Origin: an uncultured Clostridia bacterium
GTDB lineage: Bacteria > Bacillota > Clostridia > Christensenellales > UBA1242
Direction: 5' to 3'
Length of the DNA: 64,000 nucleotides
Assembly: GCA_947625515.1 (NCBI GenBank)
Contig: CANQOO010000002.1
Coordinates: 22,238 to 86,237, forward strand
Shown here: positions 1 through 64,000 of the stretch, piece by piece
Layout: each line of letters begins with the position of its first letter
How positions within the stretch are numbered: the first letter of the stretch is position 1
Made by a program: the position numbers and the translations under genes
The notes under the pieces: model-generated
The model's input: the letters and a program-made list of their open reading frames with translations, nothing else
Databases searched by the model: none
Told to the model about the DNA's origin: nothing

Positions 1-2230
1 CATTTGCCTCAATCAGCAGTCTTTTCAGATTTGTGAACCTTGTGGCGGTGTATTTGTTTGCAACCATACGCCGCAGATATTGTTTCTCGCCCACAATCAC
101 CACCATTTTCTTGGCACGGGTGACAGCGGTGTAAATCAAATTTCGCGTCAAAATGATGCTCGGACCCGCAATGGCAGGGATGATGATGACGTCAAACTCG
201 CTGCCCTGACTTTTGTGAATGGTGATGGCATAAGAAAGAGAGAGGTCGCCCAAATCCAGCCGGGTGTATTTGCAGATTCGACCATCTTCAAATTCCACAA
301 TCACCTCGCCCGTTTGCGGGTCTATGGTGTTCACCACGCCGATGTCGCCGTTGAACACGCCCTGCCCATCTTCATCTGCAAAGCGACCATGTTTTTTCCA
401 TGCAAGGTCATAGTTGTTGCTCATCTGCATCACCTTGTCGCCCTCACGGAAGATGATGCGGGCAAATTCCAGTTGTCGTTTTTGTGGGCTTGGCGGATTT
501 ATGCTCTCTTGCAGGCACTTGTTGAGGTTTTCAATGCCGCACACCCCCGCTTTGAGCGGTGCAAGGACTTGGATTTGTTTGGCATCCATGTTCAAATATT
601 TCGGCAAGCGACGAGTGACAAGTTCCAAAATGGTGTTTTTGATAATTTCCGGGTCGTCCTTACTCTCAAAGAAAAAGTCCAAACTGGTGTTGTCAATCAT
701 CGGCATTTTGCCCTCGTTGATGAGGTGTGCGTTGGTGATGATTAAACTTTTCTCGTCCTGGCGAAAAATTTTTGAAAGTGCACAAAAAGAAATGACTCCA
801 CTTTGCAGAATGTCCGCCAAAACGTTCCCCGCTCCCACACTTGGAAGCTGGTCCTTATCGCCGACCAAAATCAATTTGCAGTCACGCGGCATGGCTTTGA
901 GAAGTGCACACATCAGTTGGGCGTCCACCATGGACACCTCGTCCACAATCACACAGTCAGTTTTCAGCGGGTTGCTTTCGTTATGCACAAAAAAACTGTT
1001 GCCGTCCTGCATAGCGTTCACTTCCAAAAGGCGGTGAATGGTTTTTGCCTCGCAATTTGTGCTGTCGCTCATTCGCTTGGCGGCACGACCGGTTGGGGCA
1101 CACAGGCTGACAGTTTTGTTTTGAGCACGCAAAATCTCCAATATGCACTTGATGATGGTTGTTTTGCCCGTTCCTGGCCCACCGGTGATGACGAACACGC
1201 CGTTGTTTATCGCCCCAACAATCGCATTTTTCTGCTCTTCATGAAAGGTTATGTGATTTTGCTGCTCAAACGCCAAAATCTCCTGAGAGATGTCAAACTG
1301 CTCATTTTGCCGACAAGAATTCAGCCACACAAGTTTTTGTGCAATGGAGTTTTCATAGAAATAATATTTCGAAAGCATGACAATTTCCATTCGCGAGCCG
1401 TCCTCAGAATGTGCATTTTCCACCCATGCCGTGACCGCCGTTTTGTCCGCACACAAACTTTCGAAAGCCTCAGAAAACACGCTTTCATTTTCTTCCAGGT
1501 CCAGTTCCAGTTGCTTGGCTGCTTCGCTTAAAAGCATAACCTTTGGCAAAAACGTGTTGCCGTTTTTCTCGCAAGAGGTTTTCAGGACATAAATCAGCCC
1601 CGCACGCACGCGAAACATGGAATTTGTTGGAATGCCAACATTTTGGGCGATTCGGTCGGCAGTCACGAATCCAATGCCGTCCACGTCCTCCACAAGTTTA
1701 TAGGGGTTGTTTTTGACAATCTCGCCTGTCCTTTCGCGATATATGTTGTATATCTTCAATGCCATATTGGTGGTGATTTGAAAATTTTGAAGATAGATGA
1801 TGGTGTTTTGCACTTCGTGATGCTCTTTGAATGAAAAGCCAATTTCCACCGCTTTTTTCTCGCTTATGCCGACAATTTGCGAAAGTTTTTGCGGAGAATA
1901 TTCCAGCACATCCAGTGTGTCCTTGCCAAAACGCTCAACAATCTTTTTTGCGGTGATGGGCCCCACCCCGCGAATCAGCCCGCTGCCCAAATATTTTTCA
2001 ATCCCCGCCAAACTTTTCGGGGCGGACATTTGATAGGACGAAAAAGAATATTGCACGCCATATTTTGTCTTTTCAAACTTGCCTTCCAGTGTCACCTCGG
2101 CACCAATTTGCACGTCAATAAACTTGCCTGCAATGGTGACGACACTTTCATCGCGTTCCAGCCGTGCCACAGTGTATCCATTTTCGTCATTACGAAAAAC
2201 AATATCCTCAATAATTCCAGAAAGAGCCAT
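1..2230 (-). CDS. recD2: RecD2-like SF1B DNA helicase (3-prime end runs off window)
   Basis: Absent from ORF track because there is no stop in the window. My reverse translation from ATG at 2230 gives MALSGIIEDIVFRNDENGYTVARLE, then GSGLIRGVGPITAKKIVERFG, Walker A VITGGPGTGKTT (~1150-1185) and IYTAVTRAKKMVVIVG near pos 100. Confidence 0.9.
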   Translation of the reverse strand, partial: MALSGIIEDIVFRNDENGYTVARLERDESVVTIAGKFIDVQIGAEVTLEGKFEKTKYGVQYSFSSYQMSAPKSLAGIEKYLGSGLIRGVGPITAKKIVERFGKDTLDVLEYSPQKLSQIVGISEKKAVEIGFSFKEHHEVQNTIIYLQNFQITTNMALKIYNIYRERTGEIVKNNPYKLVEDVDGIGFVTADRIAQNVGIPTNSMFRVRAGLIYVLKTSCEKNGNTFLPKVMLLSEAAKQLELDLEENESVFSEAFESLCADKTAVTAWVENAHSEDGSRMEIVMLSKYYFYENSIAQKLVWLNSCRQNEQFDISQEILAFEQQNHITFHEEQKNAIVGAINNGVFVITGGPGTGKTTIIKCILEILRAQNKTVSLCAPTGRAAKRMSDSTNCEAKTIHRLLEVNAMQDGNSFFVHNESNPLKTDCVIVDEVSMVDAQLMCALLKAMPRDCKLILVGDKDQLPSVGAGNVLADILQSGVISFCALSKIFRQDEKSLIITNAHLINEGKMPMIDNTSLDFFFESKDDPEIIKNTILELVTRRLPKYLNMDAKQIQVLAPLKAGVCGIENLNKCLQESINPPSPQKRQLEFARIIFREGDKVMQMSNNYDLAWKKHGRFADEDGQGVFNGDIGVVNTIDPQTGEVIVEFEDGRICKYTRLDLGDLSLSYAITIHKSQGSEFDVIIIPAIAGPSIILTRNLIYTAVTRAKKMVVIVGEKQYLRRMVANKYTATRFTNLKRLLIEAN

Positions 2231-2334
2231 ATTCAATATTTTAGCCAATTTCGCCCCGAAAAGCAAGCAAAATTTGGCGATTTGCCATCCTTTATTTTTC
2301 CATAACTTTTTTTCCTGAAATGCCAACAAAAAAG

Positions 2335-2363
2335 TTGCAAAAAAAATTTGTGTTTTATATAAT
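2335..2363 (+). promoter_or_regulatory. sigma70-type promoter TTGCAA-17-TATAAT, near-leaderless for marR-like gene
   Basis: TTGCAA 2335-2340, 17-nt spacer, TATAAT 2358-2363. The ATG at 2372 is 8 nt after the -10 and has no RBS. Confidence 0.55.
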
Positions 2364-2371
2364 ATGAAAGT

Positions 2372-2755
2372 ATGAAAAACGTTGACAAACTGCTGGAAAT
2401 TGAAGCACTGACCGAAAATTTGACGAAACATTTCGCCCAAAACAACCTGCTTAAAATGAAGGTGTTATATTTCATCTCGCAATATCAAAATTTGTCCGTC
2501 AGCATGATTATCGACAAGCTGGGCATCAAAAAATCCAACTTCGCCCTCATGACGAAGGAATTGGAAAACGAAGGCCTGGTGGAGGCTCGGCAGGGAGAGA
2601 TTGACCGGCGGTGTCGGCTTATGACACTCACCGAAAAGGGTCAAAAAGAGCTTGACGCATTCATGAAAAAACTTTCCGATTTTTTCAGCGAACATTCGCC
2701 CGAAGTTGAGCATGCAGTGGAAACGCTCTGCACTTTCCTGAACAAAAAAATTTGA
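2372..2755 (+). CDS. MarR-family winged-helix transcriptional regulator
   Basis: 127 aa. MarR-like wHTH pattern SMIIDKLGIKKSNFALMTKELENEGLVEARQGEIDRRCRLMTLTEKG. Confidence 0.8.
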   Translation: MKNVDKLLEIEALTENLTKHFAQNNLLKMKVLYFISQYQNLSVSMIIDKLGIKKSNFALMTKELENEGLVEARQGEIDRRCRLMTLTEKGQKELDAFMKKLSDFFSEHSPEVEHAVETLCTFLNKKI

Positions 2756-2799
2756 CCAAAAAAGCAAATTTTGGAAATAATTCATAGAAAGAAGAAAAA

Positions 2800-2935
2800 C
2801 AAAACACTTGCATAACTTAAAGACATAAAACAATCGAATCACTTAATGACATAAATCAATCGCCTAATTTAAAGAAAAACATAAGTCAATCGCACAACTT
2901 AAGGAGAAAATATATCAATCGCATCGCTTGTTGAC
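2800..2935. repeat. about 5 degenerate tandem units of 27-30 bp (ACATAAnTCAATCGCnnAAnTTAArG)
   Basis: CAATCG recurs at ~29-bp spacing between marR stop and cysS. Confidence 0.6.
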
Positions 2936-3065
2936 TTGAAAAATCTTAAAAACGCATTTGTGGATGAAAAATTGAAAAGCATGCAAAAATCAGGTTTAAC
3001 ACTTTTTCAGGCGGGACATCATCCGACAAACGTTTCAAAATCATCCACAGCTGCAAGGAGAAAAC

Positions 3066-4427
3066 ATGATTAAGTTTTATAATTCCCTCACACGTCAGAA
3101 AGAAGAAGTGCCTTACCACGAAAACAAGACCGTAAAGATGTATTCCTGCGGCCCAACGGTGTATTATTATCCTCACATTGGCAATTTTCGTGCCTATCTT
3201 TTCATGGACAACATCCGCCGCGTGCTGAAATATAACGGCTATCACCTTGACGGCGTGATGAACATCACCGACGTTGGGCATCTGACAAGCGATGCGGATG
3301 AGGGCGAAGACAAAATGCTGGTTGCCAGTGCACGCGAGCATAAAACGCCGTGGGAAATTGCCAAGTTCTACACCGACATCTTTATGCAGGACGCCAAAGC
3401 ACTCAACATTGACCTTCCTGAGCATATCGTCCCTGCCACAAGCGTGATTGACGAAATGATAAAATTTGTGCAGGCTTTGCTTGACAAAGGCTTTGCATAT
3501 GAGACCAGCAAAGGGATTTATTTTGACATCTCCAAAGACGCCGAGTATGGCAAACTTTCCGGCATGGACATCCACGAGAAACTTGCCGGGGCTCGTATTG
3601 ACGTGGACGAAGAGAAGCACACGCCATATGATTTCGTGCTGTGGGTGAAGGCTCCAAAAGAGCATATCATGCAGTGGAAAAGCCCGTGGGGAATGGGCTA
3701 TCCAGGCTGGCACATCGAGTGTTCCGTAATTGGCGACAAGTTTTTGGGGCAGAGCATCGACATCCACACCGGCGGCGTTGACCACAAGCCTGTCCATCAC
3801 GAGAATGAGATTGCCCAAAGTGACAGCCGCTATGGCCACCAGGTGGTGAAAATGTGGATGCATTTGGAATTTTTGCAAGTTGACGGCGGGAAGATGAGCA
3901 AAAGTTTAAACAACATATATCGTCTTTCCGACCTGCAAGAACGCGGATATAGTGCAGAAGATTTCCGCTTCTTCTACTTTTTGGCACACTATTCCAAGCA
4001 ACAAAACTTCACTTTTGACGCTCTGGATATGGCAAAGAACACTCTCAAAAGCATCAAAAACTTGGCACAAGAACATAAAAATGGCCCCGCCATTGTGGAC
4101 ACCAAGCCATATGAGGACGAATTTTTGGAAAGCATCAACGACGACCTCAACATGCCAAAAGCGATTGCCTGCACACTGAAAATGCTCAAGGAAGAGCGAA
4201 GCAAAAATGTGTATGAGACCCTGTTGAAATTCAATCAAGTGCTGGGCATCAATTTGGACTCAAACGAAAAGTCCCTGCCGGAAGAAGTGAAGGCCTTGGC
4301 ACAGCAACGCTGGCAAGCGAAGAAGAATCGCGACTTCGCCACTGCCGACGCCCTTCGCCAGCAAATTCTAGGCCTTGGCTTCACCATCAAAGACACCAAG
4401 GACGGATACGAGATAATCAAAAATTAA
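3066..4427 (+). CDS. cysS: cysteine--tRNA ligase
   Basis: 453 aa. HIGH-type motif PHIGNFR, KMSKS motif GGKMSKSLNN, N-terminus MIKFYNSLTRQKE typical of CysRS. Confidence 0.95.
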   Translation: MIKFYNSLTRQKEEVPYHENKTVKMYSCGPTVYYYPHIGNFRAYLFMDNIRRVLKYNGYHLDGVMNITDVGHLTSDADEGEDKMLVASAREHKTPWEIAKFYTDIFMQDAKALNIDLPEHIVPATSVIDEMIKFVQALLDKGFAYETSKGIYFDISKDAEYGKLSGMDIHEKLAGARIDVDEEKHTPYDFVLWVKAPKEHIMQWKSPWGMGYPGWHIECSVIGDKFLGQSIDIHTGGVDHKPVHHENEIAQSDSRYGHQVVKMWMHLEFLQVDGGKMSKSLNNIYRLSDLQERGYSAEDFRFFYFLAHYSKQQNFTFDALDMAKNTLKSIKNLAQEHKNGPAIVDTKPYEDEFLESINDDLNMPKAIACTLKMLKEERSKNVYETLLKFNQVLGINLDSNEKSLPEEVKALAQQRWQAKKNRDFATADALRQQILGLGFTIKDTKDGYEIIKN

Positions 4428-4544
4428 ACTCACTGTCCAGCAGAGATTCTTCGCTACGCTCAGAATGACAAATAATTAATTTGCTTAAAAAATTCAAAGT
4501 GCAAAGTAAAAAGAAAAATTAATTTGCTTAAAATAAATGCAAAG

Positions 4545-4576
4545 AAAAAACACCTTTTTGAAAGGTGTTTTTTTGA
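4545..4576. terminator. bidirectional rho-independent terminator
   Basis: AAAAAACACCTTTTTGAAAGGTGTTTTTTT hairpin flanked by A and T runs between convergent genes. Confidence 0.7.
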
Positions 4577-4651
4577 TGACGTCTTATTGAATTTTAGATG
4601 TATCTAGAATGTCAAGTTTATTTCAGTTTGACAAAATTTCTTAGTCAGTGT

Positions 4652-5065
4652 TTACCAAGGCAAACGCAGAAGCACTTTTGCTGCAGTGGCAACTGCATTG
4701 CCGTTGCCCTCAGGCGGCACTTTATATCCAATGTCCCCGTCTACTGTGAATGCACCGATAATCATTGGCAAGAATGTGTTGAAGAAGATAATCAAAACGA
4801 TGACAACAACAATGGTGATGATCAGGTTGATCAAACGTTTTTTGTTTTCTTCACGTGCTTCGGCAGAATCCGCTCTTGCCATTTTGATGCCGACATAAAC
4901 TGCGTAAATTCCGCCCGCAGCCCCGACAAGTGCAAGAATAACCCACAAAACAGTTGAGAGGACGCCCATAAGTGTCTGAACCCAGCCCCAATCGCCGCCG
5001 CCAGAATTTTCTAAGTTTTTTAACAACTCAGACCAATTTGTTGTGATACCAAACAAAGATTTCAT
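4652..5065 (-). CDS. small membrane protein, two TM helices (weak TrbC/VirB2-pilin-like layout)
   Basis: Start moved to MKSLFG (GGAGG RBS 8 nt upstream). Hydrophobic helices VLSTVLWVILALVGAAGGIYAVYVGI and LINLIITIVVVIVLIIFF separated by a charged loop. Confidence 0.6.
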   Translation of the reverse strand: MKSLFGITTNWSELLKNLENSGGGDWGWVQTLMGVLSTVLWVILALVGAAGGIYAVYVGIKMARADSAEAREENKKRLINLIITIVVVIVLIIFFNTFLPMIIGAFTVDGDIGYKVPPEGNGNAVATAAKVLLRLPW

Positions 5066-5552
5066 AATTATTTCCTCCAATAATTTTAAATTATTGTTTC
5101 AAATTCTTGCAAGAATATTCTTGTCAAATTTGATTTACATACAAATCATATCACAACAAAAAAATATTTCCAAACATTTTCAACAAAAAAATAAAAATTT
5201 TCAAATTTTTTTTTAAATTCACCAAAATTCGAAAAAAAAATGTTTTTTAAATTTTTTATTCAACATTTTTACATATCTTCCTTTAATCGCCAGCCTCCCG
5301 TGTTTTATTGACAAAAAAATAGATTGAAACATCACTCAAAGTCAGAGCAATTCAAAAATTATTAAGTAAATTATTTTTTTAATTTACTTAATATAAATTT
5401 TAAATTTTTTCGCATTTTTATTTTTCAGGAAAATTTTGTTTTCCTTTTCACACTTAATTTTCAAAAATTTTTAATTATATTTTTTTCTATTATTTTAAAT
5501 TTTTGCGTAATTTTGCATGATTTTTAAATCAAATTTTTGTATAATATAAGAG

Positions 5553-6383
5553 ATGAACAAGCAAATGAAGAAAAAAGACAGCAAATCCGCTTGCAAAAGT
5601 TTCTCAGTTCGGCTTTCGCGATTTTGGACGGCAAGCAAGAACTTCGCTTCGCAACTTTTCTTCCCCGAAAACATGAAGTGCGTTTTTTGCGGGGCGGACA
5701 TACCGAATTTTGAAGAGCGGCCATACTGCGACGAGTGTGCCAAGACCTTGCCATTCAACAATGGTCACCGCTGCCAAATTTGCGACGTGCCGATTGAAAG
5801 CGAAGCAAACGTCTGCGATTTTTGCCAGAAGGGCAAGCACTTTTTCAAAAAGGCATTCTGCCCATTTTTATACGATGGAGTTGTCAAGAGCAAAATCCTT
5901 GCCTTCAAAGACAGCAACCAGCGTTGGCGAGCCAAGTCATTTGCTCGAATGATTGCGGACAGGCTGGACGGCGTAAACATCGATGTCATCACATATATCC
6001 CAATGACTGAAAAGAAACTGAAAAAGCGTTCGTTTAACCAATCGCAACTTTTGGCAGAGGAAATTGGAAAAATTCTGCAAAAGCCGGTGCTTTCTTGCTT
6101 TGAAAAGACGCGAGATGTCAAGGCTCAAAAAACGCTAAGCTATCGCCAGCGTCGCGAGGCCATGGTGGGCACATACAAACTTAAACGCGTCAAACTCTCC
6201 AAGTCACAAAATGTGCTGATTGTGGACGACATCATCACCACCTGTGCGACCATCGGCTATTGTGCCGGGCTGATTTACCCAAAGGTGCAAAATGTTTATG
6301 CATGTGCCATCGCCAGGCAGTATGTCAGGTCAAACTCCCAGGCTCCACACTATTCTGTGGAATATCTGATGCCAAAATTTTGA
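5553..6383 (+). CDS. comFC: ComF-family phosphoribosyltransferase-domain protein
   Basis: N-terminal CxxC x4 zinc-finger pattern (CVFCG, CDEC, CQICD, CDFC) and PRTase motif VLIVDDIITTCATI. Confidence 0.8.
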   Translation: MNKQMKKKDSKSACKSFSVRLSRFWTASKNFASQLFFPENMKCVFCGADIPNFEERPYCDECAKTLPFNNGHRCQICDVPIESEANVCDFCQKGKHFFKKAFCPFLYDGVVKSKILAFKDSNQRWRAKSFARMIADRLDGVNIDVITYIPMTEKKLKKRSFNQSQLLAEEIGKILQKPVLSCFEKTRDVKAQKTLSYRQRREAMVGTYKLKRVKLSKSQNVLIVDDIITTCATIGYCAGLIYPKVQNVYACAIARQYVRSNSQAPHYSVEYLMPKF

Positions 6384-6415
6384 GTGGGAAAAAATAATAT
6401 TTTTTGCAAAAACAC

Positions 6416-6445
6416 TTGACAATCAAGGCCAAAATGATTTATACT
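6416..6445 (+). promoter_or_regulatory. promoter TTGACA-18-TATACT for tRNA-Glu
   Basis: TTGACA 6416-6421, TATACT 6440-6445, tRNA starts 6464. Confidence 0.6.
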
Positions 6446-6463
6446 TTCATTGTTGAAATTTTT

Positions 6464-6538
6464 GGCCCCGTGGTCAAGCGGTTAAGACACCGCCCTTTCA
6501 CGGCGGTATCATGGGTTCGAATCCCGTCGGGGTCACCA
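6464..6538 (+). tRNA. tRNA-Glu (anticodon UUC), CCA encoded
   Basis: Manual cloverleaf: acceptor GGCCCCG/CGGGGTC, anticodon loop CTTTCAC, T-arm ATGGG-TTCGAAT-CCCGT. Confidence 0.93.
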
Positions 6539-6654
6539 AAAAACTCAGTGTCAGCTGAGTTTTTTTATATTTCCCCGACGGCGAACGCATCGCGTTCGTG
6601 TGTGCGTCAGCACACAATTCGAACCCAGATGACGGCGTCGCACTCACTCTTGCA
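6515..6654 (+). repeat. direct repeat copy A (tRNA-Glu 3-prime 24 nt + terminator + two GC hairpins)
   Basis: ~138-140 bp, near-identical to 6741-6878. Confidence 0.9.
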
Positions 6655-6740
6655 CATACCTGTGCAAGTTCGTGCTCCTTGTCATCACGGGCTTCGTCTC
6701 ATCTCAAAAACATTTACAGAAATTTTAAATTTTCTTTATC

Positions 6741-6878
6741 GTTGAATCCCGTCGGGGTCACCAAAAACTCAGCATCAGCTGAGTTTTTTTATATTTCCCC
6801 GACGGCGAACGCATCGCGTTCGTGTGTGCGTCAGCACACAATTCGAACCCAGATGACGGCGTCGCACTCACTCTTGCA
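6741..6878 (+). repeat. direct repeat copy B (orphan tRNA-Glu 3-prime end + terminator + hairpins)
   Basis: GTT-GAATCCCGTCGGGGTCACCA...CTCTTGCA. Differs from copy A by a few substitutions or indels, with an 86-bp spacer between copies. Confidence 0.9.
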
Positions 6879-6879
6879 T

Positions 6880-7398
6880 TTATTTCCCCTCGCCCTGAAC
6901 TTGTCCAGTCTTGGTCATAAATTTTGTGCCTGGGGCGATGAGGATTTGATAGGTCTGTTCTTTTGTGCCTTCCGACCAGCAAATTTTCAGTTCAATTTTC
7001 TTATCGTCCTCGCTGACAAGCGGTTGGATTTCAAAGAAACGCTGTTTTTGACCGTTTATTGTTTCCAAAAAGTCCGACGAGGAATAATGCACTCCATTCA
7101 TTTCCAGTGTGGCACTTGAAAGGTCCACATCCTCATCCGGAGCGGTGATTTTCAGCCCCACACGCGTGCCTTCTTCCACCCCATTTGCCTCGTCCGCGGC
7201 AGAATATTGCACCACCTCGCCCATTCCACCGATGGTGACAGTGCGTTCGTTTTTGTCATACACAAAGCTCAACGTCCCGCCTGTGCGGGCGTCGTCTCGG
7301 GTGATTTTTGCAGACGGCAATTCTCTTTCGCCGCAGCCATAAACTGAGAAAATCGCACAAAAACACATCAAAATTGCCAAAATTTTCACATTTTTCAT
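6880..7398 (-). CDS. lipoprotein, unknown function
   Basis: 172 aa. Signal plus lipobox ILMCFCAIFSVYGC. Confidence 0.7.
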   Translation of the reverse strand: MKNVKILAILMCFCAIFSVYGCGERELPSAKITRDDARTGGTLSFVYDKNERTVTIGGMGEVVQYSAADEANGVEEGTRVGLKITAPDEDVDLSSATLEMNGVHYSSSDFLETINGQKQRFFEIQPLVSEDDKKIELKICWSEGTKEQTYQILIAPGTKFMTKTGQVQGEGK

Positions 7399-7580
7399 GA
7401 AAATATGGTGTGTATTTTGCCGCGAATTATTCTATTTATAACTTTCCACGCTATAACATTTCACATTTCTAGATAGCTTTCACGCTTTAACACTTCACAT
7501 TTTTATGGGTTGGCAAAGTTTCGCTAGTTTAATTTGTCAATTTATGGCATTTCACTTTTCAAATTTCATTCAACAACATT

Positions 7581-9263
7581 TCACGTTTTTTTGCCGCCCT
7601 TTTCATTGGCACTGATTTGCACTTTCAGCACGTCGCTTCTTTTGATGGAATATTTTGAAAAAACCAAAATGGCTATGGTCAATGCGATGGCACTTCCAAA
7701 AAATACAATCTTAGCAAGCCCCGACTGCACTTCCAGCGATTGAGTGGCGGCGTTGCCGTCAAATTTCACCAAATCCAGCAACACGCCGATGAACAAAAGT
7801 GCAATGGAGTTGGAGAAATTGTAGGTGAAAGTGTAATAGCCAGTGTATCTGCCAGAATTGTTTTCGCCCGTCTGATATTGCTCCATGGTGATGACGTCAG
7901 CATACATTGAGTGTGGCAGGCTGTAAAGTGCCCCCGAGCCCACCCCGCACACAAACAGGCAGGGCAAAACGAACCAGAAAATGCAATTAGGCGTGGAATA
8001 GAGGCGGAAAAGAAATGTTATGCTTGTCATTGCTATGCCAAAAAGCATGACGCAAAGAGCAAAAATGAGAGCTTGCTTTTTGTCATATTTTTTGACAACA
8101 TTCACCCACAAAACTTGCGAAAGAATTGCTCCGCCAAAGAAGCAAATCATCAGCGACGAAATTTGCACGCTGGAAAAATTGAAGCAAAATGTGAATAGAT
8201 GCATTCCCACTGATGTGATAAAAACTGACGCGATGAGGCAGACGGAATATCCCACCATGACCACACGGAAATTTGGTTTTTTGAACGTGTCAACATATCC
8301 CGCCATGATTTTTCCAAAGCTGCCACCAAATTTGCCACGATTTTTCTTCTTTTCACCTTTCGTCACGCCGTTTTTTGCTGAATTATTTTTTCTTCTTTCA
8401 TGCTCTGCCATTTCAACATTTTTTGAATGCTTTTTACTTAAAACTTTCAATTTTTTTGCAAAAAAACCGTGTTTTTCGCGATTTTTTGAATTTTGCCCAA
8501 ATGTTTGGGCGGTGCCAGTTGATAATTTTTTGACGCCATAATTTGACGAAACGGACGCAATGAAATCTTTCTTCGACTCCGCTGTTTGCCCCAGTCCCTC
8601 GCCAATCGCAACATCATAATTTGGCATGGAACGCACTCGTTTTCTTGTTCCAAAAATGGTGATAAGTCCGCACAAAATCACAAGAGCGGAATTGACGCAC
8701 GCGATGCAAACATAGCCCATGCGGTTGAACTGCCCGCTGCCCGCCGGCATGAAGGCATACATCAGCACGCTTGGCAAAATCAAGCCAAGGATATAAAATA
8801 CGGTTTTAAAACCCTGCATTTTTGTTTGGTCGTTATAGTCTGGGGCGATGTCGATGCAGAGTGCGGCATACGGAGTGGCAAAAAAGGTGTTGAAGGTCTC
8901 TTGCAGAAGCAGGAATCCCAAAAGCCACGCAATCAAAACTCCGTCGCGTGCCCCCACCGGGCAGAGCCACAGCAAGACATTGTTGAGTGCCAAAGTGAAT
9001 GTGGCAAACAGCATATGTCCCAGCCTTCGCCCAAAAAATTTGCTTTTGGTACGGTCGGATAGATATCCCACAATCGGGTCGGATAGACCGTCCCACAGCG
9101 AGGTGATGGCGATTGTTGCACCAACCACTGCCCCTGACAGTCCCAGCACGCTTGTGGCAAAAAACATAATCATGCTGCTGACAGTCTGTCCCGTGGAGCC
9201 GTAGCCCAAGTTGCCGATGCCGTAGCAAAGTTTTGTTCCAAAACCAAGTTTGTCCTTTTTCAC
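7581..9263 (-). CDS. GPH/MFS-family glycoside-cation symporter-like transporter with Lys-rich loop insertion
   Basis: 560 aa. KLCYGIGNLGYG and LSDPIVGYLSDRTKSKFFGRR (GPH signature). ~95-aa K/N-rich central insert. GTG start. Confidence 0.75.
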   Translation of the reverse strand: MKKDKLGFGTKLCYGIGNLGYGSTGQTVSSMIMFFATSVLGLSGAVVGATIAITSLWDGLSDPIVGYLSDRTKSKFFGRRLGHMLFATFTLALNNVLLWLCPVGARDGVLIAWLLGFLLLQETFNTFFATPYAALCIDIAPDYNDQTKMQGFKTVFYILGLILPSVLMYAFMPAGSGQFNRMGYVCIACVNSALVILCGLITIFGTRKRVRSMPNYDVAIGEGLGQTAESKKDFIASVSSNYGVKKLSTGTAQTFGQNSKNREKHGFFAKKLKVLSKKHSKNVEMAEHERRKNNSAKNGVTKGEKKKNRGKFGGSFGKIMAGYVDTFKKPNFRVVMVGYSVCLIASVFITSVGMHLFTFCFNFSSVQISSLMICFFGGAILSQVLWVNVVKKYDKKQALIFALCVMLFGIAMTSITFLFRLYSTPNCIFWFVLPCLFVCGVGSGALYSLPHSMYADVITMEQYQTGENNSGRYTGYYTFTYNFSNSIALLFIGVLLDLVKFDGNAATQSLEVQSGLAKIVFFGSAIALTIAILVFSKYSIKRSDVLKVQISANEKGGKKT

Positions 9264-9414
9264 ATAGTATGATATGCGTCAAGCCCACCCTTCAAGACGA
9301 AGAAATGAAATTTTCTGCTAAAAAGTTAGTAGTTTTTCAAAAAAGAGCGAAAATTTCAAAGTAGGTCAAGTAAAGAATATAAATCGGGTCAAGCAAAAAC
9401 CAGGCAAAGCGAAA

Positions 9415-9446
9415 AGTGAAAAAAAAAGAAAAGAGGGCAAACCTCT
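9415..9446 (-). terminator. rho-independent terminator after rpsI
   Basis: Minus strand AAGAGGTTTGCCCTCTTTTCTTTTTTTT directly after the stop. Confidence 0.7.
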
Positions 9447-9850
9447 TATCTCTTTGAAAATTGTGATGCCTTGCGGGCCTTTTTCAAGCCATACTTCTTT
9501 CTTTCCTTCACTCTTGCGTCACGAGTGAGAAGCCCGGCATCTTTCAAATCCTTTTTAAATTGTGGATTGATTTTCACAAGTTCACGAGCGATGCCGTGGC
9601 AAATTGCCCCTGCCTGCCCAGAAATTCCGCCGCCGGAGACATTCACTTCGATGTCAAATTTGTCAGCAGTGTTTGTGAGGGTGAGAGGTTGTTTGGCAAT
9701 CAAAATCAGGGTGTCGCGTTGAAGATAATCGCCAACTTCTCTGCCGTTAACAGTGATGTTTCCGTTGCCGGCTGTCATACGCACGCGTGCGACTGCACTT
9801 TTTCTTCTTCCTGTTGCGATGGAGCAACTTTTAATTTTCTTCTCAGCCAT
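9446..9850 (-). CDS. rpsI: 30S ribosomal protein S9
   Basis: 134 aa ending [12 protein letters not shown]. Overlaps rplM stop (TAATG). Confidence 0.95.
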
Positions 9851-10293
9851 TATTCTCTAACTCCCTTTAAAGTAATTGCTTGTGGATTTTGTGCCTGTTG
9901 TTGATGTTCAGCACCCTTATAGACATGCAGTCTTGTGATTTGTTTTCTTCCAAGACTTGTTTTTGGAAGCATGCCTTTCACCGCTTTAACAACCACCTTG
10001 TCGCTTGCATTTGCCATAAGTGTGTCATATCCGACTTCTTTCAGTCCGCCGATATAGCCAGTGTGCCAGCGAGATTTTTTCTTTTCAAGTTTCTTGCCGG
10101 TGATGACAAGTTTGTCGCTGTTGATGACCACAACAAAATCCCCCGTGTCAACATGAGGAGTGTAGATGGTCTTATTTTTTCCTGTCAAAAGGTCAGCAAC
10201 TTGAGATGCAAGACGGCCAAGAGGCATGTTTGTTGCATCAACAATCCACCATTTTCTTTCAACAGAGTTTGCGTTTGCCATGTAAGTTTTCAT
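9850..10293 (-). CDS. rplM: 50S ribosomal protein L13
   Basis: 147 aa. [30 protein letters not shown]. Confidence 0.95.
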
Positions 10294-10469
10294 GATTTCT
10301 CCCTTAAAAATGTTTTCTCCTATAAATTTCTATGGTTTCAAAGAAAACGATTTTCATGGGGCTAACAATAAAAATCGTCTTGAAACGCAAGACATTGTTA
10401 TTGTAGTCTAATTGAAAGGATTTGTCAAGTGTTTGAAACAATTTTTTAAGAAAAAGCCCGCTTATTTTT

Positions 10470-10940
10470 CAAAAATTTGGCGGAAAGGAGAAAAATTTCT
10501 TCCCTAACAGAAAAATTCTTGAAAAATTTGGCGGAAAGAAGAAAGCTGGCTTTGAAAAATTAGCTGAAAAAAGAAAATCCAGCTGTGAAAAATTTAAAAA
10601 AATTGAAAAAAGAAGAAAAAAATCTCGCCCCAAGCCGCGAAATAGTGGGAAAATTGGCAACATAATGAAGAATTTTTGCCTCGGGCAGTGAAATTTTAAA
10701 AAAATTTGCTTCAAGATGTTGCAAAATGAATTAAAATATGAGATAATACATCAGTATTATGAGGTCTTTCGCCTTGCAACAACGCGGGACGAGAAATCAT
10801 GAAAAGAACAATTTGGCATTGTCTGAAAAAAATTCTGAAAAGCAAATTAGGGAATTCTCTGGACACAACCTGAAAAAGCAAATTTCACAATCAGGGAAAA
10901 ATTTGGAAAGTTTTCTGAGAATTTGGAAGAAGAAACATAA
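10470..10940. repeat. purine-rich word-repeat region (GAAAAATTTGG-type units, 8 or more copies)
   Basis: Repeated GAAAAATTTGGCGGAAAG / GAAAAATTAGCTGAAAAAAG / GGAAAAATTTGGAAAG units upstream of CDS 10951. ORFs here look like repeat artefacts. Confidence 0.5.
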
Positions 10941-10950
10941 GGAGATAGAT

Positions 10951-12699
10951 ATGGCTGAAAAAGTTGCAACAAAAACAAAAATCTTGCAGACAGTCGGCTT
11001 TATTGCACTGCTGCTTTTGTTGGCGGGAGCTTCGATTGGCATCACCTGGGCAGCACTGACTGGCAGTGTAAAGACGTCATTCACTGTCAGCTACACCGCC
11101 CGCAACGTGTATGCGGTTGTTTCGGGTGCATACATCCAAGGTTCTGGCGGCGGTGAGTCGCTTGGGGCGGACTTGCAGTTTTCTGGCAAAGAAGCCTCGG
11201 GCATTGAGAAGTCCTTCACCACCAAGCCGAAAATAGAACTTGACGGGCCGGACGATTATGTTGAGTTTCACTACACAATCAAAAACCTCAGCACCACGGA
11301 TGGCTTCGGCGTTCAGGTTCAGGTGACCGGATTTGAGGACGCCAACATCCGAGTCAGATATTCTTCTTACAGCCGTGCCACCACGGACGAAGCGACAGCA
11401 CAATTTCACTGCATCAGGCCGGCACTGACAAATCTCTATGTCACCCCGCAAGGCAGCGAAAAATCAGTTTTGGACATTGGAATCCGTGTGTCGATTGACG
11501 ACCCAAACAATGACGTCAGCGGCGTCGGCAAGTGCAACATTTTCATGGACGGCACTGCGGAAGAAACAGTTGGCGACCTGTTTGACCCATATTCCCAAAG
11601 TTTTGATGAATACAACGTCAACAAAGTCCTTCAACAAGTCTCTGGCGACGCAAATGCCAACATTTCCAACATGACCGCCATAACTGACCTTGCCACCAAC
11701 ACTGCCACATCTGCGGACATCATTGCAAACTACAACAAACTGCAAACAGCGAACGCCGACGGCTATTCCGTCTCCGCCAACAGTTATGACGCAGAGATAA
11801 TCATCGAACTTGGAGACCTTTTGTGGACGCCAGTCTATCTTTCCAAATCCACAACTGGCGACACCATCCTCACCCTTTGGCTGGTGGACAACCAGCAACC
11901 CGCATGGGCAAACAGAAAAGCGGATGAAGGGCAATACTATGGCTTCATTGACGGGGCATTATATGGTGATTGGTCCGCAAATTGGTATAAAAGCAAACCT
12001 GAATCAACAGAACCGTATCGGTCAAATATGTATGGGACATCTTATATTAGATCTGTTATATTGAACAATGGCGGCATGTATGTAACTTCTGGCACAGCCG
12101 ATGCCACCTCTTCACAGAGCGAAAGCAATGTGTTTGCACTCTTTACGATGGAAAAATTTGGCTTAACAAAATTTCTTGTGACGCCTGAACATGTAGCTTG
12201 GCAAGAAAGTGGACAAACTGCAAAGCAATTTGGTGCAACTTACAATCCCACAAATCAAAATTGGGGAGGCCCAGATAAAGTCCCAGATGATGATTTTTAT
12301 GAAAACTATGCTGGCAAAGAAGGCAATGACACATGGAAGAACGATTATCTTTGGCTGCCATCTCTTTCTGAAACTGGTAGCAACGAGACTACAAATGGCA
12401 TATGGGGAGCTACAGCGTCTCAAAAAGCACTTAATTACAGAGAAGTAGATAAATCATCGGGTGGTTTAGCCAATACAAATAAGCATGTGGGCAAAGGCAG
12501 CACTGAAACGTATCTAGCCCACCATTGGACTTGGCTTCGATCCGGGACCGTCGGTGCTAACAATGGTGCGGTCTGCTTTTTGAATGAAACTGGCAAATGG
12601 ACTCTCTCTGGCACTTTTAACGCCCACTATTCTTGTGCTATTCGACCTGCATTTCACCTCAATTTGACCAAAATTATCCAAGAGTTTACAAAAGCGTAA
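10951..12699 (+). CDS. secreted/surface protein, paralog of 62303-63523
   Basis: Start moved to MAEKVATK (AAGGAG RBS). N-terminal anchor ending GITWAALTGS (TasA/SipW-type-like). C-terminus with WLPSLSETG, WLRSG, AIRPAFHLNL (recalls DUF6273, unverified). Confidence 0.7.
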   Translation: MAEKVATKTKILQTVGFIALLLLLAGASIGITWAALTGSVKTSFTVSYTARNVYAVVSGAYIQGSGGGESLGADLQFSGKEASGIEKSFTTKPKIELDGPDDYVEFHYTIKNLSTTDGFGVQVQVTGFEDANIRVRYSSYSRATTDEATAQFHCIRPALTNLYVTPQGSEKSVLDIGIRVSIDDPNNDVSGVGKCNIFMDGTAEETVGDLFDPYSQSFDEYNVNKVLQQVSGDANANISNMTAITDLATNTATSADIIANYNKLQTANADGYSVSANSYDAEIIIELGDLLWTPVYLSKSTTGDTILTLWLVDNQQPAWANRKADEGQYYGFIDGALYGDWSANWYKSKPESTEPYRSNMYGTSYIRSVILNNGGMYVTSGTADATSSQSESNVFALFTMEKFGLTKFLVTPEHVAWQESGQTAKQFGATYNPTNQNWGGPDKVPDDDFYENYAGKEGNDTWKNDYLWLPSLSETGSNETTNGIWGATASQKALNYREVDKSSGGLANTNKHVGKGSTETYLAHHWTWLRSGTVGANNGAVCFLNETGKWTLSGTFNAHYSCAIRPAFHLNLTKIIQEFTKA

Positions 12700-12965
12700 A
12701 TGCAAAATTTATCAACTGCAATTTATTAAAATTAAAGAATTAAATTTAGAAATCGCTAAATTGAAAAATTAAATTTCCAAAATTAAAATTATATCAAAAA
12801 AATATAAAAAAATTAAATTACAAAACTAAAATTAGATTAGAAAAATATAAAAAATTAAACTTAAAATTTATTAAAAAAAATATAAAAATATCAAAATAAA
12901 AAATAACATAAGTAATTAGATTTTAAAATCAAAGTCTAAAAATCCCACAGTTTAACTAAAACAAG

Positions 12966-12998
12966 CAAAAACAGCCAATTTTGGCTGTTTTTACTTTT
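12966..12998. terminator. bidirectional terminator
   Basis: AAAAACAGCCAATTTTGGCTGTTTTTAC hairpin between convergent genes. Confidence 0.6.
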
Positions 12999-13120
12999 TT
13001 AAGATTTTTAAATTCTTTATCTTTTAAAATTGCGAAATTTTTCTTCAAGTTATTTCACAAGTTGTTTGCAGAAAAAATTGTTACTTTTTCAGTTTTATCA
13101 AATTTTCATTGCTTCAAAAA

Positions 13121-13690
13121 TTATTCTGCTACGCTTGTGGCAGAGAAGGTCGATGCATTTGTGCGAACTTTTTCAGTGGCGTTGACAAGTGCATTGTATT
13201 GGATGATGGTGCGGAAAAGTTTGCTCTTGTTTTCTTTGGTCATTTCCTCGCGGCGAAGAGCCTCCGCCTTGTTGAACACTTTGCCCGAAGTGATTGTCAT
13301 GACATATTCCAGTTGCAGGCGATTTTTGATGTCCTTAAATTTGTCGGCAAATTCCGCTTCCGCCACCGAGCATGTCTCCACAAGTGAAGCGACAACATCT
13401 TTTTCACTGCGGCCCGCAAGCAGCGAAACCTGCGGCAGGCAGTGCGAAAACACCTTCTTTTTCGCAACGTCATAGTCCCAGCCTTGCTCCACGCTGTCAA
13501 GCACGGAAGCCAATTCTTCCTTGAAAAATGCCGGCACAGGCAGCCCCTTTTCCTTCAAGAGCCCCTGATTGAACTTGCTGACAAGATACAAAAAGTTTGA
13601 ACGTGCTTTTTCAAGTTCAACGCCCTTGCTTGCCCTAACTTTCCCCTGAGAATCAAAGTCCAACAAATCAAACATATACAAAAAACACAT
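13121..13690 (-). CDS. hypothetical protein
   Basis: 189 aa, AAGGAG RBS 8 nt before ATG, no family recognised. Confidence 0.6.
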   Translation of the reverse strand: MCFLYMFDLLDFDSQGKVRASKGVELEKARSNFLYLVSKFNQGLLKEKGLPVPAFFKEELASVLDSVEQGWDYDVAKKKVFSHCLPQVSLLAGRSEKDVVASLVETCSVAEAEFADKFKDIKNRLQLEYVMTITSGKVFNKAEALRREEMTKENKSKLFRTIIQYNALVNATEKVRTNASTFSATSVAE

Positions 13691-13865
13691 AATATTTTCT
13701 CCTTTGTCAATATTTAAGTCCAGCCAGTCCGAAGCTGTTTGTCAGCAAACACCTCTCGCCCTAAACCTTGCCAGCCAGCCCCGCAGTTCAACCCCAGCCC
13801 GTCCGCATTCGCAGACGCTGCTAGACCTTGCCAGTCCGTCTTTGCTTCTTACATGACAAATTATA
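13691..13865 (-). promoter_or_regulatory. extended -10 promoter (TGaTATAAT) plus ~160-nt G-rich leader
   Basis: Minus strand TTGGTT-17-TATAAT (-10 at 13860-13865). Leader carries GGACTGGCAAGG / GGCTGGCAAGG / GGACTGGCTGG direct repeats. Confidence 0.35.
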
Positions 13866-13934
13866 TCACAAGTTTTTGTATAAACCAAACAATTTTTGAA
13901 TATTTATTCATTTTTTTTGTTTTTTTCTTGCCAC

Positions 13935-14258
13935 TCATACATTTTCAGCCGCGAAAAATGCCACCGCAATCGCCCCAGGACCAACATGTGTGCCAATTGT
14001 GCTGCCAATCATATATGACGGGATTTGCTCCACGTCAACATGTCCCCGCCAAAGACTCTCGCTGTCTTGGAGATATTTTTTCAGAAACGCGTCGCTGAAA
14101 CCCGAATATGCAAGGGCATAGGGCATATCAAAATCGATGCCGCATTTAAGTGCCAGCTGCATAAGCAGATTGTTGCCCTTTTTGGAACCCAAAATTGTTG
14201 TTTTGTCAACAATTTTTATATATTGTTGTTCTAATTCACATTCCCCGCAGCCTCGCAC
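13935..14258 (-). pseudogene. DegV-family fatty-acid-binding protein, C-terminal fragment only
   Basis: Ends IGSTIGTHVGPGAIAVAFF (DegV C-terminal signature). About 170-190 N-terminal residues are missing and repeats lie upstream. Confidence 0.55.
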
Positions 14259-14280
14259 ATTTTTAAGTCAATATTTCATT

Positions 14281-14420
14281 ATTTTATCGCACAATTATCG
14301 TAACGCACTTGCCAGCAAATTTTATCGCAATGCACTTTGAAGCAAATTTTATCGCAAAGACTTTGAAGCAAATTTTATTGCAAAGCACTTTGAAGCAAAT
14401 TTTATCGCAATGCACATTAT
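14281..14420. repeat. tandem 26-27 bp repeat x4 (GCAAATTTTATCGCAATGCACTTTGAA)
   Basis: Units at 14315, 14342, 14368, 14395, plus a degenerate leading copy. Confidence 0.85.
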
Positions 14421-14500
14421 TCTTTGTGCAGACCAGCATGCAATAATCTCCACTCCCAGCAAATAAATGCACAAAACGCCTCGCCGAGGCACAAAAAGCC

Positions 14501-14529
14501 TTGCAAAAAATTTTGAAGAGTGATATAAT
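14501..14529 (+). promoter_or_regulatory. promoter TTGCAA-17-TGaTATAAT
   Basis: TTGCAA 14501-14506, TATAAT 14524-14529 with TG extension. About 190 nt upstream of tRNA-Arg. Confidence 0.6.
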
Positions 14530-14552
14530 CATATCAGTGCAATCCGCAACAC

Positions 14553-14630
14553 GCCACAGCATAACATCATGCAGCCACAGCCTCACAACAGGCCACAGCA
14601 TAACATCATGCAGCCACAGCCTCACAACAG
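14553..14630 (+). repeat. perfect 39-bp tandem duplication
   Basis: GCCACAGCATAACATCATGCAGCCACAGCCTCACAACAG x2 (14553-14591, 14592-14630). Confidence 0.95.
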
Positions 14631-14716
14631 GATAATATTGAAGTCCACCACGACAACCGCAAAATGCTGTAACTCGTGACAAAGCCACTGCACAGACCAC
14701 AGTTCACAACATTTAT

Positions 14717-14793
14717 GTCTTCTTAGCTCAGCTGGATAGAGCGTCCCCCTCCTAAGGGGAAGGTCGGCAGTTCGAATCTGCCAGAGGACACCA
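14717..14793 (+). tRNA. tRNA-Arg (anticodon CCU), CCA encoded
   Basis: Acceptor GTCTTCT/AGAGGAC, anticodon loop CTCCTAA, T-arm GGCAG-TTCGAAT-CTGCC. Confidence 0.93.
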
Positions 14794-14825
14794 AAAAAGA
14801 CGACTTTTCCAGTCGTCTTTTTTTG
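14794..14825. terminator. bidirectional terminator
   Basis: AAGACGACT-TTTCC-AGTCGTCTT with flanking A and T runs. Confidence 0.75.
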
Positions 14826-14837
14826 CTATTCTTTCTT

Positions 14838-16895
14838 TTAGACAATTTCTCGTCTGGCAGTTTCAGGCCAAATCAAACTTTCATCCCAATGCTGCGACCA
14901 ATCAAATTGGCTTGGGAAAATTGTCATCAGCTCTTGCCAAGTGCTGCGGCCAAATCCGTAGCCTTGCGGTTGGTCCAAAAACGTCCAGTGAATTTGACCT
15001 ATGCAACCGTTTGGACCCAATCCCAAAGCAGAGAGTTCTTCGCACATGATGTCATCGATATAACTGTCAGTGCTGTCGATATATTTAAGTATGTAATATC
15101 CTTTTTTAAGCGTCACACCGTCAGCATACATAATGCCTGTGTAAAGCCCGGCTGCGGTTTCTGCAGGGTGGTCTCTAAAACGATAATATTGCAATGACTT
15201 TATGCATGAAAGTTGTGAAGATTTATAATATGCATAAGCAATGCCCGCCGCTTGCAGAATTTCGCCGTCAGCGTTGTTTGTAGGTCCGCAGACACCGCCT
15301 TCTGTTATGTGAACAGGACGAATTTGCCCGTTGCAAAGCTTTCCTTCTTGTTCCAAATAGAGTTGCAGCACTTCAAGGTTGGTGTAGGTGATTTTGCTTG
15401 TAAGCAAAGTTCCGTTCATGCCCTTGCTTTCGCCCTTATTTTTTGTGTCATTGTTCCAATAGTCTGCAACTGGCAGGTCGGCTCCATATGGGTGCAATGC
15501 AATTCCCCACAAATAGTTGCCTTCCGCCAAAGTCTTTGCTGCAAGAGTATCCAAAATGTTCTTTGGCGTATATTCATTCAGGGAAGAGGTATACCAGTTG
15601 TGTGTGATAGAAACCAAAATCGTGCTGTTTTTGTAATACTTTTTGACGGATTGATTGGCAATTCTTATCCAGCGTTCATATTCCACAAGATAATTGTCCA
15701 GTGACAATGGTGCTTGATGAACGGTTACAATGGCGTTCCACTCTTGTGCATAGTCAACCTCATTGCCGATGACATAGTTGTCCACAAAACCATTGACAAA
15801 GTTTCCGTTTTCATCTCTTTCTGTGTAGTGTTTTGCCAAAAATTCCATAAAGGCACCCCAGTAGTTTGCACCTTCAAGAGTTGAGGTGTTGACCTGCATG
15901 TATGGCCCTTCCTTGCCCGGTGTCAAGCCTGTTTGAGGCAAAAGTGCCGGATATGTGATGTATGGTGTAGGATAATGATTTGTGCACCATCTTTGTGTAA
16001 GAAGAATCAGTGTCACTTTGATGTTATTGGCATTATATGCCTTGATTGTGTTGTCATAACCAAGTGCCGCATTCAGGGAGAAATAATATCTCCTGCCGTT
16101 ATAGTCAATATAGTCAACATTTTCGTATGTTGCATTAACTGCTTCGTCCTTGATGCAAAGTTGGTTTGCCGCGTTTTTATATTCAGTATATTGTCTTGCC
16201 CTTGTGACACTTCCATTTCCGTCAAAATCTTCATTTGGAATGAAAATGCTGTTTATAACATAGTTAAGTTGAACCCAAGAGCAGCCCAGGTCAGTTATGT
16301 AATTCATATATGCCGTCGTGTCCTCGCACATAACGCCCTTGATGCTCTTTGCCGGATATGGCTCTTCAAAATCATTTATTGCATCAAAGTCTGAGCAATA
16401 CTTTGGCCCCGCCAGGATGTTGTCTCTGCTGTCCAACACATAATATTTAAGTATCGTGCCGTCTGTGTAAGGGCTGACGCTCTGTCCTTCAAGCGTGCTT
16501 GCCGTGTTTTGAGGTGCGTTTGGATAGAAAATCATATATCTGTCAATCACAAGTTCTTGGCTTGTGCCGCACTCATAGGTGCCGATGACAAATGGTGACG
16601 CCTCCGTCTCGGTTGCCACGCCGGTGAGTTCTTCACTTCGGAAATATTGGAAAGGCTGCAAAGCAACGATTGTGCCTTCTTCGCCCAAAAAGCCTATGTT
16701 GTCAAGTTTGATTGTGATTTTGTCAAGTGTTGCAGAGAGCGAGAAAACATAGTCCTCTTCTTCCACGACCTCTTCGTCAAATCCAATGTTTAAATCTTCA
16801 AGAGCACTTAAATCAAAATCACAGCCAGTCATCATTGTGCCAGCACCCACAAACAACGCCAGCAGCAGACATAAATGTTTGAATCCCGACTTCAT
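14838..16895 (-). CDS. lipoprotein, clan GH-A-like TIM-barrel glycosidase-like (DUF5722-like, unverified)
   Basis: 685 aa. Lipobox TMMTGC. VIGNEVDYAQEWN and ITEGGVCGP candidate acid/base and nucleophile motifs. Paralog of 20669-22507. Confidence 0.7.
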   Translation of the reverse strand: MKSGFKHLCLLLALFVGAGTMMTGCDFDLSALEDLNIGFDEEVVEEEDYVFSLSATLDKITIKLDNIGFLGEEGTIVALQPFQYFRSEELTGVATETEASPFVIGTYECGTSQELVIDRYMIFYPNAPQNTASTLEGQSVSPYTDGTILKYYVLDSRDNILAGPKYCSDFDAINDFEEPYPAKSIKGVMCEDTTAYMNYITDLGCSWVQLNYVINSIFIPNEDFDGNGSVTRARQYTEYKNAANQLCIKDEAVNATYENVDYIDYNGRRYYFSLNAALGYDNTIKAYNANNIKVTLILLTQRWCTNHYPTPYITYPALLPQTGLTPGKEGPYMQVNTSTLEGANYWGAFMEFLAKHYTERDENGNFVNGFVDNYVIGNEVDYAQEWNAIVTVHQAPLSLDNYLVEYERWIRIANQSVKKYYKNSTILVSITHNWYTSSLNEYTPKNILDTLAAKTLAEGNYLWGIALHPYGADLPVADYWNNDTKNKGESKGMNGTLLTSKITYTNLEVLQLYLEQEGKLCNGQIRPVHITEGGVCGPTNNADGEILQAAGIAYAYYKSSQLSCIKSLQYYRFRDHPAETAAGLYTGIMYADGVTLKKGYYILKYIDSTDSYIDDIMCEELSALGLGPNGCIGQIHWTFLDQPQGYGFGRSTWQELMTIFPSQFDWSQHWDESLIWPETARREIV

Positions 16896-17465
16896 AATTC
16901 TTCTCCTTAAAAGTTTAATCTTTCATATTATACATATTTATTTGCATTTTGTCCAGCAAAAAAATATTTTTTTCAACAAATTTATTTAAAATTTTTTAGT
17001 TTATTTTGTTTTTTATTTAAAATTTTAAATTTAAATCTCTCTATTTAAAACTCTTAATTTAGAGTGCTTAGTTTAAATTCTTAATTTAAAATTTTTATGG
17101 CTTAAATTTTTTGTTTGTAATTTTTTTCTCATTTTTTGTATTTAAAAATTTGACATATTTATTTTGTTTTTATTGTTTTTATTATAATTTGATTTCTATT
17201 AATTATATTTTGATTTTTATTTAAATTTATTTATTCATAGCTTTATTTTTTATTTAAGAAATATTTCCAAATTATTTAAAAAAATTTAGTTTATCCAATT
17301 GGGAAAATTTTTCAGTTGTTTTCTAATGAGAAAAAGTTTCAGTTGTTTTCTAAATTTAAAAAATTTTAAATAATTTTCTTTTAATAAATTTTTTTCAATA
17401 TTTATTTGACTTTTTGTGAAAAATAACTTAAAGTATTTATTGATCTTATTCAAAAGGGGAATGTT

Positions 17466-20400
17466 ATGTTAGAGCTGAAGAATATAACCAAAGTTTATAA
17501 GACTAAGGCACAAGAAGTCAAGGCACTTGACAACCTCAGCCTTTATTTTGAAGAAACTGGGATGGTCTTTATCACCGGCAAAAGCGGCTCCGGCAAGACA
17601 ACGCTGTTGAACGTGATTGGCGGATTGGACGACTTTGACCAGGGTGAACTCATCATCAAAGACAAAAGCACAAAATCTTTCACAAAGTCGGATTATGACA
17701 GTTATCGCAACACCTACATCGGCTTTGTATTTCAGGAATACAACCTGCTTGATTCTTTGACGATTGAACAAAACTTGGCACTTGCCACAGAGCTTCAAGG
17801 CAAACAGAAAGACGATGAGCAAATCTCAGAGATTTTGAAAAAGGTGGACATCTATGACGTCTTGAAAAGAAAGCCACAAGAATTGTCCGGCGGTCAGCGT
17901 CAACGCGTGGCGATTGCCCGTGCACTCATCAAAAATCCATCAATCATCATGGCGGACGAGCCTACTGGGGCACTTGACAGCGTAAACGGGCTGCAAGTTA
18001 TGGATGTGCTGAAAAAATTGTCAAAAGAAAAACTTGTCATCATCGTTTCGCACGACCTTGACCTTGCAGACAAATATGCAGACAGAATAATTAACCTCGT
18101 TGACGGAAAAGTTGAAAGTGACATCACGCTTGAAGTGAATGAAAAGGCTCGCAAAAAGGTTGCGAAAGGCAAGGACCAGCTTCTCATCAAACGTAACGCC
18201 AAACTTTCTCCAAAAGACCTTGACACAATCAAGACGGCCGTTGCTGAGGGCAAAGACCTGCAAATTACTGACGATATCGGCAAAAAGCGTAAAAAGACGA
18301 AGAAGCAGATACATAAAGAATATTCAAACACAGAATTCATCAAAACTCGTATGAGTTTCCTCGCCACTCTTCGCATGGGCGGCGGAGCATTGAAAACAAA
18401 AGTTATTCGCCTTGTCATCACAATTTTGCTTTGTGCAATTTCGTTCTCGGTGTTTGGCGTGTTTGACTCTATGGCAATTTATGACGAGCATCGGCTGGCG
18501 GTCAACACCCTGAGTGCATCCATTGCTCCTTCAATCACTTTCACAAGCAAGATTATTGAAGAAAATGGCAGAGATTACAGCATAAATGTCAATCAAGCAC
18601 TGATTGACGAAATTGAAAAGCAGTCACACTACACCATAAACGGAGTTTATTCATCCTATTACATGGGTGCCGCCACCCCGACCGAGCTACGTGACAATCA
18701 AGCAGCGAAAATCAGCAAATATTATTTTTATAAAGCAATAAGCGGTGCCGTTGAATTTGATGAAGAAGAGCTTGAAAAACACGATTTTGAAATGCTTTAT
18801 GGCAGGCTCCCAAGCGAGCAAGAAGGTGAAGGCTATGACGAAATTGCAATTTCTGAATATTATGCAAACTGCCTTATCAACTGGGGATATAAATATACAA
18901 ACGATGAGGAAGAGGAAGTTTATCCATCAAGCATCGCAGAACTTGTGAATGAAGAAAAACCTCTCACGCTTGAACTTGGCACATCTTCAACAAAAACATC
19001 CTACAAAATTGTCGGCATTGTGAAAACTGGCACAATCAACATAAAATTCAACAAGTTGCTTGGCAGACCGGAAGACGAAGTTGACAAATTTGACGAAGCA
19101 AGCCAACTTGACCAGAACGAATTTAAAAACTACATTCAAAACGGCTATTTCCTCTATGTGTTCACTCGACCTGGCTTTGCAGAACACGCATTGCAGACCT
19201 ACAACACAGCCACAGAATATAAAAACACCGGATATCGTTTTAAGTTTGCAGTGGACACACCATTCAGCGTAACTTCAACCGCCGGGGAAGAAACAACAAC
19301 TGTCACAGGCGAAAGTGTTGAAAAAGAAATTCCAAGATTCTTCCTCTTTGACGACCTTAAAAATCTTGACGAAGCACACGTGTTCTTCGACCCTGCAAAA
19401 ACCTCACTTGGCCTCAACGAAGTGCTTATTGATGTGACACAATACACAACTTTCTATAAGGATTTGGTAAACATCGTCCTGAATGACGCCCGCGAGTATG
19501 CACAACTTGGGCAAGAATATGCTCTTGCACCTGAACAACACCCAGTCAATCCTTACACAAATTATCTCACCGTAAATTCTCACCTTGAAACAATCAGCAC
19601 CGACAATCAAGTGCTGACAAACAAAGGTGCTTCGGCGGAAGAAAAAATTGACGCAATCAAAGACCTGCTTGTCAACAATGATAGCGACTCCCCGTCTGTT
19701 TATCATGAATTGATTAAATTGATATACACCGACCACGATAAAACAACCCCAACCTTGACGGACATTTTCAATCGCTCGCTCACTTTGACAAAACTTGACC
19801 CAACAAAATATGCCTCCGTTAGCGGCGACTTTGCAACATTGCAAACAGTTCCAGTGAAAAACAACAAATTTAAAATTGTTGGCTTCTACGCCGGCGTAAG
19901 CGATGCCACAAGCAGCTGCTTTATGGTCAGCGAAGAAACTCTTGACAACCTCGGCATTGACAAAAATCAAGGATGTTTTTCCAAACTCATTGCAACCAAC
20001 CTTGGCGGTGGAAACATCAACAAACTAAGTTCTCTGCTTTACAGTTCCCAAGGACTGACATTTGAGACAGTCAACCTTGCCTTCTCGATGATTAAAGCAA
20101 ACCCAGATTTCTTCCAAAACCTGTCTTTGATTTTCCTTATTGGCTCTGCTATTTTCGCATTTTTCAGCATAATCATGTTCTCAAACTTCATTTCAACAAG
20201 CATTCGGGATAAATATTCTGAAATTGGCATTTTGAGAGCTCTTGGTGCAAAAGGTTCTGACATTTTGAAAATCTTCATCATTGAAAGCATCATCATCGCA
20301 CTTATCAATGCGGTCGCAGCAACAGTTATTGCGGCAATTGGCTCACTTATGGTCAACATCTTCTTGTGCAACTATCTCAACTTGTTCATCCCACTTTCAA

Positions 20401-20531
20401 CTTTTGGCATAAGACAATGCTTGATTATCTTTGCACTGAGCTTGGCTGTGGGAATAATCTCTGCAACCATCCCAATCGTCAAAGTTTCCAAACAGAAGCC
20501 TGTTGAGACCATCCGAAGAGCATTTGACTGA
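17466..20531 (+). CDS. fused ABC ATPase / FtsX-MacB-type permease
   Basis: 1021 aa. Walker A GKSGSGKTT, signature LSGGQRQRVAIARAL, Walker B IIMADEPTGALD. C-terminal FtsX-like ILRALGAKGSDILKIFIIESIIIALI. Confidence 0.85.
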   Translation: MLELKNITKVYKTKAQEVKALDNLSLYFEETGMVFITGKSGSGKTTLLNVIGGLDDFDQGELIIKDKSTKSFTKSDYDSYRNTYIGFVFQEYNLLDSLTIEQNLALATELQGKQKDDEQISEILKKVDIYDVLKRKPQELSGGQRQRVAIARALIKNPSIIMADEPTGALDSVNGLQVMDVLKKLSKEKLVIIVSHDLDLADKYADRIINLVDGKVESDITLEVNEKARKKVAKGKDQLLIKRNAKLSPKDLDTIKTAVAEGKDLQITDDIGKKRKKTKKQIHKEYSNTEFIKTRMSFLATLRMGGGALKTKVIRLVITILLCAISFSVFGVFDSMAIYDEHRLAVNTLSASIAPSITFTSKIIEENGRDYSINVNQALIDEIEKQSHYTINGVYSSYYMGAATPTELRDNQAAKISKYYFYKAISGAVEFDEEELEKHDFEMLYGRLPSEQEGEGYDEIAISEYYANCLINWGYKYTNDEEEEVYPSSIAELVNEEKPLTLELGTSSTKTSYKIVGIVKTGTINIKFNKLLGRPEDEVDKFDEASQLDQNEFKNYIQNGYFLYVFTRPGFAEHALQTYNTATEYKNTGYRFKFAVDTPFSVTSTAGEETTTVTGESVEKEIPRFFLFDDLKNLDEAHVFFDPAKTSLGLNEVLIDVTQYTTFYKDLVNIVLNDAREYAQLGQEYALAPEQHPVNPYTNYLTVNSHLETISTDNQVLTNKGASAEEKIDAIKDLLVNNDSDSPSVYHELIKLIYTDHDKTTPTLTDIFNRSLTLTKLDPTKYASVSGDFATLQTVPVKNNKFKIVGFYAGVSDATSSCFMVSEETLDNLGIDKNQGCFSKLIATNLGGGNINKLSSLLYSSQGLTFETVNLAFSMIKANPDFFQNLSLIFLIGSAIFAFFSIIMFSNFISTSIRDKYSEIGILRALGAKGSDILKIFIIESIIIALINAVAATVIAAIGSLMVNIFLCNYLNLFIPLSTFGIRQCLIIFALSLAVGIISATIPIVKVSKQKPVETIRRAFD

Positions 20532-20624
20532 TGATTTGTTGAAACAATTTGAAAAGACTAACAAAATTGTTAAAACAATTTGAGTTTGAAGCATTTCAAA
20601 TTAAAATTTAAATAAATTGGCAAA

Positions 20625-20655
20625 ACAAAAAAACAGCATTTCGCTGTTTTTTTGT
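20625..20655. terminator. bidirectional terminator
   Basis: AAAAAACAGCATTTCGCTGTTTTTTT. Confidence 0.7.
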
Positions 20656-20668
20656 TACTCTGTTTTTG

Positions 20669-22507
20669 TTAACTCAATATTCCCGGCTTTTCGGTGGCAG
20701 TTCTGAAAATCATTTTCTCTTCCTGCCACTCATTTTCAAAGTCGTATGGGCTGTCATAGAGGTCCATAATCTCTTTGTAAGTCGTAAAGCCATTGCCATA
20801 ACTTAAAACATCTTTGCCTTTTCGCACCTTGACGTATTTAAGATAAATCTCGGCAATATCAAACGTGTATTGTGTGTCCAGATATTGAAAAAGTTCATAA
20901 GACAATTTTTTTGTTTTGCCATCCTCTTGGAAAAGCCCATAAGTTGCACTTGGTGCCCCATCTCCTGACGGGGAGTCCGTCATTTTGTAATAAATGAACG
21001 CATCAATGCAGTCCAGCATCATGGCTTTATAATATGCGTATGCAATGCCCGCCGCCTGCAATGGCTCCGCCATTTCTTCAAATCCATAAATCCCGCTTGG
21101 GCAACCGCCTTCCGTCAAATACACCTTCCGCACCTGCCCATTGAAAAGCAAGTCGTCCTGCTTAAAATAGACATCCAAAAGTTCAAGGTTTGTCCAAGTG
21201 ATGCAATAGGTGTTTTCAATATCATTTGTGACAAGCCGTTTTGTTGTTTCTTCATATAAAAAGTTATATTCCAGCAAATCCACCGCATATGGATGTGCCG
21301 CCATGCCCCAGTCAAAATTCCCTTGTGCCTTCACCTTTTTGTTGAAATAGTCCAGAATTTGTTTTGGCTGATAGCACCCGCGTTCTGGGCTTGCACCATT
21401 CCAAAAATGTGTAAGCGAGAGCAAAACTTTGTTGTTTTTATAATATTTTTTTGTTGCCTGCTCGGCGATTCGCACAGTTCTTGCGTATTCTTCAACATAG
21501 TCTTCAAGTGGCAGTGGCTCAACCTTATCATAATTGTCCACAGCGTTCCAGCAACTTGCATCAATTTCATTTCCGATGACAAATCTCTCCACATGCCCGT
21601 GCCTGTTGTTTTTATATGAATATCTCATAGCCAAAAATTCCATCACTGCCGAAAAGTATCCAAGGCCATATTCGTTTGCAGTGTTAATTGCCCAGCACTT
21701 GCTTTTTCCATTGCCCTCAATGTCAAAATCTCGCACGCCAGGATAGGTCATAAAATATGGCGACTGACGTTGGTCTCTTGACGCCACACAAATCAAAATA
21801 AAGACCACGTTGACATTCTGGTCGGTGAAATATTTCACCTCTTTGTCAATGGATTGAATGAGGCTTTTGCGAAAATAATATTTCTTGCCATTGCAATCAA
21901 ATTCAATGGCCGCACTGCCCAAATTAGAGTTGTCAAGAGGCTTGATTTGCCCATTTTCATAAATCTCGTTTGGATAAATTATTGAATTTATGATTACGTT
22001 GTCTTCCGTCCAGCCACAGCCAAGGTCGATGACCTCTTGTTTGTTTTGATTGATTATTCCCTTTTTTGTGATTACTGTCAGCGGTCTGTCATAATGCCGT
22101 TTCGGAGTGATTTCTGTAACAAAATATGGCCCAGCCACCAATTTGCCGTCACAGGCCAGCACAAATTTGTTATACATTTTGTCCTCGCCTGTTTGCGAAT
22201 ATCGCTCCACGCTTATTGTTTGCGTTGTCCCAAGGCAATATTGCCCCACCTTCTCGCCCTGTGCACATTCATCAGTGTTGTAGTATATTCCGCGGTCCTT
22301 TTCGCCTTGAAAATATTCATATGGCTTCAACATGACAACGTCAACTGACCCGCCGCCCTCTTGCGATGAAATTTGAAGGGAGATGTTTTGCTTGTCACAA
22401 CTTGCGACAACCGAAATGCCTTCAATCTCCCCACCTGCACCGCAACCTGGCAGAAAAACTGGGACAAAGAACATAATTGCAAGCAAAAATAATGTTATCT
22501 TTTTCAT
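20669..22507 (-). CDS. lipoprotein, glycosidase-like paralog of 14838-16895
   Basis: Start moved to MKKITLF (GGAGG RBS). Lipobox FLPGC. VIGNEIDASCWN, LTEGGCPSG and QAAGIAYAYYK shared with the paralog. Confidence 0.7.
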   Translation of the reverse strand: MKKITLFLLAIMFFVPVFLPGCGAGGEIEGISVVASCDKQNISLQISSQEGGGSVDVVMLKPYEYFQGEKDRGIYYNTDECAQGEKVGQYCLGTTQTISVERYSQTGEDKMYNKFVLACDGKLVAGPYFVTEITPKRHYDRPLTVITKKGIINQNKQEVIDLGCGWTEDNVIINSIIYPNEIYENGQIKPLDNSNLGSAAIEFDCNGKKYYFRKSLIQSIDKEVKYFTDQNVNVVFILICVASRDQRQSPYFMTYPGVRDFDIEGNGKSKCWAINTANEYGLGYFSAVMEFLAMRYSYKNNRHGHVERFVIGNEIDASCWNAVDNYDKVEPLPLEDYVEEYARTVRIAEQATKKYYKNNKVLLSLTHFWNGASPERGCYQPKQILDYFNKKVKAQGNFDWGMAAHPYAVDLLEYNFLYEETTKRLVTNDIENTYCITWTNLELLDVYFKQDDLLFNGQVRKVYLTEGGCPSGIYGFEEMAEPLQAAGIAYAYYKAMMLDCIDAFIYYKMTDSPSGDGAPSATYGLFQEDGKTKKLSYELFQYLDTQYTFDIAEIYLKYVKVRKGKDVLSYGNGFTTYKEIMDLYDSPYDFENEWQEEKMIFRTATEKPGILS

Positions 22508-22518
22508 GTACGCCCTCC

Positions 22519-24447
22519 TCAATAAAGTCCTTGCAAGATTTCAGAATAGGAAAGAAAATAATATTTGTCCTGCACTGGATAAGCATATTCACTCAGTTTT
22601 GCAAACGCTTCTTCAACTCTTCTGTTGAATTCATCACATTGTTCAAACGCCGGTTCCCCAGTTTTTTGTTTAATTTCTCCACTGAAAAATCTGATAAGGT
22701 TGGAAAACATGTTTTTATAGACAGAATCAACGCTGCCGTTTTGATAATGCTTTGCCATTTGCCCTTGCAGCATGTCCGTCAAGGTGATGAGAAAGTCTGG
22801 CTCCTCGCTGTTTGTCTTGACGCACTGTGCAACAGTCACAAAATCGTCAACCTGAGAAGCGAACAGGTCAATAAAGGCATTTTTGTTTTCCACTGTTTCA
22901 AAATATGATATCGAAAACGCAAAATCGGAGTCTTTAATGTAAATATCTGAATTTATGCCTTTAATCTGTTTTGAGACCGCTCTGTCCAGCGTGTGGAACG
23001 TCGAAAGAATCAGGCGGCTCAAACATTTGGAAGATGCAAGTGCCTCAAAGCGGTGTTCCGCACCCGAAGCATTTATCAGTTCCTGATAAAAATCCCCTTT
23101 CCCAAGCATAAGTGCCGGCAAAAGCGTGCTGTGCTCCTGCTCATCAATTTTTGCTAGCTCTACAATGCTCTGGCACGCGAGATTGATTTCCTGTCTTGCA
23201 ACATCTGCCGATGTGAGGCAGTCTAAATCCAGATAATTTTTAAGCAACGCCGGAATGGTGGTAAGCACATATTTCACAACCGGAAAAACTTCGTCCGCAA
23301 TAGGCATTTTCACAATTTCCGCGATGGCATCAGCAACAGTTTGCAAAAACTGCGAGGTCATAAGTGGACCATAGTTTGCAGAAGCACTGCTTTCGGCAAC
23401 TTTGCTAAGCACATCATTTTCCATGACAATTTGCAAGCCGTCAACAATGTTAGATAGGCTTGCCTTCGTCACGTCAGCGACAAAATAGTTTGCGTCCCGA
23501 AGTTTTGCATCAAAATTATCAAGCGTCTGTGCAAGTGCCTCTTGCAGGTCATATCCGTCCCCAAAACTTGTCACAAACTTTTCTTTGTTTGCGATAAATT
23601 CGCTCACCACCCGATTGAGATTGTTTTTCAGATATGGTAAATCAAAAATATTGTTAAGATTTTCTTTTAAACCTGCAAAATCATTTTCGCCAAAGTTGTT
23701 AATCCCGTCACTGAGATTGTTTATTGTGCCAAGCACATCATTTTTATATGAAATGTTTGTGCCAATGCTGGCAAACCCGTCATAGATGCAGTCATCCAGC
23801 CCCCAAAGAGTGACTATCTTCGCCATAGGGCTGACATTATAGACATTGCATGCCTCAACAATCGTTGCCGGCACGTTGGCGTTAACAAAACTGCCGACGG
23901 AGGAATTTTTGTCTTGGTTTAAGAGACTGCCCGCAGCACCAAAGAGAGATGTAAGCGGCATAAAGAGGAAAGCAGTAAAGACAAACATCTCAAAAAAGCC
24001 AAAAATCATGCCATAATTTCTCGTTTTTTCATTATTTTTGAAGCATTGCTGCTTTTTTAAATAAAATTTTTTAAGCAGCTGATAACCTATTTCAAAAACT
24101 ATGTAACACAGCAGCGAAACAACAATCACAACCAAAGCAAACACGATGACTGCCGCAATGCCCGTTATTCCCGAATCCAAAGTTGCGGAGGATTGCATTG
24201 CACCCGACAAAAAGCGAGCAAGATTTTGCATTAGGGTCACGCCTTGTCCATTTTCAGTGGCAACAGGTATGCGAAGAATTGCCTTAGAAATTGGTGCAGA
24301 AATGACAAAAGCGAAAATAATGCTCATAACAACAAAGCCGCAGTGAACTGCACCATATTTCAATCCTCTTTTCCATCCGAGAAAAATCCCCAGCCCCAAC
24401 AAAATAAAAAAGATTATGTTTATCAATATCACGATTGCATAAATCAT
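22519..24447 (-). CDS. CvpA-like multi-pass membrane protein with large C-terminal domain
   Basis: 642 aa. N-terminus IIFFILLGLGIFLGWKRGL resembles the CvpA family. 4-5 TM helices, then ~450 aa with no recognised family. Same operon as 20669. Confidence 0.6.
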   Translation of the reverse strand: MIYAIVILINIIFFILLGLGIFLGWKRGLKYGAVHCGFVVMSIIFAFVISAPISKAILRIPVATENGQGVTLMQNLARFLSGAMQSSATLDSGITGIAAVIVFALVVIVVSLLCYIVFEIGYQLLKKFYLKKQQCFKNNEKTRNYGMIFGFFEMFVFTAFLFMPLTSLFGAAGSLLNQDKNSSVGSFVNANVPATIVEACNVYNVSPMAKIVTLWGLDDCIYDGFASIGTNISYKNDVLGTINNLSDGINNFGENDFAGLKENLNNIFDLPYLKNNLNRVVSEFIANKEKFVTSFGDGYDLQEALAQTLDNFDAKLRDANYFVADVTKASLSNIVDGLQIVMENDVLSKVAESSASANYGPLMTSQFLQTVADAIAEIVKMPIADEVFPVVKYVLTTIPALLKNYLDLDCLTSADVARQEINLACQSIVELAKIDEQEHSTLLPALMLGKGDFYQELINASGAEHRFEALASSKCLSRLILSTFHTLDRAVSKQIKGINSDIYIKDSDFAFSISYFETVENKNAFIDLFASQVDDFVTVAQCVKTNSEEPDFLITLTDMLQGQMAKHYQNGSVDSVYKNMFSNLIRFFSGEIKQKTGEPAFEQCDEFNRRVEEAFAKLSEYAYPVQDKYYFLSYSEILQGLY

Positions 24448-24470
24448 ACTAAATCTAAATCCTTATTATA

Positions 24471-24500
24471 AATATACCCCCAATGCCTGTCCAAAGTCAA
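24471..24500 (-). promoter_or_regulatory. candidate promoter TTGACT-18-TATATT
   Basis: Minus-strand -35 at 24495-24500, -10 at 24471-24476, upstream of 24447 start. Confidence 0.4.
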
Positions 24501-24763
24501 GTATATTCAAAACATCAAGAAATTTGCGATGCATAAAAAAATCGTGCGTGTGGCACGATTTTGTTTTGCAAATAATATGTGCATGGACTTTTTCTGATTG
24601 ATTCTTCAATGCAGTTTTCGTCGATGCATCTGATTGATGCAATTTCTTATTGACGCATTTGACGCAAGAATGTTTTTCTCATTGCACAAAAATTACATAA
24701 AAGCTGTTTCTAAACACTTTTTTGTTGTTTATAATATTGATGAATGCAATATGAAAAAACATC

Positions 24764-24970
24764 TTATTGCATGCCATATTTCTTCTTGAACTTATCAACA
24801 GTTCCGCTGCTGTCAACAACTTTCTTTTTGCCGGTGTAGAATGGGTGGCATTTGTTGCAGATATCAATCTTGATTGTGTCGCCCTTCACACAAGAGCCGG
24901 ACTTGAAAGTGTTTCCGCAAGCACAAACAACTGTCACTTCATGATAGTCTGGATGGATGCTTTCTTTCAT
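24764..24970 (-). CDS. rpmE: 50S ribosomal protein L31 (Cys-containing type A)
   Basis: [22 protein letters not shown]...[11 protein letters not shown]. Confidence 0.95.
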
Positions 24971-25073
24971 GGTTTTGCTCCTTTTTAAAAATTTTCTTCA
25001 AAAACAAGCAGCAATTTTGGCTTAAACGCCGCAAATCGTGTTTGTCAAAAATTGGCAGTTTACACTGCAAAAA

Positions 25074-25397
25074 TTATTCGCCAATGTATGGCAAAAGAGC
25101 CATGTTTCTTGCTCTTTTGATGGCGTTTGAAAGTTCTCTTTGATGATAAGAGCAAACACCAGTTTGGCGTCTAGGCAAAATTTTGCCGTTTTCTGTGATG
25201 TATTTTTTGATTTTTGCAACATCTTTATAGTCGATTGTCTTTTCGCCAGCCACGCAGAAAGCACAAACTTTCTTTTTTGCAGGTTTGCGGAATTTTTTGG
25301 ATGCAGGTCTTTCTCCTCTTTCTGGGCGTTCTGCATTCTCAGTCTTTGGTGCTTTTTCCACCTTCTCGACAACCTCTTGATTTTCAACTTCGCTCAT
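25074..25397 (-). CDS. rpsR: 30S ribosomal protein S18 with charged N-terminal extension
   Basis: CAFC...[50 protein letters not shown]. Start set at MSEVEN (AAGGA RBS); ORF could extend to 25448. Confidence 0.9.
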
Positions 25398-25561
25398 TTT
25401 GTTTATTCCTTTTAAGAGTTTTTCACTCAATTTTTCATTTTTTTGCATTTTTCAGCCTATAAATTTCCATTTCGCTTTTAGGCAGTCAAATTTTCTAGCC
25501 TTTTAAGGCCATTTTCCCATTTTAGCCATTTTAAGCAGAGAAATTTTCCCGCTCAAATATT

Positions 25562-25990
25562 TTAAAATGGCAGACTTTCGTCATCAATTTCCTCAAGCTC
25601 AGCGGTTTGCTTAGCTTTTGGAGCAGGACGGCTTTCTTGTTGCTGATAAGTCGCACCTTCGCCGTCACCAGTGTTTCTTGGACCAACAAATTCAATCTCG
25701 TCAGCAATGATATCCACGGATGTGCGTTTAGAGCCGTCCGCAGCATCATATGTGCCGATTTGGATTCTTCCTGAAACACCGCATTTTGAACCTTTTTTCA
25801 GATATTTATGTGCGTTTTCACCAGGAACGCCCCACACAGTGATGTTGAAAAAATCAGCATCCCTTTCGCCATCTGAATTTGCGAATCTTCTTTGCACAGC
25901 CAGCCCGAAACGGCAAACAGATTTTCCGCTGTTTGTTGTTTGAAGTTCTGGGTCACGTGTCAAATTTCCTAACAAGATAACTTTATTCAT
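25562..25990 (-). CDS. ssb: single-stranded DNA-binding protein
   Basis: MNKVILLGNLTRDPEL OB-fold start and C-terminal tip DDESLPF. Confidence 0.95.
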   Translation of the reverse strand: MNKVILLGNLTRDPELQTTNSGKSVCRFGLAVQRRFANSDGERDADFFNITVWGVPGENAHKYLKKGSKCGVSGRIQIGTYDAADGSKRTSVDIIADEIEFVGPRNTGDGEGATYQQQESRPAPKAKQTAELEEIDDESLPF

Positions 25991-26147
25991 AATTTTTCCT
26001 CAATCTTTTTCTCAAAATTTCTCTTTTTTTGTTGCATAATTTTGTTGTCCAATTGCGAAAATAAATTCGCTTTTTTGACATTTTTGCCGCATTTTTCGCG
26101 TTTTTTTTGCAATTTTAATGTCGGCACAACTTCACTTTTTGGAGCAA

Positions 26148-26438
26148 TTATTTGTCAATTTTTTTAACAAAAATGTGACGCACAATGCCATCGGTGATGT
26201 TCATCAGTTTGCTCATTGCGTCAACTTCGTTTGGTGCAAGGACGATGTTCATCAAAACATAGAATCCTTCATTTTTGAAGTTGATTGGATAAGCAAGCTT
26301 CTTCATGCCAATTTTCTCGACACCCTCAACGCTTCCCTTGTGTGCTTCAACATATGCCTTTTGTTTGGCAATCAGTTCTTCACGTTTTTCTTCAGAAACG
26401 TCGCTGGCAACGATAAACATAAGCTCATACTTGTTCAT
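26148..26438 (-). CDS. rpsF: 30S ribosomal protein S6
   Basis: Start moved to MNKYELMFIV (AAGGAGG RBS); 96 aa. Confidence 0.93.
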   Translation of the reverse strand: MNKYELMFIVASDVSEEKREELIAKQKAYVEAHKGSVEGVEKIGMKKLAYPINFKNEGFYVLMNIVLAPNEVDAMSKLMNITDGIVRHIFVKKIDK

Positions 26439-26510
26439 CTTCTTACCTCCTTTTGGACTTTTGGCTCTCTCTTCAAGAGCAAGGACAGTAAAATTCATAC
26501 TGCAACAAAG

Positions 26511-26539
26511 ATTTTATCATAAACGAAACACTTTGTCAA
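26511..26539 (-). promoter_or_regulatory. rpsF-ssb-rpsR promoter TTGACA-17-TAAAAT
   Basis: Minus-strand -35 at 26534-26539, -10 at 26511-26516. Confidence 0.65.
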
Positions 26540-26543
26540 GTAT

Positions 26544-26570
26544 TTATATAAATTTAAGTTTATAAATGAT
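26544..26570 (+). repeat. 27-bp direct repeat, putative attL
   Basis: TTATATAAATTTAAGTTTATAAATGAT, identical to 40421-40447. Confidence 0.9.
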
Positions 26571-26672
26571 TGTTATTTTGCAATATGTTTTTTAAAAATC
26601 GGTAAGAAATAGGTCTTGCCGATTTTTTAAGTCGATAGTCGGTTATTGATTTTAGGAAAGGAGGTGAGATTT

Positions 26673-26915
26673 TTGGCATCAAGAAGAGTAATGCGACGAA
26701 AAGTAGGACGCAAGGCCGTAACTGCAAAGAGTTTTTGTCGGAAACTTAATCAGGCTAATGATGTTTATTTGACAAAGACAAAAATTGCTGTAAGGCAAGT
26801 TAGGTCCGACTCTCGTGGTCGAATTTCTTCCGATACTACTAAGTATTATCCAAAGACAAAACAAAATTTGTCTTGTGCTGGGAAAATGCTTGGCCGTATT
26901 AGATACGGAAGATAA
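26673..26915 (+). CDS. small highly basic protein
   Basis: TTG start after GGAAAGGAGGTG RBS. ~80 aa rich in R/K (LASRRVMRRKVGRK). Confidence 0.55.
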   Translation: MASRRVMRRKVGRKAVTAKSFCRKLNQANDVYLTKTKIAVRQVRSDSRGRISSDTTKYYPKTKQNLSCAGKMLGRIRYGR

Positions 26916-26943
26916 AAAACAAAATCATAAAAGGAGTTGATTC

Positions 26944-27351
26944 TTGAAACAAAAAAAATATGTTCCTTGGGGAAGAACATTGACAACGCAAGACAATTTT
27001 TTGGGCAAACAACGGACAAATTCAAAGAAAAAAAGGCCGGTTGTCGTTATAGATAATAATGAAAGAAACGAATTAGCCGTTGTGCCCCTGTCTTCAAGAA
27101 GAGGTGCTAATCGCACTCGGTTGAAAAATTATCAACAGGGTCAATCATATTTTAAACATTTTGTTGAGATTGAAGATGACGAAGGAAAGCCTATTGTGAT
27201 TAATCGTAAGTTTCGAGAAAATCATAAAAACATGGATGTTTCTCAAAGAGATGTCTCTAGAATTCGTGATAAAGTTCTTTTTCACTCAAAACCTGGAAAA
27301 CAAAATCAAGAAAAGTTGAGAATTTTGAGAAATAAAAAATCTCGAGATTAA
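26944..27351 (+). CDS. PemK/MazF-fold-like protein (tentative)
   Basis: TTG start with AAGGAG RBS. KKKRPVVVIDNNERNELAVVPLSS resembles MazF RRPALVLS...GLALVCPITS. Tail VSQRDVSRIRDKV. Confidence 0.45.
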   Translation: MKQKKYVPWGRTLTTQDNFLGKQRTNSKKKRPVVVIDNNERNELAVVPLSSRRGANRTRLKNYQQGQSYFKHFVEIEDDEGKPIVINRKFRENHKNMDVSQRDVSRIRDKVLFHSKPGKQNQEKLRILRNKKSRD

Positions 27352-27457
27352 ACCACTCGAGACAATGCCGGAATAAACATCGGCGGGTATGCAATTTCTT
27401 GCAACTGTTGATATGTTATCACAAACAAATTTAAAAGTCAACGCTTTTTTAAAAAAA

Positions 27458-27471
27458 TTGCGACGTCGCAA
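27458..27471. promoter_or_regulatory. perfect 14-bp palindrome TTGCGACGTCGCAA (operator-like)
   Basis: Flanked by A/T runs in the 300-bp intergenic region inside the element. Confidence 0.4.
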
Positions 27472-27559
27472 AAAAAATTGCAGATGTCTTCTCCCCTTTG
27501 TCTGATTATTGCGGTTTTTACATGAGTTGTTTATGCCTAAGAAATTGGACAAACCAAAA

Positions 27560-27626
27560 CTGAATACGACTGTAAGCCCAAGCAATGCGTCTTGGCACAT
27601 ATGCGATAGTTGAAGTTGCTTTAAAT
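27560..27626 (+). repeat. ~65-nt conserved leader element, copy 1
   Basis: CTGAATACGACTGTAAGCCCAAGCAATGCGTCTTGGCACA...ATAGTTGAAGTTG, ~80 percent identical to 27879-27947. Contains the CCAAG-N8-CTTGG hairpin. Confidence 0.7.
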
Positions 27627-27649
27627 AAATCAAATTCAAGGAGTTTTTT

Positions 27650-27865
27650 ATGATAGTTGATGAAAATTATTTAATTGAAGATTTAGAAAATGTTCGAAAA
27701 ACACGTGAAGTAGAAGAAAAAGAGATTGCAAGACAAAGAAAGATTAACGATGAGTATAGTCTTTATAGATGTTTCTGCAAGTTGTGCGGATTTAAAATTT
27801 TTGAATATTCAAGTCTTTTAAATTTTCAAAATTATTGTAAAGAAAATTTAATTCAACTTATTTGA
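27650..27865 (+). CDS. small hypothetical protein (71 aa)
   Basis: AAGGAG RBS; acidic N-terminal half. Confidence 0.6.
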   Translation: MIVDENYLIEDLENVRKTREVEEKEIARQRKINDEYSLYRCFCKLCGFKIFEYSSLLNFQNYCKENLIQLI

Positions 27866-27878
27866 GTTGAGTTTTGAA

Positions 27879-27947
27879 CTGAATAAAACTGTAAGTCCAA
27901 ACAATGTGTCTTGGCACAAGGTCAATAGTTTAAGTTGATATTTAAAT
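27879..27947 (+). repeat. ~65-nt conserved leader element, copy 2
   Basis: CTGAATAAAACTGTAAGTCCAAACAATGTGTCTTGGCACA...ATAGTTTAAGTTG. Confidence 0.7.
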
Positions 27948-27990
27948 GAATTTTTTAAATTTAATTAAAAGGTTAAAAAGGTAAAGAACA

Positions 27991-28317
27991 ATGGCAAATT
28001 TTATAAAATCAATTAGAGAATTCGGAATGGTTATCTCAAAAAAATATGTTGAGGCAAGAGAGGCACGTAAAGGTTTTGACGGAAGAGAATGGGATGCACG
28101 TGATGAAGAATATCAAGTTGAAGTGATAAGCTGCGACCAGGATGATTTTAATAAGATTACTGGTATTCCAAACGGAACTCGTTGCACATATAAAGTCGAT
28201 AAAGCAACATTTGAAAAAGTTAAGTTTGGTGATTGGGCAAATGTGAAATATGAGATGTCACAATATAATGACAAAACATCTTATAAGCCACTTGCGTTTG
28301 CTCTTATTGAAAAATAA
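27991..28317 (+). CDS. hypothetical 108-aa protein (positional candidate for ssDNA-binding gene V analog)
   Basis: Size and position just before the small hydrophobic ORFs. No motif recognised. Confidence 0.6.
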   Translation: MANFIKSIREFGMVISKKYVEAREARKGFDGREWDARDEEYQVEVISCDQDDFNKITGIPNGTRCTYKVDKATFEKVKFGDWANVKYEMSQYNDKTSYKPLAFALIEK

Positions 28318-28331
28318 TTTATGGAGGTAAA

Positions 28332-28535
28332 ATGAACGAAATTTGTAAAGCCGTTTTGTATGTGCTTTTAGGAATGTTAGTTGCTGTTGGCATTTCCTGC
28401 CTTGTCATCTGCATTGGCAGTGCAGTTAATGGCATTGGTTTTGGTGAACAAATCACGCAGTGGTTCGGTTCTATTGGTCAAAAGGCACCAGAAGAGCTCG
28501 AAGCTGTGGGTTCGTTTTTGAAATCAGTTATTTAA
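28332..28535 (+). CDS. small membrane protein (67 aa), coat-protein candidate
   Basis: GGAGG RBS. One TM helix (VLYVLLGMLVAVGISCLVICIG). Followed by a strong terminator. Confidence 0.65.
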   Translation: MNEICKAVLYVLLGMLVAVGISCLVICIGSAVNGIGFGEQITQWFGSIGQKAPEELEAVGSFLKSVI

Positions 28536-28540
28536 GATTT

Positions 28541-28586
28541 AAAAAGCACCATCTAAGACGGACTATCTTATTTGGTGCTTTTTTAT
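28541..28586 (+). terminator. rho-independent terminator inside the element
   Basis: AAAAAGCACCA-N23-TGGTGCTTTTTTAT. Confidence 0.7.
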
Positions 28587-28601
28587 AACTAGGAGAAAAA
28601 A

Positions 28602-28760
28602 ATGAAAATTTTAATTTGGGTAATTTTAGTTACCGTTTTGACCGTTTTATTCGGGACTTGGATTTTAAGTGCACTTGCATGGGTTTTTGGAGCGATTGGC
28701 GATGGGCTTAATTTTATTGCAGGTTTCTTGGATTTCTTTGGTTGGAACGGCATGCTTTAA
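28602..28760 (+). CDS. 52-aa hydrophobic protein (below ORF-track cutoff)
   Basis: AGGAG RBS. My translation: MKILIWVILVTVLTVLFGTWILSALAWVFGAIGDGLNFIAGFLDFFGWNGML. Confidence 0.6.
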   Translation: MKILIWVILVTVLTVLFGTWILSALAWVFGAIGDGLNFIAGFLDFFGWNGML

Positions 28761-28771
28761 AAGGAGAGAAT

Positions 28772-30019
28772 GTGAAAGCAATAAAAACAATCGGTGAAAT
28801 TTGTTTGGTTTTTCTTGCTTGTTTTTCCATTTTAGTTTGCGGTCTTTTCATTTATTATCATTTTTTTGTTAATGATGTCACTATTGGTGTGAACAATATT
28901 GCTGACCAACTTGCAGTTGATGTTAAAAAGGAAGATGATTTAAGTGAAGAAGAAAAGAATGTATATGATGAGCGTTGGTTCCTGGAAGCCAATTATTATT
29001 CAAATGATAAAGAAAATGGAATTGAACTGCAAGAGTTAAATTTAAATTATTTTACTGGCTATAATTTGACAGAAAATGAATATCGTTCAACTGGAATGCA
29101 ATATGTTGGTCACTGGGAAAATTATAATGTTAAAGTTTCCAATATGGATGAGTTAAACAAATATGTTTATCCCGATTTTTACTATTATGATACATCAGAT
29201 CATATATCCTGGTCTGGACAAAATATTTCTTCTCGGCTTAACAGAAATCAAGCGTTTATTGTTAAAATTGACAATCGTCCATTTTTAATTCAACTTGATA
29301 AAAGTGTGCGAGTTGGTTGGTGGATTTTTGGCAGAGATCGTTATTACACTTATTCTATGCTTTTTGAAAGTGTTTTTGAGGCTATAGAGTCAAATTCTGC
29401 TGGCTATGGCGATTATTATATAACCGTTGATTTAAGCGAGATGTTTTCAGTCAGAGAATATGATTCTGAAAGTGAAAAGTTTTTGGACGATGATGTCACT
29501 GATATAATTAAAAATTATGCTGTTATGAAATTTCACTACGATGAAAATGGTGCTCGAAATAGCACGCAATCCATTTTTAAAAGCATTCAGTGTAGTTCAA
29601 AGTATGATTTGAATGACAAAGTGGATACGACTTATTGGCAAGAGCGAGTTGTTTATAGTTTGACTGAAAAAGATTTAATTTATCGTTATAGTTCCATATA
29701 TGACGGTTATTTCATGAGCCTTGGAATTGACTTTAAAGAAATGTTTGCAAATATGCCTCGAACAAAAGTTAATGTTGTTGTTGATTTGGATTCTGAGTTT
29801 ATGAAATCAAATAAATATAATGTTGTTGGCATTGATTACAATGGATTTGAGAATTTTGAAATTGACACTTTAACTATTTTGGGCAAGCCTCAAACTTTTC
29901 ATATTTTAGAGAAAGGCCTTTTTGGTTCCAATTTGCAGACTTTAAAACATTCTGTCGGCATTGGATTTGATAAAGCCCCTGATTCTTTTAACAATGAATA
30001 TTTGGAGGTGGTTGTATGA
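28772..30019 (+). CDS. N-terminally membrane-anchored protein, unknown (415 aa)
   Basis: GTG start after AAAGGAGAG RBS. TM helix ICLVFLACFSILVCGLFIYYHFF. Confidence 0.7.
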   Translation: MKAIKTIGEICLVFLACFSILVCGLFIYYHFFVNDVTIGVNNIADQLAVDVKKEDDLSEEEKNVYDERWFLEANYYSNDKENGIELQELNLNYFTGYNLTENEYRSTGMQYVGHWENYNVKVSNMDELNKYVYPDFYYYDTSDHISWSGQNISSRLNRNQAFIVKIDNRPFLIQLDKSVRVGWWIFGRDRYYTYSMLFESVFEAIESNSAGYGDYYITVDLSEMFSVREYDSESEKFLDDDVTDIIKNYAVMKFHYDENGARNSTQSIFKSIQCSSKYDLNDKVDTTYWQERVVYSLTEKDLIYRYSSIYDGYFMSLGIDFKEMFANMPRTKVNVVVDLDSEFMKSNKYNVVGIDYNGFENFEIDTLTILGKPQTFHILEKGLFGSNLQTLKHSVGIGFDKAPDSFNNEYLEVVV

Positions 30020-30546
30020 AATGGTATTCATATTTAATTTGTTTTATTCTTATTGCTTTAGGATGTTTTTGTGGAGTTCAATTGTATCAGGAATATACTG
30101 CTGAAAGTTATATAAATGGCTCAATCGATATTTCAAATAAGTTTAGTCAAGAAACTTTCAATTATTCAAGTTCAAGTGTTGTTTTTTATCATGATATTTA
30201 TGATGATTCTGACACCTATTCTTTTGAGATTGACCTTTTGAAAGTTGACAATTTTGATGGAACAAAAAATCAATATCAAGTGGAACTAAATGATTATGTT
30301 CTTACTGATTCTCAAATTTCTGCCGGCTCTGTTTTTTCAGTAATGAACATGGATTTTTACGATGTTCATGGTGATATTGTTTGCAATGCCAAGTTGAATA
30401 TTTCAGTGAAATTTTTAAGCAGCAAAACGGCATTGTCTTTGGTTGTTGTTGGAAACGAGCAAAAAAGCGGGCTTGAGCAATCTCGATTTTTTGAGCAGTA
30501 TTTTTCTGACAATGGTATCAGATTAAAAATTTTAAAAATTCTTTAA
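30016..30546 (+). CDS. N-terminally membrane-anchored protein, unknown (176 aa)
   Basis: ATGA overlap with the previous gene. TM helix YLICFILIALGCFCGVQLY. Confidence 0.7.
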   Translation: MKWYSYLICFILIALGCFCGVQLYQEYTAESYINGSIDISNKFSQETFNYSSSSVVFYHDIYDDSDTYSFEIDLLKVDNFDGTKNQYQVELNDYVLTDSQISAGSVFSVMNMDFYDVHGDIVCNAKLNISVKFLSSKTALSLVVVGNEQKSGLEQSRFFEQYFSDNGIRLKILKIL

Positions 30547-30561
30547 AAGGAGTGATTAAAA

Positions 30562-32964
30562 ATGACAACTAAGAAAATTTTAGGTGTTATATTTGGTCTT
30601 GTTTTTATTGGTGCTTTTGCTTTTGTTTTAACTTGGGGCATTTTAAATTGGCAGCAAGTGAAAGATGGAATGAGCGGCAGCGGCCTTTACACGCAGGAAG
30701 ATTTAAACAATGCGTATGATGATGGCTATAATTCTGCTTTAAAAGATAAGAGCGAATATGACGAATTGGTTAATGGTTATCGAGATGAGATAACAAGACT
30801 GATTGATGAAAATTCAAAAGCAAATAGCAATTATAATGATTTGCAAAAAGAAAATAAAAGTTTGCAAGCAAATATTTCTTCACTTGAAAGTGCTAAATCT
30901 GGGCTTCAAGAGCAGGTTAAAAATTATGAAAATCAAGTGCAAACTTTGAATTCAACAATCGCAGAAAATAATACAAAAATAAGCGATTATGAAAATCAAA
31001 TTTCTCAGAAAGAAAAAGAAATTGAGAGATTGAAAATAAGTGGGACTAGTAAGGACTCAGAAATTTCTAACTTAAATGTGCAAATTACAAGTCTTCGTAG
31101 TCAAATTTCGTCACTGCAAACTGTTACATCTCAGTTAGAGTCAACTAATCAAGCAAATTTGACAACAATTTCAAATTTAAACGCACAAATTGTTTCATTA
31201 AATGCACAGATTGTGACGTTGCAAAATCAATATCAAGGGAATCAAGACACAATTAGTGCTTTGAATGATAAGATTAAGCAACTTGAAAAATCCATTGAGT
31301 ATTATGAGCAGTTTATTGCTAATTTGGAAAGTGGTGAAAATGTTGTTGCAACTTTTGAGTTCAATGGTTCGGTTTACAGCATTCAAATTTTGCAAAAAGG
31401 TGGGAAAGTTCTTTTCCCGACACCGGAATCAACAACTTATGCAATTTTCAATTACTGGCAAACTGAGAGTGGAGAAAAAGTTCAAGATACTTCTTCTTAC
31501 ACCATCTCAGAAAATACAAAATTTGTAGCAAATGTCACATTGAAATTTGATGTTAAATTTAGTGTTGACGGAGTCGTTCGAGAAAGCCAAATTGTTGAAA
31601 ATGGGCAAAAGCCTTCTCTGCCATCCGAAACTCCATCTAAGGCCGGTTATGACTTTGACGGTTGGACATTAAATGGTGTTGACATTGTTGACCCTACACA
31701 GCAGTCAGTGACTCAAAACACAACTTATATTGCAAAATTTACGCAAAAGTTTACAGTTAACTTCATGTATGAGAGTGAAACAAAATCTACTCAAGAAGTT
31801 CGTAGTGGTGGACATGCCCAAAATGTTGAAATTGAAAGCACAACATATAAGAAATTCAACGGTTGGAAAGTTAATGGCGAAATTGTTAATGTTGAAGATT
31901 ATGAGATTGTTGGAGCTACAACATTTGTTGCAGATATAACTTACTATTACGATGTTAAGTTTATGGTTAATGGCGAGCAATATGGACAAACACAAACTAT
32001 TGAAGCCGGCAAATTTGCTTCAGTGCCTGGTGACCCGTCAATGGCTGGTTACGACTTTATGGGCTGGACAGTCAATGGCTCTGATATGGTCGATGTTGCA
32101 AGTTATTCAGTCAACACCACAACAACTTTTACAGCAAAATTTGTAAGCTTTAAATTTGAAAGTATTGAGATTAATTTCCCTACTCGTGCTAATAATATTC
32201 TTTTTCAAGATAAATTTAATGCATATTACGTTTGGTCAGACGGTGTAAACACTTATTTTTCTAGGTATGTATCATCCTCTAAACGTTCAATAAATCTTGT
32301 TTTTGACCATGAATCTTTGACTTGGAAAGAAAAGAAATGGAATGGATTTGAAAATCTTTCTGGAGAGTATGTTTGGTCAGATGGTGAGAATGTTTATTAC
32401 AGTGCTTATTCTACTCAGTATGTCTTGAATAAAGAAACTGACACATGGGAAGTTAAAACCTGGAATGGATTTAGTGAAATTGATGGTCAACATATTTGGA
32501 CAGACGGTGAGAATGTTTATTATTCTTCTGCCACAAATCAATATGTTTTAAATAAAGATTCTGATACATGGGAAGTTAAAACCTGGAATGGATTTAATAA
32601 TATTTTTGGAGAATATGTATGGACTGATGGAACAAATTTATATTATTCCTTAAATAATTCTTCTGCACAATATGTGTTAAATGTTGAAACATCCACTTGG
32701 GAAGAAAAAATTTGGGATGGCTTTGCTCCAGCTTACGGCGATTCAATTTGGAACTATAACAATAATGTTTATTATTCCCTTAATGATGTCAACTATGTTC
32801 TTGATAAGAAAACTGGAAAATGGGTTGAAATGAATTGGTCTGGTTTGCCTGAATCATTTAATTCTTCCTTAAAAAACAGGTGGACATGCGGAGACGATGT
32901 GTATGTTGCTTTTTATGACTCTGGAAAATATGTTTCATATGTTCTGACCAGGAGTGAAATTTGA
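30562..32964 (+). CDS. large anchored repeat protein (adsorption-protein candidate)
   Basis: 800 aa: TM helix, ~180-aa coiled coil, 4 Listeria-Bacteroides-type repeats (AGYDFDGWTLNG, KKFNGWKVNG, AGYDFMGWTVNG, FNYWQTESG), then ~6 repeats of YVWSDGENVYYS..QYVLNK.TDTWE.K.WNGF. Confidence 0.75.
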   Translation: MTTKKILGVIFGLVFIGAFAFVLTWGILNWQQVKDGMSGSGLYTQEDLNNAYDDGYNSALKDKSEYDELVNGYRDEITRLIDENSKANSNYNDLQKENKSLQANISSLESAKSGLQEQVKNYENQVQTLNSTIAENNTKISDYENQISQKEKEIERLKISGTSKDSEISNLNVQITSLRSQISSLQTVTSQLESTNQANLTTISNLNAQIVSLNAQIVTLQNQYQGNQDTISALNDKIKQLEKSIEYYEQFIANLESGENVVATFEFNGSVYSIQILQKGGKVLFPTPESTTYAIFNYWQTESGEKVQDTSSYTISENTKFVANVTLKFDVKFSVDGVVRESQIVENGQKPSLPSETPSKAGYDFDGWTLNGVDIVDPTQQSVTQNTTYIAKFTQKFTVNFMYESETKSTQEVRSGGHAQNVEIESTTYKKFNGWKVNGEIVNVEDYEIVGATTFVADITYYYDVKFMVNGEQYGQTQTIEAGKFASVPGDPSMAGYDFMGWTVNGSDMVDVASYSVNTTTTFTAKFVSFKFESIEINFPTRANNILFQDKFNAYYVWSDGVNTYFSRYVSSSKRSINLVFDHESLTWKEKKWNGFENLSGEYVWSDGENVYYSAYSTQYVLNKETDTWEVKTWNGFSEIDGQHIWTDGENVYYSSATNQYVLNKDSDTWEVKTWNGFNNIFGEYVWTDGTNLYYSLNNSSAQYVLNVETSTWEEKIWDGFAPAYGDSIWNYNNNVYYSLNDVNYVLDKKTGKWVEMNWSGLPESFNSSLKNRWTCGDDVYVAFYDSGKYVSYVLTRSEI

Positions 32965-33833
32965 TAACATTTATCACTGGCATTCCTGGTGCTGGGAAAA
33001 CTAGCCATATGGTTTATCTTCTTGTGCAGAAAATGATTGAAGATGGCTTAGATGATTGGCGAGCGTGTAAAAAAGAAATTGGTGCTTTAAATGCTGGTGG
33101 CTTCAAAAATTTGGAGCCACCTCCACAACACCATGTTTGCTATTCTGATTTTTCTTGTCAATTTAATCGACGTTTTAAAAGTTATTTTATTGATGGTTTT
33201 GAGATTGGCCTTGAAAATCCATTTTTTACAACAACTTTTATTCCGCCATATGCATCCATCTTTCTTGATGAAGCACAAAGATATTATGATAGTCGTATGT
33301 CAAAATATCTTAGAGAAGAGGTTTATCAGTGGTATCAGTTGCATCGCCATAATGATTATAACATTTACATGGCTTGTCAAAGACTTGGAAACATTGATGT
33401 AAATATCCGTGCATTAGGCGAAAGGTTTTTAGTTATGGAAGGCATAGAAACTAAGGAAAATTCTTGGGGTCAAATTACAAAAATTAAATGGTCAATGCGA
33501 GAATTCCATTCTTGTGATACCGCAGAAGCTTATATGCTCGCGAGGGAACGAAACGAAAATAAAGATTTGGGTGAAAAGAAAGAAATCGAGACTGAACTTG
33601 ATATTTTTGATTATTATGACTCCAAAAGTAAGAAGCCGGTTTTCTATGCTGGAAAAACTAATCGACCTTTTGACTATTACATGGAAGAAGGCTATGTTTT
33701 CACCTTGGAAAGCTTTGTAAATTTTAATAATGAACATTATTTCACTGCACCACAAGGTTATTGGAAAAATGCTGAGTATGACAAAATGATTTTAAAGAAG
33801 AAGGGACTGTTATATGAAAATTACAGAATTTGA
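32961..33833 (+). CDS. Zot / inovirus pI-like P-loop assembly ATPase
   Basis: TTG start overlapping the previous stop. ITFITGIPGAGKTS (Walker A), IFLDEAQRYYDSR (Walker B), YQLHRHNDYNIYMACQRLGNIDVNIRALGE, which parallels M13 pI FLHARKLGWDIIFLVQDLSIVDKQAR. Confidence 0.75.
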   Translation: MITFITGIPGAGKTSHMVYLLVQKMIEDGLDDWRACKKEIGALNAGGFKNLEPPPQHHVCYSDFSCQFNRRFKSYFIDGFEIGLENPFFTTTFIPPYASIFLDEAQRYYDSRMSKYLREEVYQWYQLHRHNDYNIYMACQRLGNIDVNIRALGERFLVMEGIETKENSWGQITKIKWSMREFHSCDTAEAYMLARERNENKDLGEKKEIETELDIFDYYDSKSKKPVFYAGKTNRPFDYYMEEGYVFTLESFVNFNNEHYFTAPQGYWKNAEYDKMILKKKGLLYENYRI

Positions 33834-34221
33834 AGAACTAACTGGTTTTTTATATGGCGAATATGAAAAAATGAGTGAAGCATATGGAACGAAACGACCA
33901 TCTAAAATTTTGATTGAGGGCACGGAAAAAACGTTGTTGCGTTATGCGAAACTATATAATAAGCCATTATACAAAAAAGCGAAAAGAAATTTAAGGCTGC
34001 AAGAGGCTTTTGATACAATGCCACATGGTTTTTGGTGGAAATTTTTCCACTCTGATTTGTGGAAACGCATGAAATATTTAGATGAAAATTTAAATAAGCA
34101 AAAAGCTAAATTGTGTAATGATGAGCAGCAAGATAATAATCATAAACAAGCAAACATGTCCGAGACATTGCCTGTGGAAGTTGTAAAAAATGTCTTTCCA
34201 CCGCAAGAGTTTGAAGATTAG
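33814..34221 (+). CDS. hypothetical protein (135 aa)
   Basis: Overlaps the Zot-like gene's 3-prime end; no family recognised. Confidence 0.55.
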   Translation: MKITEFEELTGFLYGEYEKMSEAYGTKRPSKILIEGTEKTLLRYAKLYNKPLYKKAKRNLRLQEAFDTMPHGFWWKFFHSDLWKRMKYLDENLNKQKAKLCNDEQQDNNHKQANMSETLPVEVVKNVFPPQEFED

Positions 34222-34251
34222 TTCTTTTGTTTGGGTTATTATTGTTATTGA

Positions 34252-34530
34252 GTGTGTGGTAATGTGGGAAAAGTGACGGACTTCCTTGCCGTTCTGCTTT
34301 CCACATTTCCAGGTATTGTGGGAAAGTGTGTAAAGTCTGACGGGCTTATATTTCTGCTTTCAGGACTTTTCCACTTTTCCAAAGTTGTCCATCATTTCCA
34401 CCATTATGCTTGCTTAATGGTGGGAATGTGGTCAACTGGTCAATACCCGATGAGCACACTGCTTACAAAGACGGGCTTTTAAAAAAGTTCCGCTTCGCTC
34501 ACGCGGTTGGCTTGCCCCCGCGTGAGCGGG
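34252..34530 (+). promoter_or_regulatory. putative replication origin: GTGGGAA/TTCCAC iterons plus GC-rich hairpin
   Basis: GTGGGAA(A) at ~34264, 34318, 34420. Inverted TTTCCAC at ~34298, 34368, 34395. Hairpin CGCTCACGCGG (34496-34506) / CCGCGTGAGCG (34518-34528). Confidence 0.5.
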
Positions 34531-34601
34531 TTGCTTACTTGACAATAGCAACACTTAAAGGAAAATTTTTAAAAATTATAACTTAAAGGAGATATGAAAA
34601 T

Positions 34602-35576
34602 GTGAGCGATTTAAGTTATAACTTGTATTCGACTGAACGGCGTTATCGAAACGAAACTTTAATAAGTTTTTACTTTCAGCCGAATGAAAAAATTATGAAG
34701 AAATGTCGCCCTGTTGATATTCACGGCGAACGTTTGAGGCTCTATAATGACGGAGTCCTTGAAAATTATAAAAAGAAAGATGTTTTAAACTCAAAAAGCA
34801 CAAGTTTAAGAAGAACTGTTGTTTTAATGAACATGCTCCTTGCAATGAATGATTTTGACTGGTTCTGGACCCTCACCTTTGACAGGCAAAAGATTGACAG
34901 GACAAATGCTGAACTTGTTTTTAATTGTTATAAGAAATATATTGATAACATTAAAAAGAAATTTCCTACATTTAAATATATGACTTTTCCCGAACGTCAT
35001 GAAGATGGGTGTTTTCACTTTCATTTACTTACTGCTGGACTTACTCCTTCGCAAATGGGCTTGGTTAATTCTGGAAAAGTTTGTTGTCACTGGGCGAAGA
35101 AAAGAAAAAGAGGTGGATGGGAATTTACAAAAAATTGTTCAAAAGAATTTTTTGATAAAACTAAACATGAGCATGAACTACTTGATACTGATGGAGAAAC
35201 GCTCTATAATGCAACAACTTTTGCATATGGACTTACTACTGTCAGTCGAATTGTGAGCCGCGAAAGATGTAATTCATATGTGAAAAAATATGTTGAAAAA
35301 GCACTTGGCTCAACTGAGATATTTAAAAAGCGATTTTATTATTCTTCAAATTTAAATGTGCCGGAGGTTGTAAAACGTCTTGTTGGGGCTGATTTTGAAA
35401 CTCCAACACAAATTGATGAAGTTTCAAGTGTTGTCAATAGCCCGCTTGTCAAAAACTCCAAAGGGCAACCTTATGTGAGCGAATATAACGTTCTGCAAGT
35501 AAAAATTGACAACGAAACAAAACAAAATATAGATAAAGGCTTATTGCCATGCGAATTTGACGATTTGCCTTTTTAA
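34602..35576 (+). CDS. HUH-superfamily rolling-circle replication initiator
   Basis: GTG start. Motif I FWTLTFD, motif II CFHFHLL, motif III YVKKYVEK. Confidence 0.75.
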   Translation: MSDLSYNLYSTERRYRNETLISFYFQPNEKIMKKCRPVDIHGERLRLYNDGVLENYKKKDVLNSKSTSLRRTVVLMNMLLAMNDFDWFWTLTFDRQKIDRTNAELVFNCYKKYIDNIKKKFPTFKYMTFPERHEDGCFHFHLLTAGLTPSQMGLVNSGKVCCHWAKKRKRGGWEFTKNCSKEFFDKTKHEHELLDTDGETLYNATTFAYGLTTVSRIVSRERCNSYVKKYVEKALGSTEIFKKRFYYSSNLNVPEVVKRLVGADFETPTQIDEVSSVVNSPLVKNSKGQPYVSEYNVLQVKIDNETKQNIDKGLLPCEFDDLPF

Positions 35577-35586
35577 AAGGATGTTT

Positions 35587-35811
35587 ATGTATTTTACAAA
35601 TAAAAATAAGAAAATGGCTAGACGCCCGTATGATTTTTTGGCTGAAGGGTATGATGCAAGTGAAATTGAATTAAAAAGGGCTTGTAAAAGCGGTGATAAA
35701 AAAGCTATGCGTTCAGCCATGAAAAATCATCATGATTTTGAATATGCTCTGCTTTATCGACTCACTCCAGAGTCTAAAAAAGAACGCAAAAGGAGATACA
35801 ATGGCAAATAA
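35587..35811 (+). CDS. small basic protein (74 aa)
   Basis: Start set at MYFTNKNKK after the Rep stop. Confidence 0.5.
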   Translation: MYFTNKNKKMARRPYDFLAEGYDASEIELKRACKSGDKKAMRSAMKNHHDFEYALLYRLTPESKKERKRRYNGK

Positions 35812-36637
35812 AGATTTAGATAAAAGAATTAAAGAAATAGAAAAACTTCTAAAAAGACACGAGGATGATATTTTGCAATTTATTGAAAAAGTTTATGGAA
35901 CGCTAGAAGGAAAATATAAGTTGCAACCACATCACGAATTCAAAGTCGGTGACCGCGTGCAATTTAAGTCGTGGGAAGAAATAGAAAAAGAGTTTGGAGT
36001 AAACGACTGTAATGGAAAGCCTTATATAAACACTTACCCTTGGTTTATTAAAGATATGGAATATTTATGCGGAACATACGCAACGATATCTAAAATTGAT
36101 GGACACAAAGTCGAATTAAAAGATTTTACAGCCAGAGCGGATAACAGTATTTGGACTTATTCTCTCGATATGCTCAAGCCAGCCACAGACGAACCAAAAT
36201 GCAAGTTTACGGTCGGGGATAAGGTTATATATAAAGATAAAAACGTAGTTGCTGAGATTGTAGAAATTTATCCAATGCTTTCGCTTGCAAAAATACGTTA
36301 TGAAATAAAAGAACATAGCGAAATGTCTGAATATACTATTGTTGTTAATTTTGAGCAGATAGAGACATACACCGAGCCGTGCTGGACTTTCACCGATGAC
36401 GAAAAAGTTATCCTTAAAAATTTGCCAGAAAAGTATAAGTGGATTGCGAGAGATAAAGATGGGTCTGTTCTTGTTTCTTTTTCAAAGCCATTCAAAGACG
36501 AAGATGAAGACATTTGGGATATCGATGATTATGAATATGGAGAAGTCCGAAGTTCTTACATCTGGCAATTCAACCATCTCTTTCAATCAATCAAATGGAC
36601 TGACGAAGAGCCTTGCGAGTTTAGAAAATACTTGTAG
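35801..36637 (+). CDS. hypothetical protein (278 aa)
   Basis: Start at MANKDLDK with AAGGAG RBS; no family recognised. Confidence 0.6.
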   Translation: MANKDLDKRIKEIEKLLKRHEDDILQFIEKVYGTLEGKYKLQPHHEFKVGDRVQFKSWEEIEKEFGVNDCNGKPYINTYPWFIKDMEYLCGTYATISKIDGHKVELKDFTARADNSIWTYSLDMLKPATDEPKCKFTVGDKVIYKDKNVVAEIVEIYPMLSLAKIRYEIKEHSEMSEYTIVVNFEQIETYTEPCWTFTDDEKVILKNLPEKYKWIARDKDGSVLVSFSKPFKDEDEDIWDIDDYEYGEVRSSYIWQFNHLFQSIKWTDEEPCEFRKYL

Positions 36638-36645
36638 GAGGAATT

Positions 36646-36825
36646 ATGGAAGCGTGGGTGATTAAAAGAAATGATGGAAAGTATTTTGATTCTGTTTATG
36701 GAGTATGGAGTAAATATTGGGGATATTTTTATGCCCTTAAAAAAAATGCACTGCATGACATAAATATTTGCAATTTACAAGGCTGCAAACCAGTCAAAGT
36801 GCGAATTGAGGAGGTGGAAGAATGA
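36646..36825 (+). CDS. 59-aa hypothetical protein (below ORF-track cutoff)
   Basis: AGGAGG RBS. MEAWVIKRNDGKYFDSVYGVWSKYWGYFYALKKNALHDINICNLQGCKPVKVRIEEVEE. ATGA overlap with the next gene. Confidence 0.5.
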   Translation: MEAWVIKRNDGKYFDSVYGVWSKYWGYFYALKKNALHDINICNLQGCKPVKVRIEEVEE

Positions 36826-37292
36826 TGGAAAAGAATTATTTTAATGGCGGTTGTATCGACTGTAAGTTTGCAGAAAGAGATGAGCGTGGAAGATTTGTTT
36901 CGCCATGTAGTGGTTACTCAAATTGTTCATGGGAAAAGTTTGAAGGCAAAGTTGACCCGCTCACCGAGGAAGAAAAATACCAACGCATAGCAGAGCTTGA
37001 AGAAGAAAGCTCAAAACTTCAAGAGCAGTTGAAAAATGCGATTGTTCTACCTAAAAATTTTGATATTGGGCAAACAGTGTTTATGATACCTTCTAAAAGT
37101 AATGGATTAATAAATATTACTGCTTATAAAATTCTTTGTTTCTCAAAGAGTGAAATAGGTTTTAGGGCAGATTTGTCTCTTATAAAGAAAGGAAAGGGCC
37201 TGGAGCCATATTTTTCTGCAAGTTTTGAAATGTTTAACAAAATTATTTTTGCCAACGAAGCCAAAGCACAAAAATACTTAATAGGAGTCTAA
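36822..37292 (+). CDS. hypothetical protein with Cys-rich N-terminus (156 aa)
   Basis: CIDCKF...SPCSGYSNC possible metal site, followed by a coiled segment. Confidence 0.6.
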   Translation: MMEKNYFNGGCIDCKFAERDERGRFVSPCSGYSNCSWEKFEGKVDPLTEEEKYQRIAELEEESSKLQEQLKNAIVLPKNFDIGQTVFMIPSKSNGLINITAYKILCFSKSEIGFRADLSLIKKGKGLEPYFSASFEMFNKIIFANEAKAQKYLIGV

Positions 37293-37293
37293 A

Positions 37294-37992
37294 ATGGAAA
37301 ATTTTAATAGATTTAATCTTTCTCGGGATTTAATTCAACTTGACGGTTCACCTGTAAATGAACTTCAAGCTTTAATAAATCAACTTGATAAATGCTTTGC
37401 AAAAGAGAATAACAATTTCGCTGAAATTTGTTTTGTTGTTTTTCGTATAAGAAAATTGTTTGATGATTACAAGCAGGTTTGTGTTTTTAAAAATGATAAA
37501 CTTTTATATAATTTTGATTCGATTATGCAGGGCTTTGGAATTGGCAAAACTGAAAGTAGCCGAATTCTGAGCGTTTTTGAAAAATTTTGTTGCTTATCTT
37601 GTAGTGATTTAAATAATGCAAAATGTAGTATTATTGATGATTTTAAGGGCTTTTCAAAATCGAAACTTTTTGAACTTTTGCAAGTTGATTCTAAGCAAAT
37701 TATTATCGACTTGCAAAATAAAGTTTTGCGTTTTGATTTTTCAGTTAAGCAAATTCGCGAATATGTAAAAAACTATCAGGCACAGCAGCGTGCAAATAAA
37801 CGACTTACTGAGGAAGATACGGTTGATTTGCCAGATGAGATTGATGAGAGTCAAATTCCGATGGCTTATGAGCCGGAAAAAGAATATGAGTTTTCATATT
37901 TTGAAACAAAAACAAAATCGCAACTTCTCAATATGATTTGGGATTTGCAAAAAGCATATCAAAAACTTAAAAGGGAGAAAAGAAAGAAATGA
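37294..37992 (+). CDS. hypothetical protein (232 aa)
   Basis: Tight coupling to neighbours; possible HTH GIGKTESSRILSVFEKF. Confidence 0.6.
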   Translation: MENFNRFNLSRDLIQLDGSPVNELQALINQLDKCFAKENNNFAEICFVVFRIRKLFDDYKQVCVFKNDKLLYNFDSIMQGFGIGKTESSRILSVFEKFCCLSCSDLNNAKCSIIDDFKGFSKSKLFELLQVDSKQIIIDLQNKVLRFDFSVKQIREYVKNYQAQQRANKRLTEEDTVDLPDEIDESQIPMAYEPEKEYEFSYFETKTKSQLLNMIWDLQKAYQKLKREKRKK

Positions 37993-38159
37993 AAGAGAGA
38001 ATTGTTAAAAATGAAAATAAAAAAATAAACGAACTAGAAATCCGAGTTGAATTATTAAAGTCAACATTGAAAGTCTATCAAGCTATAACTGAGTTTTTAC
38101 ATTGCTGTGCACAAAATGGGAAATCCAATTATGATATTGATATTGATATAGATTTTTAA
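37989..38159 (+). CDS. 56-aa hypothetical protein (below ORF-track cutoff)
   Basis: ATGA overlap. MKERIVKNENKKINELEIRVELLKSTLKVYQAITEFLHCCAQNGKSNYDIDIDIDF. Confidence 0.45.
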   Translation: MKERIVKNENKKINELEIRVELLKSTLKVYQAITEFLHCCAQNGKSNYDIDIDIDF

Positions 38160-38171
38160 TTTTATTGCAGT

Positions 38172-38207
38172 AAAAAACTAGGTCGTTTATTGGCCTAGTT
38201 TTTTTAT
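38172..38207. terminator. bidirectional terminator
   Basis: AAAAACTAGG-N11-CCTAGTTTTTTT between convergent genes. Confidence 0.7.
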
Positions 38208-38213
38208 TGTTTT

Positions 38214-38648
38214 TTATCCAAATTTTACACTTTGCCCCAATTTTATTGGAGTTAATTTGTAAAATAATTTATCTTCTTCGATGTTTAGTAGAGAAGTATA
38301 GATTATTAATTTATTTTTATCGTAAGCCTTTACAATAAAACTTTCGTTTTTTGTATATGTTTCATCATTAAAAACGATTCTAAGTGCGGTTTGATATTCA
38401 TGTTCACCTTGTTTATACTCAAAATCGTTTACTGAAATTATTTTGTCTTCTTGACAAGTTATATTTATGATATAGCAAATTGAAGTCTGTGTTTCTGGAT
38501 TTCGATAATAATCGGTCATTGAGATTGTGTAACTTTGTTTTTCTCTTATGTAAAAAACATTTGTGCCTATGACCACTATAATGAAAATTCCTAAAAGAAT
38601 CGATAAAATGATTATTGCGATTTTTTGTTTTTTGATTGTTTTTTCCAT
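38214..38648 (-). CDS. N-terminally anchored membrane protein (144 aa)
   Basis: TM helix IAIIILSILLGIFIIVVIG; opposite strand to the phage-like module. Confidence 0.65.
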   Translation of the reverse strand: MEKTIKKQKIAIIILSILLGIFIIVVIGTNVFYIREKQSYTISMTDYYRNPETQTSICYIINITCQEDKIISVNDFEYKQGEHEYQTALRIVFNDETYTKNESFIVKAYDKNKLIIYTSLLNIEEDKLFYKLTPIKLGQSVKFG

Positions 38649-38683
38649 TTATGTACCTCTATGATATTTTTTTCATTGTTTTT

Positions 38684-39091
38684 TTATTTGTAAATATTAA
38701 TTTCATCTTCAATCAGTGTTAAGTTTTTAAATTTGATTGAAATTTGATTACTTTTTTTCTCGGTTATGACTCTCAATCTAATGTTTTGTGTTTCGTTTGC
38801 TTCGATTGTTGGCTGCAAATAAAAAGTTTCTTCATATTCAAATAAGAATGAAAATTCAGTTATGTCTTGATTGTTAAGTTTAATTTCAAAGTCATTCTTT
38901 TGAATAATTTGTTCTTGGTTTGTTCTGTTGCAAAATTGTATTGTAAAATCCAAGCAAAAATCTTGTGCATTTTTCCTTTCACTAATTGAAAGTCTTTCAA
39001 ATTTTGCTGAAATATTTTCAGTATTGCAACCTACAAGTAAAAATGTTAAAATGCAAATAGGAATTATTATTATTTTGATAAATTTCTTCAT
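38684..39091 (-). CDS. lipoprotein (135 aa)
   Basis: Signal plus lipobox ILTFLLVGC. Confidence 0.65.
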   Translation of the reverse strand: MKKFIKIIIIPICILTFLLVGCNTENISAKFERLSISERKNAQDFCLDFTIQFCNRTNQEQIIQKNDFEIKLNNQDITEFSFLFEYEETFYLQPTIEANETQNIRLRVITEKKSNQISIKFKNLTLIEDEINIYK

Positions 39092-39239
39092 GTTATACCT
39101 CTTTTGCTTTTTTTATTATATCTTTTGGAGGAGTTTTGTCAAGTAAAAAATGATTTTTTTTGTCGAAATTGCTATAAATTTTATTTTTTTTGTTTTGTTT
39201 ACTTTTTGTTATTAATTTTCTTTTTGGAGGTTTGATTTT

Positions 39240-40228
39240 ATGAAAAAGAATAAAAAGATTTATATTAGAGCCTATTCCGCTGAAGAAAAACTTAAAGCGT
39301 TAAACTTATTAAAAAACTGTTCATTCGAGTTTGTTGCTCATAGATATCATTGCACAATACAATCTTTGTATCGCTGGAAGAAATTATATAATGGCTCTTT
39401 GGACAGTTTGCAGCCAAAATATTGTGCACCTTATACTCCTCATCCTAATCGACATTCTGAGGAAGAGATTAAGCATATTAGAGATTTAATAAAAAGAAAT
39501 TCTCATATTGGACTGAATGAATTATATGGCAAGTTGCGTTTGCATTACGGTTATACTAGACATCCATCAAGTTTATATCGTTTTTTAAGAAAACATGGCT
39601 ATTATGAGGCTATTAAAAAACAAAATAAGTATGTGCCACAACATTATGAAACTCCTGCAAGACTGGGCATGAAATGGCAGTTGGATGTTAAGTATGTCCC
39701 GCGAAGTTGTTATGTCGGAGATTTTAAGGATGAAAAAAGATTTTTTCAATACACTGTCATTGATGAGGCAACTCGCGAACGTTTTATTTATCCATATGAA
39801 GAGCAATGTCCACAATCAACAATCGACTTTGTTCGAAGGGCTATTGCATTCTTTCATTATAAGCCTAAGCAAATTCAAACTGATAATGGTGCTGAATTTA
39901 CATATCTTTTACAAACAAAACATGATAAAAACATCTTTTTGATTTGTTTTGTGAAAAGTATAATATTGAGCATAAGCTTATAAAGCCTCGAACTCCTCGA
40001 CATAATGGTAAGGTCGAGCGTTCGCATCGGAATGATAATGAAAGATTTTACAAATGGTTAAAATTTTATTCATATGAAGATTTAAAATTGCAAATGAAGG
40101 CTTATCTTGAAAGGTCAAATAATATTCCAATTTCAGTTTTAAGGACTCGTGATAATAAAACATCCTGGCTTACACCTATGCAAAAGCGTGCAGAATTGCT
40201 GCTTTTAGATTATGGAATAAAAGAATGA
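39240..40228 (+). pseudogene. IS481-like DDE (rve) transposase, split by a frameshift near 39925-39945
   Basis: HTH N-terminus. WQLDVKYV (D), IQTDNGAEF (D) in frame 1. KPRTPRHNGKVERSHR (E) in ORF 39944-40228. Frames switch at GATAAAAACATCTTTTTG. Confidence 0.7.
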
Positions 40229-40255
40229 AAAACGGCCGGATTTGGTCAACAGCGG

Positions 40256-40285
40256 TCGAAATTTCGAACTTCCCCTAGGGGAAGT
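40256..40285. other. two abutting perfect palindromes (TCGAAATTTCGA + ACTTCCCCTAGGGGAAGT)
   Basis: 12-bp and 18-bp palindromes just after the transposase stop. Could be a terminator or an IS end. Confidence 0.5.
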
Positions 40286-40420
40286 AGTGTTTTATTGTAA
40301 AAAAATAAATTTTTTTAAAAAATCTGTTAAATTTGCTTGACATATAAATTTATTAGAATTATACTTTAAACAAGATTTATTTTTTTACTATATTTTTAAA
40401 AAACAAATAGAAATTCTTCA

Positions 40421-40447
40421 TTATATAAATTTAAGTTTATAAATGAT
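40421..40447 (+). repeat. 27-bp direct repeat, putative attR
   Basis: Identical to 26544-26570. Confidence 0.9.
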
Positions 40448-40599
40448 GAAATTGTAAATAAATAGTGCATTTTTAAATATTTGCAAACATTTTAAACATT
40501 TAATTATTTTTGGATAAATTGTTAGATTCACTAAGCATTAATTCAGTAGAAAAAATTTTTATTAGACCTGAAAAATAAAGGATGTTAATAAAATTTGAA

Positions 40600-40632
40600 T
40601 AAAAAAAGCGTGTCAAATTGATACGCTTTCAT
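40600..40632 (-). terminator. groESL terminator
   Basis: Minus strand AAAGCGTATCAATTTGACACGCTTTTTTT. Confidence 0.65.
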
Positions 40633-40717
40633 TTTTCTTGAAGTTTTAAATTTTACGCATTTTTTATTTTTTTTCACATTTTTCCTGCTTTTTTGCGTGT
40701 TTTTGAGAATTTAATTT

Positions 40718-42340
<1,623 letters not shown>

Positions 42341-42628
42341 TTATTTTTCCAGCACCGCCAAAATGTCGGTCTGTTTGATGACAATATATTTTTTCCCGTC
42401 CAGCGAAAATTCCGTGCCGCTGTATTTTGCGTAAAGCACCTCGTCGCCCACCTTCACTTGCATTTTCACATCTTCGCCGTCAATGTTCCCGCCCGGGCCA
42501 ACGGCAACGACAGTTGCAAGTTGCGATTTTTCTTGCGAGGCAGTCGGCAAAATTATTCCGCTTTTTGTTTCTTTTTCCGCCTCTTTTGGCAAAAGCACCA
42601 CGCGGTCAAAAATAGGTCTAATTTTCAT
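42341..42628 (-). CDS. groES: co-chaperonin GroES
   Basis: Start moved to MKIRPIFDRVVL (AAGGAG RBS); 95 aa. Confidence 0.95.
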   Translation of the reverse strand: MKIRPIFDRVVLLPKEAEKETKSGIILPTASQEKSQLATVVAVGPGGNIDGEDVKMQVKVGDEVLYAKYSGTEFSLDGKKYIVIKQTDILAVLEK

Positions 42629-42962
42629 ATAAAAACTCCTTTTTTGCATTTTTTGGCTCTTTTTTGCGTTTTTTTTGAATTTCAATTCTCATTTTCCATC
42701 GGCTCAAATTCAGTCAAAATTTTGTTCACAAAAATTGAAATCGTATTGATTCGTTCGCAGAACATAATTCACTATATTGTTCCTCAGGAAATTTCCACTT
42801 TCTTGAAAACTTCTGCTCACTGAATTGCAGAAATTTTCAAAATTTTTGTTCTGAGTCCGAAATGAATTTCATTCATCAAAACCGCAAAAAGTTTCAAAAC
42901 GCATTTCCACCCTTTCATTTTAGTCTTTTATGAAAAAAAAGTAAAGTTTTTGTGCCAGCAAA

Positions 42963-43020
42963 CAAAAAATCGGCAAAAGAATTTTGTCGATTTTCGTGCA
43001 ATTGATGATTTAAAATTTTT
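42963..43020. repeat. ~58-bp terminator-containing intergenic module, copy 1
   Basis: AAAAAATCGGCAAAAGAATTTTGTCGATTTTCGTGCAATTGATGATTTAAAATTTTT, similar to 44119-44177. Confidence 0.7.
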
Positions 43021-43034
43021 GGACACCAACTTAA

Positions 43035-43775
43035 TCACACATTCCCAATATCTTTGTGTGCGTCTTTAAACTCTTTGGAAAAATCATAGTCGGTGTTTTT
43101 AAAAGCCTTCTTGTTAAATGCTTCTGCTTCCGTTTGAAGTTGCGTTTTAAAACTTGCAAAGCCGTTTGCGTCGCCCTTCAAAACATATGTGCCATCATTT
43201 GCGGCGTATTTGCAACTTGTCACCTGCTCTGCACCATAGAAATTGGAATGATATGTTCGCACCTCATGGTGTTGAAAATCATAATTTATGTCGATTGTAT
43301 AATATTGCATACCTTGTATACTTTCAGAAGCTGAGCCTTCTGCAGTCATATAATATGTAATAGTAAGATTGTCGCCATCAACCTCAAATTGCATTTTAAG
43401 GTTCAGTCTATTTGACAAAAATTGGTCCACATGGAAAGTTATCACCTTGCTGGTTAAAGAATATGAGTCATTTTCCAGAATGCCCTTTGTCAGTGCAACC
43501 AATCTGCGGAAAACTGCAACTTGCTGTTTTGCCTCTTCCCCATCTTTCTTTTCCCAGTCTGCGTCCGTGAATGCCGCAGCCGAAGCGGAAGAATCATCAA
43601 AGTTCATCACTTTATATGTCGCATCAACGGCTTCAATATATTCCGCCCTTGTTCTTGCAAAGCCATCGCTCCACCAATCAAATTTCTCGCCAAAATAAAG
43701 CACTCCAAATGCCACGCACCCAATTGTGACAATCGTCACATAGACGGACAAGAGCACAACCCAAATTTTTTTCAT
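43035..43775 (-). CDS. membrane-anchored or lipoprotein-like surface protein (246 aa)
   Basis: AAGGAG RBS. N-terminus VVLLSVYVTIVTIGC. No family recognised. Confidence 0.7.
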   Translation of the reverse strand: MKKIWVVLLSVYVTIVTIGCVAFGVLYFGEKFDWWSDGFARTRAEYIEAVDATYKVMNFDDSSASAAAFTDADWEKKDGEEAKQQVAVFRRLVALTKGILENDSYSLTSKVITFHVDQFLSNRLNLKMQFEVDGDNLTITYYMTAEGSASESIQGMQYYTIDINYDFQHHEVRTYHSNFYGAEQVTSCKYAANDGTYVLKGDANGFASFKTQLQTEAEAFNKKAFKNTDYDFSKEFKDAHKDIGNV

Positions 43776-43950
43776 ACTTTTTCTCCTTTCTAATTCAAAA
43801 TTTTTCGGATTTATAAATCCATTCAGTCTTTTTCGAATTTAATTTTCGAGTTTTAAGTGTTTCAAATTTAATTTTAAAATTTTAATCTTTCCCAACTTAA
43901 TTTTCGAATTAACTTCTTCAATTTCATTTCTGAATTTTAAATCCACCCAA

Positions 43951-43982
43951 ATCATAGCACGGCTGGGGGGGGGATTTGTCAA
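43951..43982 (-). promoter_or_regulatory. promoter cassette TTGACA-aat-C9-agccg-TGcTATGAT (20-nt spacer)
   Basis: Minus-strand -35 at 43977-43982, C9 tract 43965-43973, extended -10 at 43951-43959. Same cassette as 48800-48830. Confidence 0.6.
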
Positions 43983-44118
43983 CTTTTTTTTGCAAATTTT
44001 TCAAAAATTTTTGATTTTTTTGCTTTTCATACTAATTTTCAACTTTTGTTCGCCTAATTTTTCGTTGTTTCTTAACATAATTTTCAAAATCCGCATTCTC
44101 CGGCGTTTTTGTCCCACA

Positions 44119-44177
44119 AAAAAAATCGGCAAAAAATTTGTCGATTTTCGTACATATTAATGATTTAAAAATTTTTA
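44119..44177. repeat. ~58-bp terminator-containing intergenic module, copy 2
   Basis: AAAAAAAATCGGCAAAAAATTTGTCGATTTTCGTACATATTAATGATTTAAAAATTTTT. Confidence 0.7.
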
Positions 44178-44209
44178 AATGTCAATTTTGTGGTCACTTT
44201 CTTATAATT

Positions 44210-44758
44210 TCATTTAACGAATTTCAAAAGTTCAGGAAATTTTGTGTAGCCTGCCGCTGTATTGAAATGTCCAGCATCTTCAACAACAACCTCTTTTGCT
44301 TTGATTTGTTTTGCAAATTCTTGTAATTTTTCATGTTTGACAAATGGGTCGTTTTTGGAATAATAACAAACTCTCTCTTTGCAAAGTTTGTCAAATTCGT
44401 CATAACGATTTGTGAACATGGTGCAGTTTACGTCATCATATTCTTCTGAAAGACCAAGATAATGATTAAATCCAGAAACAAAAACTGCTTTCCCAATTTT
44501 TATGCTGTTTCGCACGCAATACTTCACAAGAAAAATACATGAAATGGAATGGCAGAAAAACACGCTGTCTTTGGTGATGAACCTTTTGACGGAGTTAAGC
44601 ACCATCTCCCAATTATGATATGTCTGTGCATTTTCGCCAATGGGAAAATCAAGATTTATGCACTTAAAGCCACTCTTTTCAATTTCTTTTTCCAGCCAAG
44701 GGAACCAGTTTTCTTGCGAACTGCCAAAACTGCCATGTATTATGAAATAATTTTTCAT
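44210..44758 (-). CDS. alpha/beta serine hydrolase (YdeN/RBBP9-like)
   Basis: Start moved to MKNYFIIHGSFGS (GGAGG RBS). Nucleophile elbow CHSISC. C-terminal GHFN. Confidence 0.6.
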   Translation of the reverse strand: MKNYFIIHGSFGSSQENWFPWLEKEIEKSGFKCINLDFPIGENAQTYHNWEMVLNSVKRFITKDSVFFCHSISCIFLVKYCVRNSIKIGKAVFVSGFNHYLGLSEEYDDVNCTMFTNRYDEFDKLCKERVCYYSKNDPFVKHEKLQEFAKQIKAKEVVVEDAGHFNTAAGYTKFPELLKFVK

Positions 44759-44995
44759 AAATTCCTCCATTCGTTTTATTAATTGTATCAAAAAGAGGGG
44801 GAAAAACAAAATAAAACGCAAAAATAATTGTTTTTGCGTTTTTTTTGTTAAAAATGTTCAATTTATTATTTTTCTGCAAACACCCACAGCATTTTGGTGC
44901 TAAAATTTTTCTGCAAGGACTTGCAACATTACTAAATTTTTCTGCAAGGACAACAACATTCACCCGCAGCAATTCACCGCATAAAGCACAAATTT

Positions 44996-46357
44996 TCACA
45001 TGTCAATTCTGATGAAGGTCATCAGAAGGTCGGACCGAGAGCCGCCGTGCAATGTGCCAGTGTAGGAAATTTTGATGGTGTCCAGTTGGTCGAGGTTGAG
45101 AAACATTCCGTGGAAGAAATTGTCATACATCCCTTGCGGCACGGTGATTTTGCTGTCCTCCTCCTCTTGGTCGTTGATGTAGAGGCTGATTACAACGGAG
45201 GCATCCGTGGTGTGCATGGCGTCGATGTAGCCCTCCATAATCACATAATAAAGCCCTTCTTCGTTGACGGTGATGTCATAGTCGCCCACAGTGAGGGCAT
45301 TGGAGTCGGCAGGAATGACAATTCCGTCTGCAAGACCGGTGTAAAATCCGCCCAAAATGCTGCCCGCGTGGACGTTTTCAATCAGGCTGATGGGATTGAC
45401 GCCCGGTGGGCCAGGTATGCCCTCTGGAATGCCAAACGAGAGGACATGATTGTCGCCCACTTTTGTGTCGCTGACCGTCGCTTTGCTGCCGGCGGGAAGA
45501 GTGCTTGTTTGGCCAATCGAAATGGTGTCCGCCACACCCGGCGGGCCTTCCGGTCCTTGTGGCCCCATTGGACCTTGCTCGCCAGTTGCTCCGCCTCCTG
45601 GACCGCGTGGCCCCTGCTCCCCAACTGCACCGGTTGCACCTGTCGGACCGGTGGCACCTGTGGCTCCCGTTGCACCCGTAGCCCCTGTGGCACCAGTTGG
45701 ACCGGTCACTCCGCCTGCTGGACCTTGTGGGCCTGTCGCACCCGTGGCACCCATTGGCCCTGTCACGCCCATAGGTCCGGTTGCTCCTGTTGGACCGGTG
45801 GCACCCGTCGGACCTTGAGGACCCGTTGCACCAGTTGGACCAGTCGGACCAATCTGCCCCTCGCTCGGCACTACTCCCCCGCCGGGGAAAAGTCCTCCGC
45901 CCGGAGTAAACCCGCCTGGTGTAAGTCCGCCCGGCAAAGTCCCGCCGCCCGGAACAAACTGTCCACCGCCATTCATTCCGCCGCTTTGCCCACCACTCAT
46001 TCCACTCTGCCCACCATTTTGTTTGATGGCAATGCTTGCAGCCACAATCGAGCCATCAACAAATGTGGCATCCTCCGGAAAATTGTTCAGGCAAGGATTG
46101 CAAATCTTCCCACCCTTGGGCAAACAAACGGTCTGCCCGCAGCAAGGTTCCAGTCGCTGCCCTTCGCACTCTCTCTTCCCAAAAAGCGGCTGCCGCCCCA
46201 CATTTTGACACCCTTTCCCCTGCCCGCAGTTCTGGAAACTGTTGACCTGCCCGCCGCTGTTCTGGCAATTACTAGGCTGCCCGCTGCTTTTCTGACATTT
46301 TTTAGGTTGCCCACCGCACTTTTGGCAATTTTTCCCGCTGAAAAAACAATTTTTCAT
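44996..46357 (-). CDS. collagen-like triple-helix repeat protein with Cys-rich N-terminus and globular C-terminus
   Basis: 453 aa. N-terminal [23 protein letters not shown] repeats, ~45 GXT/GXY triplets ([16 protein letters not shown]...), C-terminal ~150-aa beta-rich domain. Locally GC-rich. Confidence 0.85.
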
Positions 46358-46551
46358 ATGTATTGCTCCTGAAAAAATCTCTCATGAGAAAAATATGCCA
46401 AAAATCAAGTTATTGACAATGCAAAAATCAATTCGCCCCCAACATTCAAGCACAAAAGGATTTTTTCTTGTCATGCAAAAATCCTTTTTAAATTTGTCTG
46501 TTTCTGATATAATATTGCAAAAAGTTAAACGTGAGTCAAAAGGAGAAAAAT

Positions 46552-47103
46552 ATGTCCAAAACAAATGAACTGCAAATGGAGATTTTGAAAAATTATTTTT
46601 CGTTTGAGGGGAACGTGGCGACACTCAAATTGGTCTATGACACTTTTGCCGAACTTATAAATCCAAATTTTGGCGACGACAAAATTGAAAAACTTAACAG
46701 TAAACTTTTTGAGGATATTCACGAGGCGGTCTCCATTCTTCCAAGCCGCTTCAAGTTGAATTTGCACATTGTCATCAAGGATTTTGGGGAATATAAGAAA
46801 GAGGAGTGCGAAAAAATCATCAAGCAAAACGTCTATCTTTTTGCCTATCAAGTTGTCCGAGACAACAACAAAAAGCGGGCAAGCGGCTGGACACTGATTG
46901 GCGTTGGAGCGGCAGTTTTGCTTGTCAGCTATCTTTTGCGGAACTATGAATTGTGGTTTGATTTGATAAACATCAGCGGCACACTTTTTGTGTGGGAAGG
47001 CGTGAACACCGCGTTCATTGAGCGAAGCCAAGAAAACAAAACTGCACGGGCAATGGCAAGGTCTTTCCAGCACATCACGGTGGAAGCTCTTGCAGAAAAA
47101 TAA
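46552..47103 (+). CDS. membrane protein, unknown (183 aa)
   Basis: Start at MSKTNEL (AAAGGAG RBS). Two TM helices near the C-terminus. Confidence 0.6.
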   Translation: MSKTNELQMEILKNYFSFEGNVATLKLVYDTFAELINPNFGDDKIEKLNSKLFEDIHEAVSILPSRFKLNLHIVIKDFGEYKKEECEKIIKQNVYLFAYQVVRDNNKKRASGWTLIGVGAAVLLVSYLLRNYELWFDLINISGTLFVWEGVNTAFIERSQENKTARAMARSFQHITVEALAEK

Positions 47104-47500
47104 AAAATAAAGGCACAAAAAGTAGCAGAAAAACAACTAAAATAAGAATTTGCAAAAATTCCAAAGCAGTAAAAAAATAAATTTAAAAATAATAAGAATG
47201 AAAATTAAGTTTCTAAAAAAAAATCCACGAAAGTTAAATACAAAAATCTCACAAAAACACACTAAAAATCCCACAAAAACGTGCTAAAATTTCACAAAAA
47301 AATATAAAAAACAAAAAAAGAAGCCTATTTTGGCCTCTTTTTATTTTAATTTTTGAAATGTTTTGTTCTTTACATTTATATTTTTTATTTCCTAGAAATT
47401 TTTCGCATTCTTCTCGTTTTTATATTTATCTCAAAATATTTTATACTCGAAACTTTGCTTACTTGTTTACTAGAAATTTTGCTTTTTTATTTTTGAAAAA

Positions 47501-48748
47501 TTATTGAGCGTTATAAAGGTTGCTAAGATCGATTTTGTAGGTTGTTGTTTTGTTGCCTTCGGATTTGACGGTCACAACATATTTTTTGTTCTTCTTTGCT
47601 TCGTTAAGCTGAATCACAATGCCGTCATCTTCTGCATCAAGGACTTTTTGAGCTTCGCCTTCATAACCAATCTTGATTTCTTCTGCGTCTTGTGGGCGTT
47701 GAACTTTCAGAACGATGTATTTTGGAGGATTCTCCGCATTCCACCCCTCAGTATTTCCCCAGAAGGCTTGATATTGGTCTTGGCTCATTTCATTTGCAGT
47801 GGCATATCTATTGAATTTATATACGCGGTTTCCAACAAGTTCAAGATTGCCATAATTTTGATTCTCAAATTGCGTTTCTGTGCCGACAAGTGTGTAAGAG
47901 CCATCATAGTCAGACACAACACCGTCCTCGGTCATGTCAGCATATTGTGCAGCATCGGCTGGAAGGGTCACGCTGCCGCCAGCGGTGATAGTTGTCTTGA
48001 CGGTCACTGCAGAGTTTGGGTTCTCTCCTGGCAATTCATTTGCAAGAACAAACTTTGTGAATTTATTGTTGTTGAATGTGACCGCAAGGTTTGTTTTAGT
48101 TTTTGCAGTTTGATTGGCGTAATTCAATTCGAAAGTCACGTCTCCGCCATCTTCAGTCTTGAAAAATTCATAGCCCGTTTTCAGCTCATAATCTGTGCCT
48201 TTTTGCTCAAAAGCCTGTTCAAGAGGTGTACTTAAAGTTCCTTCCATGTCTTCAGCATAAAGAAGCACCATCTGAATGATGCCGCCAGCTCCGTCACCGC
48301 CAATATCTTGCACAAACTTTTCCTGTGTGGTTGTGACATAAGACTTTGTCTCAGCGGTGTAAGCCTTGCCATCTTTGTAATACATTGTCTGAGCAACTTC
48401 CATTGTTTCTTTTGTTGTTGGTGTTGTCTCAGTCATTTTCATTTGGGCAGCCAAAGACATTTGGGTGATTTCTTTTGTTTTTGGTGTGCCAGTGCCCACT
48501 TCTTCTTTCACAACCGCACCAGAAGCATTGACATATGTCTCAGCCTTCGTGTCGTCCTCTTCATCAAGCTCGGACATCTCAATTTCATATGTGTAGTTAT
48601 CCAATTCAAACACAATTTCGTTTTCCTCAACAAAATCCAAATAGTCCTTCATTGTTGCCTCTGTGGTTGTTGGTCCGCAAGCACAAAGTGTCAGCCCACA
48701 AACCAACACCATCGCTACGCACGCCATGACGCTCAATAATTTTTTCAT
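47501..48748 (-). CDS. lipoprotein, unknown (415 aa)
   Basis: Start set at MKKLLSVMACVAMVLVCGLTLCACG (AAGGAG RBS). ORF also open to ATG 48793. Confidence 0.7.
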   Translation of the reverse strand: MKKLLSVMACVAMVLVCGLTLCACGPTTTEATMKDYLDFVEENEIVFELDNYTYEIEMSELDEEDDTKAETYVNASGAVVKEEVGTGTPKTKEITQMSLAAQMKMTETTPTTKETMEVAQTMYYKDGKAYTAETKSYVTTTQEKFVQDIGGDGAGGIIQMVLLYAEDMEGTLSTPLEQAFEQKGTDYELKTGYEFFKTEDGGDVTFELNYANQTAKTKTNLAVTFNNNKFTKFVLANELPGENPNSAVTVKTTITAGGSVTLPADAAQYADMTEDGVVSDYDGSYTLVGTETQFENQNYGNLELVGNRVYKFNRYATANEMSQDQYQAFWGNTEGWNAENPPKYIVLKVQRPQDAEEIKIGYEGEAQKVLDAEDDGIVIQLNEAKKNKKYVVTVKSEGNKTTTYKIDLSNLYNAQ

Positions 48749-48799
48749 TTTTCTTCTCCTTTTTTGAGTTTCATACTTATAGTATGGCTCCATGTTTGG

Positions 48800-48830
48800 A
48801 TTCTATCACTTCGGGGGGGGGATTTGTCAA
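48800..48830 (-). promoter_or_regulatory. promoter cassette TTGACA-aat-C9-gaag-TGaTAGAAT (19-nt spacer)
   Basis: Minus-strand -35 at 48825-48830, C9 tract 48813-48821, extended -10 at 48800-48808. Confidence 0.6.
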
Positions 48831-49257
48831 CTTTTTTTCATATTTTTTCAAAGAAAATTTAAAAATTTTTAGGTTTTTATATTTTTCAAAAATTCCTAAG
48901 TTTTTTAAGTTTAATATTTCTTCAAGAAAATCTTTTTAAATTGTTTTCTCAGTTGCAAAAGCCCGCGTTCCGCATAAGATAAAGCCTTAACGCCTTGAGA
49001 GGGATCCTTCAAGTTTAGATTTAAACAATCTTTCTATATATACCTATTAAAATAACTTTCTTTGAGGGCTTTTGAGCATTTGAACCAACGTTTTAACTTT
49101 AAAAACTGCATTTTATGCCCTTGAATTTCTCGCCGCATCTAAACATCTTAAATACCCACAATTGAGCGTTTGAGTTGAAAAACTGCATTTTGCAACATCT
49201 GCCGCAAATAAAAAAAACACACTGGACATTTTCTGCCGTGTGCGTTTAAAGATGATT

Positions 49258-49331
49258 TGGAGCGGACGATGGGAGTCGGACCCACCTCTCAAGCTTGGGA
49301 AGCTCGCATACTACCGATGTACTACGCCCGC
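49258..49331 (-). tRNA. tRNA-Gly (anticodon CCC), CCA encoded
   Basis: Minus strand GCGGGCG...anticodon loop TTCCCAA...CGTCCGC-T-CCA. T-loop reads TCCGACT (atypical C at position 55). Confidence 0.8.
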
Positions 49332-49614
49332 ATGTCGCAGCCTGTGTCTTTTAGGCACGCAGTGCGAATATTTAGATATTGTGCTTTAAGCTGTTTTTAC
49401 AATTCTTTCTAATTATCCTACAAAATTTTCCAAGGAAAGAGCTGTGCTCGCTCCCCGTCATGATTGCCCGTTGGGAGAGAAATGTTCCACATTTAGCAAA
49501 ATTTTGAGGTGATTCTCTCGCAGCAAAATGTCCAGCGTTTTCCAATTTCCTTCGAAGCACGGCCCGAGCAAAACGATTGCCCTAAATCGCCAACGAAGTG
49601 CGATTTACATTCGG

Positions 49615-49691
49615 GGCAAAAAGCGAAAAGCAAACGCTAAGCGAAGCTTTTGGTGCTTGCACCAAAACGAGCCCGAAGTGCAGCTTTTCGC
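49615..49691 (-). terminator. long compound hairpin terminator
   Basis: Outer arms GCGAAAAGC (49623-49631) / GCTTTTCGC (49683-49691), inner TTTTGGTG/CACCAAAA. T-run on the minus strand directly after the stop of 49692 gene. Confidence 0.45.
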
Positions 49692-50087
49692 TTATTCTTG
49701 CATATTCGGCGGTGTGACAATCGGCCCAAGGATTGTGTTCATGGAAAGTGTGGTGATAAGGCTGGAAACATATCCAAGCAAAATTCTGACGGGTGCGGAA
49801 TTTTTGATATAGTCCTTCGGCTCTGGCAATTTTGAAAATTCGATGCCGTCAACAGGGATGTCGATGCTCATTGTGACGGAAAGTTTCATAAGGTCGGCAG
49901 GGCTGATAAGCAAATTTCTTGTCAGCGTCACCTTGACAACTTCTTCGGTCATCTTGCGGATGTCAATCGAGTCCTCCGGCTTGATGTTAATCATGGCATT
50001 CCCCTGCGGCAATGTCAATTTTTCATACACCACTTTTTCCAGCATAGGCTTGACGAGGTGAGGTTTGATTACATTTTCTGTGCTCAT
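49692..50087 (-). CDS. SecB-fold-like small protein (tentative; DUF1149/SecB-like)
   Basis: Start at MSTENV (AGGAG RBS); 131 aa. VRILLGYVSSLITTLSMNTILGPIVTPPN parallels E. coli SecB [30 protein letters not shown]. Confidence 0.4.
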   Translation of the reverse strand: MSTENVIKPHLVKPMLEKVVYEKLTLPQGNAMINIKPEDSIDIRKMTEEVVKVTLTRNLLISPADLMKLSVTMSIDIPVDGIEFSKLPEPKDYIKNSAPVRILLGYVSSLITTLSMNTILGPIVTPPNMQE

Positions 50088-50271
50088 ATTTTCTCCTAAA
50101 AAGCAATTTTGTGAGATAATTTTAGCACATTTTGAAAGAAAATACAATTAAAACTGCACAATTTTTTGAAAAAAGTCACCGATTTGCAATAATTCTCAAA
50201 AAAATTCGGCCGCCGCCATGCATGCATAAACGGCAGAACTTTGCAAACACTAATCCCGAAAGGAGCAGTGT

Positions 50272-50700
50272 ATGTCTGACACAATAAAACTTTTGAAAGA
50301 GTGCGATGCCGGCATCAAAATGGGCATCTCCGCGATTGACGACGTCATTGGGCAGGTGGAGAATGAAGAATTTAAAAAGAAACTGACCAACTACAAAAAG
50401 GATTACAACTTCTTGCAAAATGAAATTAAACAAATGTTAAAGCGTTTTGAAAAGGAAGGCAAAAATCCTAATGTAATGGCAAAAATGATGGCAAAAATGA
50501 AAACCTGGCTGAAACTGACCTTCCGCAAAAGCGACGCCACCATTGCCGACCTCATGACAGACGGCTGCAATATGGGAGTAAAATCGCTGAACAAATATCT
50601 CAACAAATATGAAGCTGCCAGCGACGAAGCAAAAGAACTGGCGAAAAAACTCATCCGCCTGATGGACAATCAAGAATTTGATATAAGAAAATATTTGTGA
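50272..50700 (+). CDS. hypothetical helical protein (142 aa)
   Basis: AAGGAG RBS; predicted all-helical, K/E-rich. Confidence 0.6.
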   Translation: MSDTIKLLKECDAGIKMGISAIDDVIGQVENEEFKKKLTNYKKDYNFLQNEIKQMLKRFEKEGKNPNVMAKMMAKMKTWLKLTFRKSDATIADLMTDGCNMGVKSLNKYLNKYEAASDEAKELAKKLIRLMDNQEFDIRKYL

Positions 50701-50957
50701 GCAACAAATTGGTGAGCAACCGCATCGCATAATATTTATCTCATAAAATTTGGTTTCTTTTATAAAATTTGAATTATTTATAGTTGAAATCTTAATGTTA
50801 AGAAAATATTTGTGAGCAAGTGCATCGCATGAAAAAAATCCCACAATTTTGTGAGATTTTTTTAACATACCTGTCATTTGTATGAGCCTGTTCTTTTCGT
50901 TTCAATCCTTCGCTTTTTTAACTTGAAAGTTTTAAGCGGTTGTCCATTTTTCACCAG

Positions 50958-53693
50958 TTATGCGTTCGCACCGTGGCAATTTTTATATTTTTTTCCGCTT
51001 CCGCAAGGGCAAGGGTCGTTTCTGCCAACTTTCTTTTCTGTGTTGACCACAGTGGTTTGTTTTTTCACCTCTTGTGGTCTGTTTTGCAAAGATTCACCCT
51101 TCTTGGATTTTGGCACGTTTTCAATTTTGGCGTCGGTGTATTGTGTCTGCACCTGCATTGGTCTAGGCTCCGGTCTTCGCACTTCAATGGTGGTGTTGAG
51201 CAGCATGATGCAAGTCACCTCTCTGATTTTTTCAATCATGGTGTCAAACATTTCGTAGGCGTCTTTTTTGTATGCCAAAATTGGGTCCTGATTGCCGAAT
51301 CCGCGTGCAAAAATTTCGTTTTTCATGATTTGCATGTCGTCGATGTGATTCATCCAACTGTCGTCAACCACTCTCAAAAGCACCAATCTTTCAAGTTTTT
51401 CAAAATCAATGCCAAACTTGCCGGCTTCCGCAATACGCTCGTTGTATCTTTTGCGAACCAGTCCCATGACAGCTTCTTCAAAATCATCTCGGTCCATCCC
51501 CTCGCAGAACTCTTCATTGATAAGGTTTGAGCCGCGTTCCAAAAGCCCGCGTTCCAATTCTTGATTGATTTTTGCAAAATCCCACTCAAAATATGGCTTT
51601 TCGCCGTCCACGCATCGGTCGCAGAACTTTGTGATGACCCCCGGGAACATGGACATGACATATTCATGTATGCCCTCACCGTCCAGCACCCTGTCGCGTT
51701 CTTTATAAATCACTTCACGCTGAGCGTTCATGACGTCGTCAAATTGCAACACAGTCTTTCGCATGCCAAAGTTTTGAATTTCAATCTTCTTCTGAGCACC
51801 CTCAATTTGTTTGGAGAGCGTTTTAAGTTGAATTGGAGTGTCCTCTTCAATCTTGAAGAAAAGTGCCACTTTTTTCAGTCGGTCACCGCCAAAACGGCGA
51901 ATCAGGTCGTCCTCCAAAGAGAGGAAGAACACGCTGGAACCTGGGTCGCCCTGACGGGAAGCACGTCCGCGAAGCTGATTGTCAATTCGGCGAGATTCGT
52001 GTCTTTCAGTGCCGACAATGTGCAAGCCGCCCAACGCCTTGACCTCTTCTTTTTCGGCGTCGGTGGTTTTCTTGAACTTTTCATACAGCTCTTGATATCT
52101 TTCTCTTGCCTTTTGCAACTCTTTGTCATCCGAAACATTGAATGCGGTGGCATATGAAATTTGCTCTTCCGAGAACTGCTCATCCTTCATTTGTTTTTTC
52201 GCCATAAATTCTGGGTTGCCGCCCAGCAAAATATCCGTTCCGCGTCCTGCCATGTTGGTGGCAATGGTGACAGCACCTTTTCGACCAGCCTGAGCGACAA
52301 TTTGGCTTTCTTGCTCGTGATTTTTGGCATTTAGCACCACATGTTTGATGCCGCTTTCTTTCAGGGCTTTCGAAAGGATTTCACTCTTTTCAATGGTGAT
52401 TGTGCCAATCAAAATTGGCTGACCGGTTGCATGCCTACGCTTGATTTCCTCCACAATAGCCTTGATTTTCCCATTTTCGGTGGTGAATACAATGTCCGGC
52501 TCGTCCTTGCGGATGTTTGGACGATTTGTTGGAATGGTGACAACGTCCAATTTGTAGATTGCACGAAATTCCCCTTCTTCGGTTTTGGCAGTTCCGGTCA
52601 TGCCGGACAATTTGTTATAGATGCGGAAAAAATTTTGGAAGGTGATGGTGGCAAGGGTTTTGTTTTCGTCCTTAATCTCCACGCCCTCTTTTGCCTCGAT
52701 GGCCTGATGCAAGCCGTCGTTATATCTTCTTCCCGGCATCAAACGCCCGGTGAACTCATCCACAATCACAACTTCGCCGTCTTTGACGATATAGTTTTCG
52801 TTGACAAACATAACAAAGTTGGCTTTCAGGGCGTTGTTTATATAATGGTTAAGTTCCAAATTGTCAATGTCGGACAGATTGTCTGTGCCATAAAATTTTT
52901 CTGCCTTTGCCACGCCGCTTTCGGTCAGATTGAGGGCTTTGGTCTTTTCATCCATTTCCCAATCTTCTTTTTTAAGCGACTTGGCAAATTTTTGTGCTTT
53001 AAGATAGTTATCGCTAGACTTCATCCCTCTGCCGGAAATGATAAGTGGAGTTCTTGCCTCGTCAATCAAAATGCTGTCCACTTCATCGACAATGGCAAAA
53101 TTGTGTCCGCGTTGCACTTTTTGCTCTTTGACAACCGCCATGTTGTCACGAAGATAGTCGAAGCCAAGTTCGTTGTTTGTGCAGTAGGTTATGTCGCAAG
53201 CATATGCCGCCTTCTTGGCACGCTCATCCATGCCGGAGACAATCACGCCCACAGTCAGCCCCAAAAATCGATATACTTTTCCCATCCATTCGGCGTCACG
53301 CTTTGCCAAATATTCATTCACGGTCACCACATGCACGCCCAGGCCAGAAATGGCGTTGAGATATGCCGGCAGCGTGGCAACAAGCGTCTTTCCTTCACCG
53401 GTTGCCATCTCTGCAATTCGCCCCTGATGCAGTGCAATGCCGCCCAGAATTTGCACATAAAAATGCCGCATATTTAACACACGAGCCGCAGCCTCTCTCA
53501 CAACAGCATACGCCTCTGGCAGGATGTCGTTCAAAGATTCTCCGGCAGCATATCTTTTCTTAAACTGCTCGGTGCAGTCTTTCAGCTCGTCATCTGACAG
53601 CGAGCGATATTTCTCTTCCAACGCGATGACGCGGTCGGCAATTTTGCTCAGTTTTTTCACCTGAGATTTGTTTTCATTTCCAAAAAGTCCCAT
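50958..53693 (-). CDS. secA: preprotein translocase ATPase SecA
   Basis: 911 aa. GEGKTLVATLPAYLNA, VDEVDSILIDEARTPLIISG, C-terminal zinc finger CPCGSGKKYKNCHG. Confidence 0.97.
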   Translation of the reverse strand: MGLFGNENKSQVKKLSKIADRVIALEEKYRSLSDDELKDCTEQFKKRYAAGESLNDILPEAYAVVREAAARVLNMRHFYVQILGGIALHQGRIAEMATGEGKTLVATLPAYLNAISGLGVHVVTVNEYLAKRDAEWMGKVYRFLGLTVGVIVSGMDERAKKAAYACDITYCTNNELGFDYLRDNMAVVKEQKVQRGHNFAIVDEVDSILIDEARTPLIISGRGMKSSDNYLKAQKFAKSLKKEDWEMDEKTKALNLTESGVAKAEKFYGTDNLSDIDNLELNHYINNALKANFVMFVNENYIVKDGEVVIVDEFTGRLMPGRRYNDGLHQAIEAKEGVEIKDENKTLATITFQNFFRIYNKLSGMTGTAKTEEGEFRAIYKLDVVTIPTNRPNIRKDEPDIVFTTENGKIKAIVEEIKRRHATGQPILIGTITIEKSEILSKALKESGIKHVVLNAKNHEQESQIVAQAGRKGAVTIATNMAGRGTDILLGGNPEFMAKKQMKDEQFSEEQISYATAFNVSDDKELQKARERYQELYEKFKKTTDAEKEEVKALGGLHIVGTERHESRRIDNQLRGRASRQGDPGSSVFFLSLEDDLIRRFGGDRLKKVALFFKIEEDTPIQLKTLSKQIEGAQKKIEIQNFGMRKTVLQFDDVMNAQREVIYKERDRVLDGEGIHEYVMSMFPGVITKFCDRCVDGEKPYFEWDFAKINQELERGLLERGSNLINEEFCEGMDRDDFEEAVMGLVRKRYNERIAEAGKFGIDFEKLERLVLLRVVDDSWMNHIDDMQIMKNEIFARGFGNQDPILAYKKDAYEMFDTMIEKIREVTCIMLLNTTIEVRRPEPRPMQVQTQYTDAKIENVPKSKKGESLQNRPQEVKKQTTVVNTEKKVGRNDPCPCGSGKKYKNCHGANA

Positions 53694-53971
53694 TTTTTCT
53701 CCTTTAAATTTGCTTGTCCATGCACGCCCAAATTAAGCACGCACTTTTAAATCAAACAAATCAGTTTTTTCAAACTTTTCACACATAATATCAAAAAAGA
53801 AGAAAAAAAACAAGTTTTTAATCAAAAAAATATCAAAAAAGATATAAAAAGCATTAGTCCGCAAAAAATAATTTCAAAAACCAACAAAAAAATTTATTTC
53901 CAGACATTATTTGACAGCCCCACAAGGAATGTGATATAATTATTTCATAGAAATCGAAAATAGGAGGGTTT

Positions 53972-56701
53972 ATGGCTCTTTTTGGAAAACAGAAAAAAGA
54001 CAAAAAAAACAAGCTGGAAAACGTTTCTTTGTCTGAAGAAGAAACAACGGCTCCTGTTAAAGAGTCTCCTGCCGACACAAATTATGTCAGGGATTTATAT
54101 GAAGACCTCAAAAACAATGCAGACAACACTCTTGCCAAAGATGCACGTGCTTATGCAGTTGTTTTTAATGACGAGTTTGAAAAATTTAAACAAGGTCAAA
54201 CTTTCGTTGATGAAAATGCTGCGATTGCCTCTTTCCTTGGACAAGAAAGTGGAAATGTCGTGATCAACAGCGACGGCAAACTTGTTTCACGCCATAATCA
54301 AGAATTTGGCCCAAAAATGCATTTCGCAGACCTCTATTCAGATCTGCAAAACAGTCCCGAAAGCACTTTTTCAAAAAATGTTCGGGCATATGCCGAGGTT
54401 TTGAAAACTGATTTTGAAAAATTTAAACAGGGCAAATCTTTCCCAAGTGAAGATATCGCAGTTGTTTCTTTCTATGCACATGATTTAGGTCTCGTTAGAG
54501 ATGAAAACGGTTTGCTTGTAGACAAGCCAAACAAGGAATATTTTGCTCCAAGATTGCAAGCGGCTACATTTTATGTCACCATGAATGAGAATCCGGCCGA
54601 CAAGGCTGTTCAAAATGCAAAGCTGTATGCAGAGCTTTTCAAAGATGACTTTGAAAAATTTAAAAAAGAAAGAATTTTCTCAAATGACAATGCTGCAATT
54701 GCTGCTTTCTTCATGCATGAAAGCAAATTTGAAAAAGCAACTTTTCCTGAAAAATTTAAGCAAGTCCTGCAATATCGTCAAATGCATGAACCTAAACAGC
54801 CAACTCCAACAACCAACGAACAAAAGCAGTCCATTGCCAATGTACGCGAAAACTTGATTGGAAGCGATGACCTGACCGAGCAACTTCGTGCAGAAGCACT
54901 CGCTCCAAATTCAAAATCTCAATTTGTAGCAAATCAATCGAATGTTGCTGATGATGTAAATGTAGTTAACTCCGCTGACAACAGCACCTCATCCACAGAT
55001 TCTGGCAATGCGGGCAATTCGTCCGCGGAAAATGATGTTGTGGGCGGAAGTGATGCTGCCGGCGGAAATGATGCACCACAAAGCTCAACGGATGAAGCAG
55101 ACACTTCTTCGGAGGAAGGTGGCGACCCAGCCTCGGACGGCGACAATCCACCGGACAGCACTGGCGAAAGTGGCGACGACAACGCAAGCAACTCGCCCGA
55201 AGGAAGCGACGATATTCCGCAAGGAGAGCCGTCTGCAGTTGAGGTTTATGAGCGTAACCGCAGAGAATCGGGTGACAATGGCAACAATGGCGAATCCGGC
55301 AACAATGAGAGAGGGAATGATGGTGGCAACAACGGCGAGAATGGAAACAACGACAGCGGAAACAATGATGGTGGAAATGGCGGAAACGACGACAACCACG
55401 ACACCAATGATGTCATTAACGATGCAGCAGATGATGACACGCCGATAGCAAATGATGAAAATGAGGATAGTTCTGCTGGCGACGAACACACTGGCGACGA
55501 ACACGCTGATGACGTGCATACTGACCGCAAACACCTTGGCAACGAACAAGGTTTAAATCTAGAAACCAATCCAGACATCAATCGCCTGCGAGGATACATT
55601 CCAGAAGGGATTGACAACGAAAGTTTGGAAAAACATAACAAGCTTCAAGCAGCGTCGAAAAAAATTGCCAAGAAAAAAGTTAAGCCAAATCTCAAAATCA
55701 AGGCCACTGACCCATTTCCAACAATGACATTTCTCGGCGTTGCTATGATTGCAACGATGGTCTGCACCCTGGCACCATTTTCTATGCTTATTGGCGTTGT
55801 TTCAATTGGGATTTTGGCTGTGGCCGCGGTGATGTATATTCATCCAATTATCCAAATCAAAAAGCTCATAAACATAAATAGAGCTTGGCGAAAAGAACGA
55901 AACTTGATTAAAAGCAAAATTAAAGAACTGCAAAGTTGGAAGGCCTTGACAGAATCTAAAAATAAGAAAATTCGGGAAGAATTTAAGTCTCTCGACAAGG
56001 CCCTTGACAAAGAAATTAAACGCCTGAGAAAGTCCTTAGAATCAGAAAAATTGCAACGTCGCGAAAGAGCAAGAGAAGACCTTAAAAGAGGCTTTCAGGA
56101 GCAACTCACCGCCTTGCAAAATAAGGGCAAAGACATCTCTGCCACCGAAACCCGCAAAGTTAAAATTTTGCAAGACGCCATCAAGGAAGCCGATAGCGAT
56201 ATTAACAAGCTGAAAAAAGAAATTGTCAAATCCATGAAGGCAGAGGCGAAAAAAGAGCAACAACTTGAAGAAAAGGCGAAAAAGGCAGAGGAAAAAGCCA
56301 GGAAAAAGGCTCAGGCGAGACAAAGAGCCATCTTGGAAAGACAAGCCGCAGATGTCGCAATTTCTCAGCGTGCCAGAGAAGCTGCCAATGAATATATGAA
56401 AACCGCAGACGCCAGCCAGGCGGAAATTGCCAACAGCAAAGAAATTCGCGACATCCAAGCCAAGGCCGCAAAGGCACACAAAAAAGCAGAACAAGAGCAA
56501 AAGAAAGCGGAAAAGGCCGCAGCAAAAGCCGCAAAAGAGGCCGCAAAAAAAGCAAAAGAATCCAGCGACTACAAAACGCTGCGTTCATACACTCTCTCTG
56601 ACACGGCTGACCCAGCCACCCAGACGCCCGAAACAGCCCGCGAAACATCCGATGACAGCAGGCCAGCAGTCACCGCAGACAGAGACGGCAGAAGCATTTA
56701 A
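53972..56701 (+). CDS. large repeat / low-complexity membrane protein (909 aa)
   Basis: AGGAGG RBS. 3 x ~80-aa repeats (LY.DL.N...RAYA.V...DFEKFKQG), D/N/G/S acidic tract, two TM helices (~55720-55850), K/E/A coiled-coil tail. Confidence 0.8.
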   Translation: MALFGKQKKDKKNKLENVSLSEEETTAPVKESPADTNYVRDLYEDLKNNADNTLAKDARAYAVVFNDEFEKFKQGQTFVDENAAIASFLGQESGNVVINSDGKLVSRHNQEFGPKMHFADLYSDLQNSPESTFSKNVRAYAEVLKTDFEKFKQGKSFPSEDIAVVSFYAHDLGLVRDENGLLVDKPNKEYFAPRLQAATFYVTMNENPADKAVQNAKLYAELFKDDFEKFKKERIFSNDNAAIAAFFMHESKFEKATFPEKFKQVLQYRQMHEPKQPTPTTNEQKQSIANVRENLIGSDDLTEQLRAEALAPNSKSQFVANQSNVADDVNVVNSADNSTSSTDSGNAGNSSAENDVVGGSDAAGGNDAPQSSTDEADTSSEEGGDPASDGDNPPDSTGESGDDNASNSPEGSDDIPQGEPSAVEVYERNRRESGDNGNNGESGNNERGNDGGNNGENGNNDSGNNDGGNGGNDDNHDTNDVINDAADDDTPIANDENEDSSAGDEHTGDEHADDVHTDRKHLGNEQGLNLETNPDINRLRGYIPEGIDNESLEKHNKLQAASKKIAKKKVKPNLKIKATDPFPTMTFLGVAMIATMVCTLAPFSMLIGVVSIGILAVAAVMYIHPIIQIKKLININRAWRKERNLIKSKIKELQSWKALTESKNKKIREEFKSLDKALDKEIKRLRKSLESEKLQRRERAREDLKRGFQEQLTALQNKGKDISATETRKVKILQDAIKEADSDINKLKKEIVKSMKAEAKKEQQLEEKAKKAEEKARKKAQARQRAILERQAADVAISQRAREAANEYMKTADASQAEIANSKEIRDIQAKAAKAHKKAEQEQKKAEKAAAKAAKEAAKKAKESSDYKTLRSYTLSDTADPATQTPETARETSDDSRPAVTADRDGRSI

Positions 56702-56707
56702 AGTCTT

Positions 56708-56783
56708 GCAGCCATAATTATGACATAACTAAGCGGCCATAAATATGACATAACTAAGCAGCCACAAATATTGACTTAACTAA
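56708..56783 (+). repeat. tandem 25-26 bp repeat x3
   Basis: GCAGCCATAATTATGACATAACTAA / GCGGCCATAAATATGACATAACTAA / GCAGCCACAAATATTGACTTAACTAA between stop codon and terminator. Confidence 0.85.
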
Positions 56784-56826
56784 TAGGATATAAAAATTGT
56801 CAAGAATGCTGCATAAACAAATTTGA

Positions 56827-56861
56827 AAAGAAGAGATTTCCCCTCTTCTTTTTCTTTTTTT
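56827..56861 (+). terminator. rho-independent terminator
   Basis: AAAGAAGAG-ATTTCCC-CTCTTCTTT followed by a T run. Confidence 0.7.
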
Positions 56862-57079
56862 CACATGCATCACAAAATATCTTTTTCCGCTTGATTTTTT
56901 ACGCAAAATGGTGTAAAATTGGGAAGAAAATTGTTGACGGCATCCCACGGGGCAAAGCACTCCTTTAAGACCTTTCTTGTCTGACTTTGTATCATTGACA
57001 CATTTTTTAGGCAGCATGTTTTGCAACAAATTTGCAATGCAATTTGGGATGTTCAGTTCAAAAAAAACGGAGAGAAAAA

Positions 57080-58174
57080 ATGAAAATTGGAGTTGTGGGA
57101 CTGCCTAATGTGGGCAAAAGTTCGCTTTTTAACGCAATCACGGAAGCTGGTGCAGAGAGTGCCAACTATCCTTTCTGCACAATCGAGCCAAATGTTGGCA
57201 TTGTGGACGTGCCGGATGAGCGTCTGGAAGTTTTGGGAAAGATGTATAACACCCAAAAAATCACCCCTGCCAGCATTGAATTTGTGGACATAGCTGGGCT
57301 TGTGGCTGGTGCCAGTCACGGCGAAGGGCTGGGCAACAAATTTCTCAGTCACATTCGCGAGTGCGACGCCATTGTGCATGTGGTGAGATGTTTTGAAAAC
57401 GAAAAAATCATTCACGTAAGCGGCTCCATTGACCCAAAACGCGACATTGAAACCATTGAAATGGAACTGGCACTTTCCGATTTGGAGCAAGTGACAAAAT
57501 TTTTGGAGAAGAACGAAAAAGTTGCCAAACAAAACAAAGACAAGGCTCTTGTCGCCGCTGTTGATATGATGAGTCGCATCAAATCCGTGCTGGAAGTTGG
57601 CGGTCAGGCACGCTCGCTTTCATTCAGCGAGGAAGAACAAAAATATCTAAAAAATTTCGGGCTTCTCACGGCAAAACCGGTCATTTTTGTGGCAAATATT
57701 GGCGAAAACGAAATTGGCAAGCCGGACAATGCACATGTGCAAGCTGTCCGACAAATCGCCGAACAAGAGCATGCAAAAGTTGTTGTGCTGTGTGCCAAAA
57801 TTGAAGAAGAAATTGTTGGACTGGACAAAGAAGAGCGGGCACTTTTTAAAGAAGAACTTGGCATCAAAGAGAGTGGGTTGGAAAAACTTGTTGTGGCAAG
57901 TTATGACCTTCTGGGGCTGCAAAGTTACCTCACCGCCGGAGAAAAAGAAGTTCGGGCTTGGACCATCACAAAAGGCACAAAGGCTCCGCAGGCGGCTGGG
58001 AAAATCCACACCGATTTTGAAAAGGGCTTCATCAAGGCAGAGATTGTCTCTTATGCCGATTTGGTGGAGGCTGGCAGTTTCCTGAAAGCCAAAGAACGCG
58101 GCAAGGTTCGCATGGAAGGCAAGGACTATGTTGTGCAAGACGGCGACGTTGTGCTTTTTAGATTCAACAATTAA
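57080..58174 (+). CDS. ychF: redox-regulated ATPase YchF
   Basis: Start moved to MKIGVVGLPNVGKSSLFNA; 364 aa; C-terminal TGS-like domain. Confidence 0.93.
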   Translation: MKIGVVGLPNVGKSSLFNAITEAGAESANYPFCTIEPNVGIVDVPDERLEVLGKMYNTQKITPASIEFVDIAGLVAGASHGEGLGNKFLSHIRECDAIVHVVRCFENEKIIHVSGSIDPKRDIETIEMELALSDLEQVTKFLEKNEKVAKQNKDKALVAAVDMMSRIKSVLEVGGQARSLSFSEEEQKYLKNFGLLTAKPVIFVANIGENEIGKPDNAHVQAVRQIAEQEHAKVVVLCAKIEEEIVGLDKEERALFKEELGIKESGLEKLVVASYDLLGLQSYLTAGEKEVRAWTITKGTKAPQAAGKIHTDFEKGFIKAEIVSYADLVEAGSFLKAKERGKVRMEGKDYVVQDGDVVLFRFNN

Positions 58175-58249
58175 AATAAAAAAGTTTTTGCAAAAATAAT
58201 AATGTTTTAAAAAGTTTTTAAAACAAAAAAATAAAAAAAGGCGAAAAAT

Positions 58250-58669
58250 ATGGAAAATTTTGAAAATTTGTCCCCGCTCGCCTTGGCATTTTTGGGAGAC
58301 GCAATCCATACGGCATTTGTGCGTTGCGAAGTGTTGAAGGGCGAAAAGGAAAAGTTGAACACATATCACACCCGTGCGAAGAATTTTTGCAACGCAAGTG
58401 CCCAAGCAAACGCTCTTGAAGCATTGGAAAATAAGCCAAATTTTTTGACCGAAACAGAAAAAGACATTGTGCGAAAAGCACGCAACACACACAACAAGCA
58501 TAGTGCAAAAAATTTTGACGAAGAAACCTACAAAAAAGCGACATCTTTTGAAGCACTTTTGGGCTTTTTATATCTTTCCAATCAAAAGAAAAGATTAGAA
58601 GAAATTTTGCAAAAATCAGTGGAAATTCAGCAAAAATCACAAAAAAAGGAAGATGAAAATGCAAATTGA
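58250..58669 (+). CDS. mrnC: mini-ribonuclease III
   Basis: LSPLALAFLGDAIHTAFVR; conserved position before rlmB and sigH. Confidence 0.85.
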   Translation: MENFENLSPLALAFLGDAIHTAFVRCEVLKGEKEKLNTYHTRAKNFCNASAQANALEALENKPNFLTETEKDIVRKARNTHNKHSAKNFDEETYKKATSFEALLGFLYLSNQKKRLEEILQKSVEIQQKSQKKEDENAN

Positions 58670-59543
58670 AGGGAAAAATCAGGTGGTGGAGGCAATCAAA
58701 AACGAAGCCACAATCAACAAAATTTTGGTGGATAAAAATTTTGCATCGCGAAGGGACGATGTCATCAATTTGGCACGCAAAAATGGTTTAAAAGTGGAGT
58801 TTTTGCCTAAGAAAATCCTGGATGCACAAAGTGTGACGGGGCATCACCAGGGCTACATCGCCCAGACAGTGGATTTTGAATATTCCTCCATTCAAGAAAT
58901 TCTGAAATATGCAAAATCGAAAAACACGCAAGACGCCGAAAATGAAAATGCTGAAAGCCTGCAAAATTTCAAAAGCGAAAATTCTAAAAACAAAAAAAAT
59001 GCCGATTTTGAAAACGGCGTTTTGACGGCAGACGAAATTCACGAAAAATCACAAAACGGCGAAAAACGCGGCAAATTTGCAAAAAATCAGCCATTTATTG
59101 TGCTTTTGGACGGCATCGAGGACCCGCACAATCTTGGGGCAATCATCCGCACTTGCGAGTGTGCCGGCGTGGACGGGATAATCATCCCAAAAGCCCGTGC
59201 TTGCCAGGTTAACGAAACGGTGGTTCGCACTTCCGCAGGTGCAATTTCTCACATGAAAATTGCTCGCGTGGCAAATTTGAAAACTGCCATTGACGAACTG
59301 AAAGAAAATGGACTTTGGATTTACGCCTGCGAACTTGGCGGGCAGGATTTATACTCCCAAAACCTCACCGGGCCCATTGCTGTTGTGATTGGCAGCGAGG
59401 GCAACGGCATCAAGCAGTCGCTTCGCACATATTGTGACGGGGTGCTGACCTTGCCGCAACTTGGCAGCGTCAACAGCCTTAACGCAAGTGTGAGTGCCGG
59501 AATTGTGATTTATGAAATTTTAAGACAGCGTGCCAGCGAATGA
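58653..59543 (+). CDS. rlmB: SpoU/TrmH-family 23S rRNA 2-prime-O-methyltransferase (RlmB-like) with low-complexity insert
   Basis: LDGIEDPHNLGAIIRTCECAGVDGIIIP, GSEGNGI, SLNASVSAGIVIYE. ~65-aa K/N/E-rich insert. Start could be ATG 58659. Confidence 0.85.
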   Translation: MKMQIEGKNQVVEAIKNEATINKILVDKNFASRRDDVINLARKNGLKVEFLPKKILDAQSVTGHHQGYIAQTVDFEYSSIQEILKYAKSKNTQDAENENAESLQNFKSENSKNKKNADFENGVLTADEIHEKSQNGEKRGKFAKNQPFIVLLDGIEDPHNLGAIIRTCECAGVDGIIIPKARACQVNETVVRTSAGAISHMKIARVANLKTAIDELKENGLWIYACELGGQDLYSQNLTGPIAVVIGSEGNGIKQSLRTYCDGVLTLPQLGSVNSLNASVSAGIVIYEILRQRASE

Positions 59544-59667
59544 TTGAGAAACTTATTAAAAAAATTGCAAAAAGTCGGCAAAAATGCAAAAACAACGCAA
59601 AATTTTCAAAAAAAACACTTTTTGAACTCATTTTTAGTTGAACGCAAAAATTTTAAAAGGAACACAA

Positions 59668-60264
59668 ATGACATCTGACGAAGAATTGGTGAAGAGCATC
59701 AAACTCGGCAACGACAACGCCGAAAGCGAGTTGTTTGACCGATATAAAGACTTGGTGGTGAAACTTTCTCGCGGCTATTTTCTTGTTGGCGGAGATTTGG
59801 AGGACTTGATTCAAGAAGGCATGATTGGGCTTTATAAAGCGGTGAAAAACTTTTCGCCAAACAAAGATGCCTCATTCAAGACTTTTGCGGTGCTTTGCAT
59901 CAGGCATCAAATTCAAAATGCCATAAGAATTGCCAACACCAACAAAAACAAGCCTCTTTCCACCGCCATTTCCTTCCAAAGTTTCAACTCACCCGCCAGC
60001 GAAAGTGTGGACTTTTTGCCTGTGGAGCTGATTTTTGACACCACCCCAGCTGAGCGAGCGATTGACAAGGAAGAATTTGAACAAACAAAACAACTCATCA
60101 AAAGTTCTCTTTCTCCGCAAGAAATGCGAGTGCTGAGGCTGTATCTTCAAGGTTTTTCCTATCGCGAAATCTCCGCGTCGCTTGGGCTGTCGCAAAAGGC
60201 GATTGACAATGCCCTGACCCGCATCAAGGCAAAACTTCGCAATAAACTGAATATGAAAAAATAA
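59668..60264 (+). CDS. sigH: sigma-70 family sigma factor, SigH-like
   Basis: Start at MTSDEELV. DLIQEGMIGLYKAV (region 2), LQGFSYREISASLGLSQKAIDNALTRIK (region 4). Synteny mrnC-rlmB-sigH. Confidence 0.8.
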   Translation: MTSDEELVKSIKLGNDNAESELFDRYKDLVVKLSRGYFLVGGDLEDLIQEGMIGLYKAVKNFSPNKDASFKTFAVLCIRHQIQNAIRIANTNKNKPLSTAISFQSFNSPASESVDFLPVELIFDTTPAERAIDKEEFEQTKQLIKSSLSPQEMRVLRLYLQGFSYREISASLGLSQKAIDNALTRIKAKLRNKLNMKK

Positions 60265-60449
60265 AAAATGTGCAAAAACCCGGCAAAAATGCAAAAGTTT
60301 AATTTTTGTTCAATTAAAACAACAATGCAGAAGTTTGTTTTTGACACTCAAAACTTGCACAAAAAATGCAACATTTTCCATAAAAGAACACCAAAAATTT
60401 GACTTTTGCAATCTAAATGTTTTACAATTAATTATCATGGAGAAAAAGT

Positions 60450-62150
60450 ATGAAACTTGAAAATGGCATTGACCTGGACAAAATCGTTCCAGAAAATGAA
60501 TTGGAAGAAGAAATTATTGCAGACTTAAAAGAAGGTCGCTCGAAAGAAGTGGTCACCCGCTGCCCGCCAGAGCCGAGTGGCTATTGGTATATTGGTCACG
60601 CCAAGGCTTGGACAATCAACTTTGAGACAGCACAAAAATTTGGCGGCAGGACAGTTTTGAGAATGGACGACTCCAACCCGACCAAAGAGGAGGGTGAATT
60701 TGCGGACAGTTATATGGCGGACCTGGAATGGCTGGGCTTTAAGCCGTGCAAATTTGTGTATGCTAGCGAGGAATATTTTGACGAAATCTACAAAATCGCC
60801 GAGAAAATGATTCAAAACGGCGATGCATATGTCTGCGACCTCTCCGCCGAAGAAGTTTCTGCCTCCCGCGGCACTTTGACCGAGCCTGGCAAAGAAAGCC
60901 CGTATCGCAACCGCACCCCAGAGGAGAATTTGCGTCTTTTCCGCGAGATGCGGGACGGAAAATATCCTGATGGCAGCAAAACGCTGCGTGCAAAAATTGA
61001 CATGGCTCATCCAAACATCAACATGCGTGACCCAGTCATGTATAAAATCGCCCGCCAGCATCACTATCGCGTTGGAGACAAGTGGTGCATTTGGCCGCAA
61101 TACGATTTTGTCCACCCGATGGAGGACTGTTTGGAAGGCACCACTTACAGTTTGTGCGACAAAGGTTTTCAAGACCACCGAATTGTGTATGAATGGTTTG
61201 TTCAGCACGGCTGGGGCAAAAAATATGCCCCAAAACAGCGGGAATTTTCCCGAATTGTCCTGGAAAATGTTTTGACCGGGAAAAGATATTTAAAACAGCT
61301 TGTAAAGGGCGGATATGTGAGCGGCTGGGACGACCCACGCTTCCCAACACTTGTTGGAGTGCGTCGCCGCGGCTACACCGCCAAGGCCATCAAGGATTTT
61401 GTCAAGTCCGTTGGCTGGGGCAGCACAATTGAGGTTGTGGTGCCATATTCCGCACTTGAATATTATGTGCGAGAGGACCTCAACCGCATTGCCACGCGTG
61501 CCATGGTGGTTCTTAATCCACTTAAAGTTGTCATCACAAACTTCAACGGCAAGCCGGAAGAAATTGAAATTGAAAACAATCCAAATGACGAGTCTGCCGG
61601 CAAGCACATGGCACTTTTCGGCCGCGAAATTTTCATTGAGCAAGACGACTTTTCACTCAACCCTCCGCCAAAATATAACAGGCTTGTTGAGGGCGGAATT
61701 GTGAGATTGAAAGGTGCCTACATCATCAAGTGCAACAAGGTTATTTTTGCCGAAAATGGCGAAATCGACCACCTGGAATGCGAATATCTTCCGGACACAA
61801 AAAGTGGAAACGACACCTCCGGCATCAAGTGCAAAGGCACCATCCATTTTGTGGCAAAAGAAAATTGTTTTGAAGTGACGATCAGGGAATTCAAGAACCT
61901 TATCAAGGCGGAATATAAAACACCAGCAAAAGATTTGGCGGACGGGACCCCAATTGAAGAAATGCTGGAAGAAAATTCGCTGCAAGAAAGCACCGCCCTT
62001 GCCGAAAACTTCCTCAAATCTGCAAAACCAGAAGACAAATTCCAGTTTATGCGAAAGGGCTATTATTGCGTTGACAAAGACAGCACCCCTGACCACATGA
62101 TTTTCAACAGCACCATCAGTCTGAAAGACGGCTTCAAAAGCGGAAAATAA
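60450..62150 (+). CDS. glnS: glutamine--tRNA ligase
   Basis: 566 aa. PEPSGYWYIGHAKA (HIGH region), FSRIVLENVLTGKRYL in place of FSRLNLEYTVMSKRKL, GlnRS-type C-terminal barrels. Confidence 0.8.
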   Translation: MKLENGIDLDKIVPENELEEEIIADLKEGRSKEVVTRCPPEPSGYWYIGHAKAWTINFETAQKFGGRTVLRMDDSNPTKEEGEFADSYMADLEWLGFKPCKFVYASEEYFDEIYKIAEKMIQNGDAYVCDLSAEEVSASRGTLTEPGKESPYRNRTPEENLRLFREMRDGKYPDGSKTLRAKIDMAHPNINMRDPVMYKIARQHHYRVGDKWCIWPQYDFVHPMEDCLEGTTYSLCDKGFQDHRIVYEWFVQHGWGKKYAPKQREFSRIVLENVLTGKRYLKQLVKGGYVSGWDDPRFPTLVGVRRRGYTAKAIKDFVKSVGWGSTIEVVVPYSALEYYVREDLNRIATRAMVVLNPLKVVITNFNGKPEEIEIENNPNDESAGKHMALFGREIFIEQDDFSLNPPPKYNRLVEGGIVRLKGAYIIKCNKVIFAENGEIDHLECEYLPDTKSGNDTSGIKCKGTIHFVAKENCFEVTIREFKNLIKAEYKTPAKDLADGTPIEEMLEENSLQESTALAENFLKSAKPEDKFQFMRKGYYCVDKDSTPDHMIFNSTISLKDGFKSGK

Positions 62151-62213
62151 ATAGAAAAATTTATAAAACTTGCAAAAAATGTGCAAAATTCTCTGCCTAA
62201 AAATAAAAAATGT

Positions 62214-62248
62214 GCAAAAAAAATCTCTGCCAAGCAGAGATTTTTTCT
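62214..62248. terminator. bidirectional terminator
   Basis: AAAAAAAATCTCTGC-CAA-GCAGAGATTTTTTC. Confidence 0.75.
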
Positions 62249-62302
62249 TTCAAAATAAAAAATTGTCTCAATTTTTGTTATATTTCAAATTTATTCATTT
62301 TC

Positions 62303-63523
62303 CTATTTATTTAGGCTCTTTGCCACTGCCGTCAAGTTGAGGTGAAGTGCCGGACGGACGGCAGAGGTGCTGCTAACATTAATGCTAGGATGATCGCCGC
62401 CTTCCGCACTGAGGTCGCAAGCATAAGTTGACCCCGTGGAAGGAGCCGAACGCAACCAATAAATGTCGGAATTTGCTCGTTGATTTACTGACACCATCCA
62501 AAGGCTCTTGCCACCATGTCCCGTTTCAGACAGCGATGGGATCCAAAGTCTATCATCCGCCCATGCGTCGTTTTTAGCCTTTTTAGCGTAGTTATAATCA
62601 CCGCTGTAGAAGCCCTCGTCTGTCACTTCACTCGACCAAGCGTCATTAGAGATGTTATTCCAATATTTGGCAGAATCTATTGCGGACTGAAACTCCTGCC
62701 AAGCCACTTGCCTTGGAGTGACAATGAAGTCTGAAATCTCGTTATAATAAACGCCATCTGTCATTGTGAATTTGGCGAACACGCTTTGTTCATTTTGAAC
62801 ATAGTTCACCAACTCGGAATTTGCGGAGCCAGTTTTGTTGGAATATAGCCCTCCATTGTTTAACACGACCGCGTGCATATATGAAGCACCATAGAGATTG
62901 TCCGGTACTTCCGCAGCCCTTGACGCAGTAGCATTTGGGGCAAAGCCACTGCTCCAAGTGGAAGTTCCATTTTCATCAAATGTTTTCCCGTCGGCATATG
63001 TTTCTCCGCTCAGTTGCGAGGAATCCGTCAGCCAAAGGGTGAGAATCACGTCGTGCGGCTCGTTGTCTTTCCCCTCGTTTGTGGTGGAAAGAAAGACCGG
63101 CGTCCATTTAAGCCCGCCCAGCTCCACAATAATTTCCGCATCATAACTCTTGGCAGAGACGGAATAATTGTCGTCCGCAGATGCGGGGTTCACCTTGTTG
63201 TAGTTTGCAATTATGTCCTCCGAGGTCATCCTTGTTGTTGCAAGGGTTTCAATCGGTGCCATGTTGTCCACCGTCGCTGTGCTGTCGCCTGAAATGTTCC
63301 ACAACAGTTTGTTGACATTGCTCTTGTCAAAAACTTGTGACACACTGTCCCATAGGTCCTGCGAAATGTCATAGATAACAGAAAAGCCGCCCTCAATGCC
63401 AGTCGAAAGAGCAGCCAAAACTATGTTGGTCATTGTGCATGCAATAACAAAAAGAAAAAGACAAACAAAGCCGGTGTATTTCAGCTTGTCAAATATACCC
63501 CCCCCCGCAAATTTACGCCTCAT
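62303..63523 (-). CDS. secreted/surface protein, paralog of 10951-12699, with G9 tract in codons 6-9
   Basis: 406 aa, AAAGGAG RBS. Shared blocks DIIANYNK, SYDAEII.ELG.L.WTPV.LS, ILTLWL.D, WIPSLSETG, WLRS, AVRPALHLNL. Confidence 0.75.
   Translation of the reverse strand: MRRKFAGGGIFDKLKYTGFVCLFLFVIACTMTNIVLAALSTGIEGGFSVIYDISQDLWDSVSQVFDKSNVNKLLWNISGDSTATVDNMAPIETLATTRMTSEDIIANYNKVNPASADDNYSVSAKSYDAEIIVELGGLKWTPVFLSTTNEGKDNEPHDVILTLWLTDSSQLSGETYADGKTFDENGTSTWSSGFAPNATASRAAEVPDNLYGASYMHAVVLNNGGLYSNKTGSANSELVNYVQNEQSVFAKFTMTDGVYYNEISDFIVTPRQVAWQEFQSAIDSAKYWNNISNDAWSSEVTDEGFYSGDYNYAKKAKNDAWADDRLWIPSLSETGHGGKSLWMVSVNQRANSDIYWLRSAPSTGSTYACDLSAEGGDHPSINVSSTSAVRPALHLNLTAVAKSLNK
63498..63506 (-). repeat. 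G9 (coding strand) homopolymer inside the 5-prime end of CDS 62303-63523
   Basis: ATG AGG CGT AAA TTT GCG GGG GGG GGT ATA; C9 on the + strand. Confidence 0.95.
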
Positions 63524-63642
63524 TTTTGTTTCTCCTTTTTCTTCATACTATTTTCGCTCAAATTTTGAATTTGATGACATTTTATTAATATTTTTAAAAC
63601 AATGTGTTTGTTTAAAATATCAATTTATATAACTTCTTTCTT

Positions 63643-63671
63643 ATTATCTCAAAAAAACTTATTTTTGTCAA
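63643..63671 (-). promoter_or_regulatory. promoter TTGACA-17-GATAAT for 62303-63523
   Basis: Minus-strand -35 at 63666-63671, -10 at 63643-63648. Confidence 0.5.
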
Positions 63672-63729
63672 GCAAAAATTTCGGCGATAATGAAAAAAGT
63701 CGCCGGTGGCGGAAAATTGTGCATTTTTG

Positions 63730-63759
63730 TTGGACAAAAATGTGCTTTTGGGTTATAAT
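63730..63759 (+). promoter_or_regulatory. promoter TTGGAC-18-TATAAT, leaderless configuration
   Basis: TATAAT 63754-63759. ATG at 63766 is 6 nt later, with no RBS. Confidence 0.5.
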
Positions 63760-63765
63760 CATAAT

Positions 63766-64000
63766 ATGTGGATTGCATACATTGTTTTGATGCTTGTTGC
63801 GTGCTTGGCACTTGCAGCGGCACTTTGCTTCGTCAAGAGGCAGAGCCAGTTTTTTATTGTGCTTTCCTGCCTGTTCTACGCAGCACTGATTTGCACCGGC
63901 GTGTGCTGTGCGTCCTATCACAACACTTTCAACGGATATTCCATTCTGATTTTCCTCTCTGTGCTGCCTCTTCTGCTGACATTATTTAAACTGAAAGGTG
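63766..64000 (+). CDS. multi-pass membrane protein (5-prime part; runs off window)
   Basis: Not in ORF track because there is no stop. My translation: MWIAYIVLMLVACLALAAALCFVKRQSQFFIVLSCLFYAALICTGVCCASYHNTFNGYSILIFLSVLPLLLTLFKLKG. Confidence 0.6.
   Translation, partial: MWIAYIVLMLVACLALAAALCFVKRQSQFFIVLSCLFYAALICTGVCCASYHNTFNGYSILIFLSVLPLLLTLFKLKG

Follow-up and report, generated by a model that had tools for sequence, protein, structure and literature searches.

Genomic setting of the island

The window, i.e. the whole 64,000-nt stretch of Clostridia DNA that was analysed, carries a 13.85-kb island between the rpsF promoter and the groEL terminator. We found that a 27-mer, TTATATAAATTTAAGTTTATAAATGAT, is present in exactly two copies in the window (26544–26570 and 40421–40447), even with 3 mismatches tolerated, and gives 0 matches in 100 shuffles. 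As originally predicted, the two copies bracket the island. The 27-mer is not a common genomic repeat: no match was found across 185,579 species-representative genomes and IMG/VR. GC content is 0.25–0.37 inside the island versus ~0.42 outside, and GC skew is positive in the island and negative in the flanks. DNA homology between the window and a related element, L105, starts at 26568 and stops at 40420, where the 27-mers have their inner edges. The left copy begins 4 nt upstream of the –35 box of the host rpsF promoter (TTGACA-17-TAAAAT, TG-extended; 26539–26511, minus strand), which lies outside the element, and the hairpin of the groEL terminator is located at 40605–40629. Both flanking features had been predicted correctly.

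Left arm and candidate structural genes

Just within the left end, a 14-bp-stem hairpin between an A-run and a T-run (26594–26627; –16.6 kcal/mol, z = –5.0) resembles a bidirectional terminator and is kept in L105. All genes from here to the right arm are on the plus strand. The first encodes a very basic protein without family match (26646–26915; 89 aa, 25 K+R). It is followed by a basic 135-aa protein (26944–27351) with a weak, sub-threshold PemK/MazF-like N-terminal match, which is conserved in L105 (85%) and located elsewhere in L133, L136 and L122. A 71-aa ORF (27650–27865) lies between two 82% identical copies of a 61-nt repeat (27558–27618 and 27877–27937, plus strand), both kept in L105.

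A 108-aa core protein at the gene V position (27991–28317) is a candidate ssDNA-binding protein; an OB-like beta-barrel is predicted for it, with weak fold matches (E 0.02–0.1). Next come a 67-aa protein with one TM-like segment (28332–28535), a candidate major coat protein, and a hydrophobic 52-aa protein (28602–28760), which may serve as a minor coat protein or in assembly. The gene for the former is followed by a hairpin and T-run (28541–28583, plus strand; –18.1 kcal/mol, z = –7.1), located where Ff phages have the terminator after gene VIII. Two tiny hydrophobic ORFs, the first with a strong terminator, had been expected here. Three consecutive proteins with one N-terminal hydrophobic anchor each, also anticipated, are encoded downstream: core proteins of 415–425 aa (28742–30019; without family match) and 176 aa (30016–30546), and an 800-aa candidate receptor-binding protein at the gene III position (30562–32964). 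The latter contains a coiled coil, Flg_new (Listeria-Bacteroides) repeats (PF09479, 63.3 bits) and C-terminal YxWxDGxNxYYS repeats.

Zot, Rep and a putative origin

A Zot/pI-type P-loop ATPase is encoded at 32961–33833 (40.8 bits on PF05707, gathering score 20.3; 7.8e–19 on phrog_197). Its Walker A and Walker B residues are invariant. A conserved 135-aa core protein (33814–34221) always follows it. An HUH rolling-circle Rep is encoded at 34602–35576 (36.1 bits on PF23343, gathering score 27.8; 7.5e–14 on phrog_3419). It carries FWTLTF, H139-F-H141 and Y226-VK-K229-Y230, and the motifs FxTLTF, HUH and YxxKY are invariant among 20 homologues. Upstream of rep, a putative replication origin (34250–34535, plus strand) comprises three copies of GGTAATGTGGGAAA, two inverted partners TTTCCACATTTCCA and a hairpin with an 11-bp perfect stem (34496–34528; –26.1 kcal/mol). 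Both enzymes and the iteron and hairpin region ahead of rep confirm the original prediction, and the profile scores of Zot and Rep support an inovirus-like prophage between the two 27-mers. Most island genes indeed lack a described family. The size of 13.9 kb had been called large for a Gram-positive inovirus; it is ordinary for this clade (11.3–13.85 kb).

A Rep and a Zot-like ATPase might also belong to a transposon-borne, plasmid-like element that forms no filamentous particles, for example a membrane/surface-protein cassette spreading only by transposition or mobilisation. The Zot differs from Ff pI in having no TM segment, neither of the two small hydrophobic proteins ends in the basic C-terminus typical of classical major coat proteins, and among deposited phages the closest Zot shares only 34% identity. 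Moreover, none of the 11–14-kb contigs is circular. We nevertheless consider such an element unlikely, because the gene order parallels that of Ff phages (OB-like protein; small membrane protein with terminator; anchored proteins, one of which is large, adhesin-like and rich in repeats; ATPase) and is kept over a large clade in which Zot and Rep have >100 homologues each. The Pfam and PHROG matches of both proteins are inovirus families, and genome size, single-strand coding and the Zot-Rep pair are criteria by which inoviruses are called (PMC6813254). Taken as an inovirus-like prophage, the element represents, judging by its genes, an undescribed phage lineage. Its core gene order is shared by >10 relatives; IMG/VR is nearly devoid of them and holds only one relative of the Zot (53% identity).

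Right arm and DDE transposase

The accessory right arm (35587–38159, plus strand) encodes proteins of 74, 278–301, 59, 156, 232 and 56 aa. Of these, only that of 232 aa (37294–37992) is kept clade-wide, and the region ~35587–37292 has no counterpart in L105 at the DNA level. A bidirectional terminator (38172–38204; –20.3 kcal/mol) separates the plus-strand operon from a moron-like minus-strand cassette (38214–39142), which encodes a putative 135-aa lipoprotein with an LVGC lipobox (38684–39091) and a 144-aa N-terminally anchored protein (38214–38648) behind a promoter that matches the consensus at 12/12 positions (39142–39115, minus strand). An outward-facing promoter (TTGACA-17-TATACT; 40337–40365, plus strand) lies 55 bp inside the right end and is kept in L105, L107 and L128–L130.

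Between the cassette and this promoter we found a split pseudogene of an IS481-like, rve-type DDE transposase (39240–40228, plus strand). One A is gone from an A6 run (A5 at 39927–39931), and the frame shifts after ~residue 230; the same run is A6 in L105 and L107. Of the catalytic triad D149/D215/E260, the first two residues fall in 39240–39983 and the third in 39944–40228. Since the frameshift parts them, the window copy is most likely unable to move by itself, a fixed insertion upstream of rpsF. An intact 329–331-aa HTH_32+rve+rve_3 gene occupies the same right-edge position in L105, L107, L108, L128–L132 and L136. Intact genes are found in the three closest relatives by Rep (74–85%) and in two further lineages (71–76%). 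Position and orientation are constant in the five lineages, and the Rep/transposase identities to the window fall in step (85/84, 78/78, 76/75, 74/73 and 71/76%). The best NCBIfam model is IS481 (167 bits, short of the equivalog cut-off of 224 bits), versus only 29.7 bits for ISNCY_2.

Profile scans of the 20 main island ORFs gave no match to a tyrosine or serine recombinase domain, as the original prediction had stated. It had, however, called the element integrase-less and treated a decayed DDE transposase at the right edge as a mere fallback. The gene is there and is split, but given that it is intact at the same place in all five related lineages sharing it, comparison of the sequences identifies it as the lineage's own integration enzyme. 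One could instead expect an ordinary IS to have inserted within an inovirus prophage, or at its border, with the prophage ends and the 27-bp repeat having another origin. Roux et al. 2019 could not distinguish domesticated from selfish transposases in inovirus genomes (PMC6813254), and an unrelated IS30-family gene occupies the same edge in other clade members. A related transposase in L139 (40–55% identical), which has no Zot or Rep homologue, is flanked by short inverted repeats ~1 kb apart that may mark an ordinary IS. In the window, however, inverted-repeat ends and duplication enclose the entire phage rather than the gene, and no second copy of either end, beside the gene or elsewhere, and no second transposase were found in the 64 kb. 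The fixed position and orientation, the divergence parallel to Rep and the movement of a complete 11.75-kb unit (see below) make a chance IS very improbable and argue for a transposase that belongs to the phage.

Element ends and target-site duplications

The element termini are imperfect ~30-bp inverted repeats with TG...CA ends. The left one, TGTTATTTTGCAATATGTTTTTTAAAAATC (26571–26600, plus strand), matches the reverse complement of the right one (40391–40420, plus strand; ...GAAATTCTTCA-3') at 21/30 positions, and across the elements compared 16–21/30 positions pair. Seven insertions each have their own perfect flanking direct repeat of 25–27 bp (window, L129, L130 and L136, 27 bp; L108 and L128, 26 bp; L105, 25 bp), with a boundary ambiguous by 1–2 nt in four elements. 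The seven sequences are mutually unrelated, 76–96% A+T, and directly adjoin conserved ends (TGTTAT... and ...TTCTTCA or ...ATATACA). L128, L129 and L130 are 99.94–99.95% identical across 11.75 kb, with no similarity between their flanks; on this sequence evidence, the unit has moved whole at least three times.

Seven unrelated duplications abutting conserved TG...CA ends identify the 27-bp repeat, at the sequence level, as a target-site duplication from insertion rather than the attachment site that had been implied. Because of the duplication, the rpsF promoter retains its native 27 bp upstream. Unrelated sites, each with its own duplication, and one phage inserted thrice are explained only by a staggered-cut (transposition) mechanism. 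The alternative is a 27-bp att core used for site-specific integration, with a recombinase (Xer-type or tyrosine/serine) that is encoded by the host or acts in trans and with the DDE gene a decayed passenger. Such a mechanism would fit the lack of a tyrosine or serine recombinase in the island and the use of host XerCD by some inoviruses; another clade member, L095, carries a tyrosine integrase, and Roux et al. 2019 class any direct repeat ≥10 bp as 'non-canonical att' (PMC6813254). However, a fixed core and a host recombinase, as first proposed for the window, cannot yield seven unrelated duplications. Over the seven insertions the repeats keep a constant length but differ in sequence, they are situated beyond the conserved ends, and the 99.9%-identical phage occupies three sites with three unrelated 26–27-bp repeats. 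GC skew has the same sign in both flanks, so the locus is not a terminus or dif region; no XerC/XerD-arm-type dif organisation is seen in the 27-mer by eye, and its absence from the species-representative genomes also speaks against this mechanism. Integration at an att core is thus extremely improbable.

In favour of transposition, IS481/IS1202-type enzymes have TGT...ACA ends and discrete duplication classes of ~4–6, 15 and 24–29 bp (PMC10045372, PMC10132070). Points against it are the IS481 score below the cut-off, the ambiguous repeat boundaries and the duplications of 2–15 bp reported for prokaryotic IS481 members (PMC10045372), a range that those found here exceed. Genome, IMG/VR and related sequence searches revealed neither an empty site nor a circular junction for any member; we infer insertion and excision of the element from sequence.

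Proposed life cycle

Overall, we suggest, with a probability of about 80%, that 26571–40420 (13,850 bp) is a prophage, that it belongs to an uncultivated lineage of inovirus-like phages from gut Clostridia, and that its whole genome is a single transposable unit. The substrate would be a double-stranded replicative circle in which the element ends are brought together. The transposase would expose 3'-CA ends and join them to an AT-rich target with a stagger of 25–27 bp, and gap repair would leave the target duplicated. By analogy with IS3/IS481-type elements, copy-out from the prophage might produce a new circle. The HUH Rep would amplify the circle in rolling-circle mode, starting at the iteron and hairpin region, the 108-aa OB-like protein may coat the ssDNA, and the filament could be exported by the Zot/pI-type ATPase together with the small membrane proteins and the three anchored proteins. 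Phage-side and chromosome-side coverage, taken from contig names, is similar in four samples (3.91/3.12, 3.84/3.61, 4.24/4.50 and 3.45/3.57), which suggests that the window copy is probably grounded (quiescent).

Comparison with known systems

Filamentous prophages with a self-encoded transposase are already known, namely Spiroplasma vespertilioviruses and IS110-bearing Neisseria and Acinetobacter phages. What is new in the present lineage is that a Rep and a DDE enzyme occur together, along with a very long duplication. Like the window element, sequences of the IS481 family, IS481EU and the IS1202 group have an HTH + rve DDE enzyme and TG(T)...(A)CA ends, but they are 1–1.7 kb long and encode only the transposase, whereas the unit in this lineage is a complete 11–14-kb phage genome. 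IS1202-group enzymes are also longer (441–457 aa, TnsB-like, versus 329–331 aa). In Mu-like transposable tailed phages, as in this lineage, the phage genome is a DDE transposon that duplicates its target at random-like sites. Mu, however, has a tail and a dsDNA genome of 37 kb, replicates via transposition, leaves duplications of 5 bp and lacks a rolling-circle Rep.

The uncultivated Bacillota inoviruses of Roux et al. 2019 share with the window element a pI/Zot-like ATPase, a short same-strand block and a flanking direct repeat (PMC6813254). Transposases were observed in those genomes and pooled as 'integration or selfish element', and the repeats were named 'non-canonical att sites' (PMC6813254); in the window lineage, in contrast, the repeats prove to be target duplications that go with a DDE enzyme inherited along with the phage.

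Vespertilioviruses (Vespertiliovirus, Plectroviridae; Spiroplasma SpV1-R8A2B, C74 and SkV1) are ssDNA phages, filamentous or rod-shaped, from the Bacillota/Mollicutes branch. They carry a gene for a DDE transposase of the rve type and use transposition for integration or replication; the genome they package is seen as a circular intermediate of this process (ICTV profile, PMC8295915). Among named phage proteins, the vespertiliovirus ORF3 transposase comes closest to ours, although the kinship is only distant (31% identity over 47%, E 1e–9). Vespertilioviruses have the transposase in place of a Rep, whereas this lineage has both, with HUH motifs intact, and a larger genome (11.3–13.85 kb versus 4.5–8.3 kb). 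Their hosts are wall-less Mollicutes, while relatives of the window element reside in spore-forming Clostridia; SpoIVA and Spo0A are found in the flanks of related elements.

Neisseria Nf/MDA and Acinetobacter Af1 integrate by an IS110/Piv-type (DEDD) transposase (PMC11209303 and its ref. 54) and, like the window lineage, rely on this self-encoded enzyme and not on a tyrosine/serine integrase or XerCD. DEDD enzymes form a different catalytic class, with no terminal inverted repeats, no target duplication and specific repeat targets (PMC11209303), whereas the window lineage combines a DDE enzyme with inverted-repeat ends, 25–27-bp duplications and many different AT-rich targets.

A repeat-bounded island between rpsF and groEL

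The 27-mer TTATATAAATTTAAGTTTATAAATGAT occurs in the window at 26544–26570 and 40421–40447 only, even when three mismatches are allowed, and 100 shuffles gave no such repeat (0 matches). The enclosed island (26571–40420) spans 13,850 bp, compared to 11.3–13.7 kb in relatives, and has a GC content of 0.25–0.37 versus ~0.42 outside its 13.85 kb. It carries about 20 genes, all except two on the plus strand, a compact layout, almost entirely single-stranded in coding, of a size within the roughly 5–20 kb of inovirus-like filamentous phages. GC skew is positive within the island and negative in the flanks. This contrast fits the coding strands, as island genes lie on the plus strand and flanking host genes on the minus strand.

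On the left, the minus-strand genes rpsF, ssb and rpsR follow one another; the true start of rpsF is at 26438, behind a clean ribosome binding site. The rpsF promoter (TTGACA-17-TAAAAT) occupies 26539–26511, hence the left repeat begins 4 nt upstream of the –35 box. On the right lie groEL and groES, also on the minus strand, with the groEL terminator hairpin at 40605–40629. The original prediction was accurate on all of these points: the two occurrences of the 27-mer bounding the island, its distance from the –35 box, and the flanks formed by the groESL terminator and the rpsF-ssb-rpsR promoter. No tRNA gene was found at the island junctions, an Rfam scan gave no match, and the exact 27-mer has no match in GTDB species representatives or IMG/VR.

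Filamentous phage genes

A Zot/pI-type P-loop ATPase is encoded at 32961–33833 (PF05707, 40.8 bits, gathering threshold 20.3; phrog_197, 7.8e–19), and 32 homologues all keep its Walker A (G7, G12, K13) and Walker B (D103, E104) residues. An HUH rolling-circle initiator, Rep, is encoded at 34602–35576 (PF23343, 36.1 bits, gathering threshold 27.8; phrog_3419, 7.5e–14), with motifs FxTLTF, HxH (H139/H141) and YxxKY (Y226/K229/Y230) invariant in 20 homologues. Both had been proposed from the bare sequence and are confirmed by these profile searches and motifs. The same is true of the iteron and hairpin region ahead of rep, an origin-like region in which we found three copies of GGTAATGTGGGAAA, two inverted partners and a perfect hairpin with an 11-bp stem. 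No transmembrane segment was detected in the 290-aa Zot (no 19-residue window with a Kyte-Doolittle mean ≥1.6), in contrast to pI of Ff phages, which has a membrane-spanning segment.

The upstream core genes encode, in order, proteins of 108, 67, 52, 425, 176 and 800 aa. The 67- and 52-aa proteins each have a TM-like segment, and the three larger ones have a single N-terminal anchor apiece; the 800-aa protein also contains a coiled coil and Flg_new repeats. A strong hairpin with a T-run lies 3' of the 67-aa gene (–18.1 kcal/mol, z = –7.1), the same arrangement as after gene VIII of Ff phages. The expected succession of two small hydrophobic ORFs, the first followed by a strong terminator, and three N-anchored proteins is thus present. 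From its position, either small protein is a weak candidate for the major coat protein, and both lack a basic C-terminus and a profile match. The assignment of the 108-aa protein to ssDNA binding is likewise weak: it was modelled as a beta-barrel (pLDDT 81.5), and the best PDB neighbours are mainly OB-fold ssDNA-binding proteins (SSB, RPA, PriB, CST; weak matches with E 0.02–0.1 and TM 0.4–0.5), which is suggestive of a candidate ssDNA-binding protein of the gene V type.

The two minus-strand genes (38214–39091) encode a putative lipoprotein with an LVGC lipobox and an N-terminally anchored protein. A bidirectional terminator sets apart their cassette (38214–39142), which has a perfect 12/12 consensus sigma-70-type promoter, is moron-like and may serve superinfection exclusion. 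When 10 island ORFs, including nine cargo ORFs, were scanned for defence systems, a single marginal match came up, and this cassette had no defence-family match. As originally stated, no tyrosine or serine recombinase domain was found in the main island ORFs scanned.

Direct repeats of constant length and varying sequence

DNA homology between the window and L105, the contig with the closest relative by Rep, extends from 26568 to 40420, that is, to the inner edges of the 27-mers. A systematic scan yielded seven elements with perfect flanking repeats: 27 bp in the window and in contigs L129, L130 and L136, 26 bp in L108 and L128, and 25 bp in L105 (with a sequence unlike that of the window), the boundary being ambiguous by 1–2 nt in four elements whose repeat ends with T or starts with A. 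The seven repeats are mutually unrelated in sequence, 76–96% A+T, and abut conserved tips 5'-TGTTAT... and ...TTCTTCA-3' or ...ATATACA-3'. Compared as inverted repeats, the ends of the seven elements match at 16–21 of 30 positions. The elements in L128, L129 and L130 are one phage (99.94–99.95% identical over 11.75 kb) present in three contexts, the flanks of which have no detectable similarity.

A constant length and a varying sequence outside TG...CA inverted-repeat ends are what a staggered-cut DDE target duplication produces. On these sequence comparisons, we take the 27-mer to be a target-site duplication and rule out an att core. Integration of the XerCD/dif type, as in CTXphi, was considered and rejected: the seven duplications have no common core, and the sign of the GC skew stays the same from one flank to the other. 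The original prediction therefore stands in what it observed, the 27-mer and the hallmark genes, and is not supported in its integrase-less, implicitly att-type reading of the island, given the seven unrelated duplications and a split DDE gene that is intact in the closest relatives.

Searches for an empty site gave the following. In neither of the two species representatives closest by GroEL (89% and 81% identical) does groEL adjoin rpsF, and every contig of the same species that has an identical RpsF or Rep contains the island. The exact GroEL sequence has no database match, and the reconstructed pre-insertion sequences of all seven elements have no uninterrupted match among the fetched loci. 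The best empty-site lead is contig L091 (ERZ27249567), which has an identical RpsF. Its DNA is only 93.9% identical to the window and hence comes from a related strain or species; the contig begins at the rpsF start codon, so occupancy of the site is not visible. In L105 (2331–2621 and 13933–14436), the insertion apparently splits a host ORF: the right-flank ORF crosses the duplication and stops at a TGA made by the element's terminal TCA, and the left-flank ORF starts inside the other duplication copy.

An IS481-like transposase

Two plus-strand pieces at 39240–39983 and 39944–40228 are parts of one rve-type DDE transposase gene. Its domains (HTH_32, rve, rve_3) correspond to an N-terminal HTH and an RNase-H-fold DDE core, and the catalytic triad was located as D149/D215/E260 in the L105 homologue. 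IS481 is the best model for this intact homologue (NF033577, 167.1 bits, under the 224 equivalog cut-off), far over the IS3, IS21 and ISNCY models; ISNCY_2 gave 29.7 bits versus a cut-off of 250. The window fragments score 110.4 and 53.8 bits on NF033577.

Enzymes of the IS481/IS1202 type make discrete classes of duplications (~4–6, 15 and 24–29 bp) and have TGT...ACA ends (PMC10045372). The island ends agree with the TG(T)...(A)CA inverted repeats of the IS481 family. However, prokaryotic IS481 duplications are reported to measure 2–15 bp (PMC10045372) versus 25–27 bp in 7/7 insertions here. The latter class fits the duplications of the IS1202 group, given as 16–28 bp with no evident target motif (PMC10132070) or as 24–29 bp. 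In turn, IS1202 family enzymes are TnsB-like and 441–457 aa long, compared to 329–331 aa here. Being too short for IS1202 and making duplications too long for prokaryotic IS481, the enzyme is IS481-like and a member of neither family.

From the sequence evidence we argue that the transposase gene is probably the phage's own rather than that of a nested IS. The whole genome lies between the ends and the two copies of the duplication, the 64 kb contain neither an internal copy of either end nor a second transposase, and Rep and transposase diverge together. For the five relative lineages closest by Rep, Rep/transposase identities to the window are 85/84 (L105), 78/78 (L107), 76/75 (L128–L132), 74/73 (L108) and 71/76% (L136), and all five have an intact 329–331-aa HTH_32+rve+rve_3 gene at the position of the split copy. 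Transposase homologues also stand alone in two unannotated faecal 'Bacteriophage sp.' records that lack Zot and Rep. One of these has short inverted repeats ~1 kb apart and no convincing long duplication, and is perhaps an ordinary IS.

The window copy carries a lesion. The stretch GATAAAAACATC has five A at 39927–39931, and its counterpart GATAAAAAACAT in L105 and L107 has six. With one nucleotide deleted, the reading frame changes after ~residue 230, at a point between D215 and E260. L003, an independent assembly, is 100% identical over this stretch and so has the same lesion. Programmed frameshifting was rejected: the gene is one uninterrupted ORF in all relatives, and the run of A measures just 5–6 nt. 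Coverage of phage-side versus chromosome-side contigs, taken from contig names in four samples, was 3.91/3.12, 3.84/3.61, 4.24/4.50 and 3.45/3.57; such near-equal values give no sign of extra-chromosomal copies. Most likely, the window copy is grounded unless aided in trans.

Relatives and host

The flanking GroEL shares 89% identity with its counterpart in an uncultured human-gut Clostridia MAG and ~71% with the one in Candidatus Coproplasma. One ENA study and two Logan runs supplied the contigs that encode an identical Rep or RpsF; these are ~100% identical to the window and have the island in the same place wherever they cover a junction. There are more than 400 Zot and Rep homologues, with >100 of each at 45–85% identity; those of Zot are all without a source name, and the handful of named Rep entries bear the label 'hypothetical protein'. 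Among deposited phages, the nearest Zot has 34% identity. The conserved core order is a ~108-aa protein, small membrane protein(s), ~415-aa and ~175-aa proteins, a large repeat protein, Zot, a ~135-aa protein and Rep, and the right arm of relatives encodes a ~232-aa protein.

The clade shows module shuffling. L095 has a tyrosine integrase and an HTH repressor, and L092 and L133 have an IS30-family gene; the edge transposase of L092 is unrelated to that of the window. In the L099 subclade, a Rep_1 (PF01446) initiator (11550–12560) takes the place of PF23343. The Zot-position protein of L108 (8442–9260) and L136 (7252–7968) is 29–30% identical to that of the window and has no Pfam match on record. 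Clade members with the IS30-family gene at the right edge start with TGTAAAGTTTTATTC. L133 has a 15-bp direct repeat, AAAATTTTTTATGCG (2677–2691, 14894–14908), beside a gene that looks tRNA-like by eye, and its element lies ~1.7 kb upstream of groES-groEL; from this single example with both ends, the repeat may be a 15-bp duplication.

The island had no megablast match among 50,697 deposited phages. Single-protein scans of IMG/VR with Zot and Rep found nothing, and profile scans of IMG/VR and JGI metagenomes found fragments or distant relatives only. No terminal overlap was seen in the 10.7–20.9-kb contigs tested for circularity, and abutted-end patterns are absent from IMG/VR. L092, reported identical in 6 samples, was rejected as a circle: its left end is a host gene, read as nrdD, that does not continue across the join.

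Comparison with known phages

The closest precedent is Vespertiliovirus (Spiroplasma phages SpV1/C74), for which ICTV describes a transposase instead of Rep and a packaged genome that is a circular transposition intermediate (PMC8295915). Its ORF3 is the nearest named phage homologue of the transposase (31% identity over 47%). Vespertilioviruses have no Rep, a wall-less Mollicute host and genomes of 4.5–8.3 kb, whereas the island has a Rep with intact catalytic motifs beside the transposase, a Clostridia-like GroEL flank and 13.85 kb. Filamentous phages of Neisseria and Acinetobacter differ in using IS110-type DEDD enzymes, without inverted repeats or duplications (PMC11209303). Our literature search found no paper tying IS481-type enzymes to filamentous phages. 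In the 11–14-kb genomes of this lineage from walled Clostridia, an IS481-like DDE enzyme and a 25–27-bp duplication occur together with a rolling-circle Rep.

The main inovirus survey reported transposases in inovirus genomes without distinguishing domesticated from selfish ones, and called simple flanking repeats non-canonical att sites (Roux et al. 2019, PMC6813254). For one large gut clade, our data address the question of passenger or machinery left open there: the transposase is the integration machinery and the whole phage is the transposon. Simple direct repeats have been used to mark the limits of many predicted inovirus prophages; they can be target duplications, and the host range and insertion preferences of such prophages should then be read differently. 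Moreover, the very long (~25 bp) duplication class, known in the IS1202 group and eukaryotic IS481EU, extends to a short prokaryotic IS481-like enzyme, a compact system for studying how the two strand transfers of a DDE enzyme come to lie two and a half helical turns from each other. As insertion is not site-specific, such phages can land by essential promoters (here rpsF) or inside genes (apparently in L105) and hence are potential insertional mutagens of abundant uncultured gut Clostridia.

Possible life cycle

The sequences show inverted-repeat ends, duplications of 25–27 bp, a unit that has moved repeatedly as a whole, a DDE gene inherited along with it, and Rep and Zot motifs that are intact. 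Neither a circular contig nor a virome record was found. We put at about 80% the probability that the island is a transposable inovirus-like prophage, with the 27-mer as its target-site duplication and its transposase frameshifted; that the element is something other than a virus appears to us quite improbable.

For a transposable prophage, the substrate of the transposase would be a double-stranded replicative circle with abutted ends, integration would be a paste-in with a ~26-bp stagger, and re-emergence might proceed by copy-out, by analogy with IS3/IS481-type elements. Rep would then amplify the circle, and the Zot-centred module would export ssDNA filaments. An outward-facing promoter (40337–40365) lies 55 bp inside the right end and is kept in L105, L107 and L128–L130. 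In a circle, it would read over the junction into the left-end genes, meeting a conserved bidirectional hairpin (26594–26627) first, so left-end expression could differ between circular and integrated forms. In L108 and L136, the right tip has TTGACA and the left tip TACAAT, each at a distance of 8 nt; joining these ends with a 0–2-nt spacer would give a consensus junction promoter, TTGACA-N16–18-TACAAT, as in IS circles.

A bolder joint reading, which we consider rather unlikely, is that the circle is an IS-type transposition intermediate, formed by copy-out without leaving the chromosome and returned by paste-in, with ~26 nt of host record between its ends, a junction promoter, and the first ~26-bp stagger of a prokaryotic IS481-like enzyme. 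If this were true, each round would leave the abutted ends separated by ~26 nt from the host flank, so that free phage genomes would carry a readable record of their last site, end joining in L108 and L136 would also assemble a promoter, and the enzyme would be the first of its kind shown to stagger by ~26 bp, coupled to rolling-circle replication in one genome.

Additional observations

A 61-nt direct repeat (27558–27618 and 27877–27937; 82% identical) flanks a 71-aa ORF, and both copies are kept in L105. Each copy has a small CCAAG...CTTGG hairpin and a TTGGCAC motif, without an Rfam match; the repeats could serve as paired regulatory sites, encode a small RNA or act as a minus-strand origin. 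Two contigs of sample ERZ27249395 overlap by 55 bp, one beginning at 27244 and the other ending at 27298, where a contig of a second sample ends too. The break looks like an assembly-graph branch inside a 135-aa PemK-like ORF, maybe due to a second related copy of the gene family in the community, as homologues occupy other positions in L133, L136 and L122. Outside the element, a 453-aa minus-strand ORF (44996–46357) with collagen triple-helix repeats (PF01391) sits in a 1-kb stretch with a GC content of 0.596, far over the window average.

Follow-up and report, generated by a model that had tools for sequence, protein, structure and literature searches.

Does a run of nine cytosines inside the promoter of a predicted surface-protein gene act as a length-controlled switch, or has it another meaning? 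We addressed this for the minus-strand promoter at 43951-43990 of a 64,000-nucleotide stretch of DNA (the window), which corresponds to C2:22238-86237 in the assembly of an uncultured Clostridia bacterium (G000; 1.11 Mb in 11 contigs, 80.7% complete, 42.5% G+C). Read from 43990 to 43951, the minus strand is AAAAAAAAG-TTGACA-AAT-CCCCCCCCC-AGCCGTGC-TATGAT: A8-G stands before TTGACA, the tract is C9 and the hexamers are 20 nt apart, so that the homopolymer lies between recognisable -35 and -10 hexamers as in promoters of the porA / tp0126 type. An earlier note on this DNA had read the promoter in the same way, and its further claim of a twin with the same -35, AAT linker and C9 but a different -10-proximal part also holds (Table 1).

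Table 1. Features of the locus and tract lengths in near-identical assemblies. Positions carrying a contig prefix (C1, C4) refer to the contigs of G000; all others are window positions.
Feature	Position	Strand	Basis or remark	Tract length seen
58-bp terminator-like element, upstream copy, end of hydrolase transcription unit	44120-44175	-	88% identical to 42964-43020 copy	
UP-element-like A/T-rich block, phased A/T runs	43983-44030	-	sequence; function predicted	
-35 hexamer TTGACA, perfect consensus	43977-43982	-	sequence	
Linker AAT, 5' of the C9 tract	43974-43976	-	sequence	
C9 homopolymer in promoter spacer, candidate slippage tract (focal locus)	43965-43973	-	sequence	C9 in G000, ERZ27249386, ERZ27249389, ERZ27249684
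3' linker AGCCGTGC and -10 hexamer	43951-43964	-	sequence	
TG of extended -10 (inside AGCCGTGC, one base 5' of -10)	43959-43958	-	sequence	
-10 hexamer TATGAT	43956-43951	-	sequence	
A/T-rich leader, 175 nt, degenerate AAATTCGAAAA repeats	43776-43950	-	sequence	
RBS AAGGAG	43788-43783	-	sequence	
Gene for 246-aa protein, N-terminal membrane anchor, ectodomain without known family	43035-43775	-	ORF	
58-bp terminator-like element, downstream copy, 3' of 246-aa gene	42964-43020	-	88% identical to 44120-44175 copy	
Twin cassette TTGACA-AAT-C9-GAAGTGA-TAGAAT, spacer 19, upstream of lipoprotein-like gene 47501-48748	48800-48830	-	sequence	C9 in G000 and ERZ27249389
Poly-C tract	C1:22552			C9 in sibling assemblies
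Poly-C tract	C4:1194			C9 in sibling assemblies
Poly-C tract	C1:37189			C10, C10 and C8 among near-identical assemblies
Poly-C tract	C1:41380			C9 in G000 and one assembly; C10 in three assemblies

The 15-mer TTGACAAATCCCCCC occurs twice in the window, where 0.02 copies are expected, and four times in the genome. The earlier note had taken the shared -35 and AAT linker as the mark of a module. We find instead that these parts are the generic strong-promoter consensus of the genome: AAT follows TTGACA in 21/120 ordinary promoters, more often than any other trinucleotide. The region upstream follows the same pattern. Over positions -35 to -1 relative to TTGACA, A+T is 0.9-1.0 in 14 poly-C promoters, whose upstream consensus is AAAATTTTTnAAAAnTTTTTnAAAAA, against 0.7-0.8 in 120 ordinary promoters; by its composition, the A/T-rich block is a stronger form of a general promoter trend. 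Because the shared parts match any strong promoter of the genome, we regard the poly-C cassettes as a design that recurs, rather than a mobile module present in several copies. The two poly-C promoters of the window flank a gene for a collagen-repeat protein (44996-46357; Pfam Collagen, 3e-09, with a weak BclA_C-like end below cut-off), which shares its strand with the lipoprotein-like gene and the hydrolase.

The surroundings of the promoter bear on how the unit arose. The two copies of the 58-bp element are the only ones in the genome and they bracket the promoter and the 246-aa gene. In none of the 11 closest relatives does the promoter-gene-terminator unit lie upstream of groES. From the bracketing pair together with this absence, the 246-aa gene is a lineage-specific accessory gene, and the arrangement suggests that it arrived by insertion into the hydrolase terminator region or was duplicated together with that region. 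A mobile promoter-gene cassette was considered and rejected: the flanking element has only two copies, the leader is unique, the shared promoter parts are generic and the gene is missing beside groES in those same relatives. Neither leader nor flanking repeat is a dispersed element, since they number one and two genomic copies, respectively.

The start codon of the ORF is at 43775-43773, 175 nt past the -10 hexamer, close to the ~180 nt given earlier. Against Rfam the intervening leader matched no family (best E-values 0.13 and 0.91, far under gathering scores) and it folds no better than shuffled sequence (z = -0.81), which together rule out a riboswitch or known RNA. A genome search gave no second copy of it.

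The product itself has few relatives. Pfam and NCBIfam searches gave no hits, and among 5.8 billion proteins only two close homologues were found, ~70% identical. Residues 5-28 are hydrophobic and part of this stretch, including Cys20, is invariant across the orthologues. The N-terminus had been described as an anchor or a lipobox-like TIGC. The hydrophobic N-terminus with its TIGC is indeed there, but a canonical lipobox ([LVI][ASTVI][GAS]C) is not: read by eye, the residue at -3 is T, and VAFGVLYF follows Cys20. Because the hydrophobic stretch runs 8 residues past Cys20 and -3 is T, an uncleaved signal-anchor is likelier than a lipoprotein, and we take the product to be a predicted membrane-anchored surface protein with its topology deduced from these residues. 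An AF2 model built on a 3-sequence alignment gave a helix at 2-32 followed by helices and a beta-meander, with a mean pLDDT of 46.8 that is too poor for use. Among the coding regions downstream of poly-C promoters, likeness to the 246-aa protein is limited to the signal-anchor and to one paralogue, the product of the C1:37189 gene, with which it shares 50% identity over 36 residues.

We then considered the C9 run among all homopolymers of the genome. Runs of C or G are bimodal in length (length 5, n=318; 6, n=2; 7, n=1; 8, n=4; 9, n=26; 10, n=6; 11, n=3), whereas A/T runs fall off smoothly. Selection for hypermutable tracts usually leaves a gap of this kind in a run-length distribution. The tracts are both long enough for hypermutability and over-represented, with 39 runs of 8-11 against 3 of 6-7. 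The spacers of fifteen TTGACA...TAnnnT promoters contain a poly-C tract, in each case with C on the sense strand; about 16 G runs lie directly 3' of a start codon in one paralogous exported-protein family and are candidate coding switches; nine further tracts are of other kinds. The genes behind 12-13 of the 15 promoter tracts encode products with signal peptides, lipoprotein-like or membrane-anchored products, or products with C-terminal membrane helices. A genome search for further copies, as the earlier note had proposed, therefore does find them, and the dispersed set that it envisaged exists, spread over a 1.11-Mb genome.

Several of these tracts have features of their own. One promoter family, TTGACAAAAAT-Cn-GCTAAAAT, has four copies ahead of genes for 305-308-aa secreted proteins, with n = 10 at C2:25-34, 11 at C9:25866-25876, 9 at C1:61754 and 9 at C1:79129. 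A related pair on contig C6 (54437-54445, nine C; 55452-55462, eleven C) has GCAATACCCGCC after the tract and TTTTTGT(C/T)AAAAAA before it, and belongs to neither the promoter nor the start-codon class. Within the window, the poly-G coding-switch family is represented by the G9 at 63498-63506 (minus strand; start codon ATG at 63523-63521), which is in frame and reads MRRKFAGGGIFDKLKYTGFVCLF. This copy has one extra base 3' of the tract, TATATTTGAC in place of ATTTTTGAT, and because of that base G9 would be ON here and OFF in most paralogues. The coding switches always have G on the sense strand; promoter-spacer runs almost always have C.

Loss of mismatch repair (MMR) does not account for the tracts: mutS1 and mutL are adjacent and intact in this genome (C3:6002-10594) and in 25/25 genus genomes searched, kept despite genomes of ~1 Mb and dense homopolymer tracts. 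Since both genes are intact, and since the tract of the Neisseria meningitidis opc promoter changed in 0/89 colonies of MMR-proficient meningococci (PMC3447861), slow switching with a stable consensus is what one would expect, and it fits the constant C9 seen here. Any switching may thus be slow.

The spacing of the hexamers indicates what a change of tract length could do. Ordinary promoters, defined as TTGACA plus at least a 5/6 match to TATAAT and no C run, have spacers of 17 nt (n=75) or 18 nt (n=45) over a background of ~8 per length. Poly-C promoters of the same genome have spacers of 20 nt (n=7, the focal copy included), 19 nt (n=3), 18 nt (n=2, counting a truncated copy at the end of contig C9), 17 nt (n=1) and 16 nt (n=2). 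Given the ordinary preference, the focal promoter at its assembled length exceeds the optimum by 2-3 nt; a tract of C7 would bring the spacer to 18 nt and one of C6 to 17 nt. A shift across the optimum is seen at a paralogue, C1:37189, where the C8 allele takes the spacer from 20 to 18 nt. For other species of the genus 116 cassettes were listed; their spacers peak at 16 nt (48) and 15 nt (29), and the tracts are C9 in 80, C8 in 27, C10 in 5 and C7 in 4. Assembled spacers hence tend to exceed the optimum in the focal species and to fall below it in the relatives. Tract length and linker length do not compensate for each other (rho = 0.00), which fits a tract length floating around a mutational equilibrium and not one tuned to hold a fixed spacer. 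Two features of these data count against reading the run as a switch: two or three C's would have to be lost at the focal copy to reach 17-18 nt, and spacers are off the optimum in 13/15 cassettes here and in ~105/116 of those listed from relatives.

To look for variation in tract length we compared near-identical assemblies (Table 1). Contigs of four ENA sibling assemblies (ERZ27249386, ERZ27249389, ERZ27249395 and ERZ27249684), recovered by exact-protein look-ups and assembled from 2.5-4x coverage, are 99.8-100% identical to G000, which was probably derived from one of them. Over the ~31 kb of sibling contigs compared, tract differences were the only indels, beside 11 substitutions. Length polymorphism, which the earlier note had named as one test of its idea, is thus present at two sister cassettes, C1:37189 and C1:41380. 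At this coverage a consensus may contain homopolymer miscalls, but C10 in three assemblies at C1:41380 argues against a miscall there. Near-identical paralogous promoters within the genome likewise differ in tract length only (C9/C9/C10/C11 in one family, C10/C11/C10 in a second).

At the focal locus no length variation was seen among G000, three sibling assemblies and two orthologues (few sequences, those of the siblings low-coverage consensuses), and the twin is C9 in every copy seen. A scan of JGI metagenomes for the focal locus, with tract lengths of 5-15 allowed, gave 0 hits, and exact-protein look-ups for five other cassette genes returned no record. Because the four assemblies and the two ~70%-identical orthologues all have C9, the case for switching at this copy is an indirect one. 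Homopolymers are error-prone and the sibling assemblies are of low coverage, and both could make one suspect that the tract or its length arose in sequencing or assembly. We consider this highly improbable, in line with the view taken earlier: the same C9 promoter is found in three further independent assemblies, the same tract recurs in Logan contigs of unrelated runs and in 70/121 genus genomes from many projects, and within promoters and start-proximal codons the position of the tracts is constant.

Comparison with the orthologues raises the question of whether the focal copy still works. The two close orthologues (L049 and L050, Logan contigs from unrelated runs) both have a C9 cassette, TTGACA-ATT-C9-GTGT-TATGAT (spacer 16) in one and TTGACA-ATTT-C9-GTGT-TATGAT (spacer 17) in the other, and in both the leader is ~45 nt. 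Relative to these, the window copy has ~4 extra nt (AGCC) between the C9 tract and the -10, and its leader is expanded by ~125 nt of A/T-rich, degenerate AAATTCGAAAA units. The focal promoter might then be a decayed, locked-off relic in which a ~4-nt insertion gave the 20-nt spacer, with any expression coming from weak promoters in the 175-nt leader, where promoter-like sites occur at 43907-43879 and 43865-43836; the constancy of C9 among assemblies would suit such a relic. Those sites, however, score only 9/12, and 4.5 such sites are expected by chance in DNA this rich in A/T. Seven independent cassettes in the genome have a spacer of exactly 20 nt and three more have 19, and from this the long 3' linker appears to be a property of the lineage and not damage to a single copy. 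Tract, -35 box and extended -10 show no damage, and the ORF is intact and 100% conserved in the three other assemblies. We therefore find a relic improbable, though less so than the artefact just discussed.

Beyond the close orthologues, distant homologues of the 246-aa protein occur in 8/150 genus genomes, and a C8 or C9 cassette lies just upstream in 6/9 of these genes. The poly-C promoter cassette was found in 70/121 species genomes of the genus, with 0 hits for the reversed control pattern, and it is largely confined to this genus, five other tract-rich genomes of the order having 0-1 each. GroEL of the organism is 89% and 81% identical to those of the nearest Clostridia MAGs and 71% to that of Candidatus Coproplasma, the nearest named genus. 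In one set of 37 genus genomes there were ~100 matches with C and 3 with G, i.e. C on the sense strand is ~30 times commoner, a strand bias that a pure length switch does not predict and that counts against one.

This bias is one reason to consider that the C run is a fixed promoter element read in one orientation, for example a genus-specific regulator site or RNA polymerase contact, whose length of ~9 would be held by selection while control is exerted in trans. Of the 116 relatives' cassettes listed, 69% have C9, in a range of only 7-10; C9 is shared by the focal locus and its orthologues in spite of differing linkers; and spacers of 13-20 nt, mostly off the 17-18 optimum, look as if spacing were not the controlling variable. 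Nevertheless, tract length does differ between near-clonal assemblies and near-identical paralogues, and runs of the same lengths lie just past the start codons of ~16 paralogous genes, a position for which a frame switch is the only sensible reading. A narrow range can also result from a mutational equilibrium combined with assembly breaks at longer runs. Two copies of the four-copy family, at C2:25 and C9:25866, end their contigs exactly at the run, which indicates that long C runs break assemblies and that observed lengths are probably censored upward. Tracts of tprL, 7 to 11 long and mostly 9, vary all the same (PMC7864442). No candidate factor for a fixed element was identified. We consider a fixed element in place of a switch unlikely, if a little less so than a relic; because the sense-strand C bias and the off-optimum spacers stay unexplained by length alone, the idea of an additional fixed, orientation-specific element stays alive. 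In a bolder version, the genus would have evolved a dedicated, orientation-specific poly-C architecture, in which the run is read by RNA polymerase or a lineage-specific factor besides serving as a length ruler, giving a ~30-locus stochastic surface switchboard in an MMR-proficient, reduced-genome gut commensal. Its basis would be the ~30-fold excess of C over G on the non-template strand and the constant placement of the cassette beside a perfect -35 and a curved A/T block. We offer this as a speculation with a low probability of being right.

Overall, the C9 tract at 43951-43990 is probably a spacer-tract phase-variation switch of the porA / tp0126 type. The promoter would be of the housekeeping-sigma type, with an UP-like A/T block, a perfect TTGACA, a TG-extended TATGAT and a slippage-prone C9 run in the spacer. 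Slipped-strand changes of tract length would move the promoter in or out of the 17-18-nt window used by ordinary promoters, and transcription of the downstream gene for the predicted membrane-anchored surface protein would go up or down heritably, reversibly and independently of other loci. With its 20-nt spacer, the focal copy would most likely be off or weakly expressed. About 15 such promoters together with the ~16 poly-G coding switches could then give a mixed surface-protein repertoire within a clonal population. We infer the effect of tract length on transcription, the variation of the focal copy itself and the on/off assignment from the sequence comparisons above; on the same footing, the genes behind 43951-43990 and 48800-48830 would switch independently, as had been suggested.

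The most familiar examples of simple-sequence-repeat switching come from host-adapted pathogens (Neisseria, Haemophilus, Campylobacter, Helicobacter, Treponema and Mycoplasma), while in gut commensals attention has gone mostly to invertible promoters. Genomes of this genus are ~1.1-1.4 Mb; by tract count, every 26-36 kb holds one candidate switch, either in a promoter or in start-proximal codons and mostly for exported proteins. If the tracts do switch, they would provide stochastic surface variation, probably against phage, IgA or niche changes, and strain-level metagenomics would need homopolymer lengths to see it. The 15 promoters with their different linkers also form a natural series on spacer-length control of a Firmicute sigma-A promoter. 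The analysis newly shows how large the set is, how its spacers are distributed and how strongly one strand is preferred, and it adds the first cases of length polymorphism and the comparison with orthologues.

Four known systems invite comparison. In Mycoplasma hyorhinis, the vlp promoters have a poly-A of ~17-20 nt in the spacer and give combinatorial on/off expression. The likeness lies in a small genome with a multigene set for surface (lipo)proteins, here mostly predicted ones, each gene behind a homopolymer-spacer promoter. The tracts here are poly-C instead of poly-A, and the genus has both mutS and mutL, which mycoplasmas are not known to have. In Bordetella pertussis, fim2, fim3 and fimX have C-stretch promoters in which the run separates the BvgA activator site from the -10 and no good -35 is known. 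As here, this is a promoter family with a same-orientation C run upstream of the -10, ahead of genes for surface structures (predicted ones here), and each gene switches alone, as the genes here would; in contrast, the genes behind the poly-C promoters fall into several unrelated families, and no candidate activator was identified.

The opc gene of N. meningitidis has a poly-C promoter tract on whose C number the expression level depends (Sarkari et al. 1994, as cited in PMC3447861), and the tract replaces the -35 region (PMC7864442). Both genes, the one here encoding a predicted surface protein, have a poly-C run in their promoter, and rare variation under MMR, as in opc, would fit the constant C9. 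A promoter of the opc type can be rejected for the focal locus, where an intact TTGACA lies 3 nt upstream of the tract.

The closest parallels are N. meningitidis porA and Treponema pallidum tp0126, which have a poly-G between -35 and -10 and an optimum of 17 nt (PMC7864442). Here, too, a G/C run lies inside the sigma-70-type promoter spacer of a gene for a (predicted) surface protein and its length sets the -35/-10 distance, and the tracts, 7-11 nt long and mostly 9, match those of this type. The differences are that the host belongs to an uncultured Gram-positive-type gut Clostridia lineage, that a perfect -35, an extended -10 and an UP-like block are present in addition, that fifteen promoters of one design lie in 1.1 Mb with C almost always on the sense strand, and that the assembled spacer is 20 nt and so 2-3 steps from the optimum. 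With support for switching coming from sister loci and paralogues, the C9 promoter is best viewed as a probable further case of the porA / tp0126 type, within a large set of candidate switches in an MMR-proficient genus of gut Clostridia.

Follow-up and report, generated by a model that had tools for sequence, protein, structure and literature searches.

Two promoters in a stretch of DNA from an uncultured, gut-type member of the Clostridia carry an uninterrupted run of nine cytosines (C9) between a consensus -35 hexamer and an extended -10 element, each ahead of a gene for a surface protein. The stretch analysed, 64,000 nucleotides in all, is referred to here as the window. Our best reading, held with moderate confidence, is that these are sigma-A extended -10 promoters whose -35/-10 spacing would be tuned by slippage of the C-tract. 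The two promoters, called cassettes A and B, are candidate phase-variable promoters; membership of that class rests on length polymorphism linked to expression, and it cannot be claimed yet. The features discussed are listed in Table 1.

Table 1. Positions in the window of the cassettes, their genes, the third nine-mer and neighbouring or comparison features.
Feature	Position	Strand	Remarks
Cassette A, upstream motif AAAAATTTTT	48861..48870	-	40 nt before -35; same 39-40 nt offset in orthologous promoters L020 and L021
Cassette A, -35 hexamer TTGACA (consensus)	48825..48830	-	preceded by A7-G at 48838-48831
Cassette A, poly-C tract C9	48813..48821	-	inside 19-nt spacer; C9 in contigs L004, L005, L006 and L010
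Cassette A, extended -10 TGaTAGAAT	48800..48808	-	hexamer TAGAAT at 48805-48800
Lipoprotein gene, 415 aa	47501..48748	-	RBS AGGAG at 48760-48756
Terminator-like hairpin and T-run 3' of lipoprotein gene	47315..47342	-	
Cassette B, upstream motif AAAAATTTTT	44003..44012	-	30 nt before -35; one helical turn nearer than in A and orthologues
Cassette B, -35 hexamer TTGACA	43977..43982	-	
Cassette B, poly-C tract C9	43965..43973	-	inside 20-nt spacer; C9 in contigs L007, L008 and L009
Cassette B, extended -10 TGcTATGAT	43951..43959	-	hexamer TATGAT at 43956-43951
Leader of cassette B gene, 175 nt	43776..43950	-	internal duplication of ~124 nt and 29-nt repeats
246-aa protein gene	43035..43775	-	N-terminal membrane anchor; just upstream of groES/groEL
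Third nine-mer, G9 in codons 6-9 of ORF 62303-63523	63498..63506	-	missed by the original prediction
406-aa protein gene	62303..63523	-	N-terminal signal-anchor (MRRKFAGGGIFDKLKYTGFVCLFLFVIAC...); good RBS AAGGAGaaacaaaaATG
groES/groEL	42628-40718		window neighbour
tRNA-Gly	49331-49258		window neighbour
secA	53693-50958		window neighbour
Comparison promoters (starts)	6416, 40337, 44337, 53911	+	spacer 16-18 nt
Comparison promoters (starts)	63671, 39142, 26539, 10428	-	spacer 16-18 nt

Anatomy of the two cassettes

On the minus strand, cassette A (48838-48800) reads AAAAAAAG-TTGACA-AAT-CCCCCCCCC-GAAGTGA-TAGAAT, and cassette B (43990-43951), 4.8 kb away, reads AAAAAAAG-TTGACA-AAT-C9-AGCCGTGC-TATGAT. 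The coordinates and sequence of cassette A confirm the original prediction of a consensus -35, a C9 run and an extended -10 with a 19-nt spacer. The same prediction held that the cassette recurs at 43951-43990, and the block from A7 to C9 is indeed found there, but the spacer measures 20 nt and not 19. The two cassettes share 26 strictly identical nucleotides (A7-GTTGACAAAT-C9) and diverge immediately after the final C. The A/T-rich DNA upstream of the -35 is approximately 75% alike at the two loci and can be aligned for about 30 nt beyond the identical 26-mer. The proposed upstream similarity of ~45 bp was a fair estimate, with the AAAAATTTTT motif common to both loci. In cassette A, the DNA from this motif to the -35 is A/T-rich and resembles an UP element.

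The consensus -35 and extended -10 support a sigma-70/sigma-A promoter anatomy for both cassettes. The -10 hexamer of cassette A matches TATAAT at five of six positions, with GTG at -16 to -14 and TG at -15/-14. Alternative -10 hexamers lying 16-18 nt from the -35 were considered and were not credible, as all of them lacked the key A2/T6 positions. A homopolymer of at least ~7-8 nt lies between a recognisable -35 and -10 in both cassettes, as well as in two orthologous promoters from other species.

The -10 of cassette A stands 51 nt ahead of the ATG at 48748, which has a strong ribosome binding site (AGGAG-N7-ATG), and transcription of the 415-aa gene would start ~7 nt downstream of TAGAAT. 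The product begins MKKLLSVMACVAMVLVCGLTLCAC-G, and a lipoprotein-type signal with an L-C-A-C lipobox can be read in the sequence, in agreement with the lipoprotein gene that had been proposed at 47501-48748. The hairpin and T-run that follow the gene suggest a single-gene transcription unit. The lipoprotein had no Pfam or NCBIfam match and is an orphan: among 1.84 billion representatives it found two weak matches, at 28-34% identity, and its one relative at 97% identity represents the same strain, with 11 aa deleted. A single-sequence AlphaFold model reached a pLDDT of 36, a quality too poor for a fold search.

The 246-aa product of the cassette B gene likewise has no known domain in Pfam or NCBIfam, and a hairpin with a T-run follows its gene at about 42960-42995. 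The products of the two genes are unrelated by BLASTP (E = 0.83), and only the 415-aa protein has a lipobox. The leader of the cassette B gene is unusually long at 175 nt, compared with a distance of 44-45 nt from -10 to ATG in the orthologues. Rfam covariance models run over the whole window at the gathering score returned three tRNAs only, and nothing downstream of either promoter. A CIRCE operator was looked for upstream of groES and was absent.

Chance expectation and a third nine-mer

Runs of G or C in the window number 127 at 4 nt and 15 at 5 nt; there are none of 6-8 nt, and there are three of 9 nt. The expected number of G/C nine-mers is ~0.01-0.05, whether by extrapolated decay or by a first-order model, which bears out the earlier view that such a run is improbable by chance. 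Runs of A and of T decay smoothly with length and show no such gap. The arrangement TTGACA-N2-6-C5 occurs at two loci only, those of cassettes A and B, with 8 overlapping matches against 0.13 expected, a count reached in 0/100 shuffles. Chance is excluded as the origin of the poly-C tracts in the two cassettes.

The third nine-mer lies in a coding region, that of a 406-aa protein whose C-terminus gave a weak, sub-threshold match to DUF6273. Only G9 keeps the 406 codons in frame, as G7, G8, G10 and G11 all terminate after 10-14 codons, and to judge from these frames the tract has the classic anatomy of a translational ON/OFF switch. All three nine-mers are tied to genes for surface proteins, one a lipoprotein and two membrane-anchored. 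The two promoter tracts and the in-frame G9 together suggest a small set of poly-G/C contingency loci. Apart from the window, the third-tract region was found on one contig (L019, with the neighbouring tRNA synthetase), which ends ~240 nt before the tract, and in an exact-protein look-up the intact 406-aa product was encoded by no contig on record.

Long homopolymers can be artefacts of sequencing or assembly, for example poly-G from two-colour chemistry, and a G8 located 7 nt from a contig end in one relative (L017) is at a typical site for such an artefact. The three tracts of the window, however, are internal to contigs, one of them holds open a reading frame of 406 codons, and tracts recurred, always with the same flanks, in seven independent assemblies (four samples) and in two Logan assemblies of other species. 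This reproducibility refutes an artefactual origin, which we regard as scarcely credible.

The cassettes lie among housekeeping genes, which in addition to those in Table 1 include a tRNA synthetase, an ECF-type sigma factor, a SpoU methylase and YchF. The stretch from secA to groES also encodes domain-less proteins and a collagen-like, BclA/Scl-like protein. In public data, the SecA protein has its nearest relative at 90% identity, and the SecA of a metagenome-assembled genome (MAG) of Candidatus Caccovivens sp. (Clostridia) is ~81% identical to it. The source organism is uncultured and rare, being represented by short ENA contigs only and by none in the JGI metagenomes. An exact-protein look-up gave no record for GroEL and, for GroES, only contigs already known. 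In relatives with SecA identities of 85-90%, synteny is lost on the cassette side of secA, and their SecA neighbourhoods contained no orthologous promoters and no internal G/C run longer than 5 nt. Long tracts are thus not a general property of the DNA of this lineage.

Searches for the cassette elsewhere returned few matches. The JGI metagenomes gave 0 matches to a 22-mer of the cassette and 0 relatives in a protein-guided scan for the 246-aa family, and viral contigs gave a single chance match, within GC-rich coding DNA. Species-representative genomes gave three matches. Two of these, in Bryobacteraceae (C11) and Mucilaginibacter (C8), come from unrelated phyla and are at chance level, with ~4 matches expected per 19-mer in 596 Gb. 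The third, in an unrelated Clostridiales MAG (L001), consists of A7-GTTGACAAAT followed by C6 in a normal promoter with a 17-nt spacer; the gene downstream of it is presumably that of ribosomal protein L21.

The window has eight further well-formed intergenic promoters, each with a perfect TTGACA and a good -10. Their spacers measure 16-18 nt, against which the C9 promoters A (19 nt) and B (20 nt) are outliers. Spacers of 19-20 nt are a hallmark of promoters targeted by the MerR family, in which an activator bound to the spacer untwists the DNA and realigns an overlong spacer. The lengths measured in the window fit that description. On the other hand, the -35 to -10 region of cassette A has no inverted repeat, and the one such pair in cassette B is 6 nt long, straddles the -35 and -10 boxes, and is absent from A. 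There is no adjacent MerR-like gene in the window, and the orthologous promoters with the same C9 have normal spacers of 16-17 nt. The missing dyad operator largely refutes MerR-type control, and we consider it very improbable here.

Constant tracts, variable spacers and their possible causes

Variation in tract length was sought in seven same-species contigs from four ENA samples, under ERZ27249386, ERZ27249389, ERZ27249395 and ERZ27249684 (n = 4 for cassette A and n = 3 for cassette B), and all of them had C9. Identity of these contigs to the window is 99.4-100%, with 0-4 SNPs each; they also differ from it by a 3-bp gap, a 33-bp in-frame deletion in the lipoprotein gene and a length change of ~77 bp in the collagen-like gene. 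With the two orthologues from other species, the tract allele was C9 in 9/9 copies, of which the same-species ones come from near-clonal strains assembled at 3-4x coverage, as consensus sequences that cannot reveal minority alleles. The original prediction named invariance of the tract among strains as evidence that would count against it, and this is in part what was found. Although this is a weak test, the constant C9 argues against very fast, unconstrained switching. Switching by these promoters is a candidate property only, and the available copies show none.

The two orthologues of the 246-aa protein, each 70% identical to it, are encoded on Logan contigs from two other samples, SRR27728183 and SRR29273042, with DNA that is 75-77% identical to the window. 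Their promoters read TTGACA-ATTT-C9-GTGT-TATGAT, with a spacer of 17 nt, and TTGACA-ATT-C9-GTGT-TATGAT, with a spacer of 16 nt. Upstream, at 39-40 nt from the -35, both have the motif AAAAATTTT(T). Since C9 is kept at orthologous promoters of two other species, the tract is an ancestral and maintained part of the promoter, and in these relatives the promoter around it has optimal spacing. Cassette A has the upstream block and the 40-nt offset of the orthologues of B, and it therefore looks like a copy of the promoter placed before an unrelated gene.

A comparison of the four promoters is more informative: their spacers measure 16, 17, 19 and 20 nt, and these lengths differ through the flanks, with the tract constant. 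The tract begins 3-4 nt from the -35 in all four, and its distance to the -10 varies (4, 4, 7 and 8 nt). The bases before the tract are AAT, ATT or ATTT, and those after it GTGT, GAAGTGA or AGCCGTGC. Compared with the orthologues, cassettes A and B have 3-4 extra non-C bases (GAA in A; AGCC in B, at 43961-43964) at the point where the tract meets the extended -10 with its GTG. A constant tract with varying flanks is the opposite of what pure spacer tuning predicts.

Slippage-tuned spacing is nevertheless the reading that we prefer. Each cassette would be composed of an A/T-rich block, TTGACA, a C9 anchored 3-4 nt downstream of the -35, and an extended -10 of Gram-positive style (GTGn-TAnnAT), and a tendency of the C9 to slip would be the reason for its maintenance. 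C residues gained or lost at replication, if this occurs at a useful rate, would alter the distance and the angle between -35 and -10, and the altered promoter geometry would change the amount of surface protein in a way that is heritable yet reversible. Both promoters of this genome exceed the optimum, and their spacers of 19 and 20 nt would place them in a low state, dependent on the extended -10. They are predicted to be weak through the -35 and partly active via the extended -10. Loss of one or two C's from cassette A would be expected to raise expression, and for cassette B the number is two or three; it has three C's to lose before it reaches 17 nt, and is thus three steps off the optimum. 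With an identical C9, the promoters of the two related species have spacers of 17 and 16 nt, which would correspond to a high state. The extended -10 may lower the importance of the -35 spacing, and its presence makes a clean ON/OFF switch unlikely and graded expression more plausible. The original proposal of slippage tuning is thus upheld in part: the anatomy, the outlier spacers, the conservation, the surface location and fast evolution of the products, and the switch-like third nine-mer favour it, while the invariant tract and spacers that differ through their flanks do not.

The same observations can be read as static promoters, in which the C-run is baggage of a block copied within the genome, the 19-20-nt spacers are fixed down-regulating changes, and there is no relevant switching. 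The tract length is constant in all of the data, and the 3-4 extra non-C bases at the same junction would be a stable weakening and not a reversible one. The C6 promoter of the Clostridiales MAG, with its normal spacer, indicates that a strong promoter can contain a C-run without harm. Point mutation should erode a 9-nt homopolymer that is neutral, however, and this one is intact at ~25% DNA divergence, at which neighbouring intergenic bases have changed. Nor would static promoters account for zero runs of 6-8 nt against three of 9 nt, for the presence of all three tracts at surface proteins, or for one tract with the exact anatomy of a translational switch. We consider static promoters doubtful, although they deserve some weight.

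The constancy of the tract also raises the question of whether its sequence is itself the signal. TTGACA-AWT-C9 might be a cis-element of fixed length, read as a unit by RNA polymerase or by a dedicated regulator bound over or beside the -35, that co-regulates a small set of surface-protein genes and keeps its length because the sequence itself is read. Consistent with this, C9 is present in 4/4 promoters of three species while the surrounding bases change, the tract is held close to the -35 and not to the -10, the 26-mer is identical in A and B within one genome, and the AAAAATTTTT motif lies upstream at a fixed or helically phased distance. In addition, the third tract, in the C orientation, is preceded by TTGTCAAAT, for which the empirical chance is ~0.005. 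Against it, the third tract is inside a coding region with a good ribosome binding site, where a promoter element makes little sense, and neither spacer contains a dyad-symmetric operator. No bacterial regulator that recognises a run of C's is known to us. Cassettes A and B are probably not independent of one another, owing to copying or gene conversion, which leaves three independent observations only. Furthermore, a modal length of nine can also come from mutational bias alone (PMC3401435). A fixed-length element is on this evidence unlikely. A more specific form of it, in which C9 and the -35 form a sequence-specific composite with a phased upstream A5T5 motif, conserved across species of this uncultured Clostridia lineage and read by RNA polymerase or a novel factor recognising poly-C/poly-G, and thereby define a small regulon of fast-evolving surface proteins, is in our estimation distinctly unlikely.

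With approximately three independent observations, the constant C9 fits two readings, the mutational mode of a slippage-prone tract and C9 as a sequence element. In Campylobacter jejuni the modal length of poly-G/C tracts is nine, which is explained by a bias of tracts of G9 or shorter (G8-G9) to insertions and of those of G10 or longer (G10-G11) to deletions, and tract mutation rates range from 0.4 to 39 x 10^-4 per division (PMC3401435).

Comparison with known systems

To our knowledge, the documented switches of the Clostridia are invertible promoters. A 2025 review described multi-locus phase variation by slippage as apparently restricted to pathogens, perhaps through database bias, and left the question open (PMC11868660). 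If the tracts described here slip, an uncultured, commensal-type lineage of the Clostridia would possess poly-G/C contingency loci, two of them in promoters and one in a coding region within 64 kb, and the strategy would extend to lineage-specific surface proteins, probably under phage or host immune pressure. If they do not slip, an exactly conserved C9 beside the -35 needs a different and more unusual explanation.

The C. jejuni contingency loci resemble the tracts of the window in that there are several G/C tracts per genome, with a mode of nine, mostly in genes for surface structures. Switching in C. jejuni has been measured at about 1e-4 to 4e-3 per division, and the organism lacks mismatch repair. 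Its tracts are mainly intragenic, unlike the two promoter tracts in the window, and it is the third tract (G9, codons 6-9) that has C. jejuni-type anatomy.

In Mycoplasma hyorhinis, a near-identical cassette with a homopolymer in the spacer stands before different surface lipoprotein genes (vlp), and the host belongs to a low-GC lineage derived from Gram-positive bacteria. The tract in the spacer of the vlp promoters is poly-A. In the window a promoter block is likewise repeated before surface-protein genes, at two loci. Unlike the vlp genes, which belong to a single paralogous family and have their signal peptides in common, the two genes here encode unrelated products, of which only one is a lipoprotein, and the tract is poly-C and not poly-A. 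The Vlp system is cited in the review mentioned above (PMC11868660, refs 20-21).

The Bordetella genes fim2, fim3 and fimX share with the cassettes a conserved poly-C promoter block before several genes for surface structures. Their C-stretch lies between the -10 and the site of an activator (BvgA), with a 'fim box', whereas the cassettes have a consensus -35, no sign of an activator site, and unrelated downstream genes. The promoter C-stretch of Bordetella is a proven switch, with transcription of fimX differing approximately four-fold between C7 and C8, and the tracts are longer than those in the window and polymorphic among strains, at 10-15 in fim2 and 13-18 in fim3 (PMC1891110).

The promoters of Neisseria meningitidis opc, porA and fetA also have a G/C homopolymer within a sigma-70-type promoter of a surface-protein gene. 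In porA (poly-G) and fetA (poly-C) the tract lies in the spacer. The length of the meningococcal tracts sets promoter geometry and gives graded expression, as we propose that it would in cassettes A and B. [quoted passage not shown] The meningococcal tracts differ between strains and clones, whereas C9 was found in every copy here. The host is also different, being a Gram-positive-type anaerobe of the Clostridia and not a proteobacterial pathogen, and the cassettes have a strong extended -10. If slippage tuning is confirmed, the mechanism would be one already known from such systems; what would be new is its host among the uncultured Clostridia, the strict cross-species conservation of C9, and the occurrence of tracts at several loci outside the classic pathogens.

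Upstream motif and leader of the C9 promoters

The two minus-strand promoters with C9 between -35 and -10 are preceded by a palindromic AAAAATTTTT motif, both in cassette A (before the lipoprotein gene 47501-48748) and in cassette B (before the 246-aa gene 43035-43775), and the motif is also present in L020 and L021, contigs of two other species with orthologues of the 246-aa protein. Its distance to the downstream -35 is 40 nt in cassette A, 39 and 40 nt at the two orthologous promoters, and 30 nt in cassette B, one helical turn less. The motif may act through phased A-tract bending or serve as an UP element or factor site.

The cassette B gene has a leader of 175 nt; those of the two orthologues measure 44-45 nt. 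Within the 175 nt are a ~124-nt duplication (43801-43821 resembles 43925-43945) and 29-nt repeats, and a search of Rfam gave no match for this leader. Nearly identical terminator-like hairpins, ATCGACAAA...TTTGCCGAT followed by a T-run, were found at 42959-43000 and 44115-44154 (+ coordinates), preceded by the 246-aa gene and a serine-hydrolase gene. L020, from a related species, has the same hairpin at 20-50, upstream of its copy of the promoter.

Features located in the window
Feature	Position	Strand	Remarks
AAAAATTTTT motif, cassette A	48861-48870
AAAAATTTTT motif, cassette B	44003-44012
Cassette B gene leader	43776-43950	-	175 nt
Collagen-like (G-X-Y repeat) protein	44996-46357	-	weak BclA C-terminal match
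Third 9-nt G/C tract, G9	63498-63506		codons 6-9 of ORF 62303-63523 (-)
800-aa protein, coiled coil and Listeria-Bacteroides repeats	30562-32964	+	low-GC island
REP_ORF2-G2P replication protein	34602-35576	+	low-GC island
rve-type transposase	39240-39983	+	low-GC island
909-aa protein	53972-56701	+	divergent from secA

A third tract and strain differences

The third G/C tract is intragenic. The ORF containing it encodes a 406-aa signal-anchored protein, and its reading frame is kept by G9 only. In the C orientation, TTGTCAAATATA stands just before the tract and nearly matches TTGACAAAT of the cassettes (empirical chance ~0.005).

Compared with the window, the near-identical same-species contig L010 (sample ERZ27249684) has a 33-bp in-frame deletion in the lipoprotein gene, removing 11 aa (residues 328-338); the promoter of the gene is still C9. 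A second such contig, L005, shows a ~77-bp difference from the window at 46101-46178, in or near the collagen-like gene, and the repeats of this gene may therefore vary in length from strain to strain.

Other loci and a C-run in a promoter of an unrelated MAG

The low-GC island at ~26000-40000 has a GC content of 0.28-0.35, versus ~0.42, with positive GC skew and every gene on the + strand; it probably represents an integrated mobile or prophage-like element. The locus divergent from secA varies strongly in size among relatives: the 909-aa protein has no Pfam match, and the equivalent position upstream of secA encodes mostly domain-free proteins of 1040 to 1706 aa in contigs L011-L018. A G8 run in one of these relatives (L017, 18193-18200) lies 7 nt from the contig end and probably reflects the assembly edge or the sequencing chemistry, not a genuine tract.

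In an unrelated Clostridiales MAG (JAJQBL010000108.1; L001, 2900-2940, minus strand), the same A7-GTTGACAAAT is followed by C6 in a normal promoter with a 17-nt spacer. The downstream product starts MTAIIVTGGKQYKV and is presumably ribosomal protein L21.

Follow-up and report, generated by a model that had tools for sequence, protein, structure and literature searches.

A run of nine G residues is found within the first codons of a gene predicted to encode an exported protein in the genome of an uncultured rabbit-gut Clostridia bacterium, which raises the question of whether this homopolymer acts as a translational phase-variation switch, as had been proposed in a sequence-only reading of the locus. 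The window analysed here is a stretch of 64,000 nt (C2:22238-86237) belonging to a 1.11-Mb, 11-contig assembly with 42% GC. Positions refer to this window unless they are given as contig:position.

Organization of the tract-bearing gene

The tract is located on the minus strand, the plus strand reading C9, and extends from position 3 of codon 6 to position 2 of codon 9 in a gene that begins with ATG AGG CGT AAA TTT GCG GGG GGG GGT ATA. The features of the locus are listed in Table 1. Re-reading of the minus-strand sequence confirmed the position in codons 6-9 that had been ascribed to the tract, as well as the presence of a good RBS and of a TTGACA-17-GATAAT promoter, whose TTGACA box occupies 63671-63666 and whose TG-n-GATAAT ends at 63643. 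The same promoter block precedes several paralogs of the 406-aa gene (see below). With a promoter, an RBS and a terminator surrounding the ORF, this constitutes a complete monocistronic gene.

Table 1. Features of the 406-aa gene and of its surroundings (window coordinates)
Feature	Position	Strand	Remarks
Candidate switch tract, G9	63498..63506	-	ON (in frame) at 9
CDS, 406-aa exported or membrane-anchored protein (predicted)	62303..63523	-	C-terminal part related to DUF6273
Shine-Dalgarno AGGAG	63532..63536	-	8 nt before ATG
Sigma-70-type promoter TTGACA-17 nt-GATAAT, extended -10 TG	63643..63671	-	consensus scan
Hydrophobic helix, residues 17-40	63404..63475	-	AF2 secondary structure and sequence
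Met31, first canonical in-frame start after the tract	63431..63433	-	mid-helix, without Shine-Dalgarno
Intrinsic terminator hairpin	62216..62248	-	common to the 406-aa gene and convergent glnS
glnS	60450..62150		convergent with the 406-aa gene
Whole gene cassette (terminator, CDS, leader, promoter)	~62151..63712		approximate

The effect of tract length on the reading frame was computed: with G9 translation proceeds over 406 aa, G8 leaves an ORF of 13 codons and G10 one of 11. A change of one G would thus truncate the product before its signal anchor, in agreement with what had been anticipated from the sequence. The helix formed by residues 17-40, encoded 3' of the tract, is the only hydrophobic helix of the 406-aa protein in the AlphaFold model and, on the basis of this model, most likely corresponds to a signal anchor or to the h-region of a long signal peptide. 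Since Met31 falls inside this helix and is devoid of a Shine-Dalgarno sequence, an out-of-frame tract cannot give an exportable protein. Gene callers fall back on Met31 in the case of an out-of-frame tract, as illustrated by the 376-aa product called on a contig carrying G8 (see below), and copies called from Met31 also occur in the annotation of the present genome (93% query coverage).

Genome-wide distribution of G/C runs

The G/C runs of the whole genome were counted and compared with the numbers expected under a third-order Markov model of this genome. Runs of 5 nt were observed 318 times (398 expected), those of 6 nt twice (76 expected), of 7 nt once (14 expected) and of 8 nt four times (2.8 expected), after which the numbers rise to 26 runs of 9 nt (1.0 expected), six of 10 nt (0.2 expected) and three of 11 nt (0 expected). 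Overall, 39 runs of 8-11 nt were found vs. ca. 4 expected, 35 of which reach 9 nt or more (ca. 1.2 expected), so that runs of 6-7 nt are depleted (3 vs. ca. 90 expected) and runs of 9-11 nt are enriched more than 20-fold. Selection that favours hypermutable tracts in limited number gives rise to such bimodal run lengths. The window itself contains no G/C run of 6-8 nt and three of 9 nt (43965-43973, 48813-48821 and 63498-63506), for an expectation at this length of ca. 1 per 1.11 Mb or ca. 0.07 per 64 kb; the three G9/C9 runs that had been noticed there are therefore the only G/C runs longer than 5 nt in this stretch.

The tracts fall into 16 that are located in paralogs of the 406-aa gene, ca. 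15 that occupy promoter spacers and at least four that are intragenic in other genes, ca. 40% of them thus belonging to one paralogous family and ca. 40% to promoter spacers. In all 20 intragenic cases, the G residues lie on the coding strand. The ca. 15 promoter tracts correspond to sense-strand poly-C situated between the TTGACA box and the -10 box, and they precede genes for lipoproteins, for membrane-anchored proteins and for four long (ca. 600-aa) relatives of the same superfamily. Promoters of envelope-protein genes are the usual target class of such tracts, and this counts toward phase variation. The MutS (928 bits) and MutL (534 bits) genes are both present and uninterrupted, indicating that no repair defect boosts slippage in this organism, a point that weighs against phase variation.

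Several further observations concern individual tracts. The two other runs of the window are sense poly-C on the minus strand and lie in the TTGACA/-10 spacer upstream of a membrane-protein gene (43965-43973) and of a lipoprotein gene (48813-48821), with 20 and 19 nt, respectively, between TTGACA and the -10 hexamer. Most poly-C promoters of the genome have such a spacer of 19-20 nt, clearly longer than the optimal 17 nt, and would be weak as assembled unless carried by an extended -10 (TGn). In the ca. 600-aa relatives, the coding tract is absent and a C9-C11 run is found in the promoter spacer (C3:2135-2144, C3:82988-82998, C10:2168-2177 and C10:15407-15415); together with the coding poly-G of the short copies, this reveals two repeat mechanisms within one superfamily. 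The promoter block TTGACAAAAAT-Cn-GCTAAAATGGGGGTAGGTGTGC occurs in four identical copies before TasA/camelysin-like genes (C1:61754, C1:79129, C2:25 and C9:25866, with n = 9, 9, 10 and 11, respectively), the two longer tracts (n = 10 and 11) being at contig ends where lengths are less reliable. Finally, one of the intragenic tracts in other genes, a G9 run that is in frame as assembled, was detected at C10:13099-13107, immediately after the codon for the lipobox cysteine (LLGC-GGGG) in the gene for a 779-aa lipoprotein.

A family of 16 tract-bearing paralogs

The 406-aa gene is one of 16 paralogs that carry an uninterrupted run of G8 to G10 at the same codons. GGG accounts for 16% of Gly codons, yet none of the 16 family tracts is interrupted. 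The context is conserved as AGGAG-N8-ATG-[AGA/AAG]-[CGT/CGA/CAT]-AAA-TT[C/T]-G[C/T]G-Gn, with a GGAG core preceding the ATG in every copy and a full AGGAG in 15 of the 16. The sequence-only reading had set the gene against a 582-aa paralog (10951-12699) devoid of the tract; this paralog indeed lacks it, but the impression of a near-unique case did not hold, as 15 other paralogs bear a tract.

Six of the 16 copies are in frame, namely C1:125663 (G10), C1:298218 (G9), C1:299971 (G9), C2:85735 (G9, the 406-aa gene), C5:21882 (G9) and C9:836 (G10). The remaining 10, among them the tandem copies C5:77077, 78798 and 80515 (all G9), are one G away from being in frame, and each of the 10 displays a single open frame of 390-470 codons past the tract, one being cut by a contig end. 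The bases that follow the tract vary from copy to copy (ATTTTT, TATATTT, TTTT or AGATTTTT), so that the in-frame length is 10 for most copies and 9 for the 406-aa gene, where the tract is followed by TATATTT. At the modal length of G9, the frames as assembled would make the 406-aa gene "default ON" and most other copies "default OFF". When compared to the tandem copies of C5, to which it is alike in family and tract position, the 406-aa gene differs in being a singleton and in being in frame at G9 (TATATTT and not ATTTTT). It is also the sole copy of the family for which tract length was found to differ between samples (see below). Within the genome, three pairs of paralogs have 40-nt flanks that are at least 90% identical; all three are G9/G9, with no length difference, and hence bring no added support for slippage.

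Tract length at the 406-aa locus in other sample assemblies

The exact 406-aa product is on record only in its own genome. The 376-aa product starting at Met31 is on record in the ENA assembly ERZ27249389 (NODE_7618), in which the contig carries G8 instead of G9 and differs from C2 by one or two substitutions over 4.8 kb. In a further assembly, ERZ27249684, a contig found via the divergent neighbour gene (NODE_15621) also carries G8 and has no other difference over 2,757 nt, while a second contig, spanning glnS and most of the 406-aa gene, is 100% identical over 4,248 nt; in ERZ27249684, ca. 7 kb thus display no difference besides G8. Both G8 contigs are consensus sequences only, with a low k-mer coverage (ca. 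2.5-2.7x). A gap of 17 nt was observed in the glnS gene of NODE_7618 (L111:4062), corresponding to C2:84093-84109 or ca. 61856-61872 of the window. This gap would frameshift an essential gene and is probably an assembly error, which serves as a warning on the quality of this contig; NODE_15621 is free of any defect of this type.

As a control, six other tracts of the family (L112, two in L113, two in L114, and L137) were compared in three sample assemblies, ERZ27249389, ERZ27249684 and ERZ27249395, and all have the same length as in the present genome, indicating that the G8/G9 difference does not result from a systematic shortening of homopolymers. As read from these assemblies, the simplest interpretation would be that one and the same strain has the 406-aa gene ON in the source sample and OFF in two further samples, so that the tract appears not to be fixed at 9, albeit on the basis of low-coverage consensus contigs. 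Because the six other tracts, including out-of-frame ones, are unchanged between samples, switching would be too slow to randomise states between hosts.

A second candidate for an ON/OFF difference (449 vs. 419 aa) was provided by L137 (ERZ27249389, P0070), which turned out to be a mosaic having the front of C1:298218 and the body of C9:10311. It is thus either a recombinant or an assembly chimera and was not counted; the same applies to L113 (ERZ27249395), which joins C9:10311 with the 77-78 kb region of C5 and thereby combines two paralogs in one contig. These joins reflect either real recombination or short-read chimeras formed at the ca. 380-nt conserved 5' region. In JGI metagenomes, a search with the family-wide pattern allowing any tract length gave no match.

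The predicted product

Residues 322-396 of the 406-aa protein match Pfam DUF6273 (PF19789) with 21.4 bits (E = 2.6e-4), below the gathering threshold of 23.5, and the 582-aa paralog is above it with 26.9 bits. The 406-aa protein is homologous to DUF6273-bearing proteins without itself being a scoring member. No NCBIfam model matched its N-terminus or the whole protein, and a SipW/TasA-type signal peptide was discarded as no NCBIfam SipW-cognate model was matched. The AF2 model, based on a 50-sequence alignment, is confident, with a pLDDT of 84.8 and a pTM of 0.83. Its best match in the PDB, the IgA peptidase of Thomasclavelia ramosa (9qa6), is weak (E = 5e-3, TM 0.25), as are matches to C-type-lectin-like domains (Lcl, MBP-C and langerin; E of at least 0.24). 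The product may be exported and bind a ligand, possibly in a lectin-like manner.

Phylogenetic distribution and recent insertion

The glnS gene places the genome within Candidatus Caccovivens, with rabbit-gut ("Lapin") MAGs as closest relatives. In the nearest sister species (L031), whose glnS has 85% nt identity, glnS is directly followed by a homolog of the gene found beyond the 406-aa gene in the window, meaning that the whole cassette (Table 1) is missing at this site (L031:4098-4116). Among 41 glnS-linked loci of related species, none has a homolog of the 406-aa gene beside glnS. The comparison of strains and orthologs that had been suggested earlier was therefore informative at the level of the strain, with the same-strain G8 in two assemblies, but not at that of the species, as the sister species has no ortholog.

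A search of 153 further Caccovivens species did not recover the N-terminal module that bears the tract, the few pattern matches obtained in them being promoters or unrelated genes. The 300 C-terminal residues have relatives in a few Caccovivens species and in another family of the order. The confinement of the N-terminal module, together with the missing cassette in the sister species, indicates that the 16-copy family is a recent, species-level expansion and that the 406-aa copy is a recent insertion. The borders of the cassette share an AAAA(A)TGTGC motif; a possible target-site duplication (AAAAATGTGC) was considered there as a trace of transposition and rejected, since the motif is common in the intergenic DNA of the genome.

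Runs of at least nine G were detected in 50 of the 61 species sampled from the genus and, at the level of the order, in 34 of 51 genomes, these being raw counts irrespective of base composition and GC content, respectively. On such counts, this group of gut Clostridia as a whole may commonly carry poly-G contingency loci. In a few genomes of the order (G192, G180, G175 and G200), raw counts exceed 50 overlapping 9-mer matches. In another Caccovivens species (L120, on G144:C32), two adjacent small genes start with M-x-K-K-Y-A/V, followed by G9 at the same codon positions; these genes have the same design as the 406-aa gene and belong to a different family.

Proposed mechanism and alternative explanations

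The anatomy of the gene, the enrichment of long G/C runs, the mixed frames of the paralogs and the G8 vs. G9 difference between samples all support the translational phase variation that had been put forward for this locus, and it is very probable, judging from these sequence features, that the G9 tract functions as a slipped-strand (simple-sequence-repeat) switch acting at the level of translation. The homopolymer would gain or lose one G during replication. At G9, the ribosome starting from the conserved ATG would read MRRKFAGGGI... into the membrane or signal helix and produce the 406-aa exported protein, which in this ON state would probably be glycan- or ligand-binding; at G8 or G10, translation would terminate after 11-13 codons and leave no exportable product. 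Since each of the 16 paralogs has its own tract, a population could display changing combinations of surface proteins. We infer that cells of a population may switch often and reversibly between both states, that the 406-aa protein is presumably exposed at the surface, and that the benefit may be escape from host antibody or phage, or niche variation. By analogy with the contingency tracts of Campylobacter, the length peak at 9 and the location of poly-G on the coding strand further argue for a switch.

An explanation that would dispense with DNA variation is that tract length is effectively fixed and that out-of-frame copies are served by recoding, through RNA-polymerase slippage or a -1/+1 frameshift on GGG GGG GGG, the tract then being a constitutive attenuator. 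As is generally known of slippery sites, tRNA-Gly can re-pair perfectly in any frame on a run of G codons, and the fact that eight of the 10 out-of-frame paralogs share the same G9 followed by ATTTTT, as well as the equal lengths of comparable out-of-frame tracts between samples, would fit with this scheme. Recoding may contribute some leakiness; as an explanation of the tract it is nevertheless unlikely, because the DNA length differs at the 406-aa locus between identical strains and is either G9 or G10 among paralogs of the same flank type, and because the 406-aa copy, being in frame, needs no recoding; moreover, folding of the sequence around the tract gives no sign of a stimulatory RNA structure (z = -0.93) and a nearby 6-bp hairpin is broken in four of the 16 paralogs. 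We regard as still less probable that there is no biological variation at all, in which case the G8/G9 difference and the spread over 8, 9 and 10 would be sequencing or assembly errors in homopolymers and the tract a Gly-Gly-Gly linker inherited through duplication. Two independent sample assemblies agree on G8, and six other tracts in three sample assemblies agree with the present genome, which has to be set against the low coverage of both G8 contigs and the suspicious 17-nt glnS gap in one of them. Likewise, the 5' regions of the paralogs are homogenised and their tracts could be conserved by descent, but the descent of one family cannot account for the bimodal lengths and for ca. 15 unrelated promoter tracts, and runs of at least nine G are found again in 50 of 61 Caccovivens species.

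Finally, the out-of-frame copies could be pseudogenes of a decaying family and the G8 alleles non-reverting losses of function, as the proportion of out-of-frame copies (10 of 16) and the small, reduced genome (1.1 Mb) might suggest. This is very improbable given that all 10 out-of-frame copies have kept a frame of 390-470 codons, the RBS and the ATG, their sole lesion being a one-base change of the tract. Phase variation by slippage thus remains by far the preferred interpretation.

Significance for gut commensals

Homopolymer phase variation is textbook knowledge in mucosal pathogens and, to our knowledge, has barely been documented in gut commensal Firmicutes; our literature search found no mention of phase variation in Caccovivens. 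The mechanism is therefore familiar, and the organism and the gene family are new, as are the genome-wide tract census, the "default ON" copy, its recent insertion and a first between-sample difference in tract length in the family. A broader model, to which we give even chances, is that an uncultured, mismatch-repair-proficient group of gut Clostridia (Caccovivens) may possess a poly-G "phasome" of ca. 40 loci, comprising a lectin-like superfamily with 16 coding and four promoter tracts, in which indels flanking the tracts set the default ON or OFF state at an equilibrium length of G9, long G runs extending beyond the genus to many more families of the order. If this is true, contingency-locus biology on the scale known from pathogens would be general in a large group of commensals that inhabit the guts of herbivores and humans. 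As a practical consequence of the tracts described here, many genes that appear "frameshifted" or truncated at the N-terminus in MAGs of this group would be switchable genes and not pseudogenes. Strain-level metagenomics could read ON/OFF states directly off reads, and the 16-copy family is a candidate for pressure exerted by host IgA or by phages.

Comparison with known phase-variable systems

Campylobacter are Gram-negative pathogens that are not known to possess MutS/MutL-type mismatch repair. The phasome of C. jejuni and C. coli is the closest functional analogue of the present system, with tracts of 8-11 nt peaking at 9 that turn genes ON or OFF by frameshift and that number in the tens per small genome, chiefly within genes for surface structures. 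It differs in that MutS and MutL are intact here, that the target proteins are unrelated and that, in the present genome, ca. 40% of tracts belong to one family and ca. 40% to promoter spacers. In Campylobacter, G9 represents 53% and G10 26% of the tracts, 95% of which are poly-G on the coding strand, and C. jejuni has a median of ca. 20 tracts per genome (PMC6321876).

From an ecological point of view, the closest analogue is Bifidobacterium breve UCC2003, a Gram-positive gut commensal in which sortase-dependent pilus genes contain intragenic G-tracts that turn this surface structure on and off by replication slippage (PMC9187656). Switching was measured there by error-controlled deep sequencing (PMC9187656), whereas here it is deduced from assemblies. 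The B. breve system relates to two pilus loci in a high-GC actinobacterium, as opposed to a 16-copy family plus promoter tracts in Clostridia with 42% GC.

The opa genes of Neisseria form a multicopy family of surface proteins whose members each possess a separate repeat tract in the region encoding the signal peptide and switch independently. The family described here resembles them in its multiple copies, in the location of the tract in a region coding for an export signal and in signs of recombination or mosaicism between copies, and differs in that the opa repeat is the pentanucleotide CTCTT and the Opa proteins are outer-membrane beta-barrels, having no sequence or fold relationship with the 406-aa family. 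Finally, homopolymer switches are known in Mycoplasma, with poly-A in the vlp promoters of M. hyorhinis and in the 5' coding region of vaa in M. hominis. As in these small-genome, host-associated, wall-reduced organisms of Firmicute type, homopolymers occur here both in promoters and in 5' coding regions of surface-protein families; the Mycoplasma tracts are, however, poly-A/T instead of poly-G/C, and the proteins concerned are lipoproteins of unrelated families.
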